Shown in pieces: positions 1 through 64,000 of a stretch of DNA of 64,000 bases. Position numbers and translations under genes: made by a program. This DNA is from Rhizaria sp. SCN 62-66 (Eukaryota), in assembly GCA_001724265.1 (NCBI GenBank), contig MEDY01000013.1:62001-126000 (forward strand). Reading direction: 5' to 3'. The notes beneath the pieces are model-generated. The model was not told the DNA's origin. It made no database searches and saw only the letters and a list, made by a program, of their open reading frames with translations. The number at the start of each line of letters is the position of its first letter. The first letter of the stretch is position 1.

Positions 1-2748
1 GCCACGCGCCCCGCCGGGTTCATCTCGCACTTGCTGGGCCACGAGGGCGAGGGATCGCTCTTCTCCAAGCTCAAGCGCATGGGGCTCGCCACGTCGCTCA
101 CTGCGGGGCCGTCGCACACGGCGACGTGCTTCGCGATGTTCTACGTGACGATCCGCCTCACGGAGGCCGGTATGTCCAAGACCGACCAGATCGCGGAAAT
201 GGTATACGCGTACCTCTCGCTCTTGAGCCAGGCCTCCGACAGCGAGCTTAAGGCCCAGTTTGACGAGTGGGCCGCGATCTCCTCTTTCGCGTTCCGCTTC
301 AAGTCCAAGGAGTCCGTCTCTGGCTACGCGTCGCAGCTTGCCAACAGCATGCACACTTATGCCCCCGCCGATCTCCTCGCGGGACCCAACGTGCCGACTG
401 TGTTTGACGTCGCGCTTATCCGCAAGTACCTCGCCTGCTGCACCCCGCGCCGCGCCGTGACCACGTTCGCCGCCAAGGCCCTCGCGAGCGCCGTCAAGTT
501 CGACAAGACCGAGAAATGGTACGGCACCCAGTACGCTGCCACCCCCATCCCCGAGGCGGTTTACCTTAAGTACGAGTCGCCTTCGGCCGAGGCGTGCGCT
601 GAGATGCATCTCCCGCGTCCCAACGCCTTCATCCCGACCGACTTTGACATCCGCACCGAGTCATCCCTCGCGCTCGCTCCCCCCGCCGCCTCGGCCACTT
701 TCTCCGGCGCCGACAACACGTCCGCGCTCGACGCTGTGCTGTTCGCGGCGCTCATGAACCAGCGCGTTGCGCAGTGCTACCGCTACTGCTGCGGCCGCGA
801 CGCCGCCGCGCACGGCAGCCCCGTGACCGCGGATGATTTCAGTCATGCCGCGTCCACGCTAGTCCCCGCCGCGGACTGCGCTGACCGCTTCAAGTGGTCC
901 CAGGTTCCGCCGCAGCGCGTCGAAGTGCCTGTGCCCGTCAAGACGATGTTCGACGTCCTGGCGGAGCAGCGCGCCGCTTCGGCCGCCAACAACGCCAGCG
1001 GCGCTGCTTCCCCGGCCGCTGGCGCTGAGGCTGAGGCCGAGGACGATGAGGACGCTGAGGCTGAGGCTGGTGCTGAGGGAGATTCTGCTGACGCCGAGGC
1101 CGAGGCTGCCCCTGCTTCCCCCGTTGCCGCGCCGCTGAGCGACGAGGACAAGGCGCCCGAGCGCGTCGACTCTGTCGTCGTCCCCGTTGAGCTGTGGCAC
1201 AAACTTGACCGCGTGTTCTCTCTGCCCAAGGCCATCGCGTGCCTGCAGCTGTATCTGCCCGAGGCGCACTCCTCCGCCGCGGCCAGTGTGATGACCGTGC
1301 TCTACACGTCCCTGGTCGAGGACTCGCTCAATGAAGTCGTGTACGACGCTGATGTCGCGCAGCTCAGCTTCAACTTCAGCTCCATGTCGCAGGCGCATCC
1401 CGTGATGCTCTCTTTCCGCGGTTACTCTCACAAGCTGCCCGCGTTCATTGACACGGTGCTGCAGCGCCTCAAGACGCTCGTCGTTGATCCCACGCGCTTT
1501 GTCGTCATCAAGGAGCAGATTGCGCGCTCGTATGCCAATCGGTCTAAGGCCGCTGCCTACGAGTCGGCGCGCAGCATGGGCGGGTACGTAACGCACACAA
1601 AACAAACGCATTTATTGCTTCAAATGATGTATAAATGAAAATTGCATGTATAAATATTTGTAAAATGCTTATTTGAAGCACCCCTTGTAAAATTCTCTTG
1701 ATATGTAATCTTTCTCACTTTATCTCTTTTACTTGTTTTTGTTTTGCTTTCAAATCTCTCTAGCTACCTGATGTCTGGTTCATACAACGACAACGAGCTC
1801 GCGGCCGCCCTCGCCCCGATCGACGTCCCGACCCTCCAAGCCTTCGCTGGCCGCCTCATGGCGCGCGGCGCAGTCTCCATGCTTGTCCACGGCAACGCCA
1901 CGCGCGATGAGGCAATCGCTCTCGCCCAGCAAGTGCACAAGACTCTCGACCTCGCGCCCGTCATGCCGCGCGAAATTGCTGAGGAGCGCCAGGCGCAGTT
2001 CCCGCTCGGCCAGTCGCTCGCCGTACAGACGCGCAACCCCAACCCGGCCGATCCAGAGTCCGCAATCGTGGTTTACTACCAGGTTTCCGCCGCCCGCGAC
2101 CCTGCTCTCACGGCGGCGGGCTACGTGCTCGACCAGATGACCACCGAGCAGGCGTACACCGTTCTCCGCACGACGGAGCAGCTCGGCTACATCGTGTGGT
2201 CGAACTTCGCTGCCGTTGGCCCGCGTCCTGCGATGTTTGCGTTCATTATCCAGTCTACCAAGGCGCCGACTTTCTTGGACTCGCGCATTGAGGCCTTTAT
2301 CGCAAACACCATGGCCAAGACTGTAGCCGAGATCGACGAGGAGACCTTCCAGCAGTACGTCTCCGCTGTCTACACCGACCTCACCAAGAACGACGACGAG
2401 CTTTCGGAGGAGTTTAACCGCCACTTCAGCGCTATCCGCTGGCAGAACTACGACTTCGGCTTCAACGAGGCCGTTGCCGCCGCGCTCAAGAAGCTCACCC
2501 GCGAGGACGTCAAGAACTTCTACAACACGTACATCAAGGCCGGTGCCCCGCTGCGCCGCAAGGCGAGTATGCAGGTCTTCGGTGGCAACAACCCCGTGCC
2601 CGGCGCCGGTGCCGCGGGCAAGAACGTGCCGACGGTGCAGGAGGGCTGCGAGTTCGCCGCGGAGGCCGCCAAGGGCGGTGTCGTGCGTCTTGGCCTGAAG
2701 GACATCCAGCCCTACCGCCGCCAGCTCGCGCTGTGGCAGAAGTTCTAA
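1..2748 (+). CDS. IDE: Insulysin/pitrilysin-like M16A metallopeptidase, 5'-truncated; exons <1-1583, 1764-2748
   Basis: Frame open from base 1: ISHLLGHEGEGSL, LPRPNAFIPTDF, LWHKLDRVFSLPKA, GYSHKL and LRTTEQLGYIVWS are insulysin-family motifs. Phase-2 intron 1584-1763 (GTACGT...TAG) joins the two ORFs in frame. Stop TAA. The catalytic HxxEH lies upstream of the window. Confidence 0.9.
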
Positions 2749-3250
2749 GTCGGAATCGGCGAAAGCGCACTTGAAGGATTGAAGGGAGGGGGGAGAGTTT
2801 TGTTTGAAATCAAGACTTGATGAGATAGATGGTGGGTGGTTGGAGAAATAATTGGATTTTTTGAAATCTAAAGATTTTATATGCTTAAATATATGTTTAC
2901 ATTTGTAAAATACAATCGTATGACATTGCTTACTCTTTTCCTGTTTTTGTGTTTGAGTGTGCCTTTTATGGAACGCCAGATTTTCGATCACGTTGAGAAA
3001 TGCAAAAGCCTTTCAGAGTGAAGAAATATAGAAAAGTACTGTAATCATTAAAGAAATGCACCCTTATTGTTTAATAAAGAATTTGCTGTGTATTACAGCC
3101 ACTTATGTGACGTAAATTATACAAGAAACTAGAGTAAGCGAAAGTTAAGAGTTGAACACACAGTGAGCTAAGAAAGCAACACTCGTATCATAAGATTTAA
3201 AATTGAGTTAAAATTACGTAAAATAATTTGTTAATGACAATACTTTGCTT

Positions 3251-3881
3251 TTAGATCGCAAGCCTGCCATACGCGCCCGCATACACCCCCCTCGTCTGCT
3301 GCTGCTGCAGCTGTTGTTGCTGCTGGTGTTGATAAAGCGGCGGTTGCTGTGTGAGCCCGGAACCTGGCATCACCACCCCCCCGCCGCCCAGGTAACCGTG
3401 GGCCGCTCCGGCGCTGCTGCTCGCGCCCGCGGCGGTGGTGTGTGACGCGATCAGTCCGGGGCCTGCGGCGACGTAGGCTTGTCCCGCCGCGGCCACGACA
3501 CGGGAGTTAGGGTTATTATACCCGCCGCCGCCGCCGCCGATCGTAGGGACACCGGCTGCTGACGCTGATGACGATGAATACGGCCTGTTTGCTTTGTATC
3601 CAACCCCGTTAGCCGCACCAGAGCCGGCTAGGCCACTGCCGGGCATTGACACGCCACCTGCGACAGAGCCCACCCCCGCCCCGCTACTATGGACCGCGTG
3701 GCCAGTATGGGGAGCGGCGACGATGGAGCCGGGCAGCAGAAGACCGGGGCCGGCGACCGTGGGCAGCAGCGGCGCGGCGGCAGTCAGCGCATCAATGGCG
3801 TCGCCGCCGCGGTACAAGTGACCGTGAGCAGCCGCGGAGTGACCGTGGGCAGCGGAGGGGTAACCCGACTGGTAGCCAGAG

Positions 3882-3913
<32 letters not shown>

Positions 3914-6900
3914 AATAGAGGCGTTGGTCATGCCGAACAGCGGAGCGCGGGACATATGCATATTCACCCCCATGCCTGCGCTCGCTGAGCCCAGTGCCGC
4001 GAACGTCTGATGCCCCTGCTGCGCTTGCTGCTGTTGCTGTTGCTGCTGCTGTTGCTGTTGCTGGTGCTGTGAATACGAGCTGCCACTGAAGGCGCCCGCA
4101 GCGCCAGTGACAGTGTTGGCTGGGAGAGCGAACGTGCTCGCACCATACTGACCGTGCCCGTGACCGTGACCGTGAGCAGCAGCAGCCGAGGCAGGGGCAG
4201 ACGCAGATGCAGAGGCTGATGCAGAGGCTGTGGGGGCGGCTGAAGACTGGTACTGGTGCGAGTACAGTGCAGGCCCATACTGACCCTGTCCCTGCTGTTG
4301 CTGTTGCTGCTGCGGGGGAGCTAAGTGTCCCGCAGTCGTCGAAAACGCGAACACATCGCTCGCATTGCTATTGCTGTTGCTGTTGCCACCAACACCATTC
4401 ACGTGCACATTTGCGTTGTTACTGTTGCTGTTGTTATTGTTATTCGTGACGGTGGGGTAGCTCTGCGTGCTGTATGCATACCGTGACCGGCCACCGGCAC
4501 CGCCACCGCCGGCAACGTTGCCGTTCACAGCGGACCCACTCGAGGCCGCACTGTTCGCATTCACGCCGTTGTTGTTGTTCGGACTCGAAATTGCGGTTTG
4601 CGGCGAGGGACCGCGGCGACGTGAGTGGGACAGAAGCGCGCCGGCCGACGGCACGCCGCTCAAGCGCCCAGCGCCAGCGGCAGGAGCATTCACACTGCTG
4701 CCGCCGCTCGAAGTGCTGTTGACTGAGGCGATGCCGACGACATTGTTGTTGTTATTGTTATTGGATGCAGAGGGGAGACGGGTGCGGACAGGAGCAACGC
4801 TAGCACTCGCACTACTGCTGCTACTCGAGACAGCGTTCGTGTTGGCCAGGTTGTTGTTATTGTTGCTGTTGCCGGGAGACTGGAACTGCTGGGGACGCTG
4901 CGGGCGCTGCGGCGGCTGCACAGGCGCCACAGCGTTGCTATTATTATTGTTGTTAGCGTTCAAGCTCATGTTGCCCATGCTGCTCGTAAGCGCGCTCATG
5001 TTCACATTCATGTTGTTGTTGCTGTTCATAGCGCTGCCGGTGCCGGCGCCAGCGCCGTTGGTGCCGGCGGGGGTGGCGGAGTCTGAGTCACGGAGCCACG
5101 GGTGGGCCAGTGCTTCGGCAGCGGTGAGGCGACGCGCGGGATCCCACGCAGTCAGGCGCGCAATCAAGTCGAGCAACTGCGCATCCTGTATCACACCACA
5201 CACAAGCAACAGCGCAGTCGTTACAAAGTCGATTAGGAGCAACAGAATGGTGAGTATAGTCAAGGTAATATAGAAGCACACGCAAACATGAAATAAGTAA
5301 ATTTAATATACCAGGCGTATTTTAAAGTTGTAGCTCAAGTTTCACGTCATTCACACGTCATATCTGCGAGCTAGACAGATGCCATTGTTTTTTCAGTTGC
5401 GCAAAATTCGGCAAGCCGTACCTGACTGGGGTGGGCGGGCCCCGGCTGCCCCGGTGCGGCGGGCAGTGCTGGGGCCAGCACATCCGCGAGTTTGATGCCG
5501 CCGGGGCTGGCCACGGGGCGCAGAGGGCGGCCGCCGGCGACGCGCATCGACAGGGCCACTAGAGCGCGAAAAGGCGTCATAGCAAAACAGAGTTAAGAGA
5601 CCGAAAGATAGGTAAAGTGAGGAATAAGAGGCAGGCATGTTGTTATTAAGTTAAAGTTCGTTATAGGCGCAAACACACTATATCTTGTCAACATAGTCAC
5701 AACTTGACACGTTTCGCACACGTTCGTGTCGCTTTGGTGACATTTGTGGTTGTTGAGCTTATCGCATTGCGCAACGTACCGACGTCGAGCTTCTTGAGCC
5801 TGCCGGTGCTATCCAACACCATCCCACGCCGGTGACTGCGATTCAACACTTCCGGCGGTGGCGCTCCCAGTACTTCCATGAAGCGGAAGATCTGTTCTTC
5901 CTCACAGTGGCCCGCAAACAGCGGCCGGCCGGTCAAAAGCTCGGGAATGATGCAGCCGAGCGAGAACAGGTCGATGGGGGCACCATACGGCAGGTCCAAA
6001 ACGACCTCGGGGGCGCGGTAAAAGCGGGATTGGATGTACCACACGGCGTTTTGCGCAGGGATATCCTGCCGCGACGTTCCAAAATCAACCTAAACACAAT
6101 TGTAACATGAAACAAAGATTAACAAGCGTTACAATAAGCAGAATAAGCAGTGGATGGACTCATTATGCCGCTGTTTGAGAAGTCACATACAGTGTAATCA
6201 GTATATTCGCATATATAGCGCGGATTTGCATTCGGTATGCAGTTCACGTACGAGTTTGCAGTGCAGATGATCGAGATGCACGACCGAGTCTGGCGGAGTT
6301 GGGATCGTGAGCACGAGGTTCTCCGGCTTCACATCGCAGTGAATCAGCCGCGCCGCGTGCAAGTGCATAAGTGCCTGCAGTGTATCGCGCACGAGCACGC
6401 GCACCACGGGCGCGGGCAGGCGGCGCCGGTTCTGCTCTAGAAAGCTCCACAGGTTGAGATGCAACAGCTCAAGCACGATGCACAGGTGGCCGCGGAAGAG
6501 GAATGAGTCCAGCAGCTTCACAACACGGTCGCTGTAGGGCGCACCAGAGTGGCTCGCAAGCGTGCGCAGCAGCTGGAGCTCTTTATCACTCGCGTGCCGC
6601 TCCGCGGGGCGGTTCTTGACGACTTTGACCGCGACCTCGGTGTTGGTCTTGTGGTCGCGGGCGCGGATCACCTTGCCGAACGATCCTTTGCCCAATACTT
6701 CGAGGATTTGGTAGCGGTACGCAAGGTGGTCGTCCGTGACAAGCTTGTAGTGGCCGTCGGCGTCGTCGTACACCGCGGGCGCAACGGCGCCGGCGGCGGG
6801 CGGCGGCGGCGGCGCTGAGCCGCGCGGGCCCGGCATCGGCAGCGGGGCCGGGGCGGCGAGGTCGGCAGAGGCGAAGACCTTGCGCTGCATGTTCTCGCAA

Positions 6901-7148
6901 CCGGTGTAGAAGACGGCGTTGCGGGCCTGGTACTCGCGGATCTCGCGCTGCTCCCACGGGGTCAGGTTAGACGCCGCGCCGGAGCCGGACGCGCTAGAGC
7001 TGGAGCTAGCGATGGCACCGCCGCCTGAGGAGGGAGAGAAAGAGACGCCTGCGCTGCCCTTGCGGGACATACCACTGCCGGGAACGCTCACGCCGGAGCC
7101 CTGCGCGGGGCGCATGGGCACTGGGAGAGGTTGCTTCAGGGACAGCAT
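3251..7148 (-). CDS. DYRK: Class 2 DYRK-family kinase with long Q/N/H/A-rich C-terminal tail; exons 7148-6252, 6089-5780, 5558-5422, 5185-3251
   Basis: NAPA-like LTPWEQREIREY, DH box YDDADGHY..DHLAYRYQI, GKGSFGKV, VAVK, HCDVKPEN, VDFG, YIQSRFYRAPE, DLFSLGCI, and RRLTAAEALAHPWL. Three GT-AG introns join in frame. Stop TAA. Confidence 0.92.
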
Positions 7149-7764
7149 GCGGCTGGCGAGCTCTGGATGGAGTTCTAGGGACGAAAGAGGCTGTGGTGCA
7201 ATTCGAAAAGTGGTCCGGCAAGACAGGATCGGTTTAGAGAGGCTTTTAGCTCGGAGCAGAATTTAATTTAGTGTTACAATACGATGCTAACAAAAATTCT
7301 CCATATTCATATTTGACAATAAACAGACGACATATGCCCCACCAACGAGCAAACTCTTGCTTAGCTGTAACGGCTCCACTCACTCCAACGACTCTTGAGT
7401 GACCAAGGACGGCAGTGATCAGTGATCACTGATGGGCGGGTGCCTATAACAATAACAAAACACGCGATCACAGTTTTGATTTGTGCTCCTAAAGGCAATA
7501 TCTGGATATATTATAGATGCGTTTTAATATTTGATATTTTATGTTGTAGTTTTTAGAAACCATCAGGGTGCCAATATATCCTTGCTGATAAATTTCCAAA
7601 AGTAGAGCTATACATGTACTGTACTAGTACATGTAATATGTGCAAATGCACATCACAAACTAAACAATACACACCGTATTATTAAAAAGTCCGGAACAAG
7701 GACAATGATAAAGTTACATTATAATATCTTCAACCCTAGTTAACGTTGTGCATTTCATCAAGTT

Positions 7765-10700
7765 TTACCCAATGCGATCCGCAGGCACGTTGCCCTGCGC
7801 AGGCTTGCTGATGGCGGCCACGCTGTGCCGTTGCCTCGCCCTGAGCGCCTCAACAACCTCACCGACCGTGGGTTGCTCCGCAAAGTTCCAGACCTTAAAT
7901 ACGGCATCGTGCGCGGCGCTGACGACAGCGTTCTCAGCCACGCCGAGTCCGCACACACGGTGCGTGTGACCCAACAGCGTGAAAACACACTGCCCCGTCG
8001 CTAAATCCCAGCCCTTGACGGCGTGGTCGTCGGAGCCGGTGACCACGTGTGTTGCGGACACATCCACCGCGCGCACGCGACCCAGGTGTTCACCCAGCAC
8101 AAACCGACACTCACGGCGGTCAAGCGACCACACGCGAGCGCTCCGGTCATCGGACGCGGACACGAGAACATCACTGGCACCTCCGGTGTTCGCAGGGCCA
8201 AATTTCACTGCACGCACAGCGCGCTGGTGGCCTAGCAGCGTGTACAAATCGCGCCCGGAGCGCAGATCCCAGAGCCGGATCGTATGATCGTCGCCGGCGG
8301 AAGCGACAAGCGCGCGCGCGGGGCAGAAGGCGACGCTGCGGACCGCGCCCGAGTGGCCAGAGTGCGTGCGCTCGCACCAGTACACACCGAGCTGGCGGCG
8401 GTCGAAGCCGAAGCAAGGGTCGCCGCTGACGGCGCGGTGCTCGGCGGCCGTCTGCCGGCGCACGCGCGCTGTAGTCGACGTCGCAGCGGCAGCGGTCGCG
8501 GAGGGCTGTGAGATGGCATTCGGAGACGGGTTGGTGTTTGCGGTGTTTGCAATAGAGGGAACCGGGGTTGGGGTTTGAGGGCCACCTGCAGCGGCAGTAG
8601 CGGAGTCCTGTCCGCCGGCAGAACTAACAGCCTCTGCCGTTGCAGCTGCAGTCGCACTCGTTGCTGTTGTAGAGCTCGCCACGGGAGACAGCATCGCCAG
8701 AGGCGGAGCACTCACGGAATTCGCACCGGCACTCACCCTGGCACTGGCGTTGGCAGTTGCTGGTGCACTGTCGGCGTTCGGGTTGGAGCTCGTGTTGGAG
8801 GCGGGGAGCTGCGGCGGCGTGAGCGGCGGCAGCGCGGCTTGGCCGAGCGAGATCGCGGGTACGGTGCCGCCAGCCACAGGCCCCACCGCCACGGTCATCG
8901 CGCCCGTCGCGGCCGCGCTGTTCGCGCCCGGTAAAGGCCCCACCGGCACAACACCAACAGTGCCGGCGCCGAACGACGGCCGTCTGTTGAGCGCGGCGAC
9001 TGCGGCGACGGCGGGGACGGCAACGGGGGACATCGCGGGGGACGGCGCCGGCGCCAGCGCGGGTCGGCCAGCAGAGCCCGGGGAAGCGGCGACAGCGGCG
9101 GCGACGGCCGAGGACACCGAGGACACCGCGGCGGCCGAGAGTCCCTGGCGCGCTTCGGCAACGGCGGCGCGCAGCTCGGCGACGGACAGCGCGCGCGCGC
9201 GGACGGGCATCGCGATGGCCGGGATGTGCAGCGGAGTAGTCACGGACACCGGACCCGTCGCAGTAGAGCTAGGCGCGGCGGTTGTCGCGGAGCCAGGAAC
9301 AGCGGCAGCCGCGGACACAGCAGCAGACGCTGGCGGCGAGTGGGGAGACGCGGCGTTGGCGCGCGCGATGGCCGCGATCGGCGCGATCAAAGGCACAAGC
9401 GCGGGCGAAGCAGTGGGCGCCGGGGCCGCGACTGGATCAGAAACCGCTACCGCGGGTACTTGAGCTGTGGTGGTCGCTGTCCCCGTTGCTGTTGCTGTTG
9501 GTGCGGACGGAGTGTTGTCTGCTGTGGAAGCAGAACCACCCGCGGTGACCGCGTTGTTGTTCTCCGGACTAGCCACCGGGGTTTCATTCGGGACAGTGGG
9601 CGTTTCGGGACTGACCATCGCGTCAGCAGCGACTGTAGGCTCCGGCAGAGTCTGCAAGCTTGGCGCAACGACACTGACACTCGACAAGCCACCATCAGCT
9701 CTAGCGCCAGCATTAATGCTCATGCCGTTCACACCGTCCTCAGCCTCAGCGTCTGCGCTGTTCGCATCGTTACTGTTGTGACCGGCAGGAGAGGAGCCGA
9801 ACACACGCGCTGTAGGCCGCGGCAGTGCCCCGGGCGCGGTCATCGCCCCGGCAGACTGGGCGCGCGGTGAGAAAGCGTCGATAAACGGGGCGAGCGAGTC
9901 GGATGCGGGAGGCGGCGCGCGCGCTCCGACAAGAGCCGCCGCGGGGGCCGGCGGAGGAACAGCTGGAGCCGTGGCATTGATATGCAGCGCATTCGGACCA
10001 GAGTTAGCGTTGCAGGCCAATGTGCCCGTGGCGGGGAATACGAGGGCGGGCGGGCGCGGGCCGAGGCGCCAAACCTTGACTGTGCCGTCGTCCGACGCCG
10101 AGAGAATGCGCAGCGAGTGCCACGAGAGCTCGGCAGCGCCGCTGCGAACGAGGGCACTGACGCGGGCGCCCACAGCAACGCTCGATCTCACGGGAGTGAT
10201 GATCAGAGTTGGCGCTGCACCACTGAGATTGCTCGCAGCGGTTACTGTCTGCGCGAGGCTAGAGCTCGACACAGGCGAGGTCAGCTGAGGCATCGCTGTC
10301 GCTGCACTCACGTTCACGCTCGCGACGGGCTCACCCGCGCGGATACTGCTGTTGGCGCTGCTGCGCGTCGAGCTGTGCGCCGAGCCCGAGCGCGCCGCAG
10401 GGTCAACAAACGCCCCCGTCTTGATCCCGACAGGCACGCCGTTGCGCCGGTAAGTCATCCCCGCGCCGGGCGACGCCGCCGACACCGCCGCGGCAGACGC
10501 GGCGCTGGCGTTGGCGCGGCCGGGGGTCGTGTTGCGCGGTGTGTGCGAGCGCCCGGAGCCGGGAGCAGCAGCGCTGGGATTCAGGAGAGTGCCTGCATTG
10601 GCGCTCGTCGTGCCGCCCGCAACCGCTGCCGCCGCCAGCGCCGAAGCACCGGCCGCCGCACTGGCTGCGGCGACTGTATCGCGCATGTGCGCGTTCGCCG

Positions 10701-13700
10701 CCGCGGCGAGCACAGCCGCCGCGGCCGCAGTGTCGTGTGCAAACGCCAAGCTGCGGACGCAGTCCGAATGACCGTGGGCGCCCTCGCCGAGCACAAACAG
10801 CGCGCGGCCCGTGGCGAGGTCCCAGACGCGAATCACGCAGTCCCAACCCGCGGACGCGATGAGCCCCGCCGCGGGCGCGAGCGCGACTGCGAGGACAGAG
10901 CCGACGTGACCGCGCAGCGTGAGCAAGCAGCGGCCAGTCGCGATGTCCCAGACTTTGACCAGCGAGTCGTCACCAGCCGTCGCCGCGAGCGCGCCCGCGA
11001 CGGCGACGCAGCGCACCGCGGCGGCGTGGCCCCCGACGTCGCGCGCCCGGCAGAGCCCGGCATCCCAGTTGCGCGCCAGAAGAGCGCGACCCGACAGCGC
11101 GGAGAACGCGGCGGCGGGCGCGGCAAGCCCGGGCAGCGGCAGCAGCGCGAGACGGCCGAGCAAAGCCGCGGACGCGAGGCGGCGGCGCGCTGCGGCCGCG
11201 AGCGCCGAGGCCAAGACAGGGTCTACTCGTGGCGTGACAACTGCAGTAATTGCGCTTGAAGACGCGGAGCGGACTGAGCGCGCGAGAGAGAGCGTTAGCG
11301 TCAGCGCGGCGGCGTCTGCGGGACGTAACCACAGTCCGTGACCACTCACACTCACCAAACTGCGGCTGCTGCTGTTTGAGCGGACGTAGACTGCGACGCC
11401 GTCCGGTGCGAGCGGAGACAGTGTAAGCGCAGAGAGCGACTGCACCAAGTGTGGCACCACCGCGGCGGCACGCGTGGAGCCTGAGCCGGGCACTGCGGGC
11501 GCAACGGGCGGCAGACGGCCGTAGAGGCGCGACACCTCGACAGCGACCGCGGTATTCAAATCAGAGCTCGCACTCGCAGCAGACTCATCGTCAGCGTTGC
11601 CAGAGTCAACTGCGAACAGCGACGAGTCCGCAAGACTGGGACTGTGACCGTGCAAGCGCGAGTGACCGCGACTGTGGGCGAGTGCAGGGCGTGCCGGGCA
11701 CAGCGGCGAAAGCACCGACAGACGCGGCAACAACGCGAGTGGCGACGACTGCACGCTGGACAGCGCGGCCCATGCGCGCGCAGGCACAGCCACGGCGACC
11801 GTCGCCGGCTCCACCACAGCGGCAACACTCGCTGCGCTGACGCTCGCACTCGCACGGGCGCTGCGACCAGTCGTCGTATTTTGACTGGGAACGGTGTCGA
11901 CGCACGCGCGCAATGCGTGGCGCGGGAGCGTCGCCATCAGCGCGCTCAGCACCGCAGACACAGCGCCGGCCGCAGCGCCAGTCCCCGCACCTGCGTTCGC
12001 CCCCGTCGCAAAGCCCGAGCCAGCGCCAGAGCCGGAACCGGCTGTAGACGCAGTTGAACGAAGCAGTGAAGGTGTACAGTGGACTGGGCACGCGGCCGCG
12101 GGCGGAGGCAGCAATGCAGCGGCAGCGGCGCGGCCCGCGGCGGCGGAGTCAGCCGATGCGACCGAGGCTAAGAATGCCGCAGGCGACGGTGCAGCGGGAT
12201 GGGCGCTGAGAGCCGCAGCGAGGCGGCACCGCTCACAGTCACTGCCACCCGACACCGCGATCTTGCTACCACCGACGTCAGCGGTTGCATCAGTGCCAAC
12301 GCTTGAGCTCTCAACAGTGCCGGCCGAATCAGCGTTGCTTGAGTTGCTGTTGCTAGAGGTCTCATACAGAGTGTGCGCGCGAAGTAGCAGCAGCGGGCCG
12401 TCGCGCGCATGCACATATCGGTACAGCAGCGTGAGGAATAAGGTAAGCCGCATGAGCTCGGCAGCAGGCCACGGCAGCGGCGGCAAAGCCAGTGTGCTGC
12501 CGCCACCGTCGCCACCAGGTACGCACGGTAACGGCACCGCGTCTGCCTCAGCCGCCACCGCCGCCGCCGCCGCCGCAGCAGCGGCAGATGCGGACTCTGC
12601 GGAAGCAGCGACGGCGGAGGCGACAGTCGCGAGCATCGTTGGCGTCATCCCAGTGCTGCGCACATTGACGATGCCGTTGCGCGCGCTGGCAAGGCTGCCG
12701 ATGCTGCTGTTGCGGTTATGGCGCGCGAACGCCGTCGACCGCACCGCAGCGACACTCGCGGCGGGCAGCGCCGCGTTCGGCGCCAGTGCGGCCGCGAGCG
12801 ACCGCGACGCCGCCGCGACCGCCGCGCCGGCAGCAAACGGCAAAACGCAGGGTGAGCGGCCCGGCACGGGCGGCAGAGTGACTTCGTCGTCGCCGAGCCC
12901 GCCGAGCCCCAGCGCAGCCAGCGCGATCGAGGTGTAGCCCGCGGTGGTCCCGGTCGCCGAGGCGGCGGCGGCTGCGGCTGTGGTGGACTGGGGCTGCGCA
13001 GGGGGCAGCGGCGGCAGCGCGGCGGCGGCAGAGGCAAAGCGCGGCGGCGGCGGCAGGGTTAAGACGAGGTTGACCGCGACCCACGCCGGCACGCGCACGC
13101 GGCCACAGCGCGTACACAGTGGGGCAGCGCCCGAGCCACTCTGTGGTGGGGTCACCGCGCTGTTGTTGGCGCTGTTGTCGTGGTGGTGGCCGATGGGGCC
13201 GCCGGTGGGAGACGCGCCTTCGAGCGTGGCGACCGCGAGCGAAAGCGCGGTTGCAGCTGCCGCGGGGGCCAGCGCGCCGGCGCGGCGCGCGGCTGCGGCG
13301 GCGTCGGCGGCCGCGACTGGTGACGGGAGAAACGACGACGCGGCGTATGAGGACGGCGTGATCGCAGTCTTCGTACCAGCGCTATACAGAGTGTTTGCAT
13401 CCGTGCTGTCGCCACCGTCGCAGTCGTCGCAGCCTGCGCCGGAGAGACCGCACGAGCACGCACTGCACAGACACACTGTGTCGTCGTTCTCGTCGCTCTG
13501 CTCGTCGCCATCCTCGCCGGCAGCGCGATTGCCCGCACGGCCGTTGCGCTGCTTGCGCGGGAACGCAGACGCGCCCAATCCAGCGCCGCCGATCTCACTG
13601 TTGGCGACGTGCGCACCGCTGTTGTACGCAGAGTCCGTGTGCCGCGATCCGGGCAGCCCGTACCCCCGCGCAAGCGACAGCAATGGCGCCGGTGCAAGAG

Positions 13701-16700
13701 GCACTGCGACCAGACCGCCAGCGCCACCTCGACCGGGGCCCATGTCCCGCGGCAGCATTCCACCGCTGGCAGAGGCGGCACCGGCCACCCAGCCGCTGCC
13801 AGTGCCGTAGGTATCGGTGGCTGTCGCGGCGAGAAGAGCGGTCAGTGCCCGGCCGACGGCGCGGCGCGGGGCGCGGAGACAGAGGTAGAGAATTGCACGG
13901 AAAGGATCACGCGCCCACGACGGCATGGGGAGATCGCTTGACGCTGGTAGAGGTTGCGGCGGCGGCAGAGGCAGCGCTGTCACAAGGGGCGCCTTCACTG
14001 GAAAAGTCTTAACACTCGCGCTAACAGAACTCCCAGTTTTACTCCCGGTGACAACAGTTGCGCGCGTTGTGTTAGTCACAGTGCGGCGCTGTGGTGAATG
14101 AATGACATTCGCGATCTTTCTCGCGTCACCGTCATCTTCCTCTTCGTCTGCAGAGCTGCCGGCTTCGACGATGACGACGCCAGAGCCCGCGGCGCTCGCG
14201 GCAGTCAAACCGCCGCTGCCGCTACCGCCAGAGCCGCCACTGCTGCTGCGCGACGTCGAGCTGTTGGGCCCACGCAGCGCGCCGCGGCCCGTTTGTGGTT
14301 GTGGCGCACGCCACGCAGCCGCGCCCGCGCCCGCGCTCGAGCCCGCGCCGTAACTGCTCGCGGAACTGCTGTTCACGTGGGGCTTTGTGCGCGTTGAGCG
14401 GGGCGCGGGGCCGACAGTAACGGGCAGGAACACGTACCCATTGCTTCCCAAAGCACTTGCGTAGGAGAGAGCGCCGTGCATCGAGTGAAACTGCTGTTGC
14501 GTTGTTGCGAATGCGCTCGTGGAGGCGCGCGTCGTGGCAGGATGTGGTCGCGCCGGCCGCCGCCGGTGGCCCTGTTTGTACACGTGCCGCATCCTCCGCG
14601 CCGCCGCTGCCGCTGCCGCCGCCGCAGCAATCGCCGCCGCACTTTGCGACGGGCCGTCTTGAAGCTCGAGCGAAGACGACGGAGCTCCTGCACTTGCTGC
14701 AGGGACGACAAACCGCGTGCGGCGGGCGCCGCGGGCCCCTGCTGCGGACCGACGGCCAGCGCCACCGGGCTGAGCGCGCGGGCGCCTGGGCGCAGCCGCG
14801 GCGGCCGCGGCCTCGGCGCCGACCACGCTCGCGAGCAGACTGTCGACAGAGTGCGCGTCGCTGTTGCTGGCGTCGCTGAGGAGAGCGCCGTCGTCGGGAG
14901 CGTTGCTGTTCACGCTCAGACCGCTGTCACTGTTGTTGTTGTTGCCTTCGTTCGCAGAGACTGAGCCTGAGCGGTTGCTGTTGCGGGCACCACGCCTGCG
15001 GTGGCGCGAAGTACCGTGTCCAGTCAACGGGCTACTAAGGCGGGCCGCCGAAGCCGCTGCTGGCGCTGGCAACAACACCATTGGCGCTGGCGCTGGCGCA
15101 GCAGAGTCCAACACATACGCATCGATGCGGTTGTTGCTGTTGTTGGTGGCGAGAGGGGTGAAACCGGGACTGCTGTTGTACCGCCGTGGCAGCGTCATCG
15201 AGCTATCGCGCGCAGCGGTCGCCAGCGGAGTCGCTGCAGAGCTGCGGGGACCGCGGCCGCCGCTCATGGGCCTCACCGCCGTCGTCTTGGCCGTCGGTGT
15301 GACTGTATCTGCGGACGTGCGGGGCACAGTGTGCGGCACAGTGTGCGCCTTTGCGTTGAGGCTGCTGCGAGGAGTGGTCACGGCGCCGAAGCCAGGCCTT
15401 TCATGCAAGCCCAAGTCGTCATCGCCGTCGTTTTCGTTGTCACTCGCAGTGCGTCTGCCGCGATCGTTGTCAACCTCATTGTCAATGTCGCTGTTATTCG
15501 CGTCAGGCAAGCGCGAGCGCGACTGCGAGAACGAACGCGCGTCAGATTCAGCGACGCAGCTCTGCCGGTCATCGTGCCGTGCGTATTCTTGCTGTTGTTG
15601 CTGCTGCTGCTGTTGCTGTGCGAGCGGAGAAACGCTGAGCAGAGAGCGGCGACGCGGAATCGGTCCAAGCGGCGACATCGCCGGAACAGCTGCACTCGAG
15701 TCGAGACTCGCGCTCAAACCAGCAGCACCGGCGGCACTGCCGGCATCTAGAGTGGCGCGGCGCTGGCGCGTCGGCGCAAGCGCAAGCAAAGCGAGCGAGT
15801 TGTCGCCGTTGCGATGCATCGCAACGGCAGCAGCGTTCTCCTCGTCGCTGTGGTCGCTGCCAGTCAAGCCACTGACCGCCTCGCTGTCGGCGCCGACGCT
15901 GCCGCTGGCGTCGCCGCTGCCGGCGTCGCTGCTGTGGCTGCGGCTGCCGCCGCCTCGCTCGTAGTCCGACCCGCCGTCGTGCCGCCTCGCTGCCGCGCCT
16001 CTGCCGGTCAGCGAGCCGCGGCCAGTGACGGCGGCGGCAGGCCGGACTGCGCGGGTCGACAAAACAGCGGCCGCAGCAGTCGCCGCCGCGGCCGCAGCAG
16101 CAGCACGGCGACGCGTGCGTTGCGCCTTGCGCAGACCGCTCAGCGCGCCCGCCTCGGCGTTGACTGACAAACGGCGCACGGGCGCCCGCGCGGCAACGGC
16201 TGCGGCGGCCGCAGCGAACCCGGCCCCGCCAACAGCAGCGGGCGCTGCGGGCGAAGCAAGCGCAGACAGCGTGCCGGCGCGGCGCAGCGCGGGAGTGGCG
16301 GCGCCCGCTGCAGTTGGCGTCGCAGTCGTCGCGGCGACGCTCGTGCCGCCGTAATCACCGTGACTCGCGATGCTCTGTCCGCGGGTGCTACTTAGCCCGC
16401 GCGTGCTTAAGCCGCGCGCGCTCGGGTCGCGGGTACTTAGATTCGCGTCAGAACGGCGAGCACGCAGACGCACGCGGCGCTGTGAGCCGCCGCCGACCGT
16501 GTTGGTGTTGGTACCGGTGCCAGTGCCGTTTGCAGTCGCATTCGCGGTCGCAGTTGCGGTTACGGGGCCCTCGGAGAGCGGAGGCGGGGAGTCAGCACGC
16601 GAACGCACAGCCGCGCGCGCCTCAGAGCCGGTCCACTCGCTCTGTTGGTCGCGGTCACGGTCACGCGGTGGGCCGGCGCCGCGGTGGCTGAAGTAGTCAG

Positions 16701-19700
16701 CGTGGTCTCGGTCGTTGTCACACAGCGCGGCGCGGTCGCCGGTCGAGTCAGTGGCAGTGTCGACCGCACTGGCTCTAACGTCAACGGCGCGGGCGCTGTT
16801 GTTGCGGTCCGTGTCGCTGTCGTCACTGGTGTCGCTGTTGCCAGAGCCGTACAGCTTGCCGTGCTTGCGGAGCGCGCTGGCAGAACCGCCGTCAACATCG
16901 GCGCCGGACGCAGTGTTGGCCGTGTGATCAGTCGAGCCGTCACCCGTGTCGTTGTCGTTGTTGGCGCTGCTCGCGTGCGCGTTCGCTGCCGTGTACAGAG
17001 TGGATTTGTCGTCAAAGTCGCCGTCGTCGTACTCCGCAGTCGACTCTTGCCCTGATGAAAGGCTGGAGCTGAGTGAACTGTCGTCGAGCTGGCGCCCCAG
17101 CAGCGCGGGCAATGCAGCGGGGCGCGCGCGCGGGACGCCGCGGAAGCCAGAGCCCCGCGCCGCGCGCCGCCACTGCCGCGAACCACTCGCAACACCGCCA
17201 GATGTACTTCCACTCGCGGTCGCAGCGGCTGCGCTGTTGGCGTTGCTTGGACTGAGAGAATTAGAGACAGCTGCATGGCGGGAGAATGACGAAGGACGGC
17301 GTAAGCCAACACGAAGCCCGCTGCTGCTGGTTCCAGTGCTAGAAGGGTCTTCTTCAAGATCTTCTTGTTCGTCACCGCCTTCATCAGCTTGCTCATCGCC
17401 GTCATCGTCGACGTCGTCCTCGTCCTCGTCCTCTTCTTCCTCTTCGGTGACCGTGGTGGTGGAGCTTTCTTCCAGCTCGTCTTCCTCCTCCTCCACAGCG
17501 TCCTCCTCTTCAACTTCATCTTCTTCCTCTTCGGTCAGCACTTGGCTGCCGTCGGCATCGTCCTCGTCCTCCTCTTCCTCCTCCTTGATAGCCTTGAAGC
17601 GGCCGACAGTCCGCGTGACACGGCGCCGCGGCCGCCACAGCCCACTGCCACTGAGCCCTGCGCCGCCCTTGCCGCCAGCAGCGCCCGGCGCGCCGCTCGC
17701 GAACGCAGCGCCGCTGCTACCAGTGCCAGAGCCGCCGCTGCCGCTAGAGCCGTGCCTTGTTGCGCTGCTCTGCTTGGCTCCGGCTGCGGTCGGAAAAACA
17801 CGCCGGATCTGCACAAGGCGCATCGCAGTGTTATCAGCGGCACTGCTGGCGGCGTCTGTGCGCGCGCCTGCAGCAGCGGATGCAGCTGCAGCCGTTGGCG
17901 CCGAAGCAGTCAAAGCAACAGCAGTATTGTCGTTCGCTGCGCTAGTCGCGTTCAACACAGATTTGGGCTGTAGAGAAGATGAAGCAGCGTTTGTGGTGAG
18001 ATTGGCAGCAGCCGCAGAGATCGCTGGCGCGGTCGGCGGGCGCATTGCGCGCAGCACAGGCTGCGAGTGCGATGCGACGGCGGAGAAACGACTGTGCGCA
18101 TTGATGGGAGTCAGGTTGACAGCGTTGTACAGACGCAACAGCCGCAACGCGTCGCCAGATCCGGTACTGGCGCCGCTGGGAGTCGTGGCACTGACGCCGG
18201 CCGAGCCTGACGTCGAAGACGACGCGGATGCGGTGCCAGGAGGGCCGGCACCGATCGTCGCTGCCGGCGAAAGCTGAGGCCCTGAGACACCTGTCGCGGA
18301 GCCTGATGCCTTCGCATTACTTGCATGCGCGGATAAAGGCTTTGTGTTGGACACACTCAACGCGCTGTTGTTAGTGCTTTCAACGGTAGCAAAGTCTTCT
18401 TCGTCTTCGTCTTCGTCGCGGTCCTCGTCCTCCTCGTCCTCATCCTCGTCGTTGTCAGCGGACGCCTTTTTGCCACCGCCGGCGGGCAGCGCGTTACCCG
18501 CAGCAGCAGCGGCCGCGGCCGCCGCAACACGCGAGCCCGCCAGGCCCGCCCATGGCAGCGAAGCATCTTCGAGATACCGTTGCCAGTCGCGCAGCGAGGA
18601 GAACGACGCCGAGGAAAGCGGAATGCGGCGGCCGCGGGGCGCGCGCGCGGGGCCAGCCGCCGCCGCGGCAGCAAGCGCCGACGCCGAGGCCGAGGCCAGG
18701 GAACGCACAGGCACGTGTGCGTAGCCCACCGAACCCGCAGCGCTGGCAATGCTTGCATCAAGCACTGCCGCTCCAGCATTGCGACTGCGGCTTTGGCTCA
18801 CGCGCGGCGCATTGCCACCACTGGCGGCGAGCAGCCTCGGATGGTAGTCCGTGGCAGCTGAGAACGCGTCGCTGGTTGCGTGCGACTGCGCGTCACTTGG
18901 CGCCGGGCTCGGGCTGCGGCCTGTCCCGCGCACTGAGCCACGCATTCCGTCATTCAGCGCGTCACGCAGTCCGCCACGCACTGCGCCGCGCACTGCCGTG
19001 TCGCTCCAGTCGCGGTCACCGGTCTCGGATATCTCGGCGACCGATGTACCTGTGATATGTCCCCGGTAGCCTGCGTTGCTGTACGCACTGCGGCCACGGC
19101 CTGCGGCGGACGCGGAGGCAGCGTCGCTGCCGCTACCGTCCCAGCCGGCCGCCGCCGCAGCAGCCGCCGTGGCTGCGACACCGCGCCGCCGCCTGGCGCG
19201 GCCCTGCCCCTGGCCTTGCTGTTGCTCTTGTTGATACCCCGTGTGTGTGCCGCCGTCATAACCGTAGTTGGGAACGCCTCCAGACTGCGTCGTGTTGGTT
19301 TGCCTGCGCCGACGGTCGCGGTAGTATTCATACCGAAACACAGGGTCGTCGTCGTCGTTCACGTCACGGGGATCGAACCCGTTGCCGTCAGCAGCGGCGG
19401 CGGTCGCAGCGGCTGCGGCGGCCGCGGCAGCGCGCGCGGCGGCGGCGCGGCCACGTGCGGCGGCGCGCATCTGCCTCTGCTCGTGCGGCTGCATCGCGTC
19501 CGCAACAAACGCACCCGTGTTGCCACTTGCAATGTTCGTGTTTGCAGTTGTAGAGGTGTCGGCAGCGGGGGTTGCGCCAGAGAGCAAGTGCAGCAACATC
19601 GGTGTCGCGCGGCGTTGCGAAGACGTCGTGCCAGCCAAACCGCTGCGCCTGCGCCTGCGCCGCGCTGCATCGCCGCCATCTTGCCCCGCCATCGCGGATG

Positions 19701-22700
19701 TTGCGGTTGAGGCGAGTGTCAATGACGCTGATGAGCCAAGAAGAGAGCGGCCGCGGGCGAGGCGGGCGGCGGCGCGGCGCGCGGCGGCGGCAGGACCTTG
19801 ATCTTGGTCGCCGTCGTCTTCGTCCTCGTCGTCGTCGTCGTCCTCTTCTTCGTCGGCTTCGGACTCGGACGGCGGCTGGGACTGCTTGTTCTGCGCAGCG
19901 GCGGCGGATGCACCACTCGTGGCAGCCGTGGCCGTGGTGACATTACTTGGAGTAGCCACAGGTTTACCGGCAATGGTTACCCTTTCGCTAGCGGCAACGT
20001 TAATAACGTTGTTAGCGCCTGCGTGGCTGCTGTTGGAGAACACCTTGGGGCGCAGAGACGTCGTTGTCGCACGCGCGCGGGCAACTGCGGCAGCCGCGAC
20101 TGCCGCGGCGGCTGCTGCGGCTGCAATCGCGGGGGGCAGCTCAGCCCTGACACTCAGCCCCTTAGACCCCTGGCCCTTAGATCCTGTTCCCTTAGAGCCG
20201 CCGGCGCCCTTACTGCGACCTGAGTCTGCTCTTGTCAACACGGCCGTTGCGAGTCCAGTGTTACTACCACTCTTGTTGGAGCCCAGGTTGGCGTCCAACG
20301 CAGAACTTGAGTCTACCAATATCAATGCTGTGTTACCAGCTCCATCCGCAATAGAGACACCGCCGCCAGCAGCATTAAAGTTCACATTGCTGTTGCTGTT
20401 GCTATTGTTGTTGTTGTGGGGAGTCGTGGCGCGCGGCGTCACAGAGCGGCCTGACTTTGGCGTCGGCTTGCGCCTGTGTGCGCCTGCAACAGCCGCGGCC
20501 AGCGCAGCCGCAGCCGCCGCGCCCGCGCCAGTAGCGGAGGCGGCCAGAGCAGCGTCTCGCTCACGGTCGCTTAGCCCGTGTCCGTGACTGAGTCCGTGGC
20601 CGTGACCGTGGTAGCCTGAGGCGCCGCTGCTGCTACCGTTGTAGTAACTGCTCGTAAGCGTGCCTGCGTTATTGCCATCGAGACTAATCCGCACTGCAGC
20701 GCCGTACAGGTCACCACCGGCCTCCGCATCAGGTTCGCCAGCAGCGGCACATGCAGCCTCAGCAGCGGCCTCGGCCTCAGCGCCAGCGCCCTCGCTCTCG
20801 CCGAACAACCTTGCATTCGCAGCGCCAGTGCCGCCCGGCGCCATCGGCGGCCCGCCCATCATCGGGTGCGTCGCCGGGTTCGTGCTTGTATTCGCTGCAT
20901 TAGCGTTGGCGCTGTTAGCGAGCGCGGGGACGGGTGTGAGCGGCAGATCAGCCAAGTCAGCGTCGGCGTCCTCTGACGGCGGGCACGGCAGCATGAAAAA
21001 CACAGCGGGTAGCCGCGACAGCCGCAGTGCGCGCGCGGGCGGAGGAAACGGCAAAGCAACTGCGAGCGCGATGTCTTCTAGCACTTGGCTCTGCGCCTCT
21101 GCAGCAGCCCGCAATGCGCGTGGCAGACTCGCAGATATAGCAGAGCCAGGGAACCTTTCGTTCTCAGCTGCATTCCGACTGTGCGAGATGTCATCTTGCT
21201 GCGGTAGTAACGGCGGAGAGCGCTGAGGCAGCGCAGGTGCTGCAAAGACTGCGTATGCGTTTGTGCGTCCAGCAGCGTTGAGAGCAGCTGCCAGTGAAGC
21301 TAGTGCAGGCACAGTGCTGACGGTGGGAGTTCCACTGCTCTGCGCAAACGTGAGCGCGGTTGGAACACTGAGGCGCAACGAGGACAGAACAGAGTGTGGC
21401 AGCGTCCATAGGAGCGCGCGCGGGGCCATTGCAACACTGCGACGAAGCGAGCCTGACGTAATTGGCGATGAGGCTTTTGGTGTTGTTATTGCAGTGCGAG
21501 AGGGAGAACGAGAGAGCAGCAAGAAAGGCGCAAAACACGGTAACAACAGCAGCGCGCCAGAGCTACGGTTGCCGTTGCTGTGTGCGTTCACCAGAGCAGT
21601 CGTAACCGGTGACATAAGGGTGCCCGCAAGCGCAACAGAGGTGTTCGGCATGTTCGAGCTGTTTAGTGCCGGTGCAGTCATCGCAAGAGTGTCAGTCGAG
21701 AACAGTGCAACGGCGCGTCCTTGCACTACCACAGTCACTGCGCCCACAGCCACCGCGGTTACCGTTGCTGTCGGAGCTGCGCTCACGGTTGCGGGTGTCG
21801 CCGGGTTCGCAGTTACAGAAGAAGAAGCAGTATGCTCCGTGCGCAAACTGCGCAAGTTGCTGCCATTGCCAGTGGAAGAGCTCTCGTGCACATGTGGCGT
21901 GACGGTCGTGACGGTGAGAGTACGGTGCAGCAGTGCAGCAGCCGCGGCACGCGATAAAGTGCCTAAACTGCCGCAAAGCAGCGGTGCACGCAACCGACGC
22001 GCAACCGCGATTCGCCTAACAGTACTTGGCGTGCTTGCTGACTGAGACTGCGACGGTGAGTTTTGCCGTGGCTGCTGCTGTTGTGACATCAAGTATGCGC
22101 GGTCGCTGTTGACGCCCACACCACTCACCTTGACCCGTTGACACACACTTGGGCTGCGGCTGGAAGTATCACGCGTGTTCGCAAATGCGATCGAGTCGCT
22201 GGCGGCGTGAAACGCAATCGTCCTCGGCCGAGCCTCCATGAGCGCAAGCGCAGCGGCCGACAGGGTAGCGCCACGTCGCCTCGGCGGCGCGGAGAAGTCA
22301 ACGTCGACGCCCATAGAGCGCAGGACCGAAAAAAGGGGGAACACGGCAGTCAGCGGTACCGCGAGTGTTGGAGCTGTTGCGATGTCCACCGAACTAGACT
22401 CAGCACTACTGTGCATAGCGGAGCTCCCCGTGGATGTTGAGTCAGTAACGCGTCTGTTGATGCTATTATTGGTGTTGTTGTTATTGTTGACATTCAGTGA
22501 CGGAGCAGCAGAGAGAGCTGTGGACACAAGAGGGGCGCCGAAAGAGCCCGCGGCAGACGCAGGCACGGATGCTGTCACAGAAGCAGCCACAATCGCATTG
22601 GAAGCACTTGCACTTGCAGTCGCATGGTTCGCGGTGATGTTCGTGCTAGACGTTGTAGTCACATAGCCACAACCGGGGCCCGACGTGAACGCAGGTACCG

Positions 22701-23751
22701 CCGACTGGCCGTGAGCGCCATGAGTGCCCGAGGGCGCTGTGACCGTGGGCAGCAGAAGGTAAGCCGCGTCCGCATCGCCGTTGATCACACACTCTACAGA
22801 GTCGCTCTCGAACAAGGCACGCAGACTGGCTAAGCCACGGCAAGCTTTACCGTCAGCGATCGCACTATCCGTGTTCATTACTGTGCTCGCGATGTTGTCG
22901 TCGTCGTGGTGGTCGCCCCACAAGTCCCACTCGCCGCTGTCCCAGCCGTCGTCCTCGTCAAGCTGTGCCTGATCGCTCGCATTCGCAGCATAGACGGCGC
23001 TGGCTGCTGACTCAGCAACTTCGCTGCCAGCAGCGCTCAGCAGCAGCCTCGGTGTCGCAACTCCGCCCGCTGCATGCGCGGCAGGAGCTGCAGCAGCGCT
23101 CTGCAGCGGCGTCGGCGCCGGTGTCACAGCCGCCGACGGGGGCGCAGTCCCGGCAGCCACCGCGGAGTTAAACCCGGCGAAACCGCTGCTGTTTGTGACC
23201 GCGCTGACAGGAACAAGACGGAACTTCTCAGCGCGCAACACAGCGAACGCAGCGGCCCAGAGGGGTTCATTAGCGGGGCTAGCGGCTGAGGCCCAGGCGC
23301 GGCAGACACGAGGCACACTGCGTAGCAGGTCTTCCGGCCTGAGGAAAGACAAAACGCACTGTAGCACGGGGGAATCTGGGTCCATAAGCGCACTCGGCGG
23401 CTGGGGCTCAGTGATCGCGGGCGCGCTTTTGTTGGCGTTGTTTTTGTGTTTGATGAGGTTGTTGTTCGAGAGGGATTGTGAGTTCAGAAGTGCGCGTGCA
23501 CAGGCCAATGCAGTCACTGCTGCTGCTGACGGTGCCGCCAGAGTGACTGCGACCGTGGGCATTGACAGCGCAGTGACTGTGAGCGCAGTACTCGTGCCCG
23601 CGGGCCCAGTACTCGCGGGCACTTGTTCTGCCGCAGTGACCGTGAACTGGCGCTTGGGAAGACCGAGCACGACGGACAACGCAGCGACTGCCGCCGATGC
23701 ATCAGAAACCGCAGTCCCCGTCCACGGGGTTGTCGCTGCTGTTGCCGTTGT

Positions 23752-23784
<33 letters not shown>

Positions 23785-24684
23785 GCGCGAGTGCCGCACA
23801 AGAGCCCTGAGTTCAGCTGATAACTGTCCCGTCGCTGCGGCAGCAACCCAGTCAACTTGCACCGGAGAACTGACGCTCGCACTGTGAGGCTGCTGCTGCT
23901 GGTGCTTGGTGTGCTGGCTGTGGCCCACGCGGCCGTGGGTCGTCGAGGCGCGCACAGCCCTATACACGCCATCAGCGCCTGCTGTCGCGTCATGGCCAGC
24001 ATCCTCGTCGGAGTCGCCGCCGTCGTTGTCGTCGCCGTCGTGGGCATCACTGCGAGCTCCAGCGGCGACGTCAGCGTCGGCGTCAAAGTCGCCGTCCGCG
24101 GATATGTGCGACTGCGACTGTGAGAACGCGTGGCCGTGGGTACTGGGGAACGCAGGCGGCAACGGGCCGATCATCAGGCCGCCACTGTGCCCGTGCAAGT
24201 TACCGTGAGCACTGTGAGCAGAGTGACTGTGAGTCGACGAGACTAACTGGTTGCGCTTACTCTGAGCAGCAACAGCAGCAGCAGCTAAATGGCCGTGCAC
24301 AGCAAAGTGACGAGCGAAACCACTCGGACTCAGCGCAACAGGAGCAGACGCAGAGGCAGGAAAAACTTCAATACCACAACCACCAGCAGCAGCAGTCGCA
24401 TTCAGCTCAGCGCCAGGCTTCACGCTAGTTACTACCGTTGACGTTGATACCTATGGAGGCGGTGAGAAACGGCTTGCTTTGCCTTCCTCATGCTCTTCAT
24501 CATCGTCGTCGTCGTCAGCCTTTGCGTCCGCATACTTCACATCCGACTCCGTGTCACCACCAGTAGTGCGCTCACGCTTCCGGTTAGCGCTCTCGCGTTC
24601 ACCACGCGCGCGCCCGCGGCGATACTTCGCACCCATCCCCGCAGCGCCAGCAGCTGCATGGCCACCACCACCACCACCACCACT

Positions 24685-24727
<43 letters not shown>

Positions 24728-25158
24728 GCAGCAGCAGCGGCAGCGCTAGCAGCAAGAGTAGCAGCAGCAGAAGCAGAGGTGGTGGCGCGCATAGCAGAGC
24801 CAGCACGCGCCGCCACAACGTCGCTGCTGTCGGTGGCGCTACTGTTGGCGGCGCTGACGTTTCCTTCCTACGGCGGGGGCACGAGAGCAGAGTCTGGAAC
24901 GCGCCCCTCCGCAGTTGTCGCCTCAGACCGTGCAAGCGCCTGCGCTGCGACCATGGTCTCCGAGACAAGGGCGAGAAACGCGGTGTAATCGCTCGCGCCA
25001 GCGGCTTGCGCGGAGAGGGATGCAAGCAGGTGCGCATAGGGGGACTACGAGGCCGCGATGGCGTCGGCAGCAGCACTTGCATCGTCGTGTATGGTTGATG
25101 CTGTTGGTGTTGGCGTTGCGCGCGACCCACGCCGGGAGCGCGGGGCGGCAGGGTCCAT
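7765..25158 (-). CDS. Giant intronless F-box + WD40 protein (~5,797 aa if three in-frame TAGs are read as sense; otherwise the 5,552-codon ORF 7765-24423)
   Basis: F-box-like VLQCVLSFLRPEDLLRSVPRVCRAW (~23290-23375). Seven GH...W[DRSN] WD40 repeats at ~10070-11030 and ~7885-8360. The same frame continues from 24423 to ATG 25158 with only TAG interruptions (24451-53, 24868-70, 25045-47). Stop TAA. Confidence 0.8.
23748..23783. repeat. Imperfect (TTG)n trinucleotide tract encoding poly-Thr on the minus strand
   Basis: Directly visible ttgttgttg run inside the F-box/WD40 ORF. Confidence 0.85.
24660..24745. repeat. (CCA)n/(GCA)n trinucleotide tracts encoding poly-Gly and poly-Ala on the minus strand
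   Basis: Directly visible. It lies in the TAG-containing N-terminal extension of the F-box/WD40 gene. Confidence 0.85.
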
Positions 25159-25924
25159 TGCGCACAAAAGGAAGGCTAATGCGTGCGTGGATGGTGGATG
25201 GATGAAGTGTGTTCAGCGTGTGCTGAGGGAATGCGCAAGGGAAGGCAACGAGATGAAGAGAGGAGAGTCGATGGCGTGAGAAGAGGCACGATTATAAAGG
25301 GTTTGGCAGAAGGGTTAACGGGAAATATGTGGTTAGCACGGGACATAAAAATAAGCCACTTGTAGGCGAATCAAAACAGAGTTTGTTTGTGTTGGGGCTG
25401 TAGCTACGGCGGTGGATGGCCGCATTGATGGGCTTGACCCTTCCCTGTGAAGCGGTCACAGAGCGAGTGATATTACCTAGGTTGATCCGCAGAATCCGTC
25501 ATTGACAAAATACTCAGCGCGGCACGTTTCCCCTGTGCGGATTCGATATAATCCATTTGTAAAATTGCATAAAAACAGAGTATAGCGCGGTATTCGAGTC
25601 TTTTCGATCGATTTGTTGTCCGCTTCGATTGGTTGGTCACGAAGAATCTGCCTCGGTTCGCAAAAATTCGCCCTTGCAGTATTTTGGTTGAGGTAGTCGA
25701 CGTCGCTCGAGGTTTCTTTGCTCGACATCACATCATCCGCCAAATGGTGATTTAACTCGTGCCCCACTTAATATGACTTGGAAATACTCTATTTCTAATT
25801 TGGCCGGTAGCGTTGGTGCTGCTATGCCTTTATACATCCCATCTTGAAACCCCAGAGCACGTGATGGCCACTCAAAACGCTTCCCCCTTCTTGTCTCCCG
25901 CTTTGCGCACCCCTCCTTCTGCAG

Positions 25925-28563
25925 ATGCGCATTCGCACGGCCCTCGCGTGTTTGTCGCTGCTTGTCGCAGTTGCGCACGCCGCACCTACGCTGCAGTATG
26001 ACGCCAACGTCCGCCAGGTCTCGTTCCTGCTGCCCGTGACTCCTTCCCGTGCCGTCACTTTCACGCCTGAGATGACGCTCGCCGAGGTCCAGGCCGGCCT
26101 CCGCCTGCTCGGCGCCTGCGAGTTCGTCGACGCCGCGTCGAACACGCCCTCCAAGCTCTCTGTTGCCACCGAGACTGCGACCATCTACGACGTTCTCGCC
26201 GCGCACCGCACCGAGGAGCTCTCCCTCGCTGTTCGCTGCACTGGCGCCGCTGCCGACGGCTTCCGCCGCCTCACGGGCGCCGCCGTCTCCACCACCGCGG
26301 CGGGCGCGCCCGCCGTGACGTATCCCGTCACCCGCGGCAACACTGACTGGCGCGATGCGCTGAGTAAGGAGCAGGTTGACTCTGTGCAGCCGCTGATCGC
26401 GCGTTTCTACGAGTACGTGCGCGGCGCTCTCCCCGAAGGCAGCATTCCTGCCCGTGAGTACCCGTTCGACCTGATCGACTACCTCCACAACACGCTCGAC
26501 GCGTCGTGGAACTGGCTCATCACGTTTCTCGTCTCTCACTGGGGGGACCTGCACCCTTTCAACACGTACACTGGCAAGGATGCGGACACGGGCCTGTGGG
26601 ACCTCACCACTGGCACCCAGATGACCCAGGTATGTTCCCTGCCATATTTCACGTATCAGAACAAAGATGACATATCATAAGCTTATTTTTGTATGTAACA
26701 ATTCATACTCAAATTTTACTATCTAACGCTATCAATTGTCGAACTTCCTTTATCTTATACCTTCTCTGTCATTTATGCTATTTTGCGATCCAATAACAGG
26801 AGGCCTCTGCGAACCTCGCTGCCGCTGGCGCCGAGTGCTGGCAGCGCCACTCCGCCAACGGCGCCACACCCTCCCCGCGCGCCCTCGCCCAGTGCGGTGC
26901 TCAGCTCACCGGCGTCGCCGAGTCCAACGCCGCTGTCCGCCTTGCGCTCACCGCTGACTGGGGTTCCGGCACTGATGAGGCGCAACTCGTCAGCAATATG
27001 ATGATTAATGCGACCAAGCCGCACTATACGGTGCATATCGGCGACATTTACTACGTCGGCGAGGTTAAGGAGGTCCGCAGCAACGTGCTTGGCGAGGTTC
27101 CGTCCAAGAATGTGCGCAACGGCGTGAATTTCCACGCCGGCTCCCGCGGCATGTTCGCCTTCCAGGTCCGTTAAAAACTGAAAACAACGCTTAAAAGAAC
27201 AAATCCGCTGAATCGATTCATGATATGTAACTGTTTTCATCTTTTTATCTGGTATTTTATGTCTCTAATTCACTTCAAATTATCATCAAGATCCCTCAAC
27301 TGCTCTTGATAGCTCATCGTCATTTTGCTTTCATGTCGACGTATGTTTTTTTAGGGCAACCACGAGATGTACTCGCGCGGTTTCGGCTACTACGACCACC
27401 AGCTGCCCCGCTGCGGCGTCAAGGACCCCGCCTCTGGCAAGGCCCTCGGTCAGAAGGGCAGTTACGGCTCTCTCGACACGCCGTTTTGGCGCATTATCGG
27501 TCTCGACACTGGTTACAACACGTACAACCCCAAGGGCGTCCACTCGCCGGATAACAAGCAGCCCGAGGCCGTTGTCGCTTGGCTCAAGGACATCGTCCGT
27601 CTGACTGATCCCGCCGACCGCCGTGGTATCATCATCCTCACGCACCACCAGTACCGGTCCGCGTTCGAGGCCCAGTACCTCAGCACGCCCAAGCAGCTTG
27701 CGCAGCTTCTCGGTGGTCGTACCGTCATCTGGCTCTGGGGCCACGAGCATCACCTTGCGTGGTACGATCTCGGTAACTCGGGTGGCGTTGATGTGACGTG
27801 CTATGGCCGCTGCATCGGTGTCGGCGGCTTCCCCATTGATATCGTCAAGCTTCCCAAGGACGCGCGCGCTGGTGGCATCATTGCGCAGGTACGGCATCAT
27901 ATCTAGCGCTACAACAATATGAACCAGTTGCCTTTTGAAATTGTATATGATTCATCCTAGGCTTATTTTATGCTTATCTTTCTTTGTTTAAACTTGTTGT
28001 TTTTTGTTTTCTGCTCCACGCAGGACACTCGTGAGTACGAGGTTCTTGCTGGCTCCCTTGGCACTGTGCCGATTGGCTTTAACGGCTGGAACACCATCGA
28101 GCTCGTCGGCAACAGCGCCCGCGTCGATTACTACACCCTCGCAACCAACGGCGACTACCTCAGCCGCACTAACTTTACCAAGGTCGTCACGGAGAACTTC
28201 ATTGTCAACAAGGAGGGCTCCGTCGAGCTGACTGAGTTCACCGTGCTTGACAAGGGCATCACGGTCTACGATCATGTGGAGCGCCCCCAGCAGCAGCTGC
28301 GCACTCGCATGGCCACCAAGGCCCACGGCCACACGCTGCCACAGACGCTCGCCGCGCGCACCGCCGCTGGGATTGAGACAGACGTCGGTAACGGCTTCCA
28401 GAGCGAGGACCTGCGTGCTGCTGGGGTCCAGGACGTCTTCGCAGCTGATGATTCGACGCATTCGACGAAGAAGATGAAGACGCAGCAGGATGTGATTGAC
28501 AAGGCGTACGCCGAGTACAAGCGTCTCCACCCGGAGTATGTTGAGCCTCAACTCCCCATCTAA
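25925..28563 (+). CDS. Secreted calcineurin-like metallophosphoesterase; exons 25925-26629, 26800-27165, 27355-27888, 28024-28563
   Basis: Signal peptide MRIRTALACLSLLVAVAHA. The spliced product has all five metal-binding motifs: ALTADWGSG, HIGDIYYVG, FQ|GNHEMY, ILTHHQY and WLWGHEH. Three phase-0 GT-AG introns. Exon 2 is not shown in the correct frame in the ORF track. Stop TAA. Confidence 0.88.
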
Positions 28564-30898
28564 GGACCTCGTGGTCTCAGTCCCCGCCGAGCTGAATTGC
28601 GTTTCAACTCGGTACATGTATCTAAATATCCCGAGCGACCTCCACTTGCACTTAAACACGTACTGTACATAATCACGTGTAAGTGTACGCCGCGCGCGTT
28701 TATGGTACTTTGCTGTCAAGCTATTGCTAGCTACTCACCGGTAAGCCTTAAACTCTTCAAGTTTAGAGTGTGCAGTACAATATGCGTGTTGCTGTGCTTT
28801 GCGTCTCCTTTCATGTTTCTATTCTGTTCCGCCCCTTCCACCCTGTTTGTTCAATCATTTCCTCTTTCTTTATTATCATTTGACCACAAGAGTCTCTCCA
28901 TGTTCCAACGACGCGTCTATGTCCACAATCGCCCCCATCATCGTAATTCAGCAATAATAGTCGTAGTCACGATTAGTACGCCCGCTATGCAACAGCTGTC
29001 GATTCAATTACCATATTATGATAAACTTGTCGTCCCCGGCCTCATTGCACTTAAAAAACAACTAGCCAACTGTGGCATCGCTGCTATGCACAATTCCAAT
29101 ACACTTTTACTTTTCGACACATCCTTCTCCCAAACACTCCACTCGATTACATTCGAAGACTCGTCTGTCCGCGCCCGTGTCTTAAACGACATTCACCACG
29201 AGAGCATCTCCTCGCACATCTGTGGCTATGCAGTTCCGAGGCTAAACGACGATTATTGGTTTATCATGAATAAAACAGTGATCAAGTGTATTATTACTTG
29301 TTAGATATCGCATACATATGTATGTTATAGTCGTGGTAATAACTATTGGTTTAAGTTTTCTTCGTTTGTGGTTGCTCTTAGCGTGATGGGATGTTGCTGC
29401 TTCTGATCTCCTGTTGCGTTTCATGACATGCAACGCAAATAAAACAGAAGTGAGCCAGCAGTTAAAGGGGAACGACAAGGAAAACATGAGCGACATTTGA
29501 TTGCAGTGCGGCTGCAACACACAAAATAACACAACGCCAAAAACCCTATCAGTGCCTGGAACGTGGGTTTGCGCTGATTGGATGTTGGACTCGTAGAATC
29601 ACGTGTAGGACGTGTCGTTTCACTGCGAATAAAGGGCCAAGTGTCGGTCGTGCTTCGGACGTATGTGTCAAGACTAGAATCAGTTCGTTCGTTGTGGGGA
29701 AGTGTGGCTAGACACAGTTTAAACGTGTTGATGTGATTGCCAGAATCTTAAAAATAACATACAGAAGCACGGTGACTATTCGGCATATAAACAAAAACTA
29801 AACAAAACGGGACAGATAAGAAAGGCTTGCAGAATAACCGATAAACAAAAATGGCACGATGTGTAAACCTTGCTAACACTGATTTACGTAAGCGAGCCGG
29901 CGACAAGCGGGCGCAGCCAAAACGTTCGCAATGTTGACTAAGACATCATGATGAGTGTTATGTACCATGTACAAACTGCTGCGCAGTAGAGCTGCCAGTG
30001 TGCCAATAAGGCCAAATAGCTGACATAAGGTTCCGTGTACGCGTTATGTTGTAAAGTTTTGTCGTTATGCGTGAAACGAAGAAAACAAATGAAGGTGATC
30101 TTGTTGGCGTGGGGTAGGATGCAAGAACTTATAGCGTGTTGTTACAAAGGAAATAAATGAACTCTACGCGGCGCGTCTCCAAACGCAAGAGACACAGTCA
30201 GTGTGCATTTGCAACTGGGTGATACCGTGTAAAAGCAATGCCGACAAAGTTGGTAGGCGGTCAGGATAAAAAAAGATATGGCGGCCAAAAAGTGTCGCCA
30301 CAGACTGTCAAAACAAACTAAAAAAAATATACATGTACTCGGGGAAAACGTATAAAAAACAAAGCGATTGAGGAAGGGAGAGGGATGCCATTGGAAGTCG
30401 GAGGCTGAGATGATGTCACTTGTTTTAACGAGACCGAACATAGAAGAACGTAATCTAAGGTGCGCGAACAAACAAACGAAAACAAAAACAAACAAGAACA
30501 AAAAACAACAACATGCACTGGGGTTGCAATTTCCACACCAGGAGCACATAAACTACGCAAAATACAGAGCACAACAAACTGCTAGGACTGTGCACGGGGA
30601 GCATAAACTGAGAATACGAACTAATGTTACGAAAATAGACTGAGTGGAGGTGTCTGCGAAAAGAGACAGCGTCTCCACGAGCCACGCAGTTCAGAGATAA
30701 AAGCACAGAAATAAACACAATTTAAAAAAATGGAGCTAGAATAATGACTTGCTGTACAAAAGAAGAAAATGGACATAGAATATGTAAAACGAGAATCGAG
30801 AGGATCGAATTAATACGGGGGAGCCTAACGTAGAGCGAGCATGTGTTCACGAGCACAAACAAGTTTTACAACAGACTTGTCACGTCAGCTTCGTTGGT

Positions 30899-33800
30899 TT
30901 AGTCGGCGAGATCAGAGTGGTTAAGACTGAGCTCGGCGTTATTGTTACTACTGGGCATGATCTGAATCTGCAGCGGCAACGGTAACGGCAACGGCAATGG
31001 CATAATCTCCGGCGATAAAAGCTCCGGTTGCGTCAACACGCTACCGCCGTTAAGGCCGTGTCCATGCACTTGACTGTGCACTTGACCGTGACCGTGACCG
31101 TGACCGTGGCCGTGACCGGGATGGTGAACGGGAACAAGAACGAGTCCATGCGCAAGCGGCGTCCGGGAACGCCCGTGTGTGCGCGTGTGACCGTGCGCAG
31201 CAGCGGCGGCGTCATCGCTAAACAACAGTGCACCCGTATTGGCGCGTGTGGCCGTGTACAGCGACGGATATTGACTGTGAACGTGGCCGTGACCGTGGGC
31301 AGCCGAGTGACCGTGCGCAGCCGAGTGACCGTGAGCAGCCGAGTGACCGTGAGCAGCCGAGTGACCGTGAGCAGCCGAGTGACCGTGAGCAGCTGCCTGG
31401 AGACCGTGGGCTGCCGCAGGTGCAGAGAACATATACCCCATGCCCGGGCTCACAGTCGTGGCCACAGTGGCCGCCGCAAGCACATCCGCGGCCGCCAGAG
31501 CGCCGGCCGAAGCGGGGGCGTCTGAGGACGCGACGACGAACGAACTCGTTGACACAGCAGAACGGCTATCGGCAACGGGTGAGACAATCGTCGCCGCCGT
31601 GGGGGCATTGTTCAGACTGTACGCGACGACGGCCGCACCGTTGCTGGCCGCGATATCTGCGGTAGCTACATTCGCAGTCGCGGGAGCGATTACCGCGTGA
31701 GCATGGGAGGTCGCATCGACGCTACAGCCAGCGTGGCCAGACATCGCCGACATTGGCTGCTGCGACTGTGGCGACGCCTGTCTAGTGACAAGACCACTCG
31801 ACGTTGCGCTCATCACTTGGTGCACTACGCGGCCCATCGCCATGCCCCCGGGACTCAGCACTGCGGCGCGGTGGCCGTGCGCAGAGTGACCGTGAACAGT
31901 GACGGAGTGTCCGAACTTGTTCAAACCGAGACCTGACCCGCCAGCGGGGTTCAACGTAGTGGCTTCAGTGTAATGCGCCTGCGCTGACGTCGCCGTAACG
32001 CTCGAAGTTGACTTGGCGCTTGACCGGGAGACTGAGCTCGAGCTCGCCACAAACAGTGAGTCTGAGATATGCCCAGGCCCCACAGTCTCGGCCGCGGAGA
32101 GCAAGGGCTCGTCGGTGGCCGGCGCATTCGCAGCCAACATCTTACTGCTGACGACAACAGCAGCGGAGCCACCGCTGCTGCCGCTAAAGCTACTCCGGCC
32201 ACTACTGCTGCTACTACCGCTATTGTTACTGCTGCTGTTGCTGCTACTGCTGCTCCGACTGTGATCGTTGATACTCGCGGTGCTTGCCGTGAGCGCTGCA
32301 GAGCCCAGCGTGCGCTTGCAGGGTGCGAATGTCTTATAATACCCCACGACTGTCACGGCGACAGCGACGGCAAAGACGCAGACAGCGGCGAGAACGTAAT
32401 GCGAAAACATCCACGGCAGCCCGCCGCCGCCGCCGCCGCCGTCGCCGCCGCCACTGCAGGTGCGCGCGTACACACCGGACGCGCACCGCTGGAACACCAC
32501 GGGTGGGATCTCGATCGGGTTGATCGTGGGGAAGCGGCGTCGAAGCACCGACGACGGGTCCTTGACGTGGTCCGCGAGGAGCTTTGACAGAACCATGGGT
32601 GTGGGACGCGCGTTGTGGTGCAGCGGCCGAACGACAAGCGTGACGATAAACGCGTCTGGTGCGATCGCGATCGAGTCGAAGCGTGACAGAGCAATCCCCG
32701 TGCTTGCGACGACCGCGGTGACGAACGACGTGGCAAACGCGCGGAGAGCGGGCTCCCCGACAGGCCGGTTGCCGGTCATGGCGACGCTGAGCATCAGACC
32801 CGCGGCGGGATTCATCTGCAGCACGACATGCAGACCGTAGCCAACCGCCACAGAGACGTTACTACCGTCCGCGTTCGCCGCACCCGTCAGCTCAATCGCA
32901 CTACCGCCACCACAGTTCGCGGAGCGTGTCCCGTCGCCGGTGCGGTAACCGCTGATGTTGTTGCTGCTGTCATACACAATGGCCCCGTGGACGTCCTTAA
33001 GCCGCACTGGGTACTTCCCCGGCGCGCAAGTAGGCACACGCCGCGGTGTGATGCCCATTCCCACGTCGTACAGCGAGTCCGGCGTCACGAGTTCTTCGCT
33101 GGCGGCGTCAGTTTCACGGCACGCGCGCAGACGCACGCGAATCATGCTGCTTTCGGGGGCGCCGACGAGCTCTAAAGGGGCATCAAACGCAGTCGCGTTG
33201 CCGCTGTCCTGGCTGTGGTGGAGAGAAGCAGTCGAGGAAGCGTCGGTAGTCTCGCTGTAGTTCATTCCCGCCCCAAGAAGTTCCGCGGAAGCGACGACGG
33301 AGAGGTTGCCAGTGGCCCAGAGCGTATATACATCGCTGCTGCCAATCTCGACGACGTCGGGTGTAATGGTAGAGACGAAAATGGACGCCGGCGTGAGCGG
33401 AGTCGGTGTGATGTACCGTGTAATGGCGTCAAAACGTGCGAAACTGAGCGGGGCTTTGGCGTGCCCGAGGATCTGCACCCGTCCTGAGATGGCGCTACAC
33501 AGTGGCACACTTTCGTCAACCTCGAGACACACGCTGCCGCTGTCGATATTCGAGGGAGTGGGCGGGAAACGGCACCGGGGAAGGTCAAACTCGACACCCA
33601 TGCCGGTGCGGCGCGCTTCAGGCGCCATCCACGTGCCGACCTGGACTGCAACGGGCAGTGTAATGGGGAGATCGATGCCGAGCGTGACTGTGAAGTCTTT
33701 TTCGCACGGCAATAAGGGCGCGGGGTACAGCCTTCCGGGGGTGATAGGCTCGACGACCTCGATCTCACCGACAGCGACAATACCACCGTTGTTGTCGTTG

Positions 33801-35356
33801 CTGCTGCAATCGCCACTAAAGTCGTCATTCTCGCATGCAAGTGTGCGGTCGTTGCGGACGATGACTTCTTTGAATCCGGTGCACGATGAGCCCGCAGTGA
33901 GGCACGGCGGTAGACGACAAGTGATCGCAGAGCCATACATTGAGATAATGTGACACGTGCGGCCACCGATGAGCACGCGTACTCCGGCGACTGCAAGATT
34001 TTCACCGCGAATGGTGATGGTCATGTCGGTGTCATCGCCACCGGTCGAGTTTATGATGGAAATATGGTTTGTGCCGTTGCTGTTGCTGATGTCAAGCTCA
34101 GAGCTGTCATCGTCGCTGTTGGTGTGATTGCTGTCGGAGTTCTTTCTGTTATCGGGCGTATAGTGGAACTTGCGCGGGATCCAATTGGGCACAACCTCAC
34201 GCACAAACGCGCCCAGTGCCGCGTCAACAGGCTTCGTGTAGTTGAACACGAACAGACGCTGGTCTAAAAACACAACCAGCTCTTCGTCATCGTCATCGTC
34301 AGTGACATCACTATTGCCATGGCTGTTGCGCTGACTGCGGCGCGGAATGAGTTGGAGACCGCGCCGCTCGGACACGCGCGCGCGCCGCACGATATCACCA
34401 GGCCGCAGCGCGGAGACACCGTGCGCTGCGTACCGCGCCGCTGTGTCATCCGCGCGGTCGTTCAGACGGCGGATCTGGTGTTGTTCTTCCTTCGGTTTAA
34501 CAGTGATGATCAGGAACACTGCGATGTGGCAGACAGCGGCGTTTTCCACTTGCCCGGCATCGAACACTAAGTAGCCCGAGCTAGTGGAAACGACAGTGGG
34601 ATCCATCGGCAAGTCATCGTCGTCCGCGCCGACAAACGCGTTGTAGTGGCTGGTGTCGTTGGAGGACGAAAAAGTGGGGGCAGGTCCGTCAAAGAGGCAG
34701 GTAAAGACGCGGAACCGTTCGCGGATCTTGAGCCGCGTCATTGTGACGTGAACCACAGCGTTTGCATTCTGGACGACCACTAAAGGCGAAATGGTCATGA
34801 TACGTGGGGAGAAAAACGACACCATACGCGGGAGATCGGTAGTAAAAGGGGTCGCCTCGGATTCGGAGTTGAGAATGCCTCTAAGGATCAGGTCACCGTC
34901 TGCGAAATGGGCGTGGTTCCCAGTCACGGTGCAGATAAGCTGATTCGGCGTGATCGCGTCAAGCACAGGACACGCCATCACGCCCACGCTGGCGGAGACA
35001 ACCAGTGCGTCGACGAGCGAGTAGAGATCAAACCCGCAGCCAGTGATGGTGAGAGCGACATCTCCGTGCGACCACGACTCGCGCGGATAGACAGAGTGCA
35101 AGATAGGCTTTGTCACCACATCGGGACACACGGGGGTCGTGAAGTTGCGCAGGGGCTCCTGCGCGGGCGGCAAGGAGGTGTCGCGCGCGGCGAGGGCGGA
35201 CTGGTGGAGCGCGGGGAGCGCGGTGATGAGAGGAGGTTTGTTGAGAGCGGGGATAGGGGCGGCGGAGGCAGTGCAGATGGCGAGCAATAGTAACGCTATC
35301 ACAGCGCAGCTGCACCACCTCATGAGACGAAAGCGAACGCTTTGCGTCGACCGCAT
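30899..35356 (-). CDS. Type I membrane protein with IPT/TIG-like extracellular domains and a Ser/Ala/His-rich cytoplasmic tail
   Basis: Signal-like AVIALLLLAICTASA after ATG 35356 (ORF open to ATG 35557). IPT-like segments LHSVYP...LTITGCGF...LICTV and ITIRGENL...VLIGGRTC...ITCRLP. TM helix YVLAAVCVFAVAVAVTVVGYY. Intronless, stop TAA. Confidence 0.72.
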   Translation of the reverse strand: MRSTQSVRFRLMRWCSCAVIALLLLAICTASAAPIPALNKPPLITALPALHQSALAARDTSLPPAQEPLRNFTTPVCPDVVTKPILHSVYPRESWSHGDVALTITGCGFDLYSLVDALVVSASVGVMACPVLDAITPNQLICTVTGNHAHFADGDLILRGILNSESEATPFTTDLPRMVSFFSPRIMTISPLVVVQNANAVVHVTMTRLKIRERFRVFTCLFDGPAPTFSSSNDTSHYNAFVGADDDDLPMDPTVVSTSSGYLVFDAGQVENAAVCHIAVFLIITVKPKEEQHQIRRLNDRADDTAARYAAHGVSALRPGDIVRRARVSERRGLQLIPRRSQRNSHGNSDVTDDDDDEELVVFLDQRLFVFNYTKPVDAALGAFVREVVPNWIPRKFHYTPDNRKNSDSNHTNSDDDSSELDISNSNGTNHISIINSTGGDDTDMTITIRGENLAVAGVRVLIGGRTCHIISMYGSAITCRLPPCLTAGSSCTGFKEVIVRNDRTLACENDDFSGDCSSNDNNGGIVAVGEIEVVEPITPGRLYPAPLLPCEKDFTVTLGIDLPITLPVAVQVGTWMAPEARRTGMGVEFDLPRCRFPPTPSNIDSGSVCLEVDESVPLCSAISGRVQILGHAKAPLSFARFDAITRYITPTPLTPASIFVSTITPDVVEIGSSDVYTLWATGNLSVVASAELLGAGMNYSETTDASSTASLHHSQDSGNATAFDAPLELVGAPESSMIRVRLRACRETDAASEELVTPDSLYDVGMGITPRRVPTCAPGKYPVRLKDVHGAIVYDSSNNISGYRTGDGTRSANCGGGSAIELTGAANADGSNVSVAVGYGLHVVLQMNPAAGLMLSVAMTGNRPVGEPALRAFATSFVTAVVASTGIALSRFDSIAIAPDAFIVTLVVRPLHHNARPTPMVLSKLLADHVKDPSSVLRRRFPTINPIEIPPVVFQRCASGVYARTCSGGGDGGGGGGGLPWMFSHYVLAAVCVFAVAVAVTVVGYYKTFAPCKRTLGSAALTASTASINDHSRSSSSSNSSSNNSGSSSSSGRSSFSGSSGGSAAVVVSSKMLAANAPATDEPLLSAAETVGPGHISDSLFVASSSSVSRSSAKSTSSVTATSAQAHYTEATTLNPAGGSGLGLNKFGHSVTVHGHSAHGHRAAVLSPGGMAMGRVVHQVMSATSSGLVTRQASPQSQQPMSAMSGHAGCSVDATSHAHAVIAPATANVATADIAASNGAAVVAYSLNNAPTAATIVSPVADSRSAVSTSSFVVASSDAPASAGALAAADVLAAATVATTVSPGMGYMFSAPAAAHGLQAAAHGHSAAHGHSAAHGHSAAHGHSAAHGHSAAHGHGHVHSQYPSLYTATRANTGALLFSDDAAAAAHGHTRTHGRSRTPLAHGLVLVPVHHPGHGHGHGHGHGQVHSQVHGHGLNGGSVLTQPELLSPEIMPLPLPLPLPLQIQIMPSSNNNAELSLNHSDLAD
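31299..31388. repeat. 18-bp coding minisatellite x5 (GCAGCCGAGTGACCGTG[A/C]) encoding HGHSAA on the minus strand
   Basis: Five near-identical tandem units read directly from the sequence. Confidence 0.92.
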
Positions 35357-36432
35357 AACCGGGGGATGCCGAAAACTACAAACGCTGCTCGCGCCAGCGA
35401 GACTGCACGGGAGAAATGGGGAAGCAAGGACACAGAAAGGAATCATAAAAAGAGGTTCTGCGACGCACTCAAAGGGGATATACATGCTTCCTGCAATCGG
35501 CACCATAAAAAAATATGAAACAAAACCCACTCTTACACCACTTAAAGAAGATAACATTCAATCATATCGACGGAAAGACCACCAAATATTGACGTTTAGT
35601 TGGCTGACATTCCCCTTCAGGGCTGCAATGACAATTTAGAGTTGCTGTCAGGCGCAGATTGACCGATGCCAGTGATGCTCCCGCATCACAGCTACATCCC
35701 CGAAAGTGTCGCTCAACTGAGCATAATTTAATGATGTTGTGAATCTTAGCCTAGAGTTCGTAGTTTAAAATGGGACACTTTTGGAAATTTTGCGGAGAGG
35801 TATTTGAACTCAATTATGTTGATCTTATTTTATAAACCTTGAATTTAGACAATGTTTATTTGCATTTAAGTTTTCGTCTCTGTCAATAGCCATGCTATGT
35901 AAACCGAGTCGATCTCGAAGATAAAGTCGCAGGTTCATTCATAGAATAGAACAGTAACACCGCGCATCCCTGTCATCTAACAGAAAACGAAGTTTTAACA
36001 AGGATAGCGCCACATATCAATGTAGGCGACCGTGAGGAAAACAACGTTGATATACTCATGTATCCCGCATGTCATCAGGGATATCACACAGTATAAACCC
36101 ATCTTGCGAGCTCAATGCGTATTCAACCAAACCAATTGGTGATTTCGAGCAATTGAACCTTCTGTAATAAATTACGCTAGCCATATATACGAAGTAAACA
36201 CAGTTTGAGAATCGCGGCAGACTGTTCAAACCAACATTCGGGACCATTCCTGAGCGCTCCGCGGATTTTCCGCCGACACAAAAGCGAATATTAAAACAAT
36301 TACATGAAATGGTATATCTGACCATCTGATTCGATAATCCGAAGGCGAAAACAAAGCGATATCATGTGAAAAACGCACTTTGTTCACAGCTAGCAGACGT
36401 GGACACGCACGCGCTGAATCATTGCGTTCAGC

Positions 36433-36708
36433 TCATGCGTCATCGTCATTACCGCCGGCAAGAGAAGCCAGGTACGCCTCGCGCCTAGCACGCCACCGCT
36501 CCAGGTTCTAATCGTAGACATCGAGCACGCAGCGCGCGCATCCCTCACCGCAGCAATCGCCGTCTTCTGGAGCTGAGGGGCGGCTGCCAACGGCTGAGCG
36601 CAGGGCGACGGGGTCGACGCCCAGAGAAGCCAGACGCGTACGGTCGGCGGACTCGTTAGCAGGGTCAAGTAGAGATGATGCATATATATCTTCGTCGATG
36701 ATAGACAT
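36433..36708 (-). CDS. Small Oxidoreductase-like N-terminal domain (OXLD1-type, CCxxGCxxC) protein, 91 aa with one in-frame TAG at 36508-36510
   Basis: PSAPEDGDCCGEGCARCVLDVYD-[TAG]-NLERWRARREAY matches the family pattern PxxP...CCxxGCxxCVxDxYxxxLxxW. The next stop is TGA at 36433-36435. Confidence 0.78.
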
Positions 36709-36924
36709 CTGATGTAGTAATATTTGTCGCGAGTGAGGCTCGTTAGTAAGAGACGGGTTAATGAGACGAAACAGCTGCAGGATTGTGGAGTTTCAGGACA
36801 ATACATAGTAGCTCAACGAGTACTTCAGACTGTATAAATAGGAAATAGTCTATATATTAAGCTTAAATATCACATGCCAAATTTTCACGCAATTTGACGA
36901 TCAATTCACCGAGATAACCAACAT

Positions 36925-39870
36925 TCACTTCTTCCCCCCCGAACCGGTCGTCTTCTTAGTGTCATCATTGGACTTGGCAGCAGCACTCGCACTGGTACCA
37001 GTCTTTTTACTCTTTACAGTAACGCTATCTGACGAGGCCGATGTCTCAGCAACCTTCTTCTTCTGCTCGCGCTTATGCAGAAACAGCGCATCCGTGGTCT
37101 CCACCCGCACCGGGCTCCGCACGGTCACTTCAACCCCACCCACACACAGAGCCAGAGAGAGATGTTCAGGAGCAGTCTTCACACCGCTCTCCCCAGTCTC
37201 CGCACCCGCCGTTACAACCGCTAAACTACTGGTGCATTGCGCAACGCGGCTCACGGTCACGGCACCCGCCACCGCGTCCACCGCCGTCCCCGCCATCCCG
37301 CCCACTCGCCCAGCGGCCGCGACCGCAGCCAACGCCGCCTTCTCCGCCGCTACCGCTAAACGCCCCACAACACCTGTAACGCCACCGGTGCGACCAGTGC
37401 TGGCGTCGGCTGTGACGGCTGAGAGAGCAGGACTCGCGCGCGCAAGGAGACGCTGACGCACCGTCTCGGCGACAAGAGAAGCTTCGGCGGCCCATTTGGC
37501 GGCACGAGGACCGCGCAACGGTGAAATGCGACTGAAAATACCAGTGGGACGGGAAACGCCAGTGTTACTGCCCTTGCTACCGCTCTCATCACCGGCAGTG
37601 AAGCCGGGGATCACGGACCAGGAAAACTCGGAAATAAGCCACTGGAGAGAACCGTTCTCTGCAGTTGCCATATCAGTCACCGCGAAGCCCTCTGTCTTCA
37701 AATAACGGACTGAAAACTTGTGAATGTTGTTATCTTCACCGGAGCGAGGCGAAGTGAGCTGACCAAAACGCGACGCGCCAGTAGTGCACGCCAAGTTGTC
37801 CAAGTGCGTGATTACAGTCGCCGCCTCCTCACTCTGCCCCTGACTCTGGCGTTGACTGTCATGCGCGTTTTCGATCGCGTTGTTGAGTGCGACCAAAGCG
37901 TGTCCACCCGGATAGTTGCGCACAGACGCCATCCACGTCGCCCCCGTGACCGCAACGCATGCGCTGAGGGCCAGCGCAGCGACCGACAGGCCCACAGTCG
38001 CCATGAGCGCTCGGCGGCAACGAGAGACTGTCCGGCGCACACATCCAACCGACGCGCCCACGGTCGCACTGCTGCTCACACTCGCCCTGCTGCTCACGGT
38101 CGCATTCTTCACGGTCGCGCTGACGGTTGAGTGCATTGGTGACGCTGCGAGCGCAGCAGCGGCAACTGTGGCGGCACCGAGGGCAGCGAGAGTGTAGAGC
38201 AATGGCACGGCAGGAAACAGAAAGCGCAGCTCCTTATGTGGCAAGAATGAAAACAGCGCAATAAAAGCAACAATCGGAGCTAAAAGTGTGCGCGCATCAG
38301 CAGCAGCTGAGCGCTGCATCGCTTCCTCATCTTCTTCAGGAATAGCTTCACTTACATGTGTGTAAGTACCCCTTACACCCTTGCGCGCGCACAGAGGAAT
38401 GCGGAAGAGAGCAGCGATCGTCGGCACAGGGATGACAGAAAGCACTACCGCGGGGGCCCACGCGAGCAGAAGACGTGGCAGCGCTGAAGTGCCGTACCAG
38501 TGCCAAGGTGAAGTGCCCCAGAGGTGAGACTTGTTGTCGACGGTGTTATAAAGCAGAACTCGGAGTTCTGGCCACATTAGCGGTTCACGCCACAGAGCGG
38601 AGTCAATTGCGAGTGTGGCCGAAATGCACACGACGCTTGATACAATACCACCACGCAAGACAGAGAGTACAGGCAGAGACAGTGAGCCCCCATGAGAAGC
38701 GTTTGATTTGTTATCGCGTGATTTGTCGGATTTGTCGGCTTTGTTGTTGCCATTCTCGCGATTGAGGAGACTGCGCGCAAACCCGATCAGAATCCACGGC
38801 CCTGCGAGGATGATAACATCACAGCGGAATATAATAACAGCGGCCGCTAGCGCAGCAACGCAGAATGCAGGTTTTGAGCTAAGCCACGCTGCGAGCGCGA
38901 GCGTCGTTAGCTGCAGTGCAAAGATGTTCGCTAAGGGGCGCGACGCGTAATAAGCGAAGTGGAACAAAGTCAACGGCACAAGCGCAAGCAAGCTCGACGG
39001 CCGCAGTAGCGCGGGAAGCGCGGGGAACGCCGTGTCAAAACGTTGGCGAACAGCGCGGCGCAAGAACGCCCAGCAAGTGACCGTGATCGCGGCGAGGACG
39101 AGACGCGCGCATAGCAGTAACCATAGTGAGTCACCGCGAACTGCGGGTAACACCAAACCCGCGGTCACGGAGACGCTGGGAAGGGATGCAAGTGAGGCGG
39201 CAGCGGCGGCTGGGTTCGGGGAGGAGAGGACGGATGAGAGCATGGTGGAGAACGAAGGGGGCAGAAAGGTTGCTGAGTTAACCACAGCCGATACCTTAGC
39301 CGTCCAGGCGGGAAAAAGCGCGACCAGAGGCGCAGGGGTAGGTGGAAGAGAGAAAAATAGCACGCGTGCGCCGAGAAATGGCTCGGAGTCCCAGACAGCA
39401 GCAAGTGCAGATGCAAGAGTAGGTGCCAGAGCAGGAGCGAAAGCGTTGATCGTCGATGTACAAGCAATCAACGCGGGGATCAGCAAGGGCATCACAAAGA
39501 CCCAGAACGCCCATGCAAGGCGGTGCAGCACAAATGTTGGCACAGCGAGCATCAGCGGTCCGATGAAAGAGCGCGGGACAACACCGGGGAATTCGTGGTG
39601 GTCGTAATGAGACAGGTCAGCCCCATGGACGAGCAAGTCGTGTGTGGCCTGGACCTGGAAACTCTCTTCAACTTTCGTAAACGGGCATGTGAGCATGTAC
39701 AAGCCTGCCAGGATAAAGAAAATGACGTCAGGCAAGCCCCAGAGACAAACACGAGAGAAACAAGAACGAGAACGGGGGCCGGGACCGTGGGCGCTGGATG
39801 CTGACGCACCAGCAACAACAGGCTTGGCCATACCGATTCTAAACGCGCGCGAAGCAAGTGAAATACGCAT
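36925..39870 (-). CDS. ALG12: Dol-P-Man:Man7GlcNAc2-PP-Dol alpha-1,6-mannosyltransferase (GT22)
   Basis: CPFTKVEESF..QATHD, YDHHEFPGVVPRSFIGP, YYASRPLANIFAL, IFRCD, WGTSPWHWY, LPHKELRF, NYPGGHAL and TGASRFGQ, with many TM segments. Intronless, stop TGA. Confidence 0.93.
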   Translation of the reverse strand: MRISLASRAFRIGMAKPVVAGASASSAHGPGPRSRSCFSRVCLWGLPDVIFFILAGLYMLTCPFTKVEESFQVQATHDLLVHGADLSHYDHHEFPGVVPRSFIGPLMLAVPTFVLHRLAWAFWVFVMPLLIPALIACTSTINAFAPALAPTLASALAAVWDSEPFLGARVLFFSLPPTPAPLVALFPAWTAKVSAVVNSATFLPPSFSTMLSSVLSSPNPAAAAASLASLPSVSVTAGLVLPAVRGDSLWLLLCARLVLAAITVTCWAFLRRAVRQRFDTAFPALPALLRPSSLLALVPLTLFHFAYYASRPLANIFALQLTTLALAAWLSSKPAFCVAALAAAVIIFRCDVIILAGPWILIGFARSLLNRENGNNKADKSDKSRDNKSNASHGGSLSLPVLSVLRGGIVSSVVCISATLAIDSALWREPLMWPELRVLLYNTVDNKSHLWGTSPWHWYGTSALPRLLLAWAPAVVLSVIPVPTIAALFRIPLCARKGVRGTYTHVSEAIPEEDEEAMQRSAAADARTLLAPIVAFIALFSFLPHKELRFLFPAVPLLYTLAALGAATVAAAALAASPMHSTVSATVKNATVSSRASVSSSATVGASVGCVRRTVSRCRRALMATVGLSVAALALSACVAVTGATWMASVRNYPGGHALVALNNAIENAHDSQRQSQGQSEEAATVITHLDNLACTTGASRFGQLTSPRSGEDNNIHKFSVRYLKTEGFAVTDMATAENGSLQWLISEFSWSVIPGFTAGDESGSKGSNTGVSRPTGIFSRISPLRGPRAAKWAAEASLVAETVRQRLLARASPALSAVTADASTGRTGGVTGVVGRLAVAAEKAALAAVAAAGRVGGMAGTAVDAVAGAVTVSRVAQCTSSLAVVTAGAETGESGVKTAPEHLSLALCVGGVEVTVRSPVRVETTDALFLHKREQKKKVAETSASSDSVTVKSKKTGTSASAAAKSNDDTKKTTGSGGKK

Positions 39871-40156
39871 TCCAGCAAGATTTAGTTTTTCGAAATAAAT
39901 AGATTGATATTATAATAGTTTTATTTTAAGGTGGCCTGGCAGTTGACGTTCATTCCATCGCGAAAATTAGCATGCAGATTCCTATCAAAGAAGATAGCAA
40001 TCACGCCTTTGGCCTCGTCCACTTAGGCCACGAATGACAAAGCAAGCTATAGCTCATCAAGACAATAGCTTACGACTATATAGTCAAAGATACAAATACA
40101 TAATGCTGTTTTACAGACTAAAACCCCGATTTAATCTCTAGTACCGACTATTATTC

Positions 40157-43100
40157 TCACATTTCATCGGAGACGACGGCGATGGGCGAGTACCGCGCAT
40201 CCGAGCCCCACTTGAGCCCGACAATCACACCGGCACCAAACAGAATCAGTCCCATGCCCAAAAACAGCACAAAGAATCCACCGGGCGTGTTGTACCACGC
40301 CACGCCAGCGTCTGCGTTCACACCTTTCCCCTTGCTTTTATCCATAGCAGCAACATTGCCACCTCCACTAGTGTTCGAAGCATTAAGAGCATCAGACTCG
40401 GCAAAAACGCCTGGCGACTGCATCGCGGGCTCAGCCGGCCAGTCACACTGATCGCCAACGCCGTCCCAGTGCTCTCGGTCCCGGTCCACCGCGCTTGCAG
40501 CGTCACCGGGGTGTTGCCGCCACCACCGCACCGCTCGGAGCCACCATGACGGGTAAAAGAGCGCTGACGCGTCAAACTCCGGTCCTGCGGGCGTCTCAAG
40601 CCGATATCCGTCGTGGTACTTGGTGATAACGCGCCAAAACAGCGCCCAGTACGCCGCAAACGCGCGCTTGGCCGCCATCTCACTGTGCGCCTGCAGAATC
40701 ACACTGGCGAAGTGGGCCGCCTCGGTGCGAGATCGAGCACGGCGCACAGTCGCCAATGCTCGGCTCAACGCCGCAGCGCTGTGGGCTGTCGCAGAGGCCA
40801 CGCGATCGGGGTCGGCCTCGGCGGTGGTGACAAGAGCGGCGGCGGCGGCGGCGACAGCAGCCTTGACCTCATCGATGGTCTCCTTGTCGCCATCGCCGTT
40901 AACGTTTGCGTTGGTATTGGCGTTGGGGTTTGCTTGCCAGTTGCTAGGACCGTCCACTGGAGCAGCCGCGACCGCCGCATGCAACGCCGTGGCCACAGCC
41001 TCGACCTCCGCGTCCGCGGTTGCCTCAAGTTCCATGCGCGTGACATCAATCTCGCGAGTCACGTGCTTCCACGCGCGTTCTGCGTAGTTACCCACGGCAC
41101 AAGCGACCCACCACAGCGAAGACTGGTCGAACCGGAACAGCGAACCCGTGGTCAGCGGCGCCGGCACTGGCCCCGGCGCCGCGGGGTAGAGCGGGACGAA
41201 GACGGACGTGCGGGGCTGATGCGGGGCCACCCAAGTGCGGAACAGTGCGGGCGCGAGCGTACTACTGGCACTTGCACTGGCGCTGGCGCTGGCACTGGCG
41301 GCGCTGGCAAAGTGGCCCTGAATCGGCATCGAACGCATTTCAGAGATCACGGTGTACGCAGTGCGGAAAAGCGAGATCGTGCGCTCAAAGTGGCCCGTTG
41401 CAAGCTCTTCCTCAGTCAGAGGCTCACCGTCACTCCGGTCTAAGTTATCCACATCGCCCTCAGCAGCCTGCGTGGCCAATACAGCGCGGGTGAACGCGGT
41501 GTCGCTGGAAGTTAAGCCGGGGGCAATGGGCGCCTGCGTGGCGTCGCGAGGCGCGGTTTCAGTCCAGAAGAACTCGGTTGCGCTCGTCCGCAGTCCCGGG
41601 GTGTTGGCGGAAGTGTAAGCAGTTGAACCGGAAGCGTACACAGAAGCAGTGCTCAGGCTCGCTCCAGGAGGCGCATCGACCGCGTTTGCGCTCGAACCAA
41701 CAGCAGAACTCACAAGTGAGCTCAACGCAGAGCTGGAAGTGAAGCTCGTAGGGTTAACTGCGGGGGTACTCGTGCTAGAGCTCGTGCTAGTTGTCATGCG
41801 TTCGCGGTTGCGCCGGCGTTTGAGCTCAGCGGCAAGCGGTGTCGCACCATACGCATCATACCGGTTCGGGTTACCAAAGGGGCCGGCTGCAAGACCCGTT
41901 GTCGTGTCATAAGGAGTGCCTTCGAAGTGGTCACGGTGCACAGCGCGCAGATCAGCGACTGTGACCGGGCGGTCAGGCTTGACCGAGAAAGGCAGTTCCC
42001 AGGAGGACAGCGACGCTGAGAGGTTAAGCGAGGGCGCTAAGAGAGAGAAAACACGCCACGTGCGGCGCGACACGTAGGGCTCCTTGTAGATCGACTGTGG
42101 GTAGCCGTAATGTTTCTTCCAGTCTAAGGGGCCGTCTAAGGGTCCTTCGCCCGTGACATTACCCGACCACAGCCCGGCGCGCTTCGCCACCGTAAAGATG
42201 TTCTCACTGGCCATCCACCACTCACCGTCGCGCGTCTCGGGCGGCGGGACGCGGCGAATGCGGAACGTGTTCGTCAGCACAGTCACGTGGTCGTCTGGTA
42301 CGCGCTGTGCAGCCCAAACGGCGCTGGCGCCTGTGTCGTCAGGGCAGACGTGGAACACCCAGGCTTCCTTGTTATCAGTGATCGTAAACGCCTCGCCGCC
42401 CTCGACAAAATCATCCGGCCCCCATGCCGCGGAAAACATGCCATATCGCTCCGCGAGAGCTCCCAGATTGCGGACGGCTTCGCGGGCTGATCGACTGCGC
42501 TCCAGCGTGATGCGGGTGAGTTCACTGGCTTCGAGCAGGGCACGACCGCCGGCGTAGACGGGGGCGGCGACGAGACGGGCGCCGCAGGTGGACTCGCCGA
42601 TCGCGACGCCGTGCTCGTTGCTGATGCCGTAGGAACCGTCCAGGTAAGCGTACGTGTGCGGGACCTGTGGAAGAAACAACAAAAAGCAAGATTTCACAAC
42701 ATATGTGTTAGCTTGAAAGATTAAATCTCAGAAATGCATTATAAAATAATAAATTAAATAGAAATACACTTGTTTTGCTCGAATCAGAGTTAACATGTGT
42801 GAATGTGATTTGTTTCTCTGTTTTGTTGAGCAAAGTGAACGTGCCTGGGGGATGTGTCCGACGTGGTCGCTCTCAGTCCAAGGATAAATGGTACCGTCAA
42901 CCTTGGCGCGCGAAAACGCGGGTCCGCGGTCATTGCCCACGTAGCGCGGGTACGAGTATCGCATGGGCGGGATGGCGCGCGTCGCATTCGCTCCGTGTGT
43001 CGCTGCAGGAACGCGGAGGATGCGGAAGTCGCAGTCGTAGCAGTCGTCCGCGTGCGTGTTCAGAGTGCCGCCACGCAGTGTGGCGCGCGCGCCAACGGCG

Positions 43101-43213
43101 ATCGCAGTGCAGCGGTCCTCGGCAAGCGCGAGTGGCACGGTTAGGGCTGCGACGGCGAGCGCCAGAGCCAGCGACAGCAGCGAAGCCACTTGGTACGGCC
43201 GACGGGTCGACAT
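40157..43213 (-). CDS. Peptidase family C69 (dipeptidase A/secernin-like Ntn hydrolase) with signal peptide and C-terminal TM helix; exons 43213-42845, 42664-40157
   Basis: Signal peptide followed by CTAIAVG (nucleophile Cys), then YPRYVG, IPQ|VPHTYAY, NEHGVAIGESTC, WAAQRVPDDHV, RDHFEGTPYD and GPFGNPNRY. TM GFFVLFLGMGLILFGAGVIVGL. One GC-AG intron. Stop TGA. Confidence 0.88.
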
Positions 43214-44183
43214 CGCTCTTAAGCGGTCTAGAGCACTGATCTCGTTGTTTATAAAAGAGATGCGGAACTACTAAAATTAATCAAACGTGGATAAGGCGAA
43301 TTCTACATGATAGATGTAAAGGATGTAATTTGGTGAGACTAGGACGTGATTAGTGGTTGGGTCTGGGAGGGGGTGGAGTTGACTGCGACACGTGCTTCTT
43401 TATGAAGCCAACAGAAAGGTGAAATGACACGCTATGCAAGTATAATTAAAGGACCGTTTCAGAACGCACACGGTATATTACAATATCAAACCTATTTCGG
43501 TCTAGTACATATGGGTACGAAGATATGCTCTCAGCAAGGTTGTAGATGACGAGGTTGCCCGGTCGACCGAAAAAAGGTAGCTGGTTGGGCGCTGAGAGAG
43601 TTCAACTCCTCACAAAAGTCAAGATACAACAACCTTCCAAGCGTGAGATAGAGACCGTCTTTTTCTGGAGTCAGAGACTGTGAACCATGGTTTGATTCTT
43701 TGTTTTCTTTCAAGCTACAGGTGCCTACAATCACTCGACATTCCCCGGTTTCTCCGACTACTGATGCTCCCTGGCAACGTTGTGTATCTCACATCAACTA
43801 TGCCCAGTCTACGTAGCTTTCTAACGGATATAGAAACAGCAGTGCGACTCTGACATTATCCATGCTTATCAGATTCTACATTTGTTGCTTATTCTTCTTA
43901 ATTCCTTGATGTTACCCCACAATTTACGCCTTTTCTCCCATCCGGCCCCTTTCTCACCGCTCGCTCTTAACTTCCCCATGCGTTCATCAACCACACACGC
44001 CGACAGTGTTGTTGGGCGTTCTCTGCAGCCTCCAACAAACACCGCCCGCGCTTTTCACACCACAGCGTTGGGTTTTCCTTCCTTCCGTTGTCCGTCGCTC
44101 ACGCCGCGTGACAACTACGACAACAACCACAAAACAAAGCAGTTTCCTTCACGACTTGCTTCGTTGCATTCGTATTGTGCCCA

Positions 44184-47100
44184 ATGATGCCCGCCCTGTC
44201 GTCGCCCGCTGCTCTCCGCGCCTCGCGCGCTACTGCGGCCAGTTTTTTGCTCCTCCGTGCTCTTCTGGCCACTCTCGCACTTTCCGCGTCTCTCCTCGTC
44301 CTCTCGTCATCGTCGTTCTCCCCCATGACTGGTGCTGATGCGGCTGCGCTCTCTGCGCGCGCCACGACTTCTACCTTCGCCTCTGCGGTCGCTTCCCTTG
44401 CGGTCAACAGCTCGGGCGCGTCGGACGTCTCTCTGTCGACCTCTGTGGCACGTGTTGCCCCTTCCAGCGCCAACCCGCAGAGCTTCAACGCTTACTACAC
44501 CGACTCGAACTTAGCCGACATCCAGTGGGCGAACGATAAAGTTCTTTTCATGCTCACGTTTGACTCACGCTGCTACCGTTCCACCAACGGCGGCCGCTCG
44601 TGGGAGGATGAGCAGGCGGATATGAACGCTGTGGGCGTCCGTATCAGGCAGATTCGCATCTCACCGCATGATCCCAAGGCGATCTTCTTCCTCGGTGAGC
44701 ATGGCCACCACATTGCCACTCGGTACGATTATTCGCATATATCTAAGCAAGATCATTGGTCAATTCGCTATATATTTTAGTATTTGTTTTAATACTTCGT
44801 TAATCATGTTGATTTAACATATTGCTTTGATTATCTCACATCTATGCCGCCATATATCATCGCTTTCTCTCTGCTTTGAACTTAACCGAACAGCGATATG
44901 GGTGAGACCTACTACCCCGTCGTCTTCCCCCTCGTCGAGGTCCGCCTCCACCCCACCCAGCACTGGCTTTTGGGCGCTGTGATGACCCCTGGCTGCGGCC
45001 GTGCGGCCCACCCGTCTGACCCGGCTCTGTACCCCGACTACGCCATGCAGCAGCGGGTTCAGGTATGTTGAGATATAATTTAAAATTACACAAATTCGTA
45101 TCTATCCCGCTAAATGTGATGTTAAATTGCGTGATTACTTAATGAAATCATCAGTATTCTTGCGATCGATGTATTAATTAACTTTTGATATCAACACTCA
45201 CAATGTACCAATCTTTGTTGTTGACTTTGATTGCATTACTTAGTCTGCGTGCTTCAAGCAGCTGTTCGTGTCCAAGGATTTCGGCAAGTCATGGAAGCAC
45301 CTCTACGACTACGTTGTGCAGTATGACTGGTCCCCTAAGGGACGCGAGGCTGTCCGTTCTGGCCCCGCGAAGAAGCGTGGTGCCAAGAAGCCGATCGAGG
45401 TCATCTATGCCACGGTCCACACTGTCCGCACTGGCCACCAGGTACGTGTCGATACCGTAACATCTAAGAATGATACCTAAGAACGATACCTCACTCTGTT
45501 TCATCGAATTTTTCTATGATATCATGCATTTCTATTATGTATCTACTTTAGTCAAGTTTTGATTCTGAATCGAGTATTCTTGTGCTCATGTATCACTTGT
45601 TTTGTTTTTGTTTTGTTTTGCTATAGGTGTTTGGCAAGTGGAACCCCAACGTGAACCTTGTTGTCTCGTACGACTTCTTCTCCACCGAACCCGACATCCT
45701 CGTCGTTGGCGGCAACCGCTTCCTTTTTGGCGAGAATAATTATTTCTTCGTCGCCGCCGGTGACGTCGGTCAAACCCCCGATGGCGGCTCCACGGGCACT
45801 GGCAGTGCTAGTTCAGTCCGCCTGTACGTCTCTAAGACCGCGTCGGTTGACAAGGAGGGCTCGTTCCGCCAGGTCATGCTTCCCGTGTCTTTGACGGAGC
45901 ATTCGTACACCATCCTGGACTCGTCTGAGGGCACCGTGTTCCTGCATGTCAACCACAACCCTTTCCACGACAACGCTAAGGCCGGCCACATCTACATTTC
46001 CGACTCGACCGGCACACAGTTCGCGATTGCGTTGGCGTATAACCACCGCGCACAGTCTGGCAAGTGCGATTTCGCCAAGCTTGAAGGGCTGGAGGGTGTG
46101 TTCCTTGCCAATTTCATCGATATGGACGGTGACAACAACGTACGTCTTCACGTCATTCAGAACAAAACACGAAATCATTGAGATTTGACGCAACATATGT
46201 TGATCTAATGATTCAATGTTTCGTTTTAAATAGTGTATCAACGTGTACATCTTTATTTAATAATTCAAGCTCAAAAGTCATTCATATATCTTGTCAAACT
46301 CTTCTTTTTTTGTAGGGTGGCGCGACGTCCGAGGAGGACCGCGACGAGTGGCGCACCCGCGGCACCCGCCTCGCCGCTCCGAAGCGTCTCAACACAGTCA
46401 TTACGTTCAACAAGGGCGCTTTGTGGGAGTACCTCCGTGCCCCTGCGAAGGATGCTGACGGGAACGACTACCACTGCTTGCCTGATAACGGGTGCCACCT
46501 CCATTTGCACGGTGTTACGCAGGGCTTCGGGCCGTTTTACTCTGTTGCATCTGCCACGGGTCTGATCCTTGCGACCGGCACTGTCGGTTCCTACCTCAAC
46601 TCTGTCCCCGGGCTGATCAACACTTATTTCTCCCGCGATGGCGGCTTAACTTGGGAAGAGATTGCCAAAGGCTCGCATATTTATGAGATTGCCGACCACG
46701 GTGGCCTCATCGTCATGGCGACTGACCAGGCCCCGACGATGTACTTGTACTACAGCTGGAACCAAGGTCAGACGTTCCACAAGTACAAATTTACTGATGC
46801 TCCCATTGTTGTTGAGAATATCATCACCGAGCCATCGTCAACCTCGCAACACGTCATTGTCTACGGCTCCGCTGAAGTCATCGGTGCTTCTCAGAAGCAA
46901 CCCCACGCCGGCTCTGGCGTCGGCGTCGTTGTCTACGTGGATTTTTCGGTCCTGCGCACCCGTGCCTGTGAAGGCATCGACGCCGCTGGTTCATCTCACA
47001 GCGACTACGAGCTCTGGTCCCCGAATGACGGCCGCAGCGAGGGCGCGTGCCTCATGGGCCACACCACGACGTACGTGCGCCGCAAGCAGGCCAGCGAGTG

Positions 47101-47947
47101 TTATATCCCGCAAATGGCGCAGAAGCCGCGCCTCGTGGCTAACTGCGCGTGTACAGAGGCCGATTTCGAGTGTGACGCTGGGTACGTGCGTGATGTGACC
47201 ACGAAGCAGTGCGTTCCTGACTTGGACGCCGAGACCGTGATGGTCGACGCCGCCACCGACGCCCGCAAGCGTTGCGAGACGCAGAGTTTCTACCGCGCGA
47301 CCAAGGGTTACCGCCGCGTGCCCGGGAACACGTGCCTCGGCGGCCAGGAGTGGGAAGCACTCGTGGTCCCATGTCCCAGCGGCTGGCTCTCGGCGTCTCA
47401 TTCCCCGGCCGTCGTACTATTGATCGTCTTCATCATCGCATTCGCGGCCATCGTCGTTTTCCGCATGGATTATGCCGACGACCTTATCCGTGCCTTGAAG
47501 GCCCGGTTTAACATCGCGCAGGGCTATTTCAAGGTTGGCGTCCCCGGGTCCGCCCCGGCTAGTATGGCTGAGGACGACGGCGACGGCGACGGCGGGGAGA
47601 CTGACCCGCTTTACCTGGACGAGTCTGAGTTTGAGTCTGTGCGTACGCTCGACGCTAAGGATATCCGCGCTCTCCGTCACGCCGCCGCAGCCGCCGCTAG
47701 TAAAGTCGGTGGCAGCAGCAGTGGCAATAGCAGTCACTTGAACGCGGGCGATCTCTCGCTTGAGAGTGACTCGGATGCTGCACGCGTGTCACGTGTTACC
47801 TCGCAACAGCAGTCACAGGTTCCCGCACAGATGCACCCGGCGCTGGCCGCCAAGGCCAAGGCGCAGGCCCAGGCGCAGGCGCAGGCACTGGCGCTTCAGC
47901 AGCAACGAGGGGGACTGCCGTCGCTGCAGCCGCCGCCCCAGGAGTGA
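44184..47947 (+). CDS. VPS10/sortilin-family sorting receptor; exons 44184-44722, 44894-45063, 45244-45441, 45627-46139, 46316-47947
   Basis: BNR/Asp-box repeats (YRSTNGGRSW, FVSKDFGKSW, YFSRDGGLTW, YSWNQGQTF), CHLHLHG, and a 10CC Cys-rich module (CLMGH..YVRRK, CACTEADFECDAGY, GYRRVPGNTCLGG), followed by a TM helix and acidic tail. Four GT-AG introns in frame. Stop TGA. Confidence 0.92.
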
Positions 47948-48720
47948 AGCGACACACAGTAAAAGTGACAACCTTTAACTGGGATCGTGTGAAAAACCCC
48001 ACACGCCTTATTTGAGGCTTGGGAGAGATTATATTGCTTGCATTTTTCTCTTGGTTTGTGCTTGTGTTTGACGTGTAAGCTGGTTGTTGTTTTTTCATTT
48101 GTTTGAGTTTGTGAACGAACTAGCTATGGGTTGCGACTGACTGGCCAGTTTGTTGCGTTGTTAGCCACATGCGTGGTAATCTTGTTGATGTGAATGCCAA
48201 AGCGATGGCAGCTTAATAAGATTGTCTTAGCTGCATGTAATCTTCACAATTTAATGCGCATACGAGTATAATGAGTAAAATATTGAAGCAACAACAATAC
48301 AGTGTTACTTTTCATCATCTCACTTCGTAAGCATCACATCACATTCAAGAAAGCTTTGTTCAGTCTTGTTACATTCTTTGATGCTGTATTGGTGATTTTA
48401 TTTTTTTAATTCCCAACAGAATAAGGTTTTGATTTATGTCACTGTGTAGTCAATTGATATCCATTATGTAGATATAATAGTGTGCATCTGCTGATGATCG
48501 GATCAGTGGCAGCGAAAGATGTTCATGTGTGTTTTGCGCAAGCAAGCTAAAAGTTAGCCAGCACAGCAAGCAAGTTGAAACAAGTCAGACCCATTCCACA
48601 CATTAGGTCGCGAGAACACGTTCGCTGAGACGAAGTGTTTTGAGTCTCGTCGAAGCCTCGGTGTATCTAAACAAAACGTGCGTACTTAGAGAAGAGATTT
48701 ACAGTTGTTCAACAAGGAAC

Positions 48721-49693
48721 TTACATAGCGTAGCGCTTGGTCCACTGGCGCGCGCGCTCGTCGTGAAGGGCCTTGTCGGACTTGAGCAGCTGCGCAATCT
48801 CCAGCACAAGGGGATCCTCGGGGTTGGGCTCGGTGAGGAGCGAGGAAATCATGAGGAGCATCTTAGGCACAGTGAGAATGGGGGACCACTCGTCCTTGAG
48901 GAACGAGACGCAGATCTGACCATGCTCGTTGATGTTGCAGTGGTAGATCTTGGTCTCAAACTGGATCTTGGGGGCCTTGAACGGGTAGTCGGTGGGGAAG
49001 TTCATGGTGAGGAAGAAGACACCACCGGCGTAAGGGGAGCCAGCGGGGCCGGTGATCATGCAGCGCCACGAGAAGAGGTCGTTGTCGACGGGGCCGGCGG
49101 AGATGTTCTCCGGGGGCTGAACAAGAGAAAAAATGACATGGATGCAAAACGAATAAAATAAAGAGGAGATAAGTATGGGTGAGGTCAAAAGTATTTTAAA
49201 GCGCTGTAGGGTTGAGAGGAAGCACGAGGAGACGAGCTTTCGCATGCAGAATCGGGAAGAAATAAGAAACATATGATAAAAGGCGTCCGCGAAATAAGGA
49301 ATACTAAGAGGCATAAAATAAACGTACGTCACGGGTGATGTCGGTGAGCTCCTGGAATAGGACGAAATGATGGCAAAGAGGGGAATGGTAGAGAGATAGG
49401 TGAGAAGATGGGGAACAGTAGGGCGATGCTAATAGGCCATTATGAGAGGACAAAACCATAACCCGGGGCGCGGATAGCGCACAAAGAAAGGGGAGTGGCG
49501 TGGTCTTAATCATGAATCAAAGGAAATCTCGAGGCAATGGACGGGGAACGCAGACCAACGTGATGACCGAGCAAGCTAGACCACAACTTCGCGAAAAGTC
49601 CAGGTTGTCCACGGAAGGCCAATCAGCCATTAAATCTACTCGGCACGTCAATCGTAATAAAACACGTACCTTCTGAAGACGCTTCAAAGCCAT
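48721..49693 (-). CDS. Ubiquitin-conjugating enzyme E2, UBC4/UBE2D-E-like, 147 aa; exons 49693-49670, 49351-49328, 49116-48721
   Basis: Spliced [25 protein letters not shown]...PYAGGVF...DYPFKAP...[12 protein letters not shown](active Cys)...WSP...EPNPEDPL. Both introns are GTACGT...CAG. Stop TAA. Confidence 0.93.
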
Positions 49694-50080
49694 TTTGTAA
49701 AGATTAAGACTGTAATGTCTAGTTCTTCGCACTCAACTGATGACTTTGAGATCAGATCAAGGGCGCCCAGTCGGACTCCTCGGTCGGTCGGTCGATCGAC
49801 CGAACAATCCAACCACGACTTTTTTTCGACTACAACCTTCGAGTCGGTTCGTGAAAAAGCGGCTGGAAGACAAGTAACCACCGTACCCTCATATTATAAG
49901 CGTTCCTCTCACCAATCCAATTCTGTTTGAGTTATAATTACACGGACTAATGTAACATAATAGTACTTATAAAGAAATGCTATATCATATGTAATGACGG
50001 ATGTTTGACCTTGATTGCCGCTCATTTTCTGTCCGCCCAACGACTCTCACCCTCCTCTTGTTGCAGTGCAAACCACACAG

Positions 50081-53000
50081 ATGAGCCACGACCCTGGCTC
50101 CAAGCAGGGCTCTGGTCTCCTCCCACCCATTTTTGGACCACAAGCCCCACCCTTGTCCGCCCCCTCCTACATCACAGCCTCCCCGACCCTGATGGCCACC
50201 TCATCCTCGTCCGAGCCCGCGCCGTTAGCAGCCTCCACAGCGTTCTCCGCCACTGCAGCGCCCTCCATGACGGCCGCCGCGGACCGCGACGTCTCCAAGT
50301 CTCTTCTTCACGCAGTACTTCCGCCCCCGCGCACTGCTGCGGGTTTGTTAGCAGTTTCCCGAGGCTTTCCACGCCGCGCACACGCCCGCACGCGCGCTTT
50401 GCTCGCTGCAACGGGCGACGAATCGTCAATTTCCGCCCCAATCACCACCAGCAGCGCTCACGGCGACGGCAACGGCGACGGCAACGGCGACGGCGACGGT
50501 GGTAACGCAACGCCGCAGGTGTTTCTCGGTGTGCATTCGCTCATCGATCCCCATGCATCCTCCGCTCGCCCCTACCCTTCCTCTGTCTCCACTGCTGGGA
50601 ATGCGAATAACGGTTACAGCATCAACCGCTCCGCGCGTCCCCGCATCCCCGCGCTAGTTGACCCATATCTGCTCGCGCCCCTGCGGCCCTCGGAGCACTA
50701 CGCCCCCGCCATCCCGGCCGATGAGGACGTTCTTCTCGCGTTTCCGACCACGTACGGCCTCGCCGCAGCCGCCGCACCAGCTCCCGGCGCGCCCACTGGG
50801 GCGCAGATTGCACTCGAGCGCGCGCGCCAGCGCCGGCGGGTGGAGCGGCGCTGGGAACTCGCCGCCGCCGGTCTAACCGAACCGCTGCCTGTCGCTAACT
50901 TTGCATCAGTCCGCAGCACTGCCAGTGGCATCGATACACTCGGGAATCATCATAGCAGCACGGCTGCGCTCGGGGGTGGGCTCGGGGAGACGGACGCTGA
51001 GATTGCGCGCCGCAGGGCTGATGCTGCGGCGGAAAAGCAACGGCGCGAAAGTCAAGCCGCGTGGGTTGCTTCACTGTCCGCCCGCAGTGGTATTAATAGC
51101 AATAACAATAACAATTACCGTAGTATCACTCGTGGTGAAACTGAGAATGTGAAACGTGATGAGATTGGTGTTGCTGCGAGGCTCGCGTTGTCTGTTCTTG
51201 CACCAGCGTTGTTGGCTGAACGGCGCAGGCCTTCTTTGGGGCCACAAACTGCGTATACACTACCTAGCAGTGGCAGCGCTGACGCACGCGTGAGAAGTAA
51301 CCCTCTCGCGTTAACTGGAAATGGTGATGATAAGATTGATGATGACGACAGTTCTGGTGTTGCAGCTGCGTCTGCCTTTAGCGACCCGATCCGTGATGCT
51401 CAAATCCTCGCTGCAGCACGACAACTTGGATTACTCCGCGAACTTGCACTCTTAGCCTCTAAAACCACAGCTAAGAACACGCTTACCACGGACAACTACG
51501 AAAGTCCCCAGAGTGTGTCTCTCGGTTTGGGTGACCCCGCTCTAGCTGCGGCCGCAAAGGCGGCTTTGGAGGCTGGCCATGCGCGCGCTCCTCCCGCTGC
51601 CCCGCGCATGACGAGCGCCGTCATCAACAACATCAGCATCAACGACAGCGACGACAACGACGACTTCGACTATGCCGCCGACGATGACCTCGACGACGAT
51701 GATGATGACGACGACTGTAATAGCGATGGCAACGACAGTTCTGCTCTTGAGATGACTGGTCGCGATATGCGCGCGAGCCTCGACTAGTCCGCCGCCGCCC
51801 GCCGCCGCGCGCGCCGCCACCAAGCGCAATGGGAACTTCGCCAGCGGCTCGACCCCCGCGCCGCGCGCGCTGCCCGCCGCGCCGCCGCGCGCGCCGCCGC
51901 CGACGCCGCCGCTGAGGCAGCCGCCGCCGGCACGCTTGCCGCTGGCGCTGGCACGGGGGACGAAGCAGCTGTGGTAGCACTCCTGGCCTTGCTTCACAGG
52001 GCGATGGCGGGGTTTTCGCTCACATCTGCTGGACTCAACAGCAACAACAACATTAGCGCTGGCTCGGGCGGCAACAGCAGGGGCCGGCGCGACAGCGTGT
52101 ACGGCGACCTCCCCGGGGCCGACGCCGCTGCGGCTGCGGCGGCCGCGGCGGAGGCCAAGGATGCTGCGGCGGCGCTGGCGGCTGACGCTGTGTTTGGCGC
52201 AGGCGGCACAAGTGCTCTCGCAACAGCGGCTGCGCGACAGGCCGCCGCGGTGGCTGCGCTAGCGAGCTCCGGCGCCTTGCGGCTGCAGGATAGCGATGAC
52301 GAAGCCAATAACGCGCTTAACAAGGAAAACGCTGCCAACGCTCCTGCTGCTGCGTCTGCACCGCTTCTGGCTGCACTAGCATCAGCCCCATCCGTGACCG
52401 TAGCCGCAGCTGCTACAACAGCGTCTGCACGTGATGCTACTGTGACGGCCGTTGCGGGTACTGAGGAGGAGCAAGAGGCTGCTGCAGCCGCGGCTGCTGC
52501 AGCCGCGGCTGCTGCGGCGGCGGAGGCTGAGGCTGCTGCGGCCGCCGCTGCAGATCCGCTAGCGTCGCTGCCTCTGTTAGCTCTACCTACACTCACATCT
52601 TTCTCGCGGCAGGTACGTTGACAAAGAAATCATGATTTCATATCACATATATTAAATATGGTTAAGTGAGTTGTATCTCACATTTTCTATTTCATTTGTT
52701 ACTCGTATGTTTTTTGCTCTCCGAAATATAGGGTGATTTGAGCTTTTACTCCCCACAAGCCCTGGTTCGTCGCCAGCTAGCTGCGTATGCCGCGCCTTTG
52801 GCTGGCGTTGCGCAGCTCTGGTGGCGCACCTCAGGCAAACGCGCATCCGCGCCCGCGCCCACCGCTACTAACGACGACAACGTTGACAACAACGAAGACG
52901 ACGAAGAAGATGAGAACAACAACGACGAGGACAAAAATAGCAAGAACGCTGAGACGTCTCCCCGCGATCCAACTCCGACTGCAACTGCAGATAAAGCGAC

Positions 53001-56000
53001 CCCAACTACAAAGTCATCCGCGAACAACGCGGCTGAGGCGAATGCTGTGACGCCAGTGAAGACGATGAGAGATGACTGGAGCAGCACCCTCCGCGGCGGC
53101 GCCCGCACGGGCCGTCCCCTCGTCTTCTCCACCAGCAGCAACAACCCGCGTCACGCTTCTTTGACAGCCGCCGCGGCCGAGATTGACGACGGTGAAGGCA
53201 GAGGCGCGCACCGCGACCGCGCGCTGTTCGCGCGCCCTGTCGACGGCCACGCTGAACCGCGTGCTGGCGGGCTGACGCGCCGGATATATTTCCACGTCAT
53301 GCTACTTTTGCGGCGCGACCTCGCCCCTGAGCTGCCGTTGCCGCACGCGTTGTTGGCGATCGAAGGCGACTGGGTGCGGGACGCCGGCGCGGCCCCGTTG
53401 CTGGGACTCGGGGTGTTTGCCACGCCACCGCGGCCGGCCACTCCTCCGCCCGGCTCAGAGTCCGCGGGCACTTCCCCGGCAGTGACCGCGGTCCTATCCG
53501 ACGCAGAGTCTTCAACTGCGGCGACTGAAGCCGCAGATGGAGTGCCGCCAGTAACTCCGCTAGCGCCGGCACGGACTGTCAAGATGACTCCTGCTGTTGC
53601 AGCGCCGTTGCCAAGTTTATCCGAGCTGGCTGGGCTCTCTGCACCATCTGCGTTAACGCTGCTGCCTCTATCTGCGGCGTTGACTGTGCTGCCGTACCCG
53701 CGCGTTCTCTCATTGCCGCGACTACATCGTGCGCTGTGGGAACTTGCCGATCTATGGACTCTGTCAACGTCGGCAACGGAATATGCACGCTTTCTCACGT
53801 CGTTGTACCTCCGTGTGTCTGAGCCCGTCTCCGCCGCAGCAGCTGCATACGCCGAATCATCTCTTGCAGCAGCAGCAGCCAATGTCGCCGCGACGACAAA
53901 CGCAGCAACGACAAACGCGTCCTCAAACGCTTTGTTTGGTAAGCTCAGTAACAACAGTAGCAGCCCAACCGCTGCGACTGAGCCCGCACAGACGCGCCAA
54001 TGGCAGTCGCTCACCGCGGCCGAGCTCGCAGGTCTTGAAGCGCATTTAGCGCTGCCGGCGACCGATGCGCTCGCTCTGGCCGCGCGATACCAGCGCCGCG
54101 TCCTGCCAGCGCCGGCCTTCGTCGACTATGCGCGCGCCGTCGCTCCCGACGCGACGATCCCCGTTTCACTTGCCGAAGGCGGGCTAGACCGCGGGCCCGG
54201 ACTGCTCTTCCGCGAACGCGTGCGTGACATGCGCGCGCAGCGTGCGGCGCGGGAGCGAGAGGCAGCCGCAGACGCGCTGCGCAGGCGCAAAGAGCGCCGC
54301 GACCGCGAGAGGCGCATGCGCGCGCGTTTGACTGACGCCAAGTCAGAGCTGCGGTCTTCATTGCGGGCGCACGCGCGCGCTCTAGACAGCGGCAGCGGCC
54401 GCGACGGCAATGTCGACGGCAACGAGTTGGAGCAGGACTACGCGGCGCTGCGTGGCACGGGCCGCGGCACGATGGCCCGCCCCGCGCTGGGCCGCGAAGG
54501 ACAGCTGTTGCTCACCGGCGGCGGTGGTCAACCCGCGGGGAAAGACGCTTTGAGAGCTTCTAACCGCAGGGTTACAGTGACTGGAGCTGGACAGGGTGAG
54601 GGCGGCCGCGGCGGCGACGCCAGCGCTGCCCCTGCCGACGCCGTTGACCGCGCTAACCACAGCGACAGCGACACAGCCGCTGCCGCCGCTGCCTCCACAG
54701 ATGTGACTGTCGGCGATTATGACAACGAGGACGGCACAGCAGCGTCATCATCATCGCTGCGGCGCCGCGCGTTCCGCCAAGCCCAGCGCGCAGGCCGCAC
54801 CGGCTCCGCAGGCGGCATGGGAATGGGCGGCCTTGCAGATGCCGCCAGCGCCGCGCCCGTCGACATGTTCGCGATGGCGTCCCGCCGCGCGCGCGCGCAA
54901 AAGGAGCGCGACGTTGCTCTCACACTGTCCTCCGCCGCTGCCGCGGTCGCTGGCGACTCGGCGCCGCCCGGTGAAGACGGGCTAACAGAGCAACAACGGC
55001 GCTTCTTGCGCGGCGGTGCTGACCCAGATAGTGACCCTTCCTCCCCATCTTCGCCCTCGGAAGACGACGGTTCGCTTGCACCGGCCGAACGCGAACGCCG
55101 CCGCGAGCGCCGCCGTGCGAACCGCCGTTTGCTGCGGCGCGCGATGCGTACCGAGGCGCGCGCCGCCGTCCGCAGAGAGCGCGCTGCTGCTGCTGTGGTC
55201 GACGAAGGCTCACGGCGCAAGCGTGCGGTCGAGGACGCGGTCGCCGCGGCATGGCAGGCCGGAGTCGCCGCTGTGGCCGCGTCAAGAGGCAAAAACAAAG
55301 ACAGACGCCGCGGCACCGGCAGAGCTTCTTCATCTTCTTCGGAACCCGTTAACTTGGGGGTTATGCTTGCCGCGCCGGCGACGACGGGCGTTTTCCGCGA
55401 TGTTGACGTACGCGTCGACGCAGCAGCACTCGCCCGCGAGCTAGGCCTCGAGTCTCTAGAGGACCTCATGGCGTTGCGCGACGCAGTCGACGCTGAGGCC
55501 GTGCGGCGCCGTGCCGAGGCCGAAGCCGCGGCGGAGGCGGACGCGGACCGTGAGCGCGCAGACCGCCGCGCGCGCGCGCGTGCGCTGTTGCAGGAGTTCG
55601 CGGAGTCACACCGCGCGGCTACGGGTGGCGCTGCGGGGGTTCCGGCCGCGCTCGCAGCAGCTGCAGAGTCGTCTGACTCTGATGGCGGGCGTGGTAAACG
55701 CGGCGGGCGCAAAGGGCGCGCCAGAGGCGGCGGCAAGAAGGGCAAGCGTGGCGGCGCCAATGGCAGCGTTGGCGGAAAGGACGACGGCGAAAACGAGACT
55801 CCTCGTCGACATGGCTGGTTGAGCCCCAAACAAGACCCGACCCGCCGTCGCAAGGGCTACGCCGCCCGTGCCGCCGCTGCCGAGGCCGCCGCCGCAGCCG
55901 CCGCAGCCGCGGCCGCGGGCGCCTTACCGGAGCGTACTGCTGTGGCGTCAGCGCTCACTGCGCCGTCAGCGGAGCAAACGTTTACGTTCGGCGATCCCTA

Positions 56001-59000
56001 CGGTGCGCGTGCAGCGCGCGAGTGGAAAGGTGAGCGCAAACGCCGCGCGCGCGCCATGAACGCCATCCAGGCGCAACTGCGTGCTGCTGCTGGTCAAAGT
56101 CTCGATGATGATGATGATGACGAGGACGACGATGAGTCAAAGGCGGGGTATGCGCGGTCTAAAGGCGGCAGGCGTGGTCGCCGTGGGTCAAAGCCGGGCG
56201 CGCCTGCTGATTCTAACAGCGGACCAGTGAGCGACGCTGAAATGATGCGCAGGCTGCACATTCTTACCGGCTTTGACATCGAGCTCGCATTCGCCGCTCC
56301 CATCGACGATTACGACGAACAGCTCGCTCACATTCAGCAGCAAGATAGCACTGCTGATGGCGCTATAGCCTCCAGTGCAACGCGTCGTGTCGCGCCCTCG
56401 TCGCAGCTCCCGTGGCGGCTCCAGCCGGAGCTCGCCGGTGCCGCCGTCATCCGCCGCGGCTCCAACGCCACGCGCAGAGGCGGCGGTGCAGGCTCTCGCG
56501 CCAGTGGCAAAGGTAGCACAGAGGATTTGGAGTGGCTGGAAGCTCTCGCCCGCGGCTGGCGGCCAGAGGACGCTGCGGCGGATGTTGACGGCAGCGCGTG
56601 GGCCGCGGCGGTTGAGTCTGCGGCCGCAGATGCTGTGGGCGGCGGGCGACGGTGGACGCCGCGCGCGCTCGCAGCGCACTTGCGCTCTGTGTTCACGATC
56701 CCCAAACCCAGCAGTGACGGCACTGCAGTCGGTATTGAATCTGTCAATAACAGCGATGGACGCAATGGCAGAATTGCTGTGGGCGCTGGTGGTAACATCG
56801 ACGACCTGCTTTTTGGTGATGGTAAGGCCAGCAATGACGGCAGCAGCGCTGCTGGAGAGGGTGGCATCGAGAGCTCGGAGTCTGTTGCTTTGAAGCGGAG
56901 CTCAATGGTTCGCAACGACCCTCTGCTGCGCGAGCTTGCCAGTGGTCTCGGCGTCAACGCTGTCACCACGGGCTACAGCAGTACAAAATCACTAGGCGGC
57001 GCTCGCACCAACGGCGAAGGTGACGACGACGACGATGGGCCTGAGCTAGAAGGCGACTTCCTCCTCGCGCGCTCTGCGGCCCAACGCGCTGCCGCCCGAC
57101 GTGACCGTGAACTCTTCACCGCTGTTGTCGGCGACAGCGAACTGCGCGCGCTTTTAGCGCAAGTGCTGCAGGATGAACTGCAGCCGCAGTTGCTTGATGC
57201 GCCAATGATGGCCGCCTCCGCGACTGGCCATCCGCGCCACGCGCTCGGTGATGCAGACGCTGCCGCTGCGGACGGCGATGCAAGCGCCGCTGCTGGCGAG
57301 GCTGCGGTCGCGGTTGACGGCGACGGTGGCGACTTGACCGGCAACGGTGGCGCTCATAGCGGCGGCGCGCGCGGTCGGCGTCGGCGTGCGTTGGCAGCGA
57401 TGCGTCCACCCGGCGTCTCTGAGGAAGCATGGGAGGCATCGCTTGAGCAGTTGCTGTTCCTGCTCGAGGCCGCTGGCGCAGTCGAGCGCGACCCGAAGCA
57501 CAAGGGCTCTCTGCGCGCGCGAGACGGCGATGACGCTCTCGCCGCGACACTGCGCGCGGTGCTCGGTGGCTCCGAAGACGGTGATAACCACGACGGCGAC
57601 GAGAGCGACGACACAGCGATCCGCCGCCTGCTCTCTCTGGGCGACGGCAGCGATGACGAAGACGCCGTCGCTGCCGCTGCCGAGGGTGTGTTGCGCGGCG
57701 AAGGCGTCGAGGACCCCACAGTGCAGCTCGCCGTTGCTCTTGCGGCGGGACGCGGCGGGCGCGCAGTTGCGCTGCCGTTTTTTTCGCCGGACGCCGTTGT
57801 CGCGCTGATGAAGCTCGAGGGCGCCAGTCGTGCGACGGAAGACGACGCTGCCAACGCGCATCTCGCTGCAGCGCGCCACCGCATCTTGCGCTCTGTTGCT
57901 GCCGACGGAGCCACCGCAGCGGCGACAGCGCGTGCTTCAGTCGCGGACGGCTCCCCTGTTCAGTCCACGCAGCCGCCTCTTATGAAGCGCGGCTCGATCG
58001 CAGCTGCGTCTGCGTTTGTGCTTAGCAATGACTCGTCCCAATCGCAAGCTGCGCTCAGCTTGTCCCGCCGCGCCTCCATCGCCATGCTCGATAGCATCGC
58101 CCACAGTGAGGCCGATGAAGCCTACCCCGCAACGCACTACGCCAGCGGCTTCTTTACCACGCCACCGCGCGGAACCTGTGCCACAGGTGTTGATTCACCG
58201 TCACTGGCGACGCCACTTGGCTTTGCTGACGGCGCGCGGATGAAGACGTCTGTGGTTCCTGTGCGTGATAAGCGTGGTCGCGTCGTCGCGACTGTCGGCA
58301 AAGCTGCTGTCGCGCGTCGCCTGCTCGGCACGGTTGACTGGGCCGCCGCTTCCCCCGCAGACACAGCCGCGGTGGCACTCGGCAAGCGTGCGCGCGCGAC
58401 GATTCCGGCCGTGACTCTGGCCCGCGCTGCACTGCAAGACGTGCGTGCCGCCGAAGCGGCGGGGCCCGAAAAGCCTGCCGACACCGCGCGCAAACTGCTC
58501 ACTCCGTGGCGCGGTGCAGGCATGCACCGCGCACCCGCGGCAATTGTCCCCGGTCGCGTCCCGCTCGACGGCGTCCGTGAGGCGCTACACGCCCGCGGCG
58601 GCGCCTCTGCGCTTGCCGCAGTCGCGGCCGCCGCCGTGGAGGAGCATCTGCTGCAGTCCAACTGCGTCAACCCGCCGCTTGCGTCCGGCAACGGCGGCGG
58701 CGGCGGCGGCGGCAGCGGCAACGACGCGCTCGTGAGCCTCGCCACCGGCGCGCCGCGTGCGATGGCTGTCTCCGCCGTTGCGCAGACGTCGAGCGCCGCC
58801 GCGCGGATCACCGCCGCGGTGCGCGACTACCGCCGACAGTGGCGCCAGTCCGCCGCCGAGGAAGCGTGGCGCGCGCGGCGGGCCCGCGCGGCCGCGATCC
58901 GCCGCCGTCGCTCGCGCGCGCGCCGGGAAGCTGGGCTGCTGTGGGAGCCCAAGGAGGCGTATCCGCCGCTATGGAAGCCGCGCACGCAGAACCAGCATGC

Positions 59001-61254
59001 GCCAACACCGGGGCAGCTTGTCGAGGCGCAGATTATGCTCGAAGCGATCACGGTCGCGCGCACACTGGCCGGACTGCGGCGCGCTGCGGCGGCGCGTGCG
59101 GCGGCGCGGAGGCGCGAGCGCGTAGCCGCGGCGGGCGGGCTGCTCTCTCCGTCGGGCTCACAGGCGCTGCTGCTGCCCGCTTCAGTCGGTGACTTTGCGT
59201 CGAGCCGGCGTGCGAGCGTGTTTATGACGCCGTCACCGCCGCTGCCGCATCAACTTGGCTTGCCGCTGTCGCCAGTCGCCGCAAGCGAGAGCACGTCATC
59301 GCCGCAACGGTCGCTGCAGTACCGGCACGCGCGTTCGCCATCTGCCTCTGGTGACGCGGCCCTGTCACCCTCCCACGCTGCTGGCGCAATTACGGGCCCC
59401 GGGCAACGCAGGCACGCGCGTACGCTGTCCGCGTTTGGTGGTGACGCACCGATTCCGCAGCTTCCTGCTTCGCTATCACTCTCGGCGGCGCCGGCTCACG
59501 ACGCCGCTAACGCTGAAACTACCGTCACCGCTTTACCTGCTGCTGCGGCGTCGGCACAGGAGCCTCGCGTTCTTGGCCCTGCGCTGCGCGCTGTGTTATT
59601 GGCCGCGCTCAAAGCTGCACATGGCGCAGATGTTGTGCTGCCTGGTGAAACAGTTGCTGCACCAGCGCCTGTGACTGCCGAGGTCGTTGCCGCTGCTCCC
59701 GATTCTGATGCTGCTGTCGAGAGTGTTCACCCTTCTAATGCTTCTACTGCAGCGCCGGAGCCGGTGCGCGATGGCGGTGGCGGCGATGGCGACACCGATG
59801 ACGACGATAACTTCAAAGACACTATCGATGCGGAGTCCGGTGATGATCACATGCGGTTTTTTGCGTCTGTGCGACTGACACGCACGACTGATGATGCTAA
59901 AGACCCTGCTGATCCGTTTCTCGCGAATGCCGGTGCGTGTGGTCTTGACGAGCCCACTGGTGAGGCTGCAGACGGTCTGAACGAGTTGGGCACTGACGAT
60001 GCCGAAGCGACCACTGACTCAAACGACAAAACGGATAATGGCGCCGCTCAATCCGCTGAAACCACGGAGACAGCTGCCGAGCGCCTGCGCGCTCGCGTCC
60101 CCGCTACGGGCGTTGTCGTGAGCACGCTTGAAGACCTCGACGCGGTCGACGCAAGTTTCACCGCCGCTGCGCTGCAGACGCTCGCAAAGCCGGCTGTGTA
60201 TCTCGCCGCGCCAACGACAGCGCCGGGCCTTGTCTCCGCAGGACCTGGCGAGCGCATGCGCATCTACTCGAACGTTGGGCCTCAGTTCCGTCGTCCGCCC
60301 AGTGCCGGCGCCGCTTTGCGTGGGGAGAGTGCGGCTGCGATCGACGCTGCTGTCGCGCGTGCTCAGCAACAGCTTGCGACGCCGTTATGCAATCCAGCTG
60401 TTGCGGCGGCTGCGGATGTAACAACGAGCGGTGGCGGTGCGCTGTACCGCGCTCCCACAGCCCGCGTCTTGCCAGTGATGTTTACCCCAATCCGCCAACG
60501 CACGGCACGTGCTATTGACGTCGCCGCAGAAGATGTCAAGTCGCAGCCTGACCCAGACGCACCGCGCTACATGCGTCCCGTGTCGCACCGCGAGCAGCGT
60601 GCTCCGCTGTCAACCACTACGGCCGCGACCGCAGCGCTGTTGACACTGGTCACGTCCGCGCCAGTGCGCGCTGACGCTCTCGCAGACCCACGCGCACCAT
60701 CGCGGTCGCGCCGCGGTGACGCTAGCCCTCTGGTGTTTGTGGGCGGCGCCTCCGTACGCTTGGCGAACTACAGTGGCGGCAGCAATGCCGGTAGCGGCGC
60801 AGTGCAGACTGGTTTTTCAATGGGTCCCGCAGCGTCCCCGCGTGGAGCACAGTGGCCAGAGCTTATCGCGACGACTGCTGGCGCCGTAGTCACCACAATG
60901 CGCGCCCACGAACCGCGCACTCGCATCCCTGTCACAACTGGTCTTGCCTCGGGCGGGCGCACGGCTGCAGCGTCGGCGGCACGTGTTTCTGGCGCGAGTC
61001 GCACCGTCGACGTGCTGGCCGCTGCGCTTGTGCAGCGTGCCGACGGCAGTGAAGACCCGCACGCAGCCGCGGTTGCGGCAGACGCGGCTGGAACCGGAAT
61101 CCTGTCCGGAGACACGTTGGGTGCAGCGGTGGCAGTGCGTGAGGGCGGCATTACTTCGCTTTCGTCAGGGAGTGTGACCGCGCGCATGGCGGTGTTAAGC
61201 AATAAGCAGCGATATGTGCTCACGTCAAAGCCTTTGAACAAATTTACAGAATGA
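50081..61254 (+). CDS. Very large Ala/Arg/Asp-rich hypothetical protein (~3,684 aa); exons 50081-52612 (in-frame TAG at 51785-51787) and 52732-61254
   Basis: ORFs 50015-51787 and 51971-52621 are in the same frame, separated only by one TAG. Phase-0 intron 52613-52731 (GTACGT...TAG) joins to the 2,838-aa ORF. Stop TGA. No confidently recognised domain. Confidence 0.7.
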
Positions 61255-61520
61255 TTAGCAACAATGTGTCATGGATGGGACCGAAAGGTGGAGTCGCTTT
61301 GGACACGAGCATCAAGTTTAAAACGATTTTTTCAAACCTCGTCTCTACCAATGATGAGATCAAATGTGTAGATCGTATGTATTACTATAGTAGGTTAAAA
61401 TGTGTTGACATAACATAAAGCATTGTGTCTGTGTGTGAACATAGCGACAAAATAAAATATCAAATGACTTTACCTCAAACATGCATCGCAGCATAGTGCC
61501 GGACGTAAATGCGGGAACCA

Positions 61521-64000
61521 TTACATGAACTTCATCATCAGTGACCCGACAATAGAGTCTAGCGGTGTAGCGACCTCATCAAGTTTGCCATCAGTGTAAT
61601 GAACAAGCGTCAATGGCACATTAAGTGATTCTACCAAGAAAACGCCTTGCTTGACACCGTGCACCCAAGTCCCAGACATCTTCCTGCCAGCCTCGCTGAA
61701 CCATTGCGTCCCGTGTCCGTGCCTAAGTCCGTCAAGCATCTCGACCTTGTACGACGTGCGACCGCCCGCGCTCCACTGCGTCTTTGTTGGGCACGTGCGT
61801 AGTGCCCTGTACGCGCCGTACTCTGCTGTGTAGGCCGATAGTAGCCCATTCCGAGACTTGATCCTCACTTCTTTCTCCCAGCAAATCCTTGCGTTCTCAC
61901 GCGCTTCACGCTGGTCATAACAATCTTGCTCGCGGGCAGCTTGCGCAGACAACTTGTTAGCCTTTGCCTGGAGCTTCGCCGCGCGTTTCAACGCTTCACG
62001 CTCACGCGGAATATCCTCAGCACAAGTGCGGAACGGCCATGGGAATGAAGTGTCAGTGTCGCGGTCGCGGTCAACAATGGAGCTGTAGAGTTGTTGTTGC
62101 CTGCAAACTTCAGCGAATGAACTCCTCTCAATTGGAAATATCCGACGCATCAAAGTGAATGCAAGTGATGCGTACTTGGGATCCGTGTATCGATCGTTCT
62201 CGGCAGCGAGCAGGATGCGATGAAGGTCAGTCAAACCCTTGGCGTTTAGTTGTTGAGCTAACACCGAAGGCTTCGTGGGCCCTGCAAAGTCAGCCCCGCT
62301 GCCATTTGCAGCGCCGGGAATAGCTGCTGGCTCCGCAAAAACATCAGTTCCTTCATCGCGAGCAACCACGCTGTCGCACAAGCCGTCGACATCAAAGACG
62401 GAGGCATCAGAGGAGTCACAAGCTTCACCCTTCGCAGCAGATGCCACCTTATTTTCGTCATCATCCTCTGCAACACGCTCATTGGCATCAGTAACGTTTG
62501 CAGCGCAATTATTATTTGTGGGAATACCACGCGCATCAGCCGTCATCGTGTCAGTAGCAGCGGTAATGTCCGTGGTGGCAGCATCATTTTCAGCAACAGC
62601 AGCCATAGCACCTGTATCAGCACCTGCCAATGTGGCATCAACGGCACTAGCAGAGGCATCGGAAAACTCTGTATCCGCATTCGCCGCGGCAGCGGCGGAT
62701 GCAGGGGCGCTATTGGTGATCACAGTGACATCAACGACACTCTTGGTGGTGTCCTCAATAGTTTCCGTAGTGGTCTCATCTGCATTTGCATCTGCGTCAG
62801 CGAGATGCCTGGCGGCATCAGATGCAGTGGTGCTATTAGCTGCCGCGGCAACAGTGAGAGGCTTCGTACCGTCGTCGGCGACTTTCACGGCAGTGCTGGC
62901 CGTGGTTTTGGTAACAGTCTCTTCAGGTGTCCACAACGCGGAATAGTGTTCAAACATCTGTTCCGCCTCAGCCGCAGCATGCGTGCAGAGGTCTCGGATT
63001 GTCTGCTGTGACATTTCAAAACCAAGCAATAGGATGTCATGCAACAGCACAATTAGGCTGTCTAAGTCCCACGCAGGCGGGTCGGCCTGCGAGGCTCCCA
63101 GTGCCCACAACATGCCTGGCAAGGTCTCGAGTAAAAGGTACATATCCTTAGCGCCAGTATAAGCCAGCTCGTGCTTGATCTGAGATGATAGGCCCTGGGA
63201 CATCGTGCCTAGAGACAGAATCACCCTCTCTTCGTGAGCGAGCGACTTCGCTTGGTCAGCTAGTACAAGGTTCTTTGTCGGAATAGTACCTACCTTAAGG
63301 CTATCATTAAACTTCCGATACAGGTTCAAGTAGAGCATCCGAATCGCAGCGAACTCGCGCGCGTTGAGACATGGGACAAAACGGATTCGGTACCACAGAC
63401 GCAGTCGTGCCATGAAACACGCGTCTATCGCTGCATTACTGCGCAAAGACGCGCTAGACACGGCTTCGAGTGGCATCCATTCTAAAACGGCTTTGTCAGA
63501 TGCATCTAACTCTGCCTGTGAGCCGACAGGATACGGTGGAGTCGAGATATTCAACCACGCGTAAGATATAGAATTAATCAAAGGTTTTGTTAGTGCAGCA
63601 ATGCTTTTGGGTATGGCAATCTTGTGGGAAAAGCCGTAATGATCCGAGTATTCAGCTTGCAGAGCGACTTCACGTGCAAGCACACGACCAAGATCATCCA
63701 GAAAAGCATCGAGAGGCCTTCCACCGTCGAAAACTCCGGTGGATACGCCACCACTTATCACACTCATCACTTTGAAAAATTTCTCACCGAGATAAGTATG
63801 CGCCCCGGTCGCGGATAGCAGCACACCAAGCAGAGCATGCTCAAGAAGCGGGTGTGTCACCAGCGCCAATGCCATCTCCAAGATCTCTTGGTGAAACGTG
63901 CGCTCGGCATCCGTCATTGCACGCTTGCCAAACCGCTTTGTGACCCACGTCTCTGTTGCTAGTTGGAAGCCCGGGATGCGATTCAGGACATTTGCAAATG
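61521..64000 (-). CDS. Hypothetical protein with C-terminal MORN-like repeat, probably 5'-truncated
   Basis: The frame stays open from ATG 63917 to the window edge. GLRHGHGTQWFSEAGRKMSGTWVHGVKQG is MORN-like. Central Ala/Asp/Thr-rich linker. Stop TAA. Confidence 0.65.
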   Translation of the reverse strand, partial: FANVLNRIPGFQLATETWVTKRFGKRAMTDAERTFHQEILEMALALVTHPLLEHALLGVLLSATGAHTYLGEKFFKVMSVISGGVSTGVFDGGRPLDAFLDDLGRVLAREVALQAEYSDHYGFSHKIAIPKSIAALTKPLINSISYAWLNISTPPYPVGSQAELDASDKAVLEWMPLEAVSSASLRSNAAIDACFMARLRLWYRIRFVPCLNAREFAAIRMLYLNLYRKFNDSLKVGTIPTKNLVLADQAKSLAHEERVILSLGTMSQGLSSQIKHELAYTGAKDMYLLLETLPGMLWALGASQADPPAWDLDSLIVLLHDILLLGFEMSQQTIRDLCTHAAAEAEQMFEHYSALWTPEETVTKTTASTAVKVADDGTKPLTVAAAANSTTASDAARHLADADANADETTTETIEDTTKSVVDVTVITNSAPASAAAAANADTEFSDASASAVDATLAGADTGAMAAVAENDAATTDITAATDTMTADARGIPTNNNCAANVTDANERVAEDDDENKVASAAKGEACDSSDASVFDVDGLCDSVVARDEGTDVFAEPAAIPGAANGSGADFAGPTKPSVLAQQLNAKGLTDLHRILLAAENDRYTDPKYASLAFTLMRRIFPIERSSFAEVCRQQQLYSSIVDRDRDTDTSFPWPFRTCAEDIPREREALKRAAKLQAKANKLSAQAAREQDCYDQREARENARICWEKEVRIKSRNGLLSAYTAEYGAYRALRTCPTKTQWSAGGRTSYKVEMLDGLRHGHGTQWFSEAGRKMSGTWVHGVKQGVFLVESLNVPLTLVHYTDGKLDEVATPLDSIVGSLMMKFM

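Follow-up and report, generated by a model that had tools for sequence, protein, structure and literature searches.

UAG is probably decoded as an amino acid, with UAA and UGA serving as stops, in the 64-kb window examined here (the whole stretch of DNA that was analysed), as judged from the sequence of five in-frame TAG triplets distributed over three genes. This reading, which the initial annotation had also advanced, gave the best fit to the window and is its best account, short of proof, drawn as it is from five sites spread over three genes. It is favoured because the five TAGs sit within coding-like sequence of a GC-rich contig: the sequence around all five has the composition and codon usage of coding exons, and one of the five, at 36508-10, lies within a conserved protein domain whose family consensus resumes directly after the triplet. 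The positions and contexts of the five TAGs agreed with those given in the initial annotation, and the features concerned are as follows.

7765-25158, minus strand: gene A, encoding a giant protein of the F-box/WD40 type interrupted by long inserts of low complexity, TAG read as sense; start ATG 25158-56, stop TAA 7767-65
25045-25047, minus strand: TAG 1 of gene A, context AAS*SP, codon 38 counted from ATG 25158
24868-24870, minus strand: TAG 2 of gene A, context PPP*EG
24451-24453, minus strand: TAG 3 of gene A, context PPP*VS
36433-36708, minus strand: gene with an Oxidoreductase-like (PF09791) domain, 91 codons, TAG as codon 67, stop TGA 36435-33
36508-36510, minus strand: TAG in the conserved domain, context VYD*NLERW, reading CTA on the plus strand
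50081-52612, plus strand: exon 1 of gene C-D, TAG read as sense
50081-51787, plus strand: gene C of the standard-code version, followed by the first exon of gene D from ATG 52004
51785-51787, plus strand: TAG of gene C-D, context SLD*SAAA
52613-52731, plus strand: intron of gene C-D, 119 nt, AT-rich, GTACGT...ATATAG, phase 0
52732-61254, plus strand: exon 2 of gene C-D, 2840 codons, stop TGA 61252-54

Homology continued in frame past the TAG in the oxidoreductase-like gene, and codon usage is the evidence at the other four sites. When the predicted protein was cut at the TAG, it scored 30.1 bits against PF09791 (profile positions 7-31 of 46), versus 43.8 bits when the TAG was read through as X (profile positions 7-43), a gain of 13.7 bits contributed by 12 residues. 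Cut or read through, the protein exceeded the curated cut-off of the family (24 bits) and displayed its CC..GC..C core, the cysteines of which (C52, C53, C57 and C60) were present in the query and invariant across 148-149 homologues. Among the best 150 of 266 library matches, 149 could be aligned and 148 of these crossed the TAG column; in the columns that follow, the same set was dominated by L (119/147), E (78/147), R (77/147) and W or Y (82 and 57 of 147, respectively), and the query carries the exact consensus L-E-R-W. The nearest homologue (P0004) and PDB chain 7zm7_o likewise aligned across the TAG. The protein thus resembles its family, including chain o of 7zm7, in having the CCxxGCxxCV.D.Y core followed by the L-E-R-W helix, and differs in carrying a TAG mid-domain, at a variable and mostly acidic column (E/D/Q). 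RNA runs X6 and X12 had a depth of 0 over 35502-36835.

Codon usage was scored as the log-odds of frame 0 over the highest-scoring of the five alternative frames, using a model from whose training gene A was left out and in which runs of a codon were collapsed; the significance of each score was estimated from 500 dinucleotide shuffles per segment. An open frame by itself was given little weight, since off-frame and antisense frames in the GC-rich parts of the contig commonly run for 200-700 codons free of TAA and TGA; a second open frame is indeed present over 24537-25175. Under the standard code, gene A is a 5561-codon ORF (7765-24450) terminated by TAA, the frame of which reaches 25212 once TAG is counted as open. 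The stretch between TAG 1 and TAG 3 scored +62.9 bits in the frame of this ORF, a value matched by none of 500 shuffles. Scored separately, the segment between TAG 1 and TAG 2 gave +19 bits and that between TAG 2 and TAG 3 +26 to +34 bits in this frame; the 37 codons preceding TAG 1 lacked a clear frame signal (-1.7 to -6.6 bits). The 92 codons that separate TAG 3 from the first in-frame ATG (24174) scored +25.5 bits (1/500 shuffles) and were open in the gene A frame alone, the other sense frames harboring 5-9 stops. A start downstream of TAG 3 would therefore leave coding signal uncovered.

The third gene required a change to its structure. The initial annotation had placed a gene end at TGA 52619-21, which proved wrong: this triplet falls inside the 52613-52731 intron, and it is because the intron was missed that the earlier model around 51785-52621 was faulty. 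The intron, predicted from sequence, links 51788-52612 with 52732-61254, overlaps an AT-rich island (52581-52760) and has a donor of the type found in other introns of the contig. Past the TAG at 51785, the frame remains open for 275 further codons up to the exon end, and 51788-52612 scored +65.7 bits in frame 0 (0/500 shuffles); the first 72 of these codons, up to ATG 52004, gave a weak signal (+5.0 bits, 32/500 shuffles). No Pfam family was found in the 2840-codon ORF, and the search for gene C homologues returned only its own truncated product. None of the listed RNA pieces spanned 51785, and at none of the five sites was a TAG covered by an RNA contig. Together with the 24 codons that follow the TAG at 36508 (+6.9 bits in frame 0, 6/500 shuffles), the scores of +62.9, +25.5 and +65.7 bits uphold the earlier claim that coding-like sequence continues past the TAGs in the same frame.

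The composition of the contig was examined at the same sites. All 14 of the stretches tested between coding blocks, whether spacers or introns, contained an AT-rich 60-nt core with a GC fraction of 0.15-0.32. No such core follows the TAGs, the minimum over 60 nt being 0.65 in the supposed spacer between TAG 51785 and ATG 52004 and 0.52 in the supposed gene A leader, and no AT-rich island occurs between 23490 and 25291, where the three gene A TAGs lie. The description of the TAG flanks as GC-rich and devoid of an AT-rich intron signature was thus borne out. The nine introns that could be read were all AT-rich and 110-210 nt in length, with G[T/C]ACG-type donors in seven and GTATGT and GTCCGT in the other two; clearly spliced RNA was seen in the window for the UBC gene only, whose intron (49117-49327) was spliced in run X12 at a depth of 84.8.

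These data bear on the proposal that the TAGs never reach the ribosome because they are spliced out, RNA-edited or due to assembly errors, which we regard as very improbable. The contexts CCGCCGTAG and CCTCCATAG, each ahead of a G, do resemble a pyrimidine tract with an acceptor, and real acceptors on the contig often end in TAG. Against splicing stand the uniformly AT-rich nature, length and G[T/C]ACG-type or close donors of the known introns, none of which has a counterpart near the TAGs: no donor-like hexamer accompanied by AT-rich sequence was found near those of gene A or at 36508, and the only one near 51785 is the intron donor at 52613. Introns of this contig combine an AT-rich body with a G[T/C]ACG-type donor and a YAG acceptor, and a spliceosomal intron over any of the five TAGs was rejected for want of both such a donor and an AT-rich island; the homology on either side of the 36508 TAG is, moreover, gapless. 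As to assembly error, two of the five sites (36508 and 51785) recurred in other assemblies. Contig L001 is identical over 34888-37250, TAG included, the 66-amino acid truncated product of the oxidoreductase-like gene was found on seven contigs, and TAG 36508-10 was unchanged in strain X4 (record 10), which is about 0.3% divergent. This TAG therefore recurs in independent assemblies and a second strain, and the stop at 51785, in the form of a 568-amino acid truncated product, recurs on four contigs. For the three gene A TAGs, a search of other data gave no match.

Our own tally of gene ends in the window reached the same count as the initial annotation (TAA in seven of 12 genes, TGA in five, TAG in none), although the sample is small and the zero depends on taking two of the TAGs as sense. 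In no case does a TAG terminator adjoin an AT-rich spacer among these 12 genes, and no other coding-like ORF in the window terminates in TAG. The absence of TAG terminators is a partly circular argument, since under the standard code TAG would be nothing more than the ordinary terminator of two genes (the oxidoreductase-like gene and gene C). Nor is the TAG-only pattern strong evidence, because random nonsense changes in the examined parts would, by our computation, yield TAG 52-58% of the time. As a sense codon, UAG would be rare: 5 in about 17-18 thousand codons (~0.03%), in 3 of 12 genes, short of the widespread use seen in described UAG codes. The other long ORFs, of 5561, 2840, 1552, 994, 856, 825 and 683 codons, contain no TAG, and three of the five TAGs are clustered inside 235 codons of gene A, which is not predicted by a uniform rare-codon model.

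Retention of the standard code, combined with three unrelated coincidences, is an unlikely alternative. The oxidoreductase-like gene would then have fixed a recent nonsense mutation and be truncated or dead, gene C would truly end at TAG 51785 and be followed by a separate, same-frame gene D from ATG 52004, and the GC-rich part above TAG 3 of gene A would be an untranslated leader or the relic of a former N-terminus. It would be unremarkable for two of about 13 genes to end in TAG, nonsense changes produce TAG more often than either other stop (52-58%, as above), and long ORFs amounting to about 15,000 codons are without TAG. The weak frame signal in the 72 codons past TAG 51785 and the ATG available at 52004 also suit this alternative, as does the fact that gene C matches its own truncated product only, so that the two parts need not belong together; in gene A, the conserved parts (an F-box-like domain at residues 598-627 and WD40 propellers in the C-terminal half) are located downstream of all three TAGs. 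It nevertheless requires three separate oddities among 12 genes, in one of which 12 residues past the TAG still fit the family consensus exactly (+13.7 bits) and in another of which 92 codons above the first ATG score as coding and are free of stops in the coding frame alone. Neither the sequence after TAG 51785 nor the gene A leader has the AT-rich core found in 14 of 14 spacers and introns. Decay is likewise an unlikely source of the gene A TAGs: a stop is created by 1.0-1.7% of the possible single changes in this stretch, so that three stops imply, by our arithmetic, that about a quarter of the sites have changed, yet the frame and codon signal are intact and this heavy neutral divergence would have produced no frameshift, TAA or TGA. 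A quite improbable further alternative holds that UAG is still a stop, albeit a leaky or context-dependent one (programmed read-through or an ambiguous stop/sense code), giving rise to short and extended products. The great rarity of the codon, confined to three genes, would fit, and failed read-through might cost little at three TAGs placed early in a 5800-codon ORF. In plant viruses, read-through occurs in the context UAG CAR YYA; none of the five contexts found here (TAG TCC, TAG GAA, TAG GTA, TAG AAC and TAG TCC) resembles this motif, and no gene of the window has TAG as its final stop ahead of an AT-rich spacer. In favor of this alternative, other eukaryotes are known to use ambiguous stop/sense codes, as described for instance in 10.1101/2022.04.12.488043.

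If UAG is a sense codon, as we favor, the best candidates for the amino acid inserted are Glu and Gln, and homologues provide one informative column (36508-10). In the 148 homologues that cross it, drawn from the best 150 of 266 matches, this column contains E in 62, D in 28, Q in 20, R in 12, A in nine and L in six, with T in the nearest homologue. Gln, which the initial annotation had deemed likely, is on this basis unsupported over Glu. No tRNA gene was found in the 64-kb window by ARAGORN or Rfam, the latter returning no match of any kind, and the window is devoid of an eRF1 gene.

UAG-only nuclear codes have been described by Panek et al. (2017, PMC5304391) in the rhizarian exLh (UAG=Leu) and in Iotanema spirale (UAG=Gln). 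According to the figures given there, exLh has 384 in-frame UAGs across 71 genes, which end in UAA (56) or UGA (15) and never in UAG. The present contig is similar to the two codes, as that report presents them, in that UAG is the only in-frame stop triplet and both other terminators are kept (7 TAA and 5 TGA here). It differs from exLh in the abundance of UAG, and from both in that UAG there lines up with a single residue across many conserved positions, as opposed to one informative site here; a GC-rich genome is a feature of the present contig, and leucine is a poor fit to the 36508 column (6 of 148, best 150 of 266). In phyllopharyngean ciliates, UAG has been reassigned to Leu or Gln, and the account of McGowan et al. 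(2024, PMC11687900) reports internal UAGs in 78-91% of genes, UAA as the dominant stop, suppressor tRNA genes, and UAG as a minority stop before the change. Those codes, too, affect UAG alone and were found by mining metagenome-derived assemblies, but the share of genes with an internal UAG reported there contrasts with 3 of 12 here. With its GC-rich exons, its introns 110-210 nt long and its length of 64 kb or more (one of its proteins lies on a contig of 136,669 bases), the contig is in our judgement not ciliate-like.

UAG could be decoded by a tRNA with anticodon CUA, derived most simply from tRNA-Gln or tRNA-Glu, and UAG recognition by eRF1 would have been lost or weakened. The rarity of the codon would be consistent with a reassignment that is recent, or whose decoding is inefficient, and in which UAG is accepted chiefly where constraint is low and near the start of very long ORFs. 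It is tempting, if tentative, to see here an early-stage UAG-only reassignment in which terminator use is gone and rare sense use (Glu or Gln) is starting, mainly in weakly constrained regions. Such a code would be an extant intermediate on the way to codon capture, and its lineage would lie apart from the groups with recorded UAG-only codes (ciliates, fornicates and sainouroid rhizarians); sense use of UAG as such would add another case to the UAG reassignments already known. The host is an uncultured, GC-rich, intron-poor eukaryote of wastewater and bioreactor metagenomes.

Reading of the sequence confirmed the coordinates and contexts that the initial annotation had assigned to five in-frame TAG codons, which are distributed over the features listed below.

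7765-25158, minus strand: giant F-box/WD40 gene (gene A), whose standard ORF of 5561 codons has TAG3 as its upstream bound; TAG1 at 25045-47, TAG2 at 24868-70, TAG3 at 24451-53
36433-36708, minus strand: small oxidoreductase-like gene with a PF09791 domain and the TAG (36508-10) within it
51785-87, plus strand: TAG at the end of gene C, or inside a merged gene C-D
52613-52731, plus strand: AT-rich intron of 119 nt, phase 0, CAG/GTACGT ... ATATAG/G

Our initial view was that the TAGs lay in leaders or introns or were true stops, and that the GC-rich frames were open by chance, because off-frame and antisense frames in the GC-rich parts run over 200-700 codons without TAA or TGA while carrying one to nine TAGs, and the long standard ORFs have zero. 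Most of the evidence gathered afterwards pointed in the opposite direction. This view was dropped for both gene A and the oxidoreductase-like gene, and is still partly viable for the TAG at 51785.

The TAG at 36508 is the only one of the five with homologues and is the strongest of them. The 66 residues preceding it scored 30.1 bits against PF09791 (profile positions 7-31 of 46), and the score was 43.8 bits (positions 7-43) with the TAG read as X. A full HMMER search returned 266 matches at E <= 0.001; among the best 150 of these, the window's own products being left out, 149 were aligned and 148 spanned the TAG column. In the columns 3' of the TAG, L is found in 119/147 of these homologues, E in 78/147, R in 77/147, and W or Y in 82 and 57 of 147; the small gene itself reads L-E-R-W there. 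PDB chain 7zm7_o aligns straight through the codon, as does P0004, the nearest homologue (55% identity over 53 residues). A word-index protein search with the small gene returned only itself and one 52-aa homologue. An assembly slip at this TAG was ruled out by three sources: the second metagenome contig L001, identical to the window over 34888-37250 with the TAG included; seven contigs bearing the 66-aa product that ends at the TAG; and the strain in sequencing run X4, whose six differences over 35182-37354 leave the TAG untouched, the sole one within the small-gene CDS being at 36628, a third codon position by hand count.

In gene A, 92 codons separate TAG3 from the first in-frame ATG downstream. 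These codons are open in the coding frame only, the other sense frames having 5-9 stops each, and their codon-usage log-odds favor the coding frame by +25.5 bits (1/500 shuffles), so that a start chosen under the standard code would leave coding signal uncovered. Upstream of TAG3, where segments were scored with a model trained without gene A and with codon runs collapsed, the same frame yielded +26 to +34 bits between TAG2 and TAG3 and +19 bits between TAG1 and TAG2; TAG1 to TAG3 together reached 62.9 bits, a value matched by 0 of 500 shuffles. The 37 codons from the ATG at 25158 to TAG1 had zero frame signal. It is at this ATG that GC-rich sequence starts, and no AT-rich island was found over 23490-25291. 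Six ORF products from the stretch between these TAGs were looked up by exact sequence in the protein collection, with no match. Neutral decay of an old N-terminus appears unlikely: since 1.0-1.7% of single changes in this stretch make a stop, three stops would, by our own arithmetic, imply that about a quarter of the sites had changed, yet the stretch has zero frameshift, zero TAA and zero TGA. In gene A an F-box-like motif is retained, together with WD40 propellers that very long inserts interrupt, and both giant genes (7765-25158, ~5800 codons; 50081-61254, ~3680 codons) consist mostly of Ala/Ser/Thr/Asn-rich low-complexity sequence, the second being without any Pfam family.

The end that the initial annotation had given to a gene at TGA 52619-21 has to be withdrawn, as this TGA sits inside the intron 52613-52731. 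The intron connects the frame 51788-52612 with a 2840-codon ORF (52732-61254), which leaves two options at TAG 51785. Either there would be one gene of ~3680 codons carrying a single TAG, or gene C ends at the TAG and gene D begins in the same frame at ATG 52004. The 217 bases between TAG and ATG are 80% GC, with a 60-nt minimum of 0.65, unlike the AT-rich cores of the stretches between other coding blocks (core GC 0.15-0.32 in 14/14), which argues for one gene. Pointing to two genes are the weak frame signal of the 72 codons directly 3' of the TAG (5.0 bits, 32/500) and the lack of a homologue of gene C in the protein search, where its sole match was its own 568-aa truncated product. Start-codon contexts fail to separate the gene models. 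Read joints near 51712-51877 had repeat-rich sides of 20-24 letters and were treated as foreign or repeat artefacts.

Taken over all five sites, the best explanation is that UAG probably specifies an amino acid in this organism and is not used to terminate genes. Against it stands the distribution of the codon in gene A: a stretch of 235 codons has three TAGs and the 5561 codons that follow have none, which is not the pattern predicted for a uniform rare codon. A standard code combined with three coincidences is unlikely, though it is the foremost of the alternatives; a leaky or ambiguous UAG is more doubtful still. That the TAGs are spliced out, edited or errors is very improbable. RNA contigs extended over neither 36508 nor 51785, and splicing and editing were rejected on sequence grounds alone: near none of the five TAGs was there a donor of the type found in the window's introns with AT-rich sequence after it.

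With blocks joined by introns merged (1-1638 with 1702-2748, read from the sequence; 6198-7262 with 3251-5302, a probable, inferred pair), twelve genes end in TAA (7) or TGA (5), and none of the other coding-like ORFs in the window ends in TAG. This tally is small and partly circular, because two genes would end in TAG under the standard code. Scanning of the window for tRNA genes and Rfam families gave zero matches. At the 36508 column, 148 of the best-150 homologues have mainly E (62), D (28) and Q (20), then R (12), A (9), L (6), T (4), K (3) and M (2), and the nearest homologue has T. Glu and Gln would both be reasonable readings of UAG, and Leu less so; the preference for Gln expressed earlier finds no support in the window, which offers one informative column with E as the commonest residue.

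Few nuclear codes have UAG changed with UAA still a stop (PMC5304391, PMC11687900), among them the rhizarian exLh (UAG=Leu) and Iotanema spirale (UAG=Gln) (PMC5304391), and phyllopharyngean ciliates with UAG as Leu or Gln (PMC11687900). The codon is common there, with 384 in-frame UAGs in 71 genes of exLh (PMC5304391) and internal UAG in 78-91% of genes of the ciliates (PMC11687900), whereas here there are about five in 17-18 thousand codons, and in 3 of 12 genes. Since codon use is wide in all the described cases, little can be learned from them on how such a reassignment starts. A search of an incomplete literature library found no paper on a UAG-recoded protist from activated sludge. UAG usage is unusually low for a UAG-only code and, if the reading is true, could mark an early stage: sense at ~0.03% of codons and never a terminator, UAG would give a picture of an early or weakly established reassignment. 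The setting would be a GC-rich genome, in which TAG is expected to be more easily retained as a stop than TAA. Gene prediction under the standard code will split or shorten genes of this organism, and two such truncated products, of 66 and 568 aa, are already in the public protein collection.

The window is of eukaryotic origin, with GC-rich coding blocks (55-70%) and short AT-rich spacers and introns between them. Besides the giant F-box/WD40 protein, genes encode a sortilin/VPS10 receptor, an Alg9-like mannosyltransferase, a C69 peptidase, an E2 ubiquitin-conjugating enzyme, an IPT/TIG protein and a metallophosphoesterase. A segment of 2.3 kb (28564-30898; ~41-48% GC), without a convincing ORF in any frame or a Pfam or Rfam match, is unusually long as a spacer, given the gene-dense contig. 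Near-complete window DNA is present in bioreactor and wastewater metagenome runs of several studies (2015-2025), X1-X4 among them; of the contigs known from this organism the longest has 136,669 bases. The X4 strain differs at ~0.3% of sites over 33501-53500 (58 differences in 20 kb), many of the 40 listed lying in spacers and introns. The nearest-relative proteins are P0153 (the closest sortilin in the collection, 73% identical, on a contig of 8257 bases), P0168 and P0004 (oxidoreductase-like, 423 aa, 55% identical over the domain, on a contig of 49,896 bases); P0153 and P0004 indicate that a related organism is present in public data. An atlas search confirmed the sortilin only. When metagenomes were scanned with the TIG protein (1552 aa), the sole match was L001 (2363 bases, identical to the window); scans of genome contigs with the TIG protein and P0004, and a scan of viral contigs, gave zero matches.

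Nine introns read from the sequence are all AT-rich and 110-210 nt long. Seven donors are of the G[T/C]ACG type, the others being GTATGT and GTCCGT; the G[T/C]ACGT donor, mostly GTACGT, is unusually fixed. One of the nine, in the C69 peptidase gene, seems to be a GC-AG intron (CAG/GCACGT). Boundaries are exact for 52613-52731 and 49117-49327 only; the following are approximate and were read by eye.

1583-1762: intron
27166-27351: intron
27889-28023: intron
42667-42846: intron
44730-44892: intron
45063-45249: intron
45445-45626: intron
46140-46315: intron

A contig (42510-42908) from the poly(A) 'RNA' run X6 is unspliced through the known C69 peptidase intron, and X6 may therefore contain DNA or pre-mRNA of the organism. 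The E2 ubiquitin-conjugating gene (48376-49509) is the only one clearly seen as spliced RNA; its intron 49117-49327 is spliced in the wastewater run X12 (depth 84.8), and at least one sample thus contains the organism in a transcriptionally active state.

Follow-up and report, generated by a model that had tools for sequence, protein, structure and literature searches.

In the window analysed here (the whole 64-kb stretch of DNA), TAG is the only stop codon found deep within coding sequence, and it never serves as a terminator. TAG is probably a sense codon in this organism, with TAA and TGA terminating translation. Of the five in-frame TAGs, the one at 36508–36510 (minus strand) lies in a small gene of the Oxidored-like family (PF09791), where its position can be compared with homologous proteins. 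An earlier note on this DNA had called it the best single test site for the code, a fair description since it is the sole one of the five in a Pfam-covered, alignable column. The premise of that note, a non-standard code, is further supported by the rest of the window, both by the interior stops and by the terminators.

An in-frame TAG within an Oxidored-like gene

Under the standard code, the Oxidored-like gene is a minus-strand ORF of 66 aa (36508–36708), running from the ATG at 36708–36706 to the TAG at 36510–36508 ('cta' on the plus strand). Its product carries the CCxxGCxxC half of the Oxidored-like domain and ends in ...CCGEGCARCVLDVYD (also given as ...DCCGEGCARCVLDVYD). The frame runs on past the TAG (codon 67) through an extension at 36433–36507, made up of 24 codons (NLERWRARREAYLASLAGGNDDDA) and a TGA terminator (36433–36435), as had been noted earlier; with the TAG included, it has 91 codons up to the TGA. 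The extension has a coding score of +8.6, and the GC content drops only 3′ of the TGA, not at the TAG. A run of 24 open codons has a probability of 0.61 by chance and is not significant alone, but the extension is regarded as real because homology continues through it.

The match of the 66-aa product to PF09791 scores 30.1 bits and covers positions 7–31 of the 46 in the profile. With the TAG entered as X, the score rises to 43.7 bits and the match covers positions 7–43; both forms exceed the Pfam gathering cut-off of 24 bits. When individual residues were placed at the TAG, the scores were E 46.7, D 46.6, Q 44.8, K 44.5, A 44.3, S 44.1, R 43.8, Y 42.7, L 42.4 and W 41.8 bits, and the gain from read-through is 13.6–16.6 bits. 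The helix that lies 3′ of the Cys motif (L-E-R-W/Y, profile positions 32–43) is present in the protein only if the TAG is read through. This agrees with the proposal in the earlier note that the TAG is inside the domain and that the codons after it encode the homologous helix; the outcome that would have counted against it, a match stopping at the TAG with no gain downstream, was not seen, as the end of the match moves from profile position 31 to 43.

When the read-through protein was compared by phmmer with a library of 1.84 billion representatives, 266 matches had E ≤ 1e-3. An alignment of 122 rows was built from these, consisting of 121 from the best 150 of the 266 matches plus P0002; the query's own 66-aa product and 28 rows of at least 130 aa were left out. 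The column at the TAG has no gaps and contains E (54), D (20), Q (18), A (9), R (8), L (4), K (3), T (3), M (2) and I (1), with no W, and every one of the 122 homologues has residues in 10 or more of the 15 columns beyond it. None of the 122 aligned rows ends at or near this column. The CCxxGCxxC motif keeps its four cysteines (C52, C53, C57 and C60) without exception in all 123 rows. Five of the excluded long rows, inspected by eye, have T (P0003) or D (P0004, P0007, P0011 and P0014) at the TAG column, and in the PDB chain 7zm7_o an E is aligned to the TAG, the alignment running through the site.

The column is therefore polar or acidic, as had been predicted, with E, D or Q in 92 of the 122 homologues. 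The further expectation, that Glu or Gln would be preferred over Leu or Trp, holds to a modest degree: in the profile scores the margin of E is 4.3 bits over L and 4.9 bits over W, that of Q over L is 2.4 bits, and L and W account for four and none of the 122 residues. The odds for Glu against Leu or Trp, as this single column gives them, are about 20–30 to 1 and do not amount to a determination. The site appears to favour Glu or Asp, then Gln, and one column does not settle the amino acid.

The likeness to other PF09791 proteins lies in the CCxxGCxxC motif with its four invariant cysteines, a conserved D and Y, and then the L-E-R-W/Y helix. Among the matches listed in the representative library, the closest relative is P0003, at 45% identity, and a word-index search for close orthologues returned, besides the product of the gene itself, a single relative of 52 aa. 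The nearest eukaryotic relatives (P0003, P0007, P0011 and P0014) are 263–423 aa long, with a long N-terminal hydrophobic and low-complexity region, whereas the present gene has about 90 residues. Only 216 AT-rich bases (36709–36924) separate the TGA of an ALG12-like gene from the ATG of the Oxidored-like gene, and as this is too small for the long N-terminal region of these relatives, the gene is a short stand-alone form. One member of the family has been solved, the Chaetomium 'Oxidoreductase-like domain-containing protein' (PDB 7zm7, 7zmb and 7zmg), and human OXLD1 is another PF09791 protein. With the TAG decoded, the product would be a protein of about 90 residues (36436–36708, minus strand) with a complete domain, rather than a 66-residue stump; the complete domain would comprise the four-Cys CCxxGCxxC knot and, after it, the L-E-R-W helix.

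The TAG is also found in independently assembled DNA. A JGI metagenome contig of 2,363 bases (L001) is 100% identical to positions 34888–37250 of the window, TAG included, and a metagenome scan for orthologues from sister species recovered one locus only, this same identical one. Sequence of the stretch occurs in runs of 10 studies, covering bioreactor, wastewater and fuel-cell metagenomes, and the runs listed for 36000–37000 include no RNA run. In one of these runs (X4), from an independent study of another year, a contig of 2,174 bases (35182–37354) carries six substitutions and one insertion, none of them at 36508–36510. Its sole difference inside the ORF is at 36628, the third base of Ala27, and is synonymous. 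The contigs listed for two other runs (X7 and X8) all lie outside 36508–36510. Because the L001 and X4 contigs both keep the TAG, a sequencing or assembly error at 36508 is excluded, and the TAG is common to at least two strains. Two further in-frame TAGs are likewise unchanged where contigs cover them, TAG 25045 in an X4 contig (24936–26177) and TAG 24451 in an X8 contig (24366–24653).

A poly-A RNA library (X16) has no contig on 36007–36673 and is neutral with regard to expression or editing. Elsewhere, an X16 contig at 42510–42908 is collinear with the genome through the intron of a C69 peptidase gene (about 42668–42841), and represents either unspliced RNA or carried-over DNA. At 30671–32004, 40676–41342 and 24001–24667 the contigs pile up to a very high depth (about 1,180 at most in X4), and loose ends and false joints are numerous. 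Contigs of other organisms are drawn to these spots by short, GC-rich repeats in coding sequence, an example being the His-Gly-His-Ser-Ala-Ala repeats of a TIG-domain protein.

In-frame stops and terminators across the window

The window belongs to a GC-rich, intron-bearing microbial eukaryote, uncultured and derived from bioreactor and wastewater metagenomes, and shows no prokaryotic features. Exons have a GC content of 55–80%, and introns and spacers 17–45%. Protein domains are split across frames by AT-rich GT-AG introns in the genes for sortilin, a DYRK-like kinase, the C69 peptidase and a metallophosphoesterase-like protein. The introns are 119 to about 240 bases long, with CAG/GTACG donors and a polypyrimidine tract followed by CAG or TAG acceptors. 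The minus-strand ORF at 3251–5281 is not a separate gene but the last exon of the DYRK-like kinase (3251–7148); it holds the C-terminal kinase motif ...DLIARLTAWDPARRLTAAEALAH, past an intron with a CAG/GTACGG donor near 5421. The M16 (insulinase-like) peptidase gene (plus strand, 1–2748) crosses an AT-rich intron at about 1585–1755 into the exon at 1756–2745. A four-exon gene at 25849–28563 (plus strand) encodes a metallophosphoesterase-like GHEHH motif, with no Pfam match at E ≤ 0.01, and ORFs of similar length are found on the opposite strand.

Coding segments were delimited with a seven-state Viterbi model (six coding frames and one noncoding state) in which TAA, TAG and TGA were given the same emission probability, and a stop was counted as interior if it lay at least 30 codons from either end of a coding segment. 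Over about 17,700–17,800 coding codons, this gave five interior TAGs (24451, 24868, 25045, 36508 and 51785), no TAA and no TGA. The training set had included a 403-aa ORF (1780–2991, minus strand) that was rejected as a gene, being antisense to an exon of the M16 peptidase and an artefact of GC-rich coding sequence; retraining without it led to the same result. The model was retrained without both this ORF and the sequence flanking the TAGs, and run at nine parameter settings. Exactly the five TAGs were recovered in three of the nine settings, the five plus extra stops in two, three or four of the five in another three, and two in the strictest. The extra stops (TAA 31051, TGA 55210, TGA 44109, TAG 12935 and two intronic TAGs) were added by the three laxest settings and are taken as artefacts of short segment switches. 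Interior TAA or TGA codons were absent in six of the nine settings, the default included, and numbered one or two in the three laxest.

Among out-of-frame stops in the long genes, TAG makes up 21% and TGA 60%. The probability that five interior stops are all TAG is 4e-4, or about 0.009 if three of them that occur in one giant gene are taken as a single locus. All five TAGs have GC-rich surroundings and an in-frame coding signal on either side. The 60 bases 3′ of each have a GC content of 0.52–0.93 (also given as 0.52–0.77), compared with 0.18–0.53 3′ of the 13 TAA and TGA ends and intron starts that were checked, of which 12 do not exceed 0.50. The codons following the TAGs are AAC, TCC, GTA, GAA and TCC, with no common motif. 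Homology supports TAG 36508 only; the other four are in low-complexity sequence without Pfam cover, and their basis is codon statistics, composition and open frames. Tiny introns at the five sites were considered and rejected, as the real introns are AT-rich and 119 to about 240 bases long, and the TAG sites are GC-rich. Five other in-frame TAGs (5371, 27904, 27958, 46313 and 52729) were rejected as sense codons, as all lie within AT-rich introns.

The TAG at 51785–51787 (plus strand) is codon 591 in a gene with some 3,707 codons, and lies in a low-complexity stretch without a homologue. The first exon of this gene (50015–52612, 866 codons) contains the TAG and is followed by a 119-base AT-rich intron (52613–52731; CAG/GTACGT...TATAG/G, phase 0) and a second exon of 2,841 codons (52732–61254) that ends in TGA. 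Since this canonical intron joins the two ORFs in phase, the TAG is deep inside the gene. The next 277 codons contain neither TAA nor TGA, for which P = 0.003 in a non-coding frame; the 278 codons after the TAG score as coding in this frame only (+76.8), and the GC content just 3′ of the TAG is 0.77–0.93. The gene as a whole (50015–61254) encodes mostly low-complexity protein, and neither ORF has a Pfam match.

Three in-frame TAGs (24451–24453, 24868–24870 and 25045–25047, minus strand) are in a giant F-box/WD40 gene that runs from ATG 25158 to TAA 7765 (7765–25158, 5,798 codons). They lie between this ATG and an F-box/WD40 ORF of 5,552 codons, all within the first 236 codons, and are recognised by coding statistics only. 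TAG 25045 is the weakest of the five and was kept in seven of the nine Viterbi settings. The segments between these TAGs have coding scores of +47.3 and +12.9, and the 92 codons from the last TAG to the next in-frame ATG score +40.1, so the coding signal precedes any standard-code start of the gene. If the giant gene starts instead at the ATG 93 codons past the last TAG, the three TAGs are not independent evidence. The remaining codons of the gene, about 5,560, include no TAG. A search for homologues of the N-terminus, in which 971 candidates of 3,188–10,145 aa were scored, had no match at E ≤ 1e-3. In the encoded protein, an F-box-like motif occurs around residue 600 and the last 1,400 residues contain WD40 propellers; elsewhere it is of low complexity and without a family match.

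Gene ends were placed in 12 cases by a domain reaching the end, a fall in GC content, or both. Seven are TAA: those of the M16 peptidase (2746), the kinase (3251), the giant F-box/WD40 gene (7765), the phosphoesterase-like gene (28561), the TIG-domain protein (30899), an E2 enzyme (48721) and the last gene in the window (61521). The other five are TGA, ending the Oxidored-like gene (36433), the ALG12-like gene (36925), the C69 peptidase (40157), sortilin (47945) and the 3,707-codon gene (61252). At a TAG share of 21%, the absence of TAG from 12 ends has a probability of about 0.06, the sample being small. A Fisher test gave 1.2e-4, computed on 13 ends, one of which was later re-read as intronic.

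Interpretation of the UAG codon

A conventional explanation of the Oxidored-like gene, under the standard code, would be a recent nonsense mutation (e.g., from GAG or CAG); the gene would then be a pseudogene of recent origin, or a truncated allele that has become fixed in the population. In its favour, the gene is a small one from a family whose function is not well known, a recent event would also leave the downstream sequence as well kept as it is, and in-frame TAGs are extremely rare, the five longest ORFs (approximately 11,800 codons) having none. Such a mutation would account for one TAG, but not for TAG 51785 or those of the giant gene. It does not explain why the interior stops are all TAG and none TGA, when TGA is 60% of the out-of-frame stops, or why none of the 12 terminators is TAG. 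The X4 strain retains the TAG with a single, synonymous change in the ORF, and the window has no intact paralogue of the gene. A nonsense mutation is judged quite improbable. More improbable still is that the TAG is a true terminator of a functional 66-residue protein lacking the C-terminal helix, with the downstream similarity a relic in the 3′ UTR. The short product does pass the Pfam gathering score and keeps the four invariant cysteines; on the other side stand the 122 aligned homologues, which all extend beyond the column, and the 24 downstream codons, with their positive coding score, their addition of 13.6 bits and their exon-like GC content up to the TGA.

UAG might also be formally a stop that is overcome after transcription, either by RNA editing (to CAG for Gln through a U-to-C change, or to UGG for Trp through A-to-I) or by leaky, site-specific readthrough with a near-cognate tRNA. 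Rare sites with intact homology downstream are what this would predict, and Gln is compatible with the column, being present in 18 of the 122 homologues. Trp, which A-to-I editing would produce, has the lowest score of the residues placed at the site and occurs in no aligned homologue. The contexts of the five TAGs share no motif, the AAC CTG that follows TAG 36508 is unlike commonly described readthrough contexts, and neither editing nor readthrough predicts terminators free of TAG. This explanation is judged unlikely.

Decoding of UAG as sense, the preferred reading, would require a tRNA with the anticodon CUA and/or a release factor (eRF1) that ignores UAG. The 64-kb window contains no tRNA gene or Rfam match and no eRF1 gene. 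The amino acid would most likely be Glu or Gln, and Asp fits the column equally well. UAG is not known to specify Asp in any code, and Glu is not known for UAG without a change of UAA. UAG occurs five times in about 17,700 codons (about 0.03%), and would represent about 1% of the Glu or Gln codons; such sparse use would fit a young or weakly used reassignment. A more specific form, in which UAG alone means Glu, UAA and UGA are kept as stops, and the change has only just begun, UAG being about 1% of the Glu codons, is a tentative possibility that we consider rather unlikely; it would offer a natural snapshot of the capture of a stop codon. If UAG does specify Glu and UAA is still a stop, it would be a new variant of the code.

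Changes in the nuclear code are rare and most have been found by chance. If the reassignment is true, an independent UAG-only lineage in an abundant, uncultured wastewater protist would be a data point on stop-codon capture, and the rarity of UAG would mark an early or weakly used reassignment. Gene calling under the standard code truncates or splits proteins here, and annotations of this lineage would need re-translation, since the public protein collection contains the 66-aa stump as an entry.

Affinity of the organism and comparison with known UAG codes

Among named sequences, those that match the sortilin exon best are rhizarian (Lapot gusevi 48%, Plasmodiophora 44% and Paulinella 41%), with a stramenopile at 41% and dinoflagellates at 38–39%. 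In a maximum-likelihood tree of sortilin, the window sequence groups only with metagenome proteins and is not placed in Rhizaria or any other major group, so that an affinity to Rhizaria may be taken as a lead only. The literature surveyed held no report of a wastewater protist of this kind or of a second cercozoan UAG code.

Reassignment of UAG only, with UAA and UGA kept as stops, is described for the sainouroid rhizarian exLh (UAG for Leu) and for Iotanema spirale (UAG for Gln) (Panek et al. 2017, PMC5304391). The features shared with the window are UAG in frame but never as a terminator, UAA and UGA as stops, and an origin in (meta)sequence data of uncultured protists; the rhizarian matches of the window's sortilin are a further likeness. 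The usage documented there (384 UAGs in 71 genes; and 204 in 126 genes, about 8% of the Gln codons) is far heavier, that of the window being one to two orders of magnitude lower (PMC5304391). The informative site of the window also differs from the exLh code as given there, favouring Glu, Asp or Gln and disfavouring Leu by about 4 bits. The reading of the window, unlike those of exLh and Iotanema, is drawn from DNA sequence alone.

Phyllopharyngean ciliates use UAG for Leu or Gln, with UAA as the preferred stop (McGowan et al. 2024, PMC11687900). They share with the window a reassignment of UAG alone, probable in the latter, and were likewise found by mining metagenome-derived eukaryotic assemblies. 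In these ciliates the use of UAG is widespread and suppressor tRNAs have been identified. The window differs from them in being GC-rich, in its AT-rich spliceosomal introns, and in showing no alveolate affinity (38–39%, against 44–48% to rhizarians). It is probable that the organism represents a further lineage of the already documented UAG-only reassignment.
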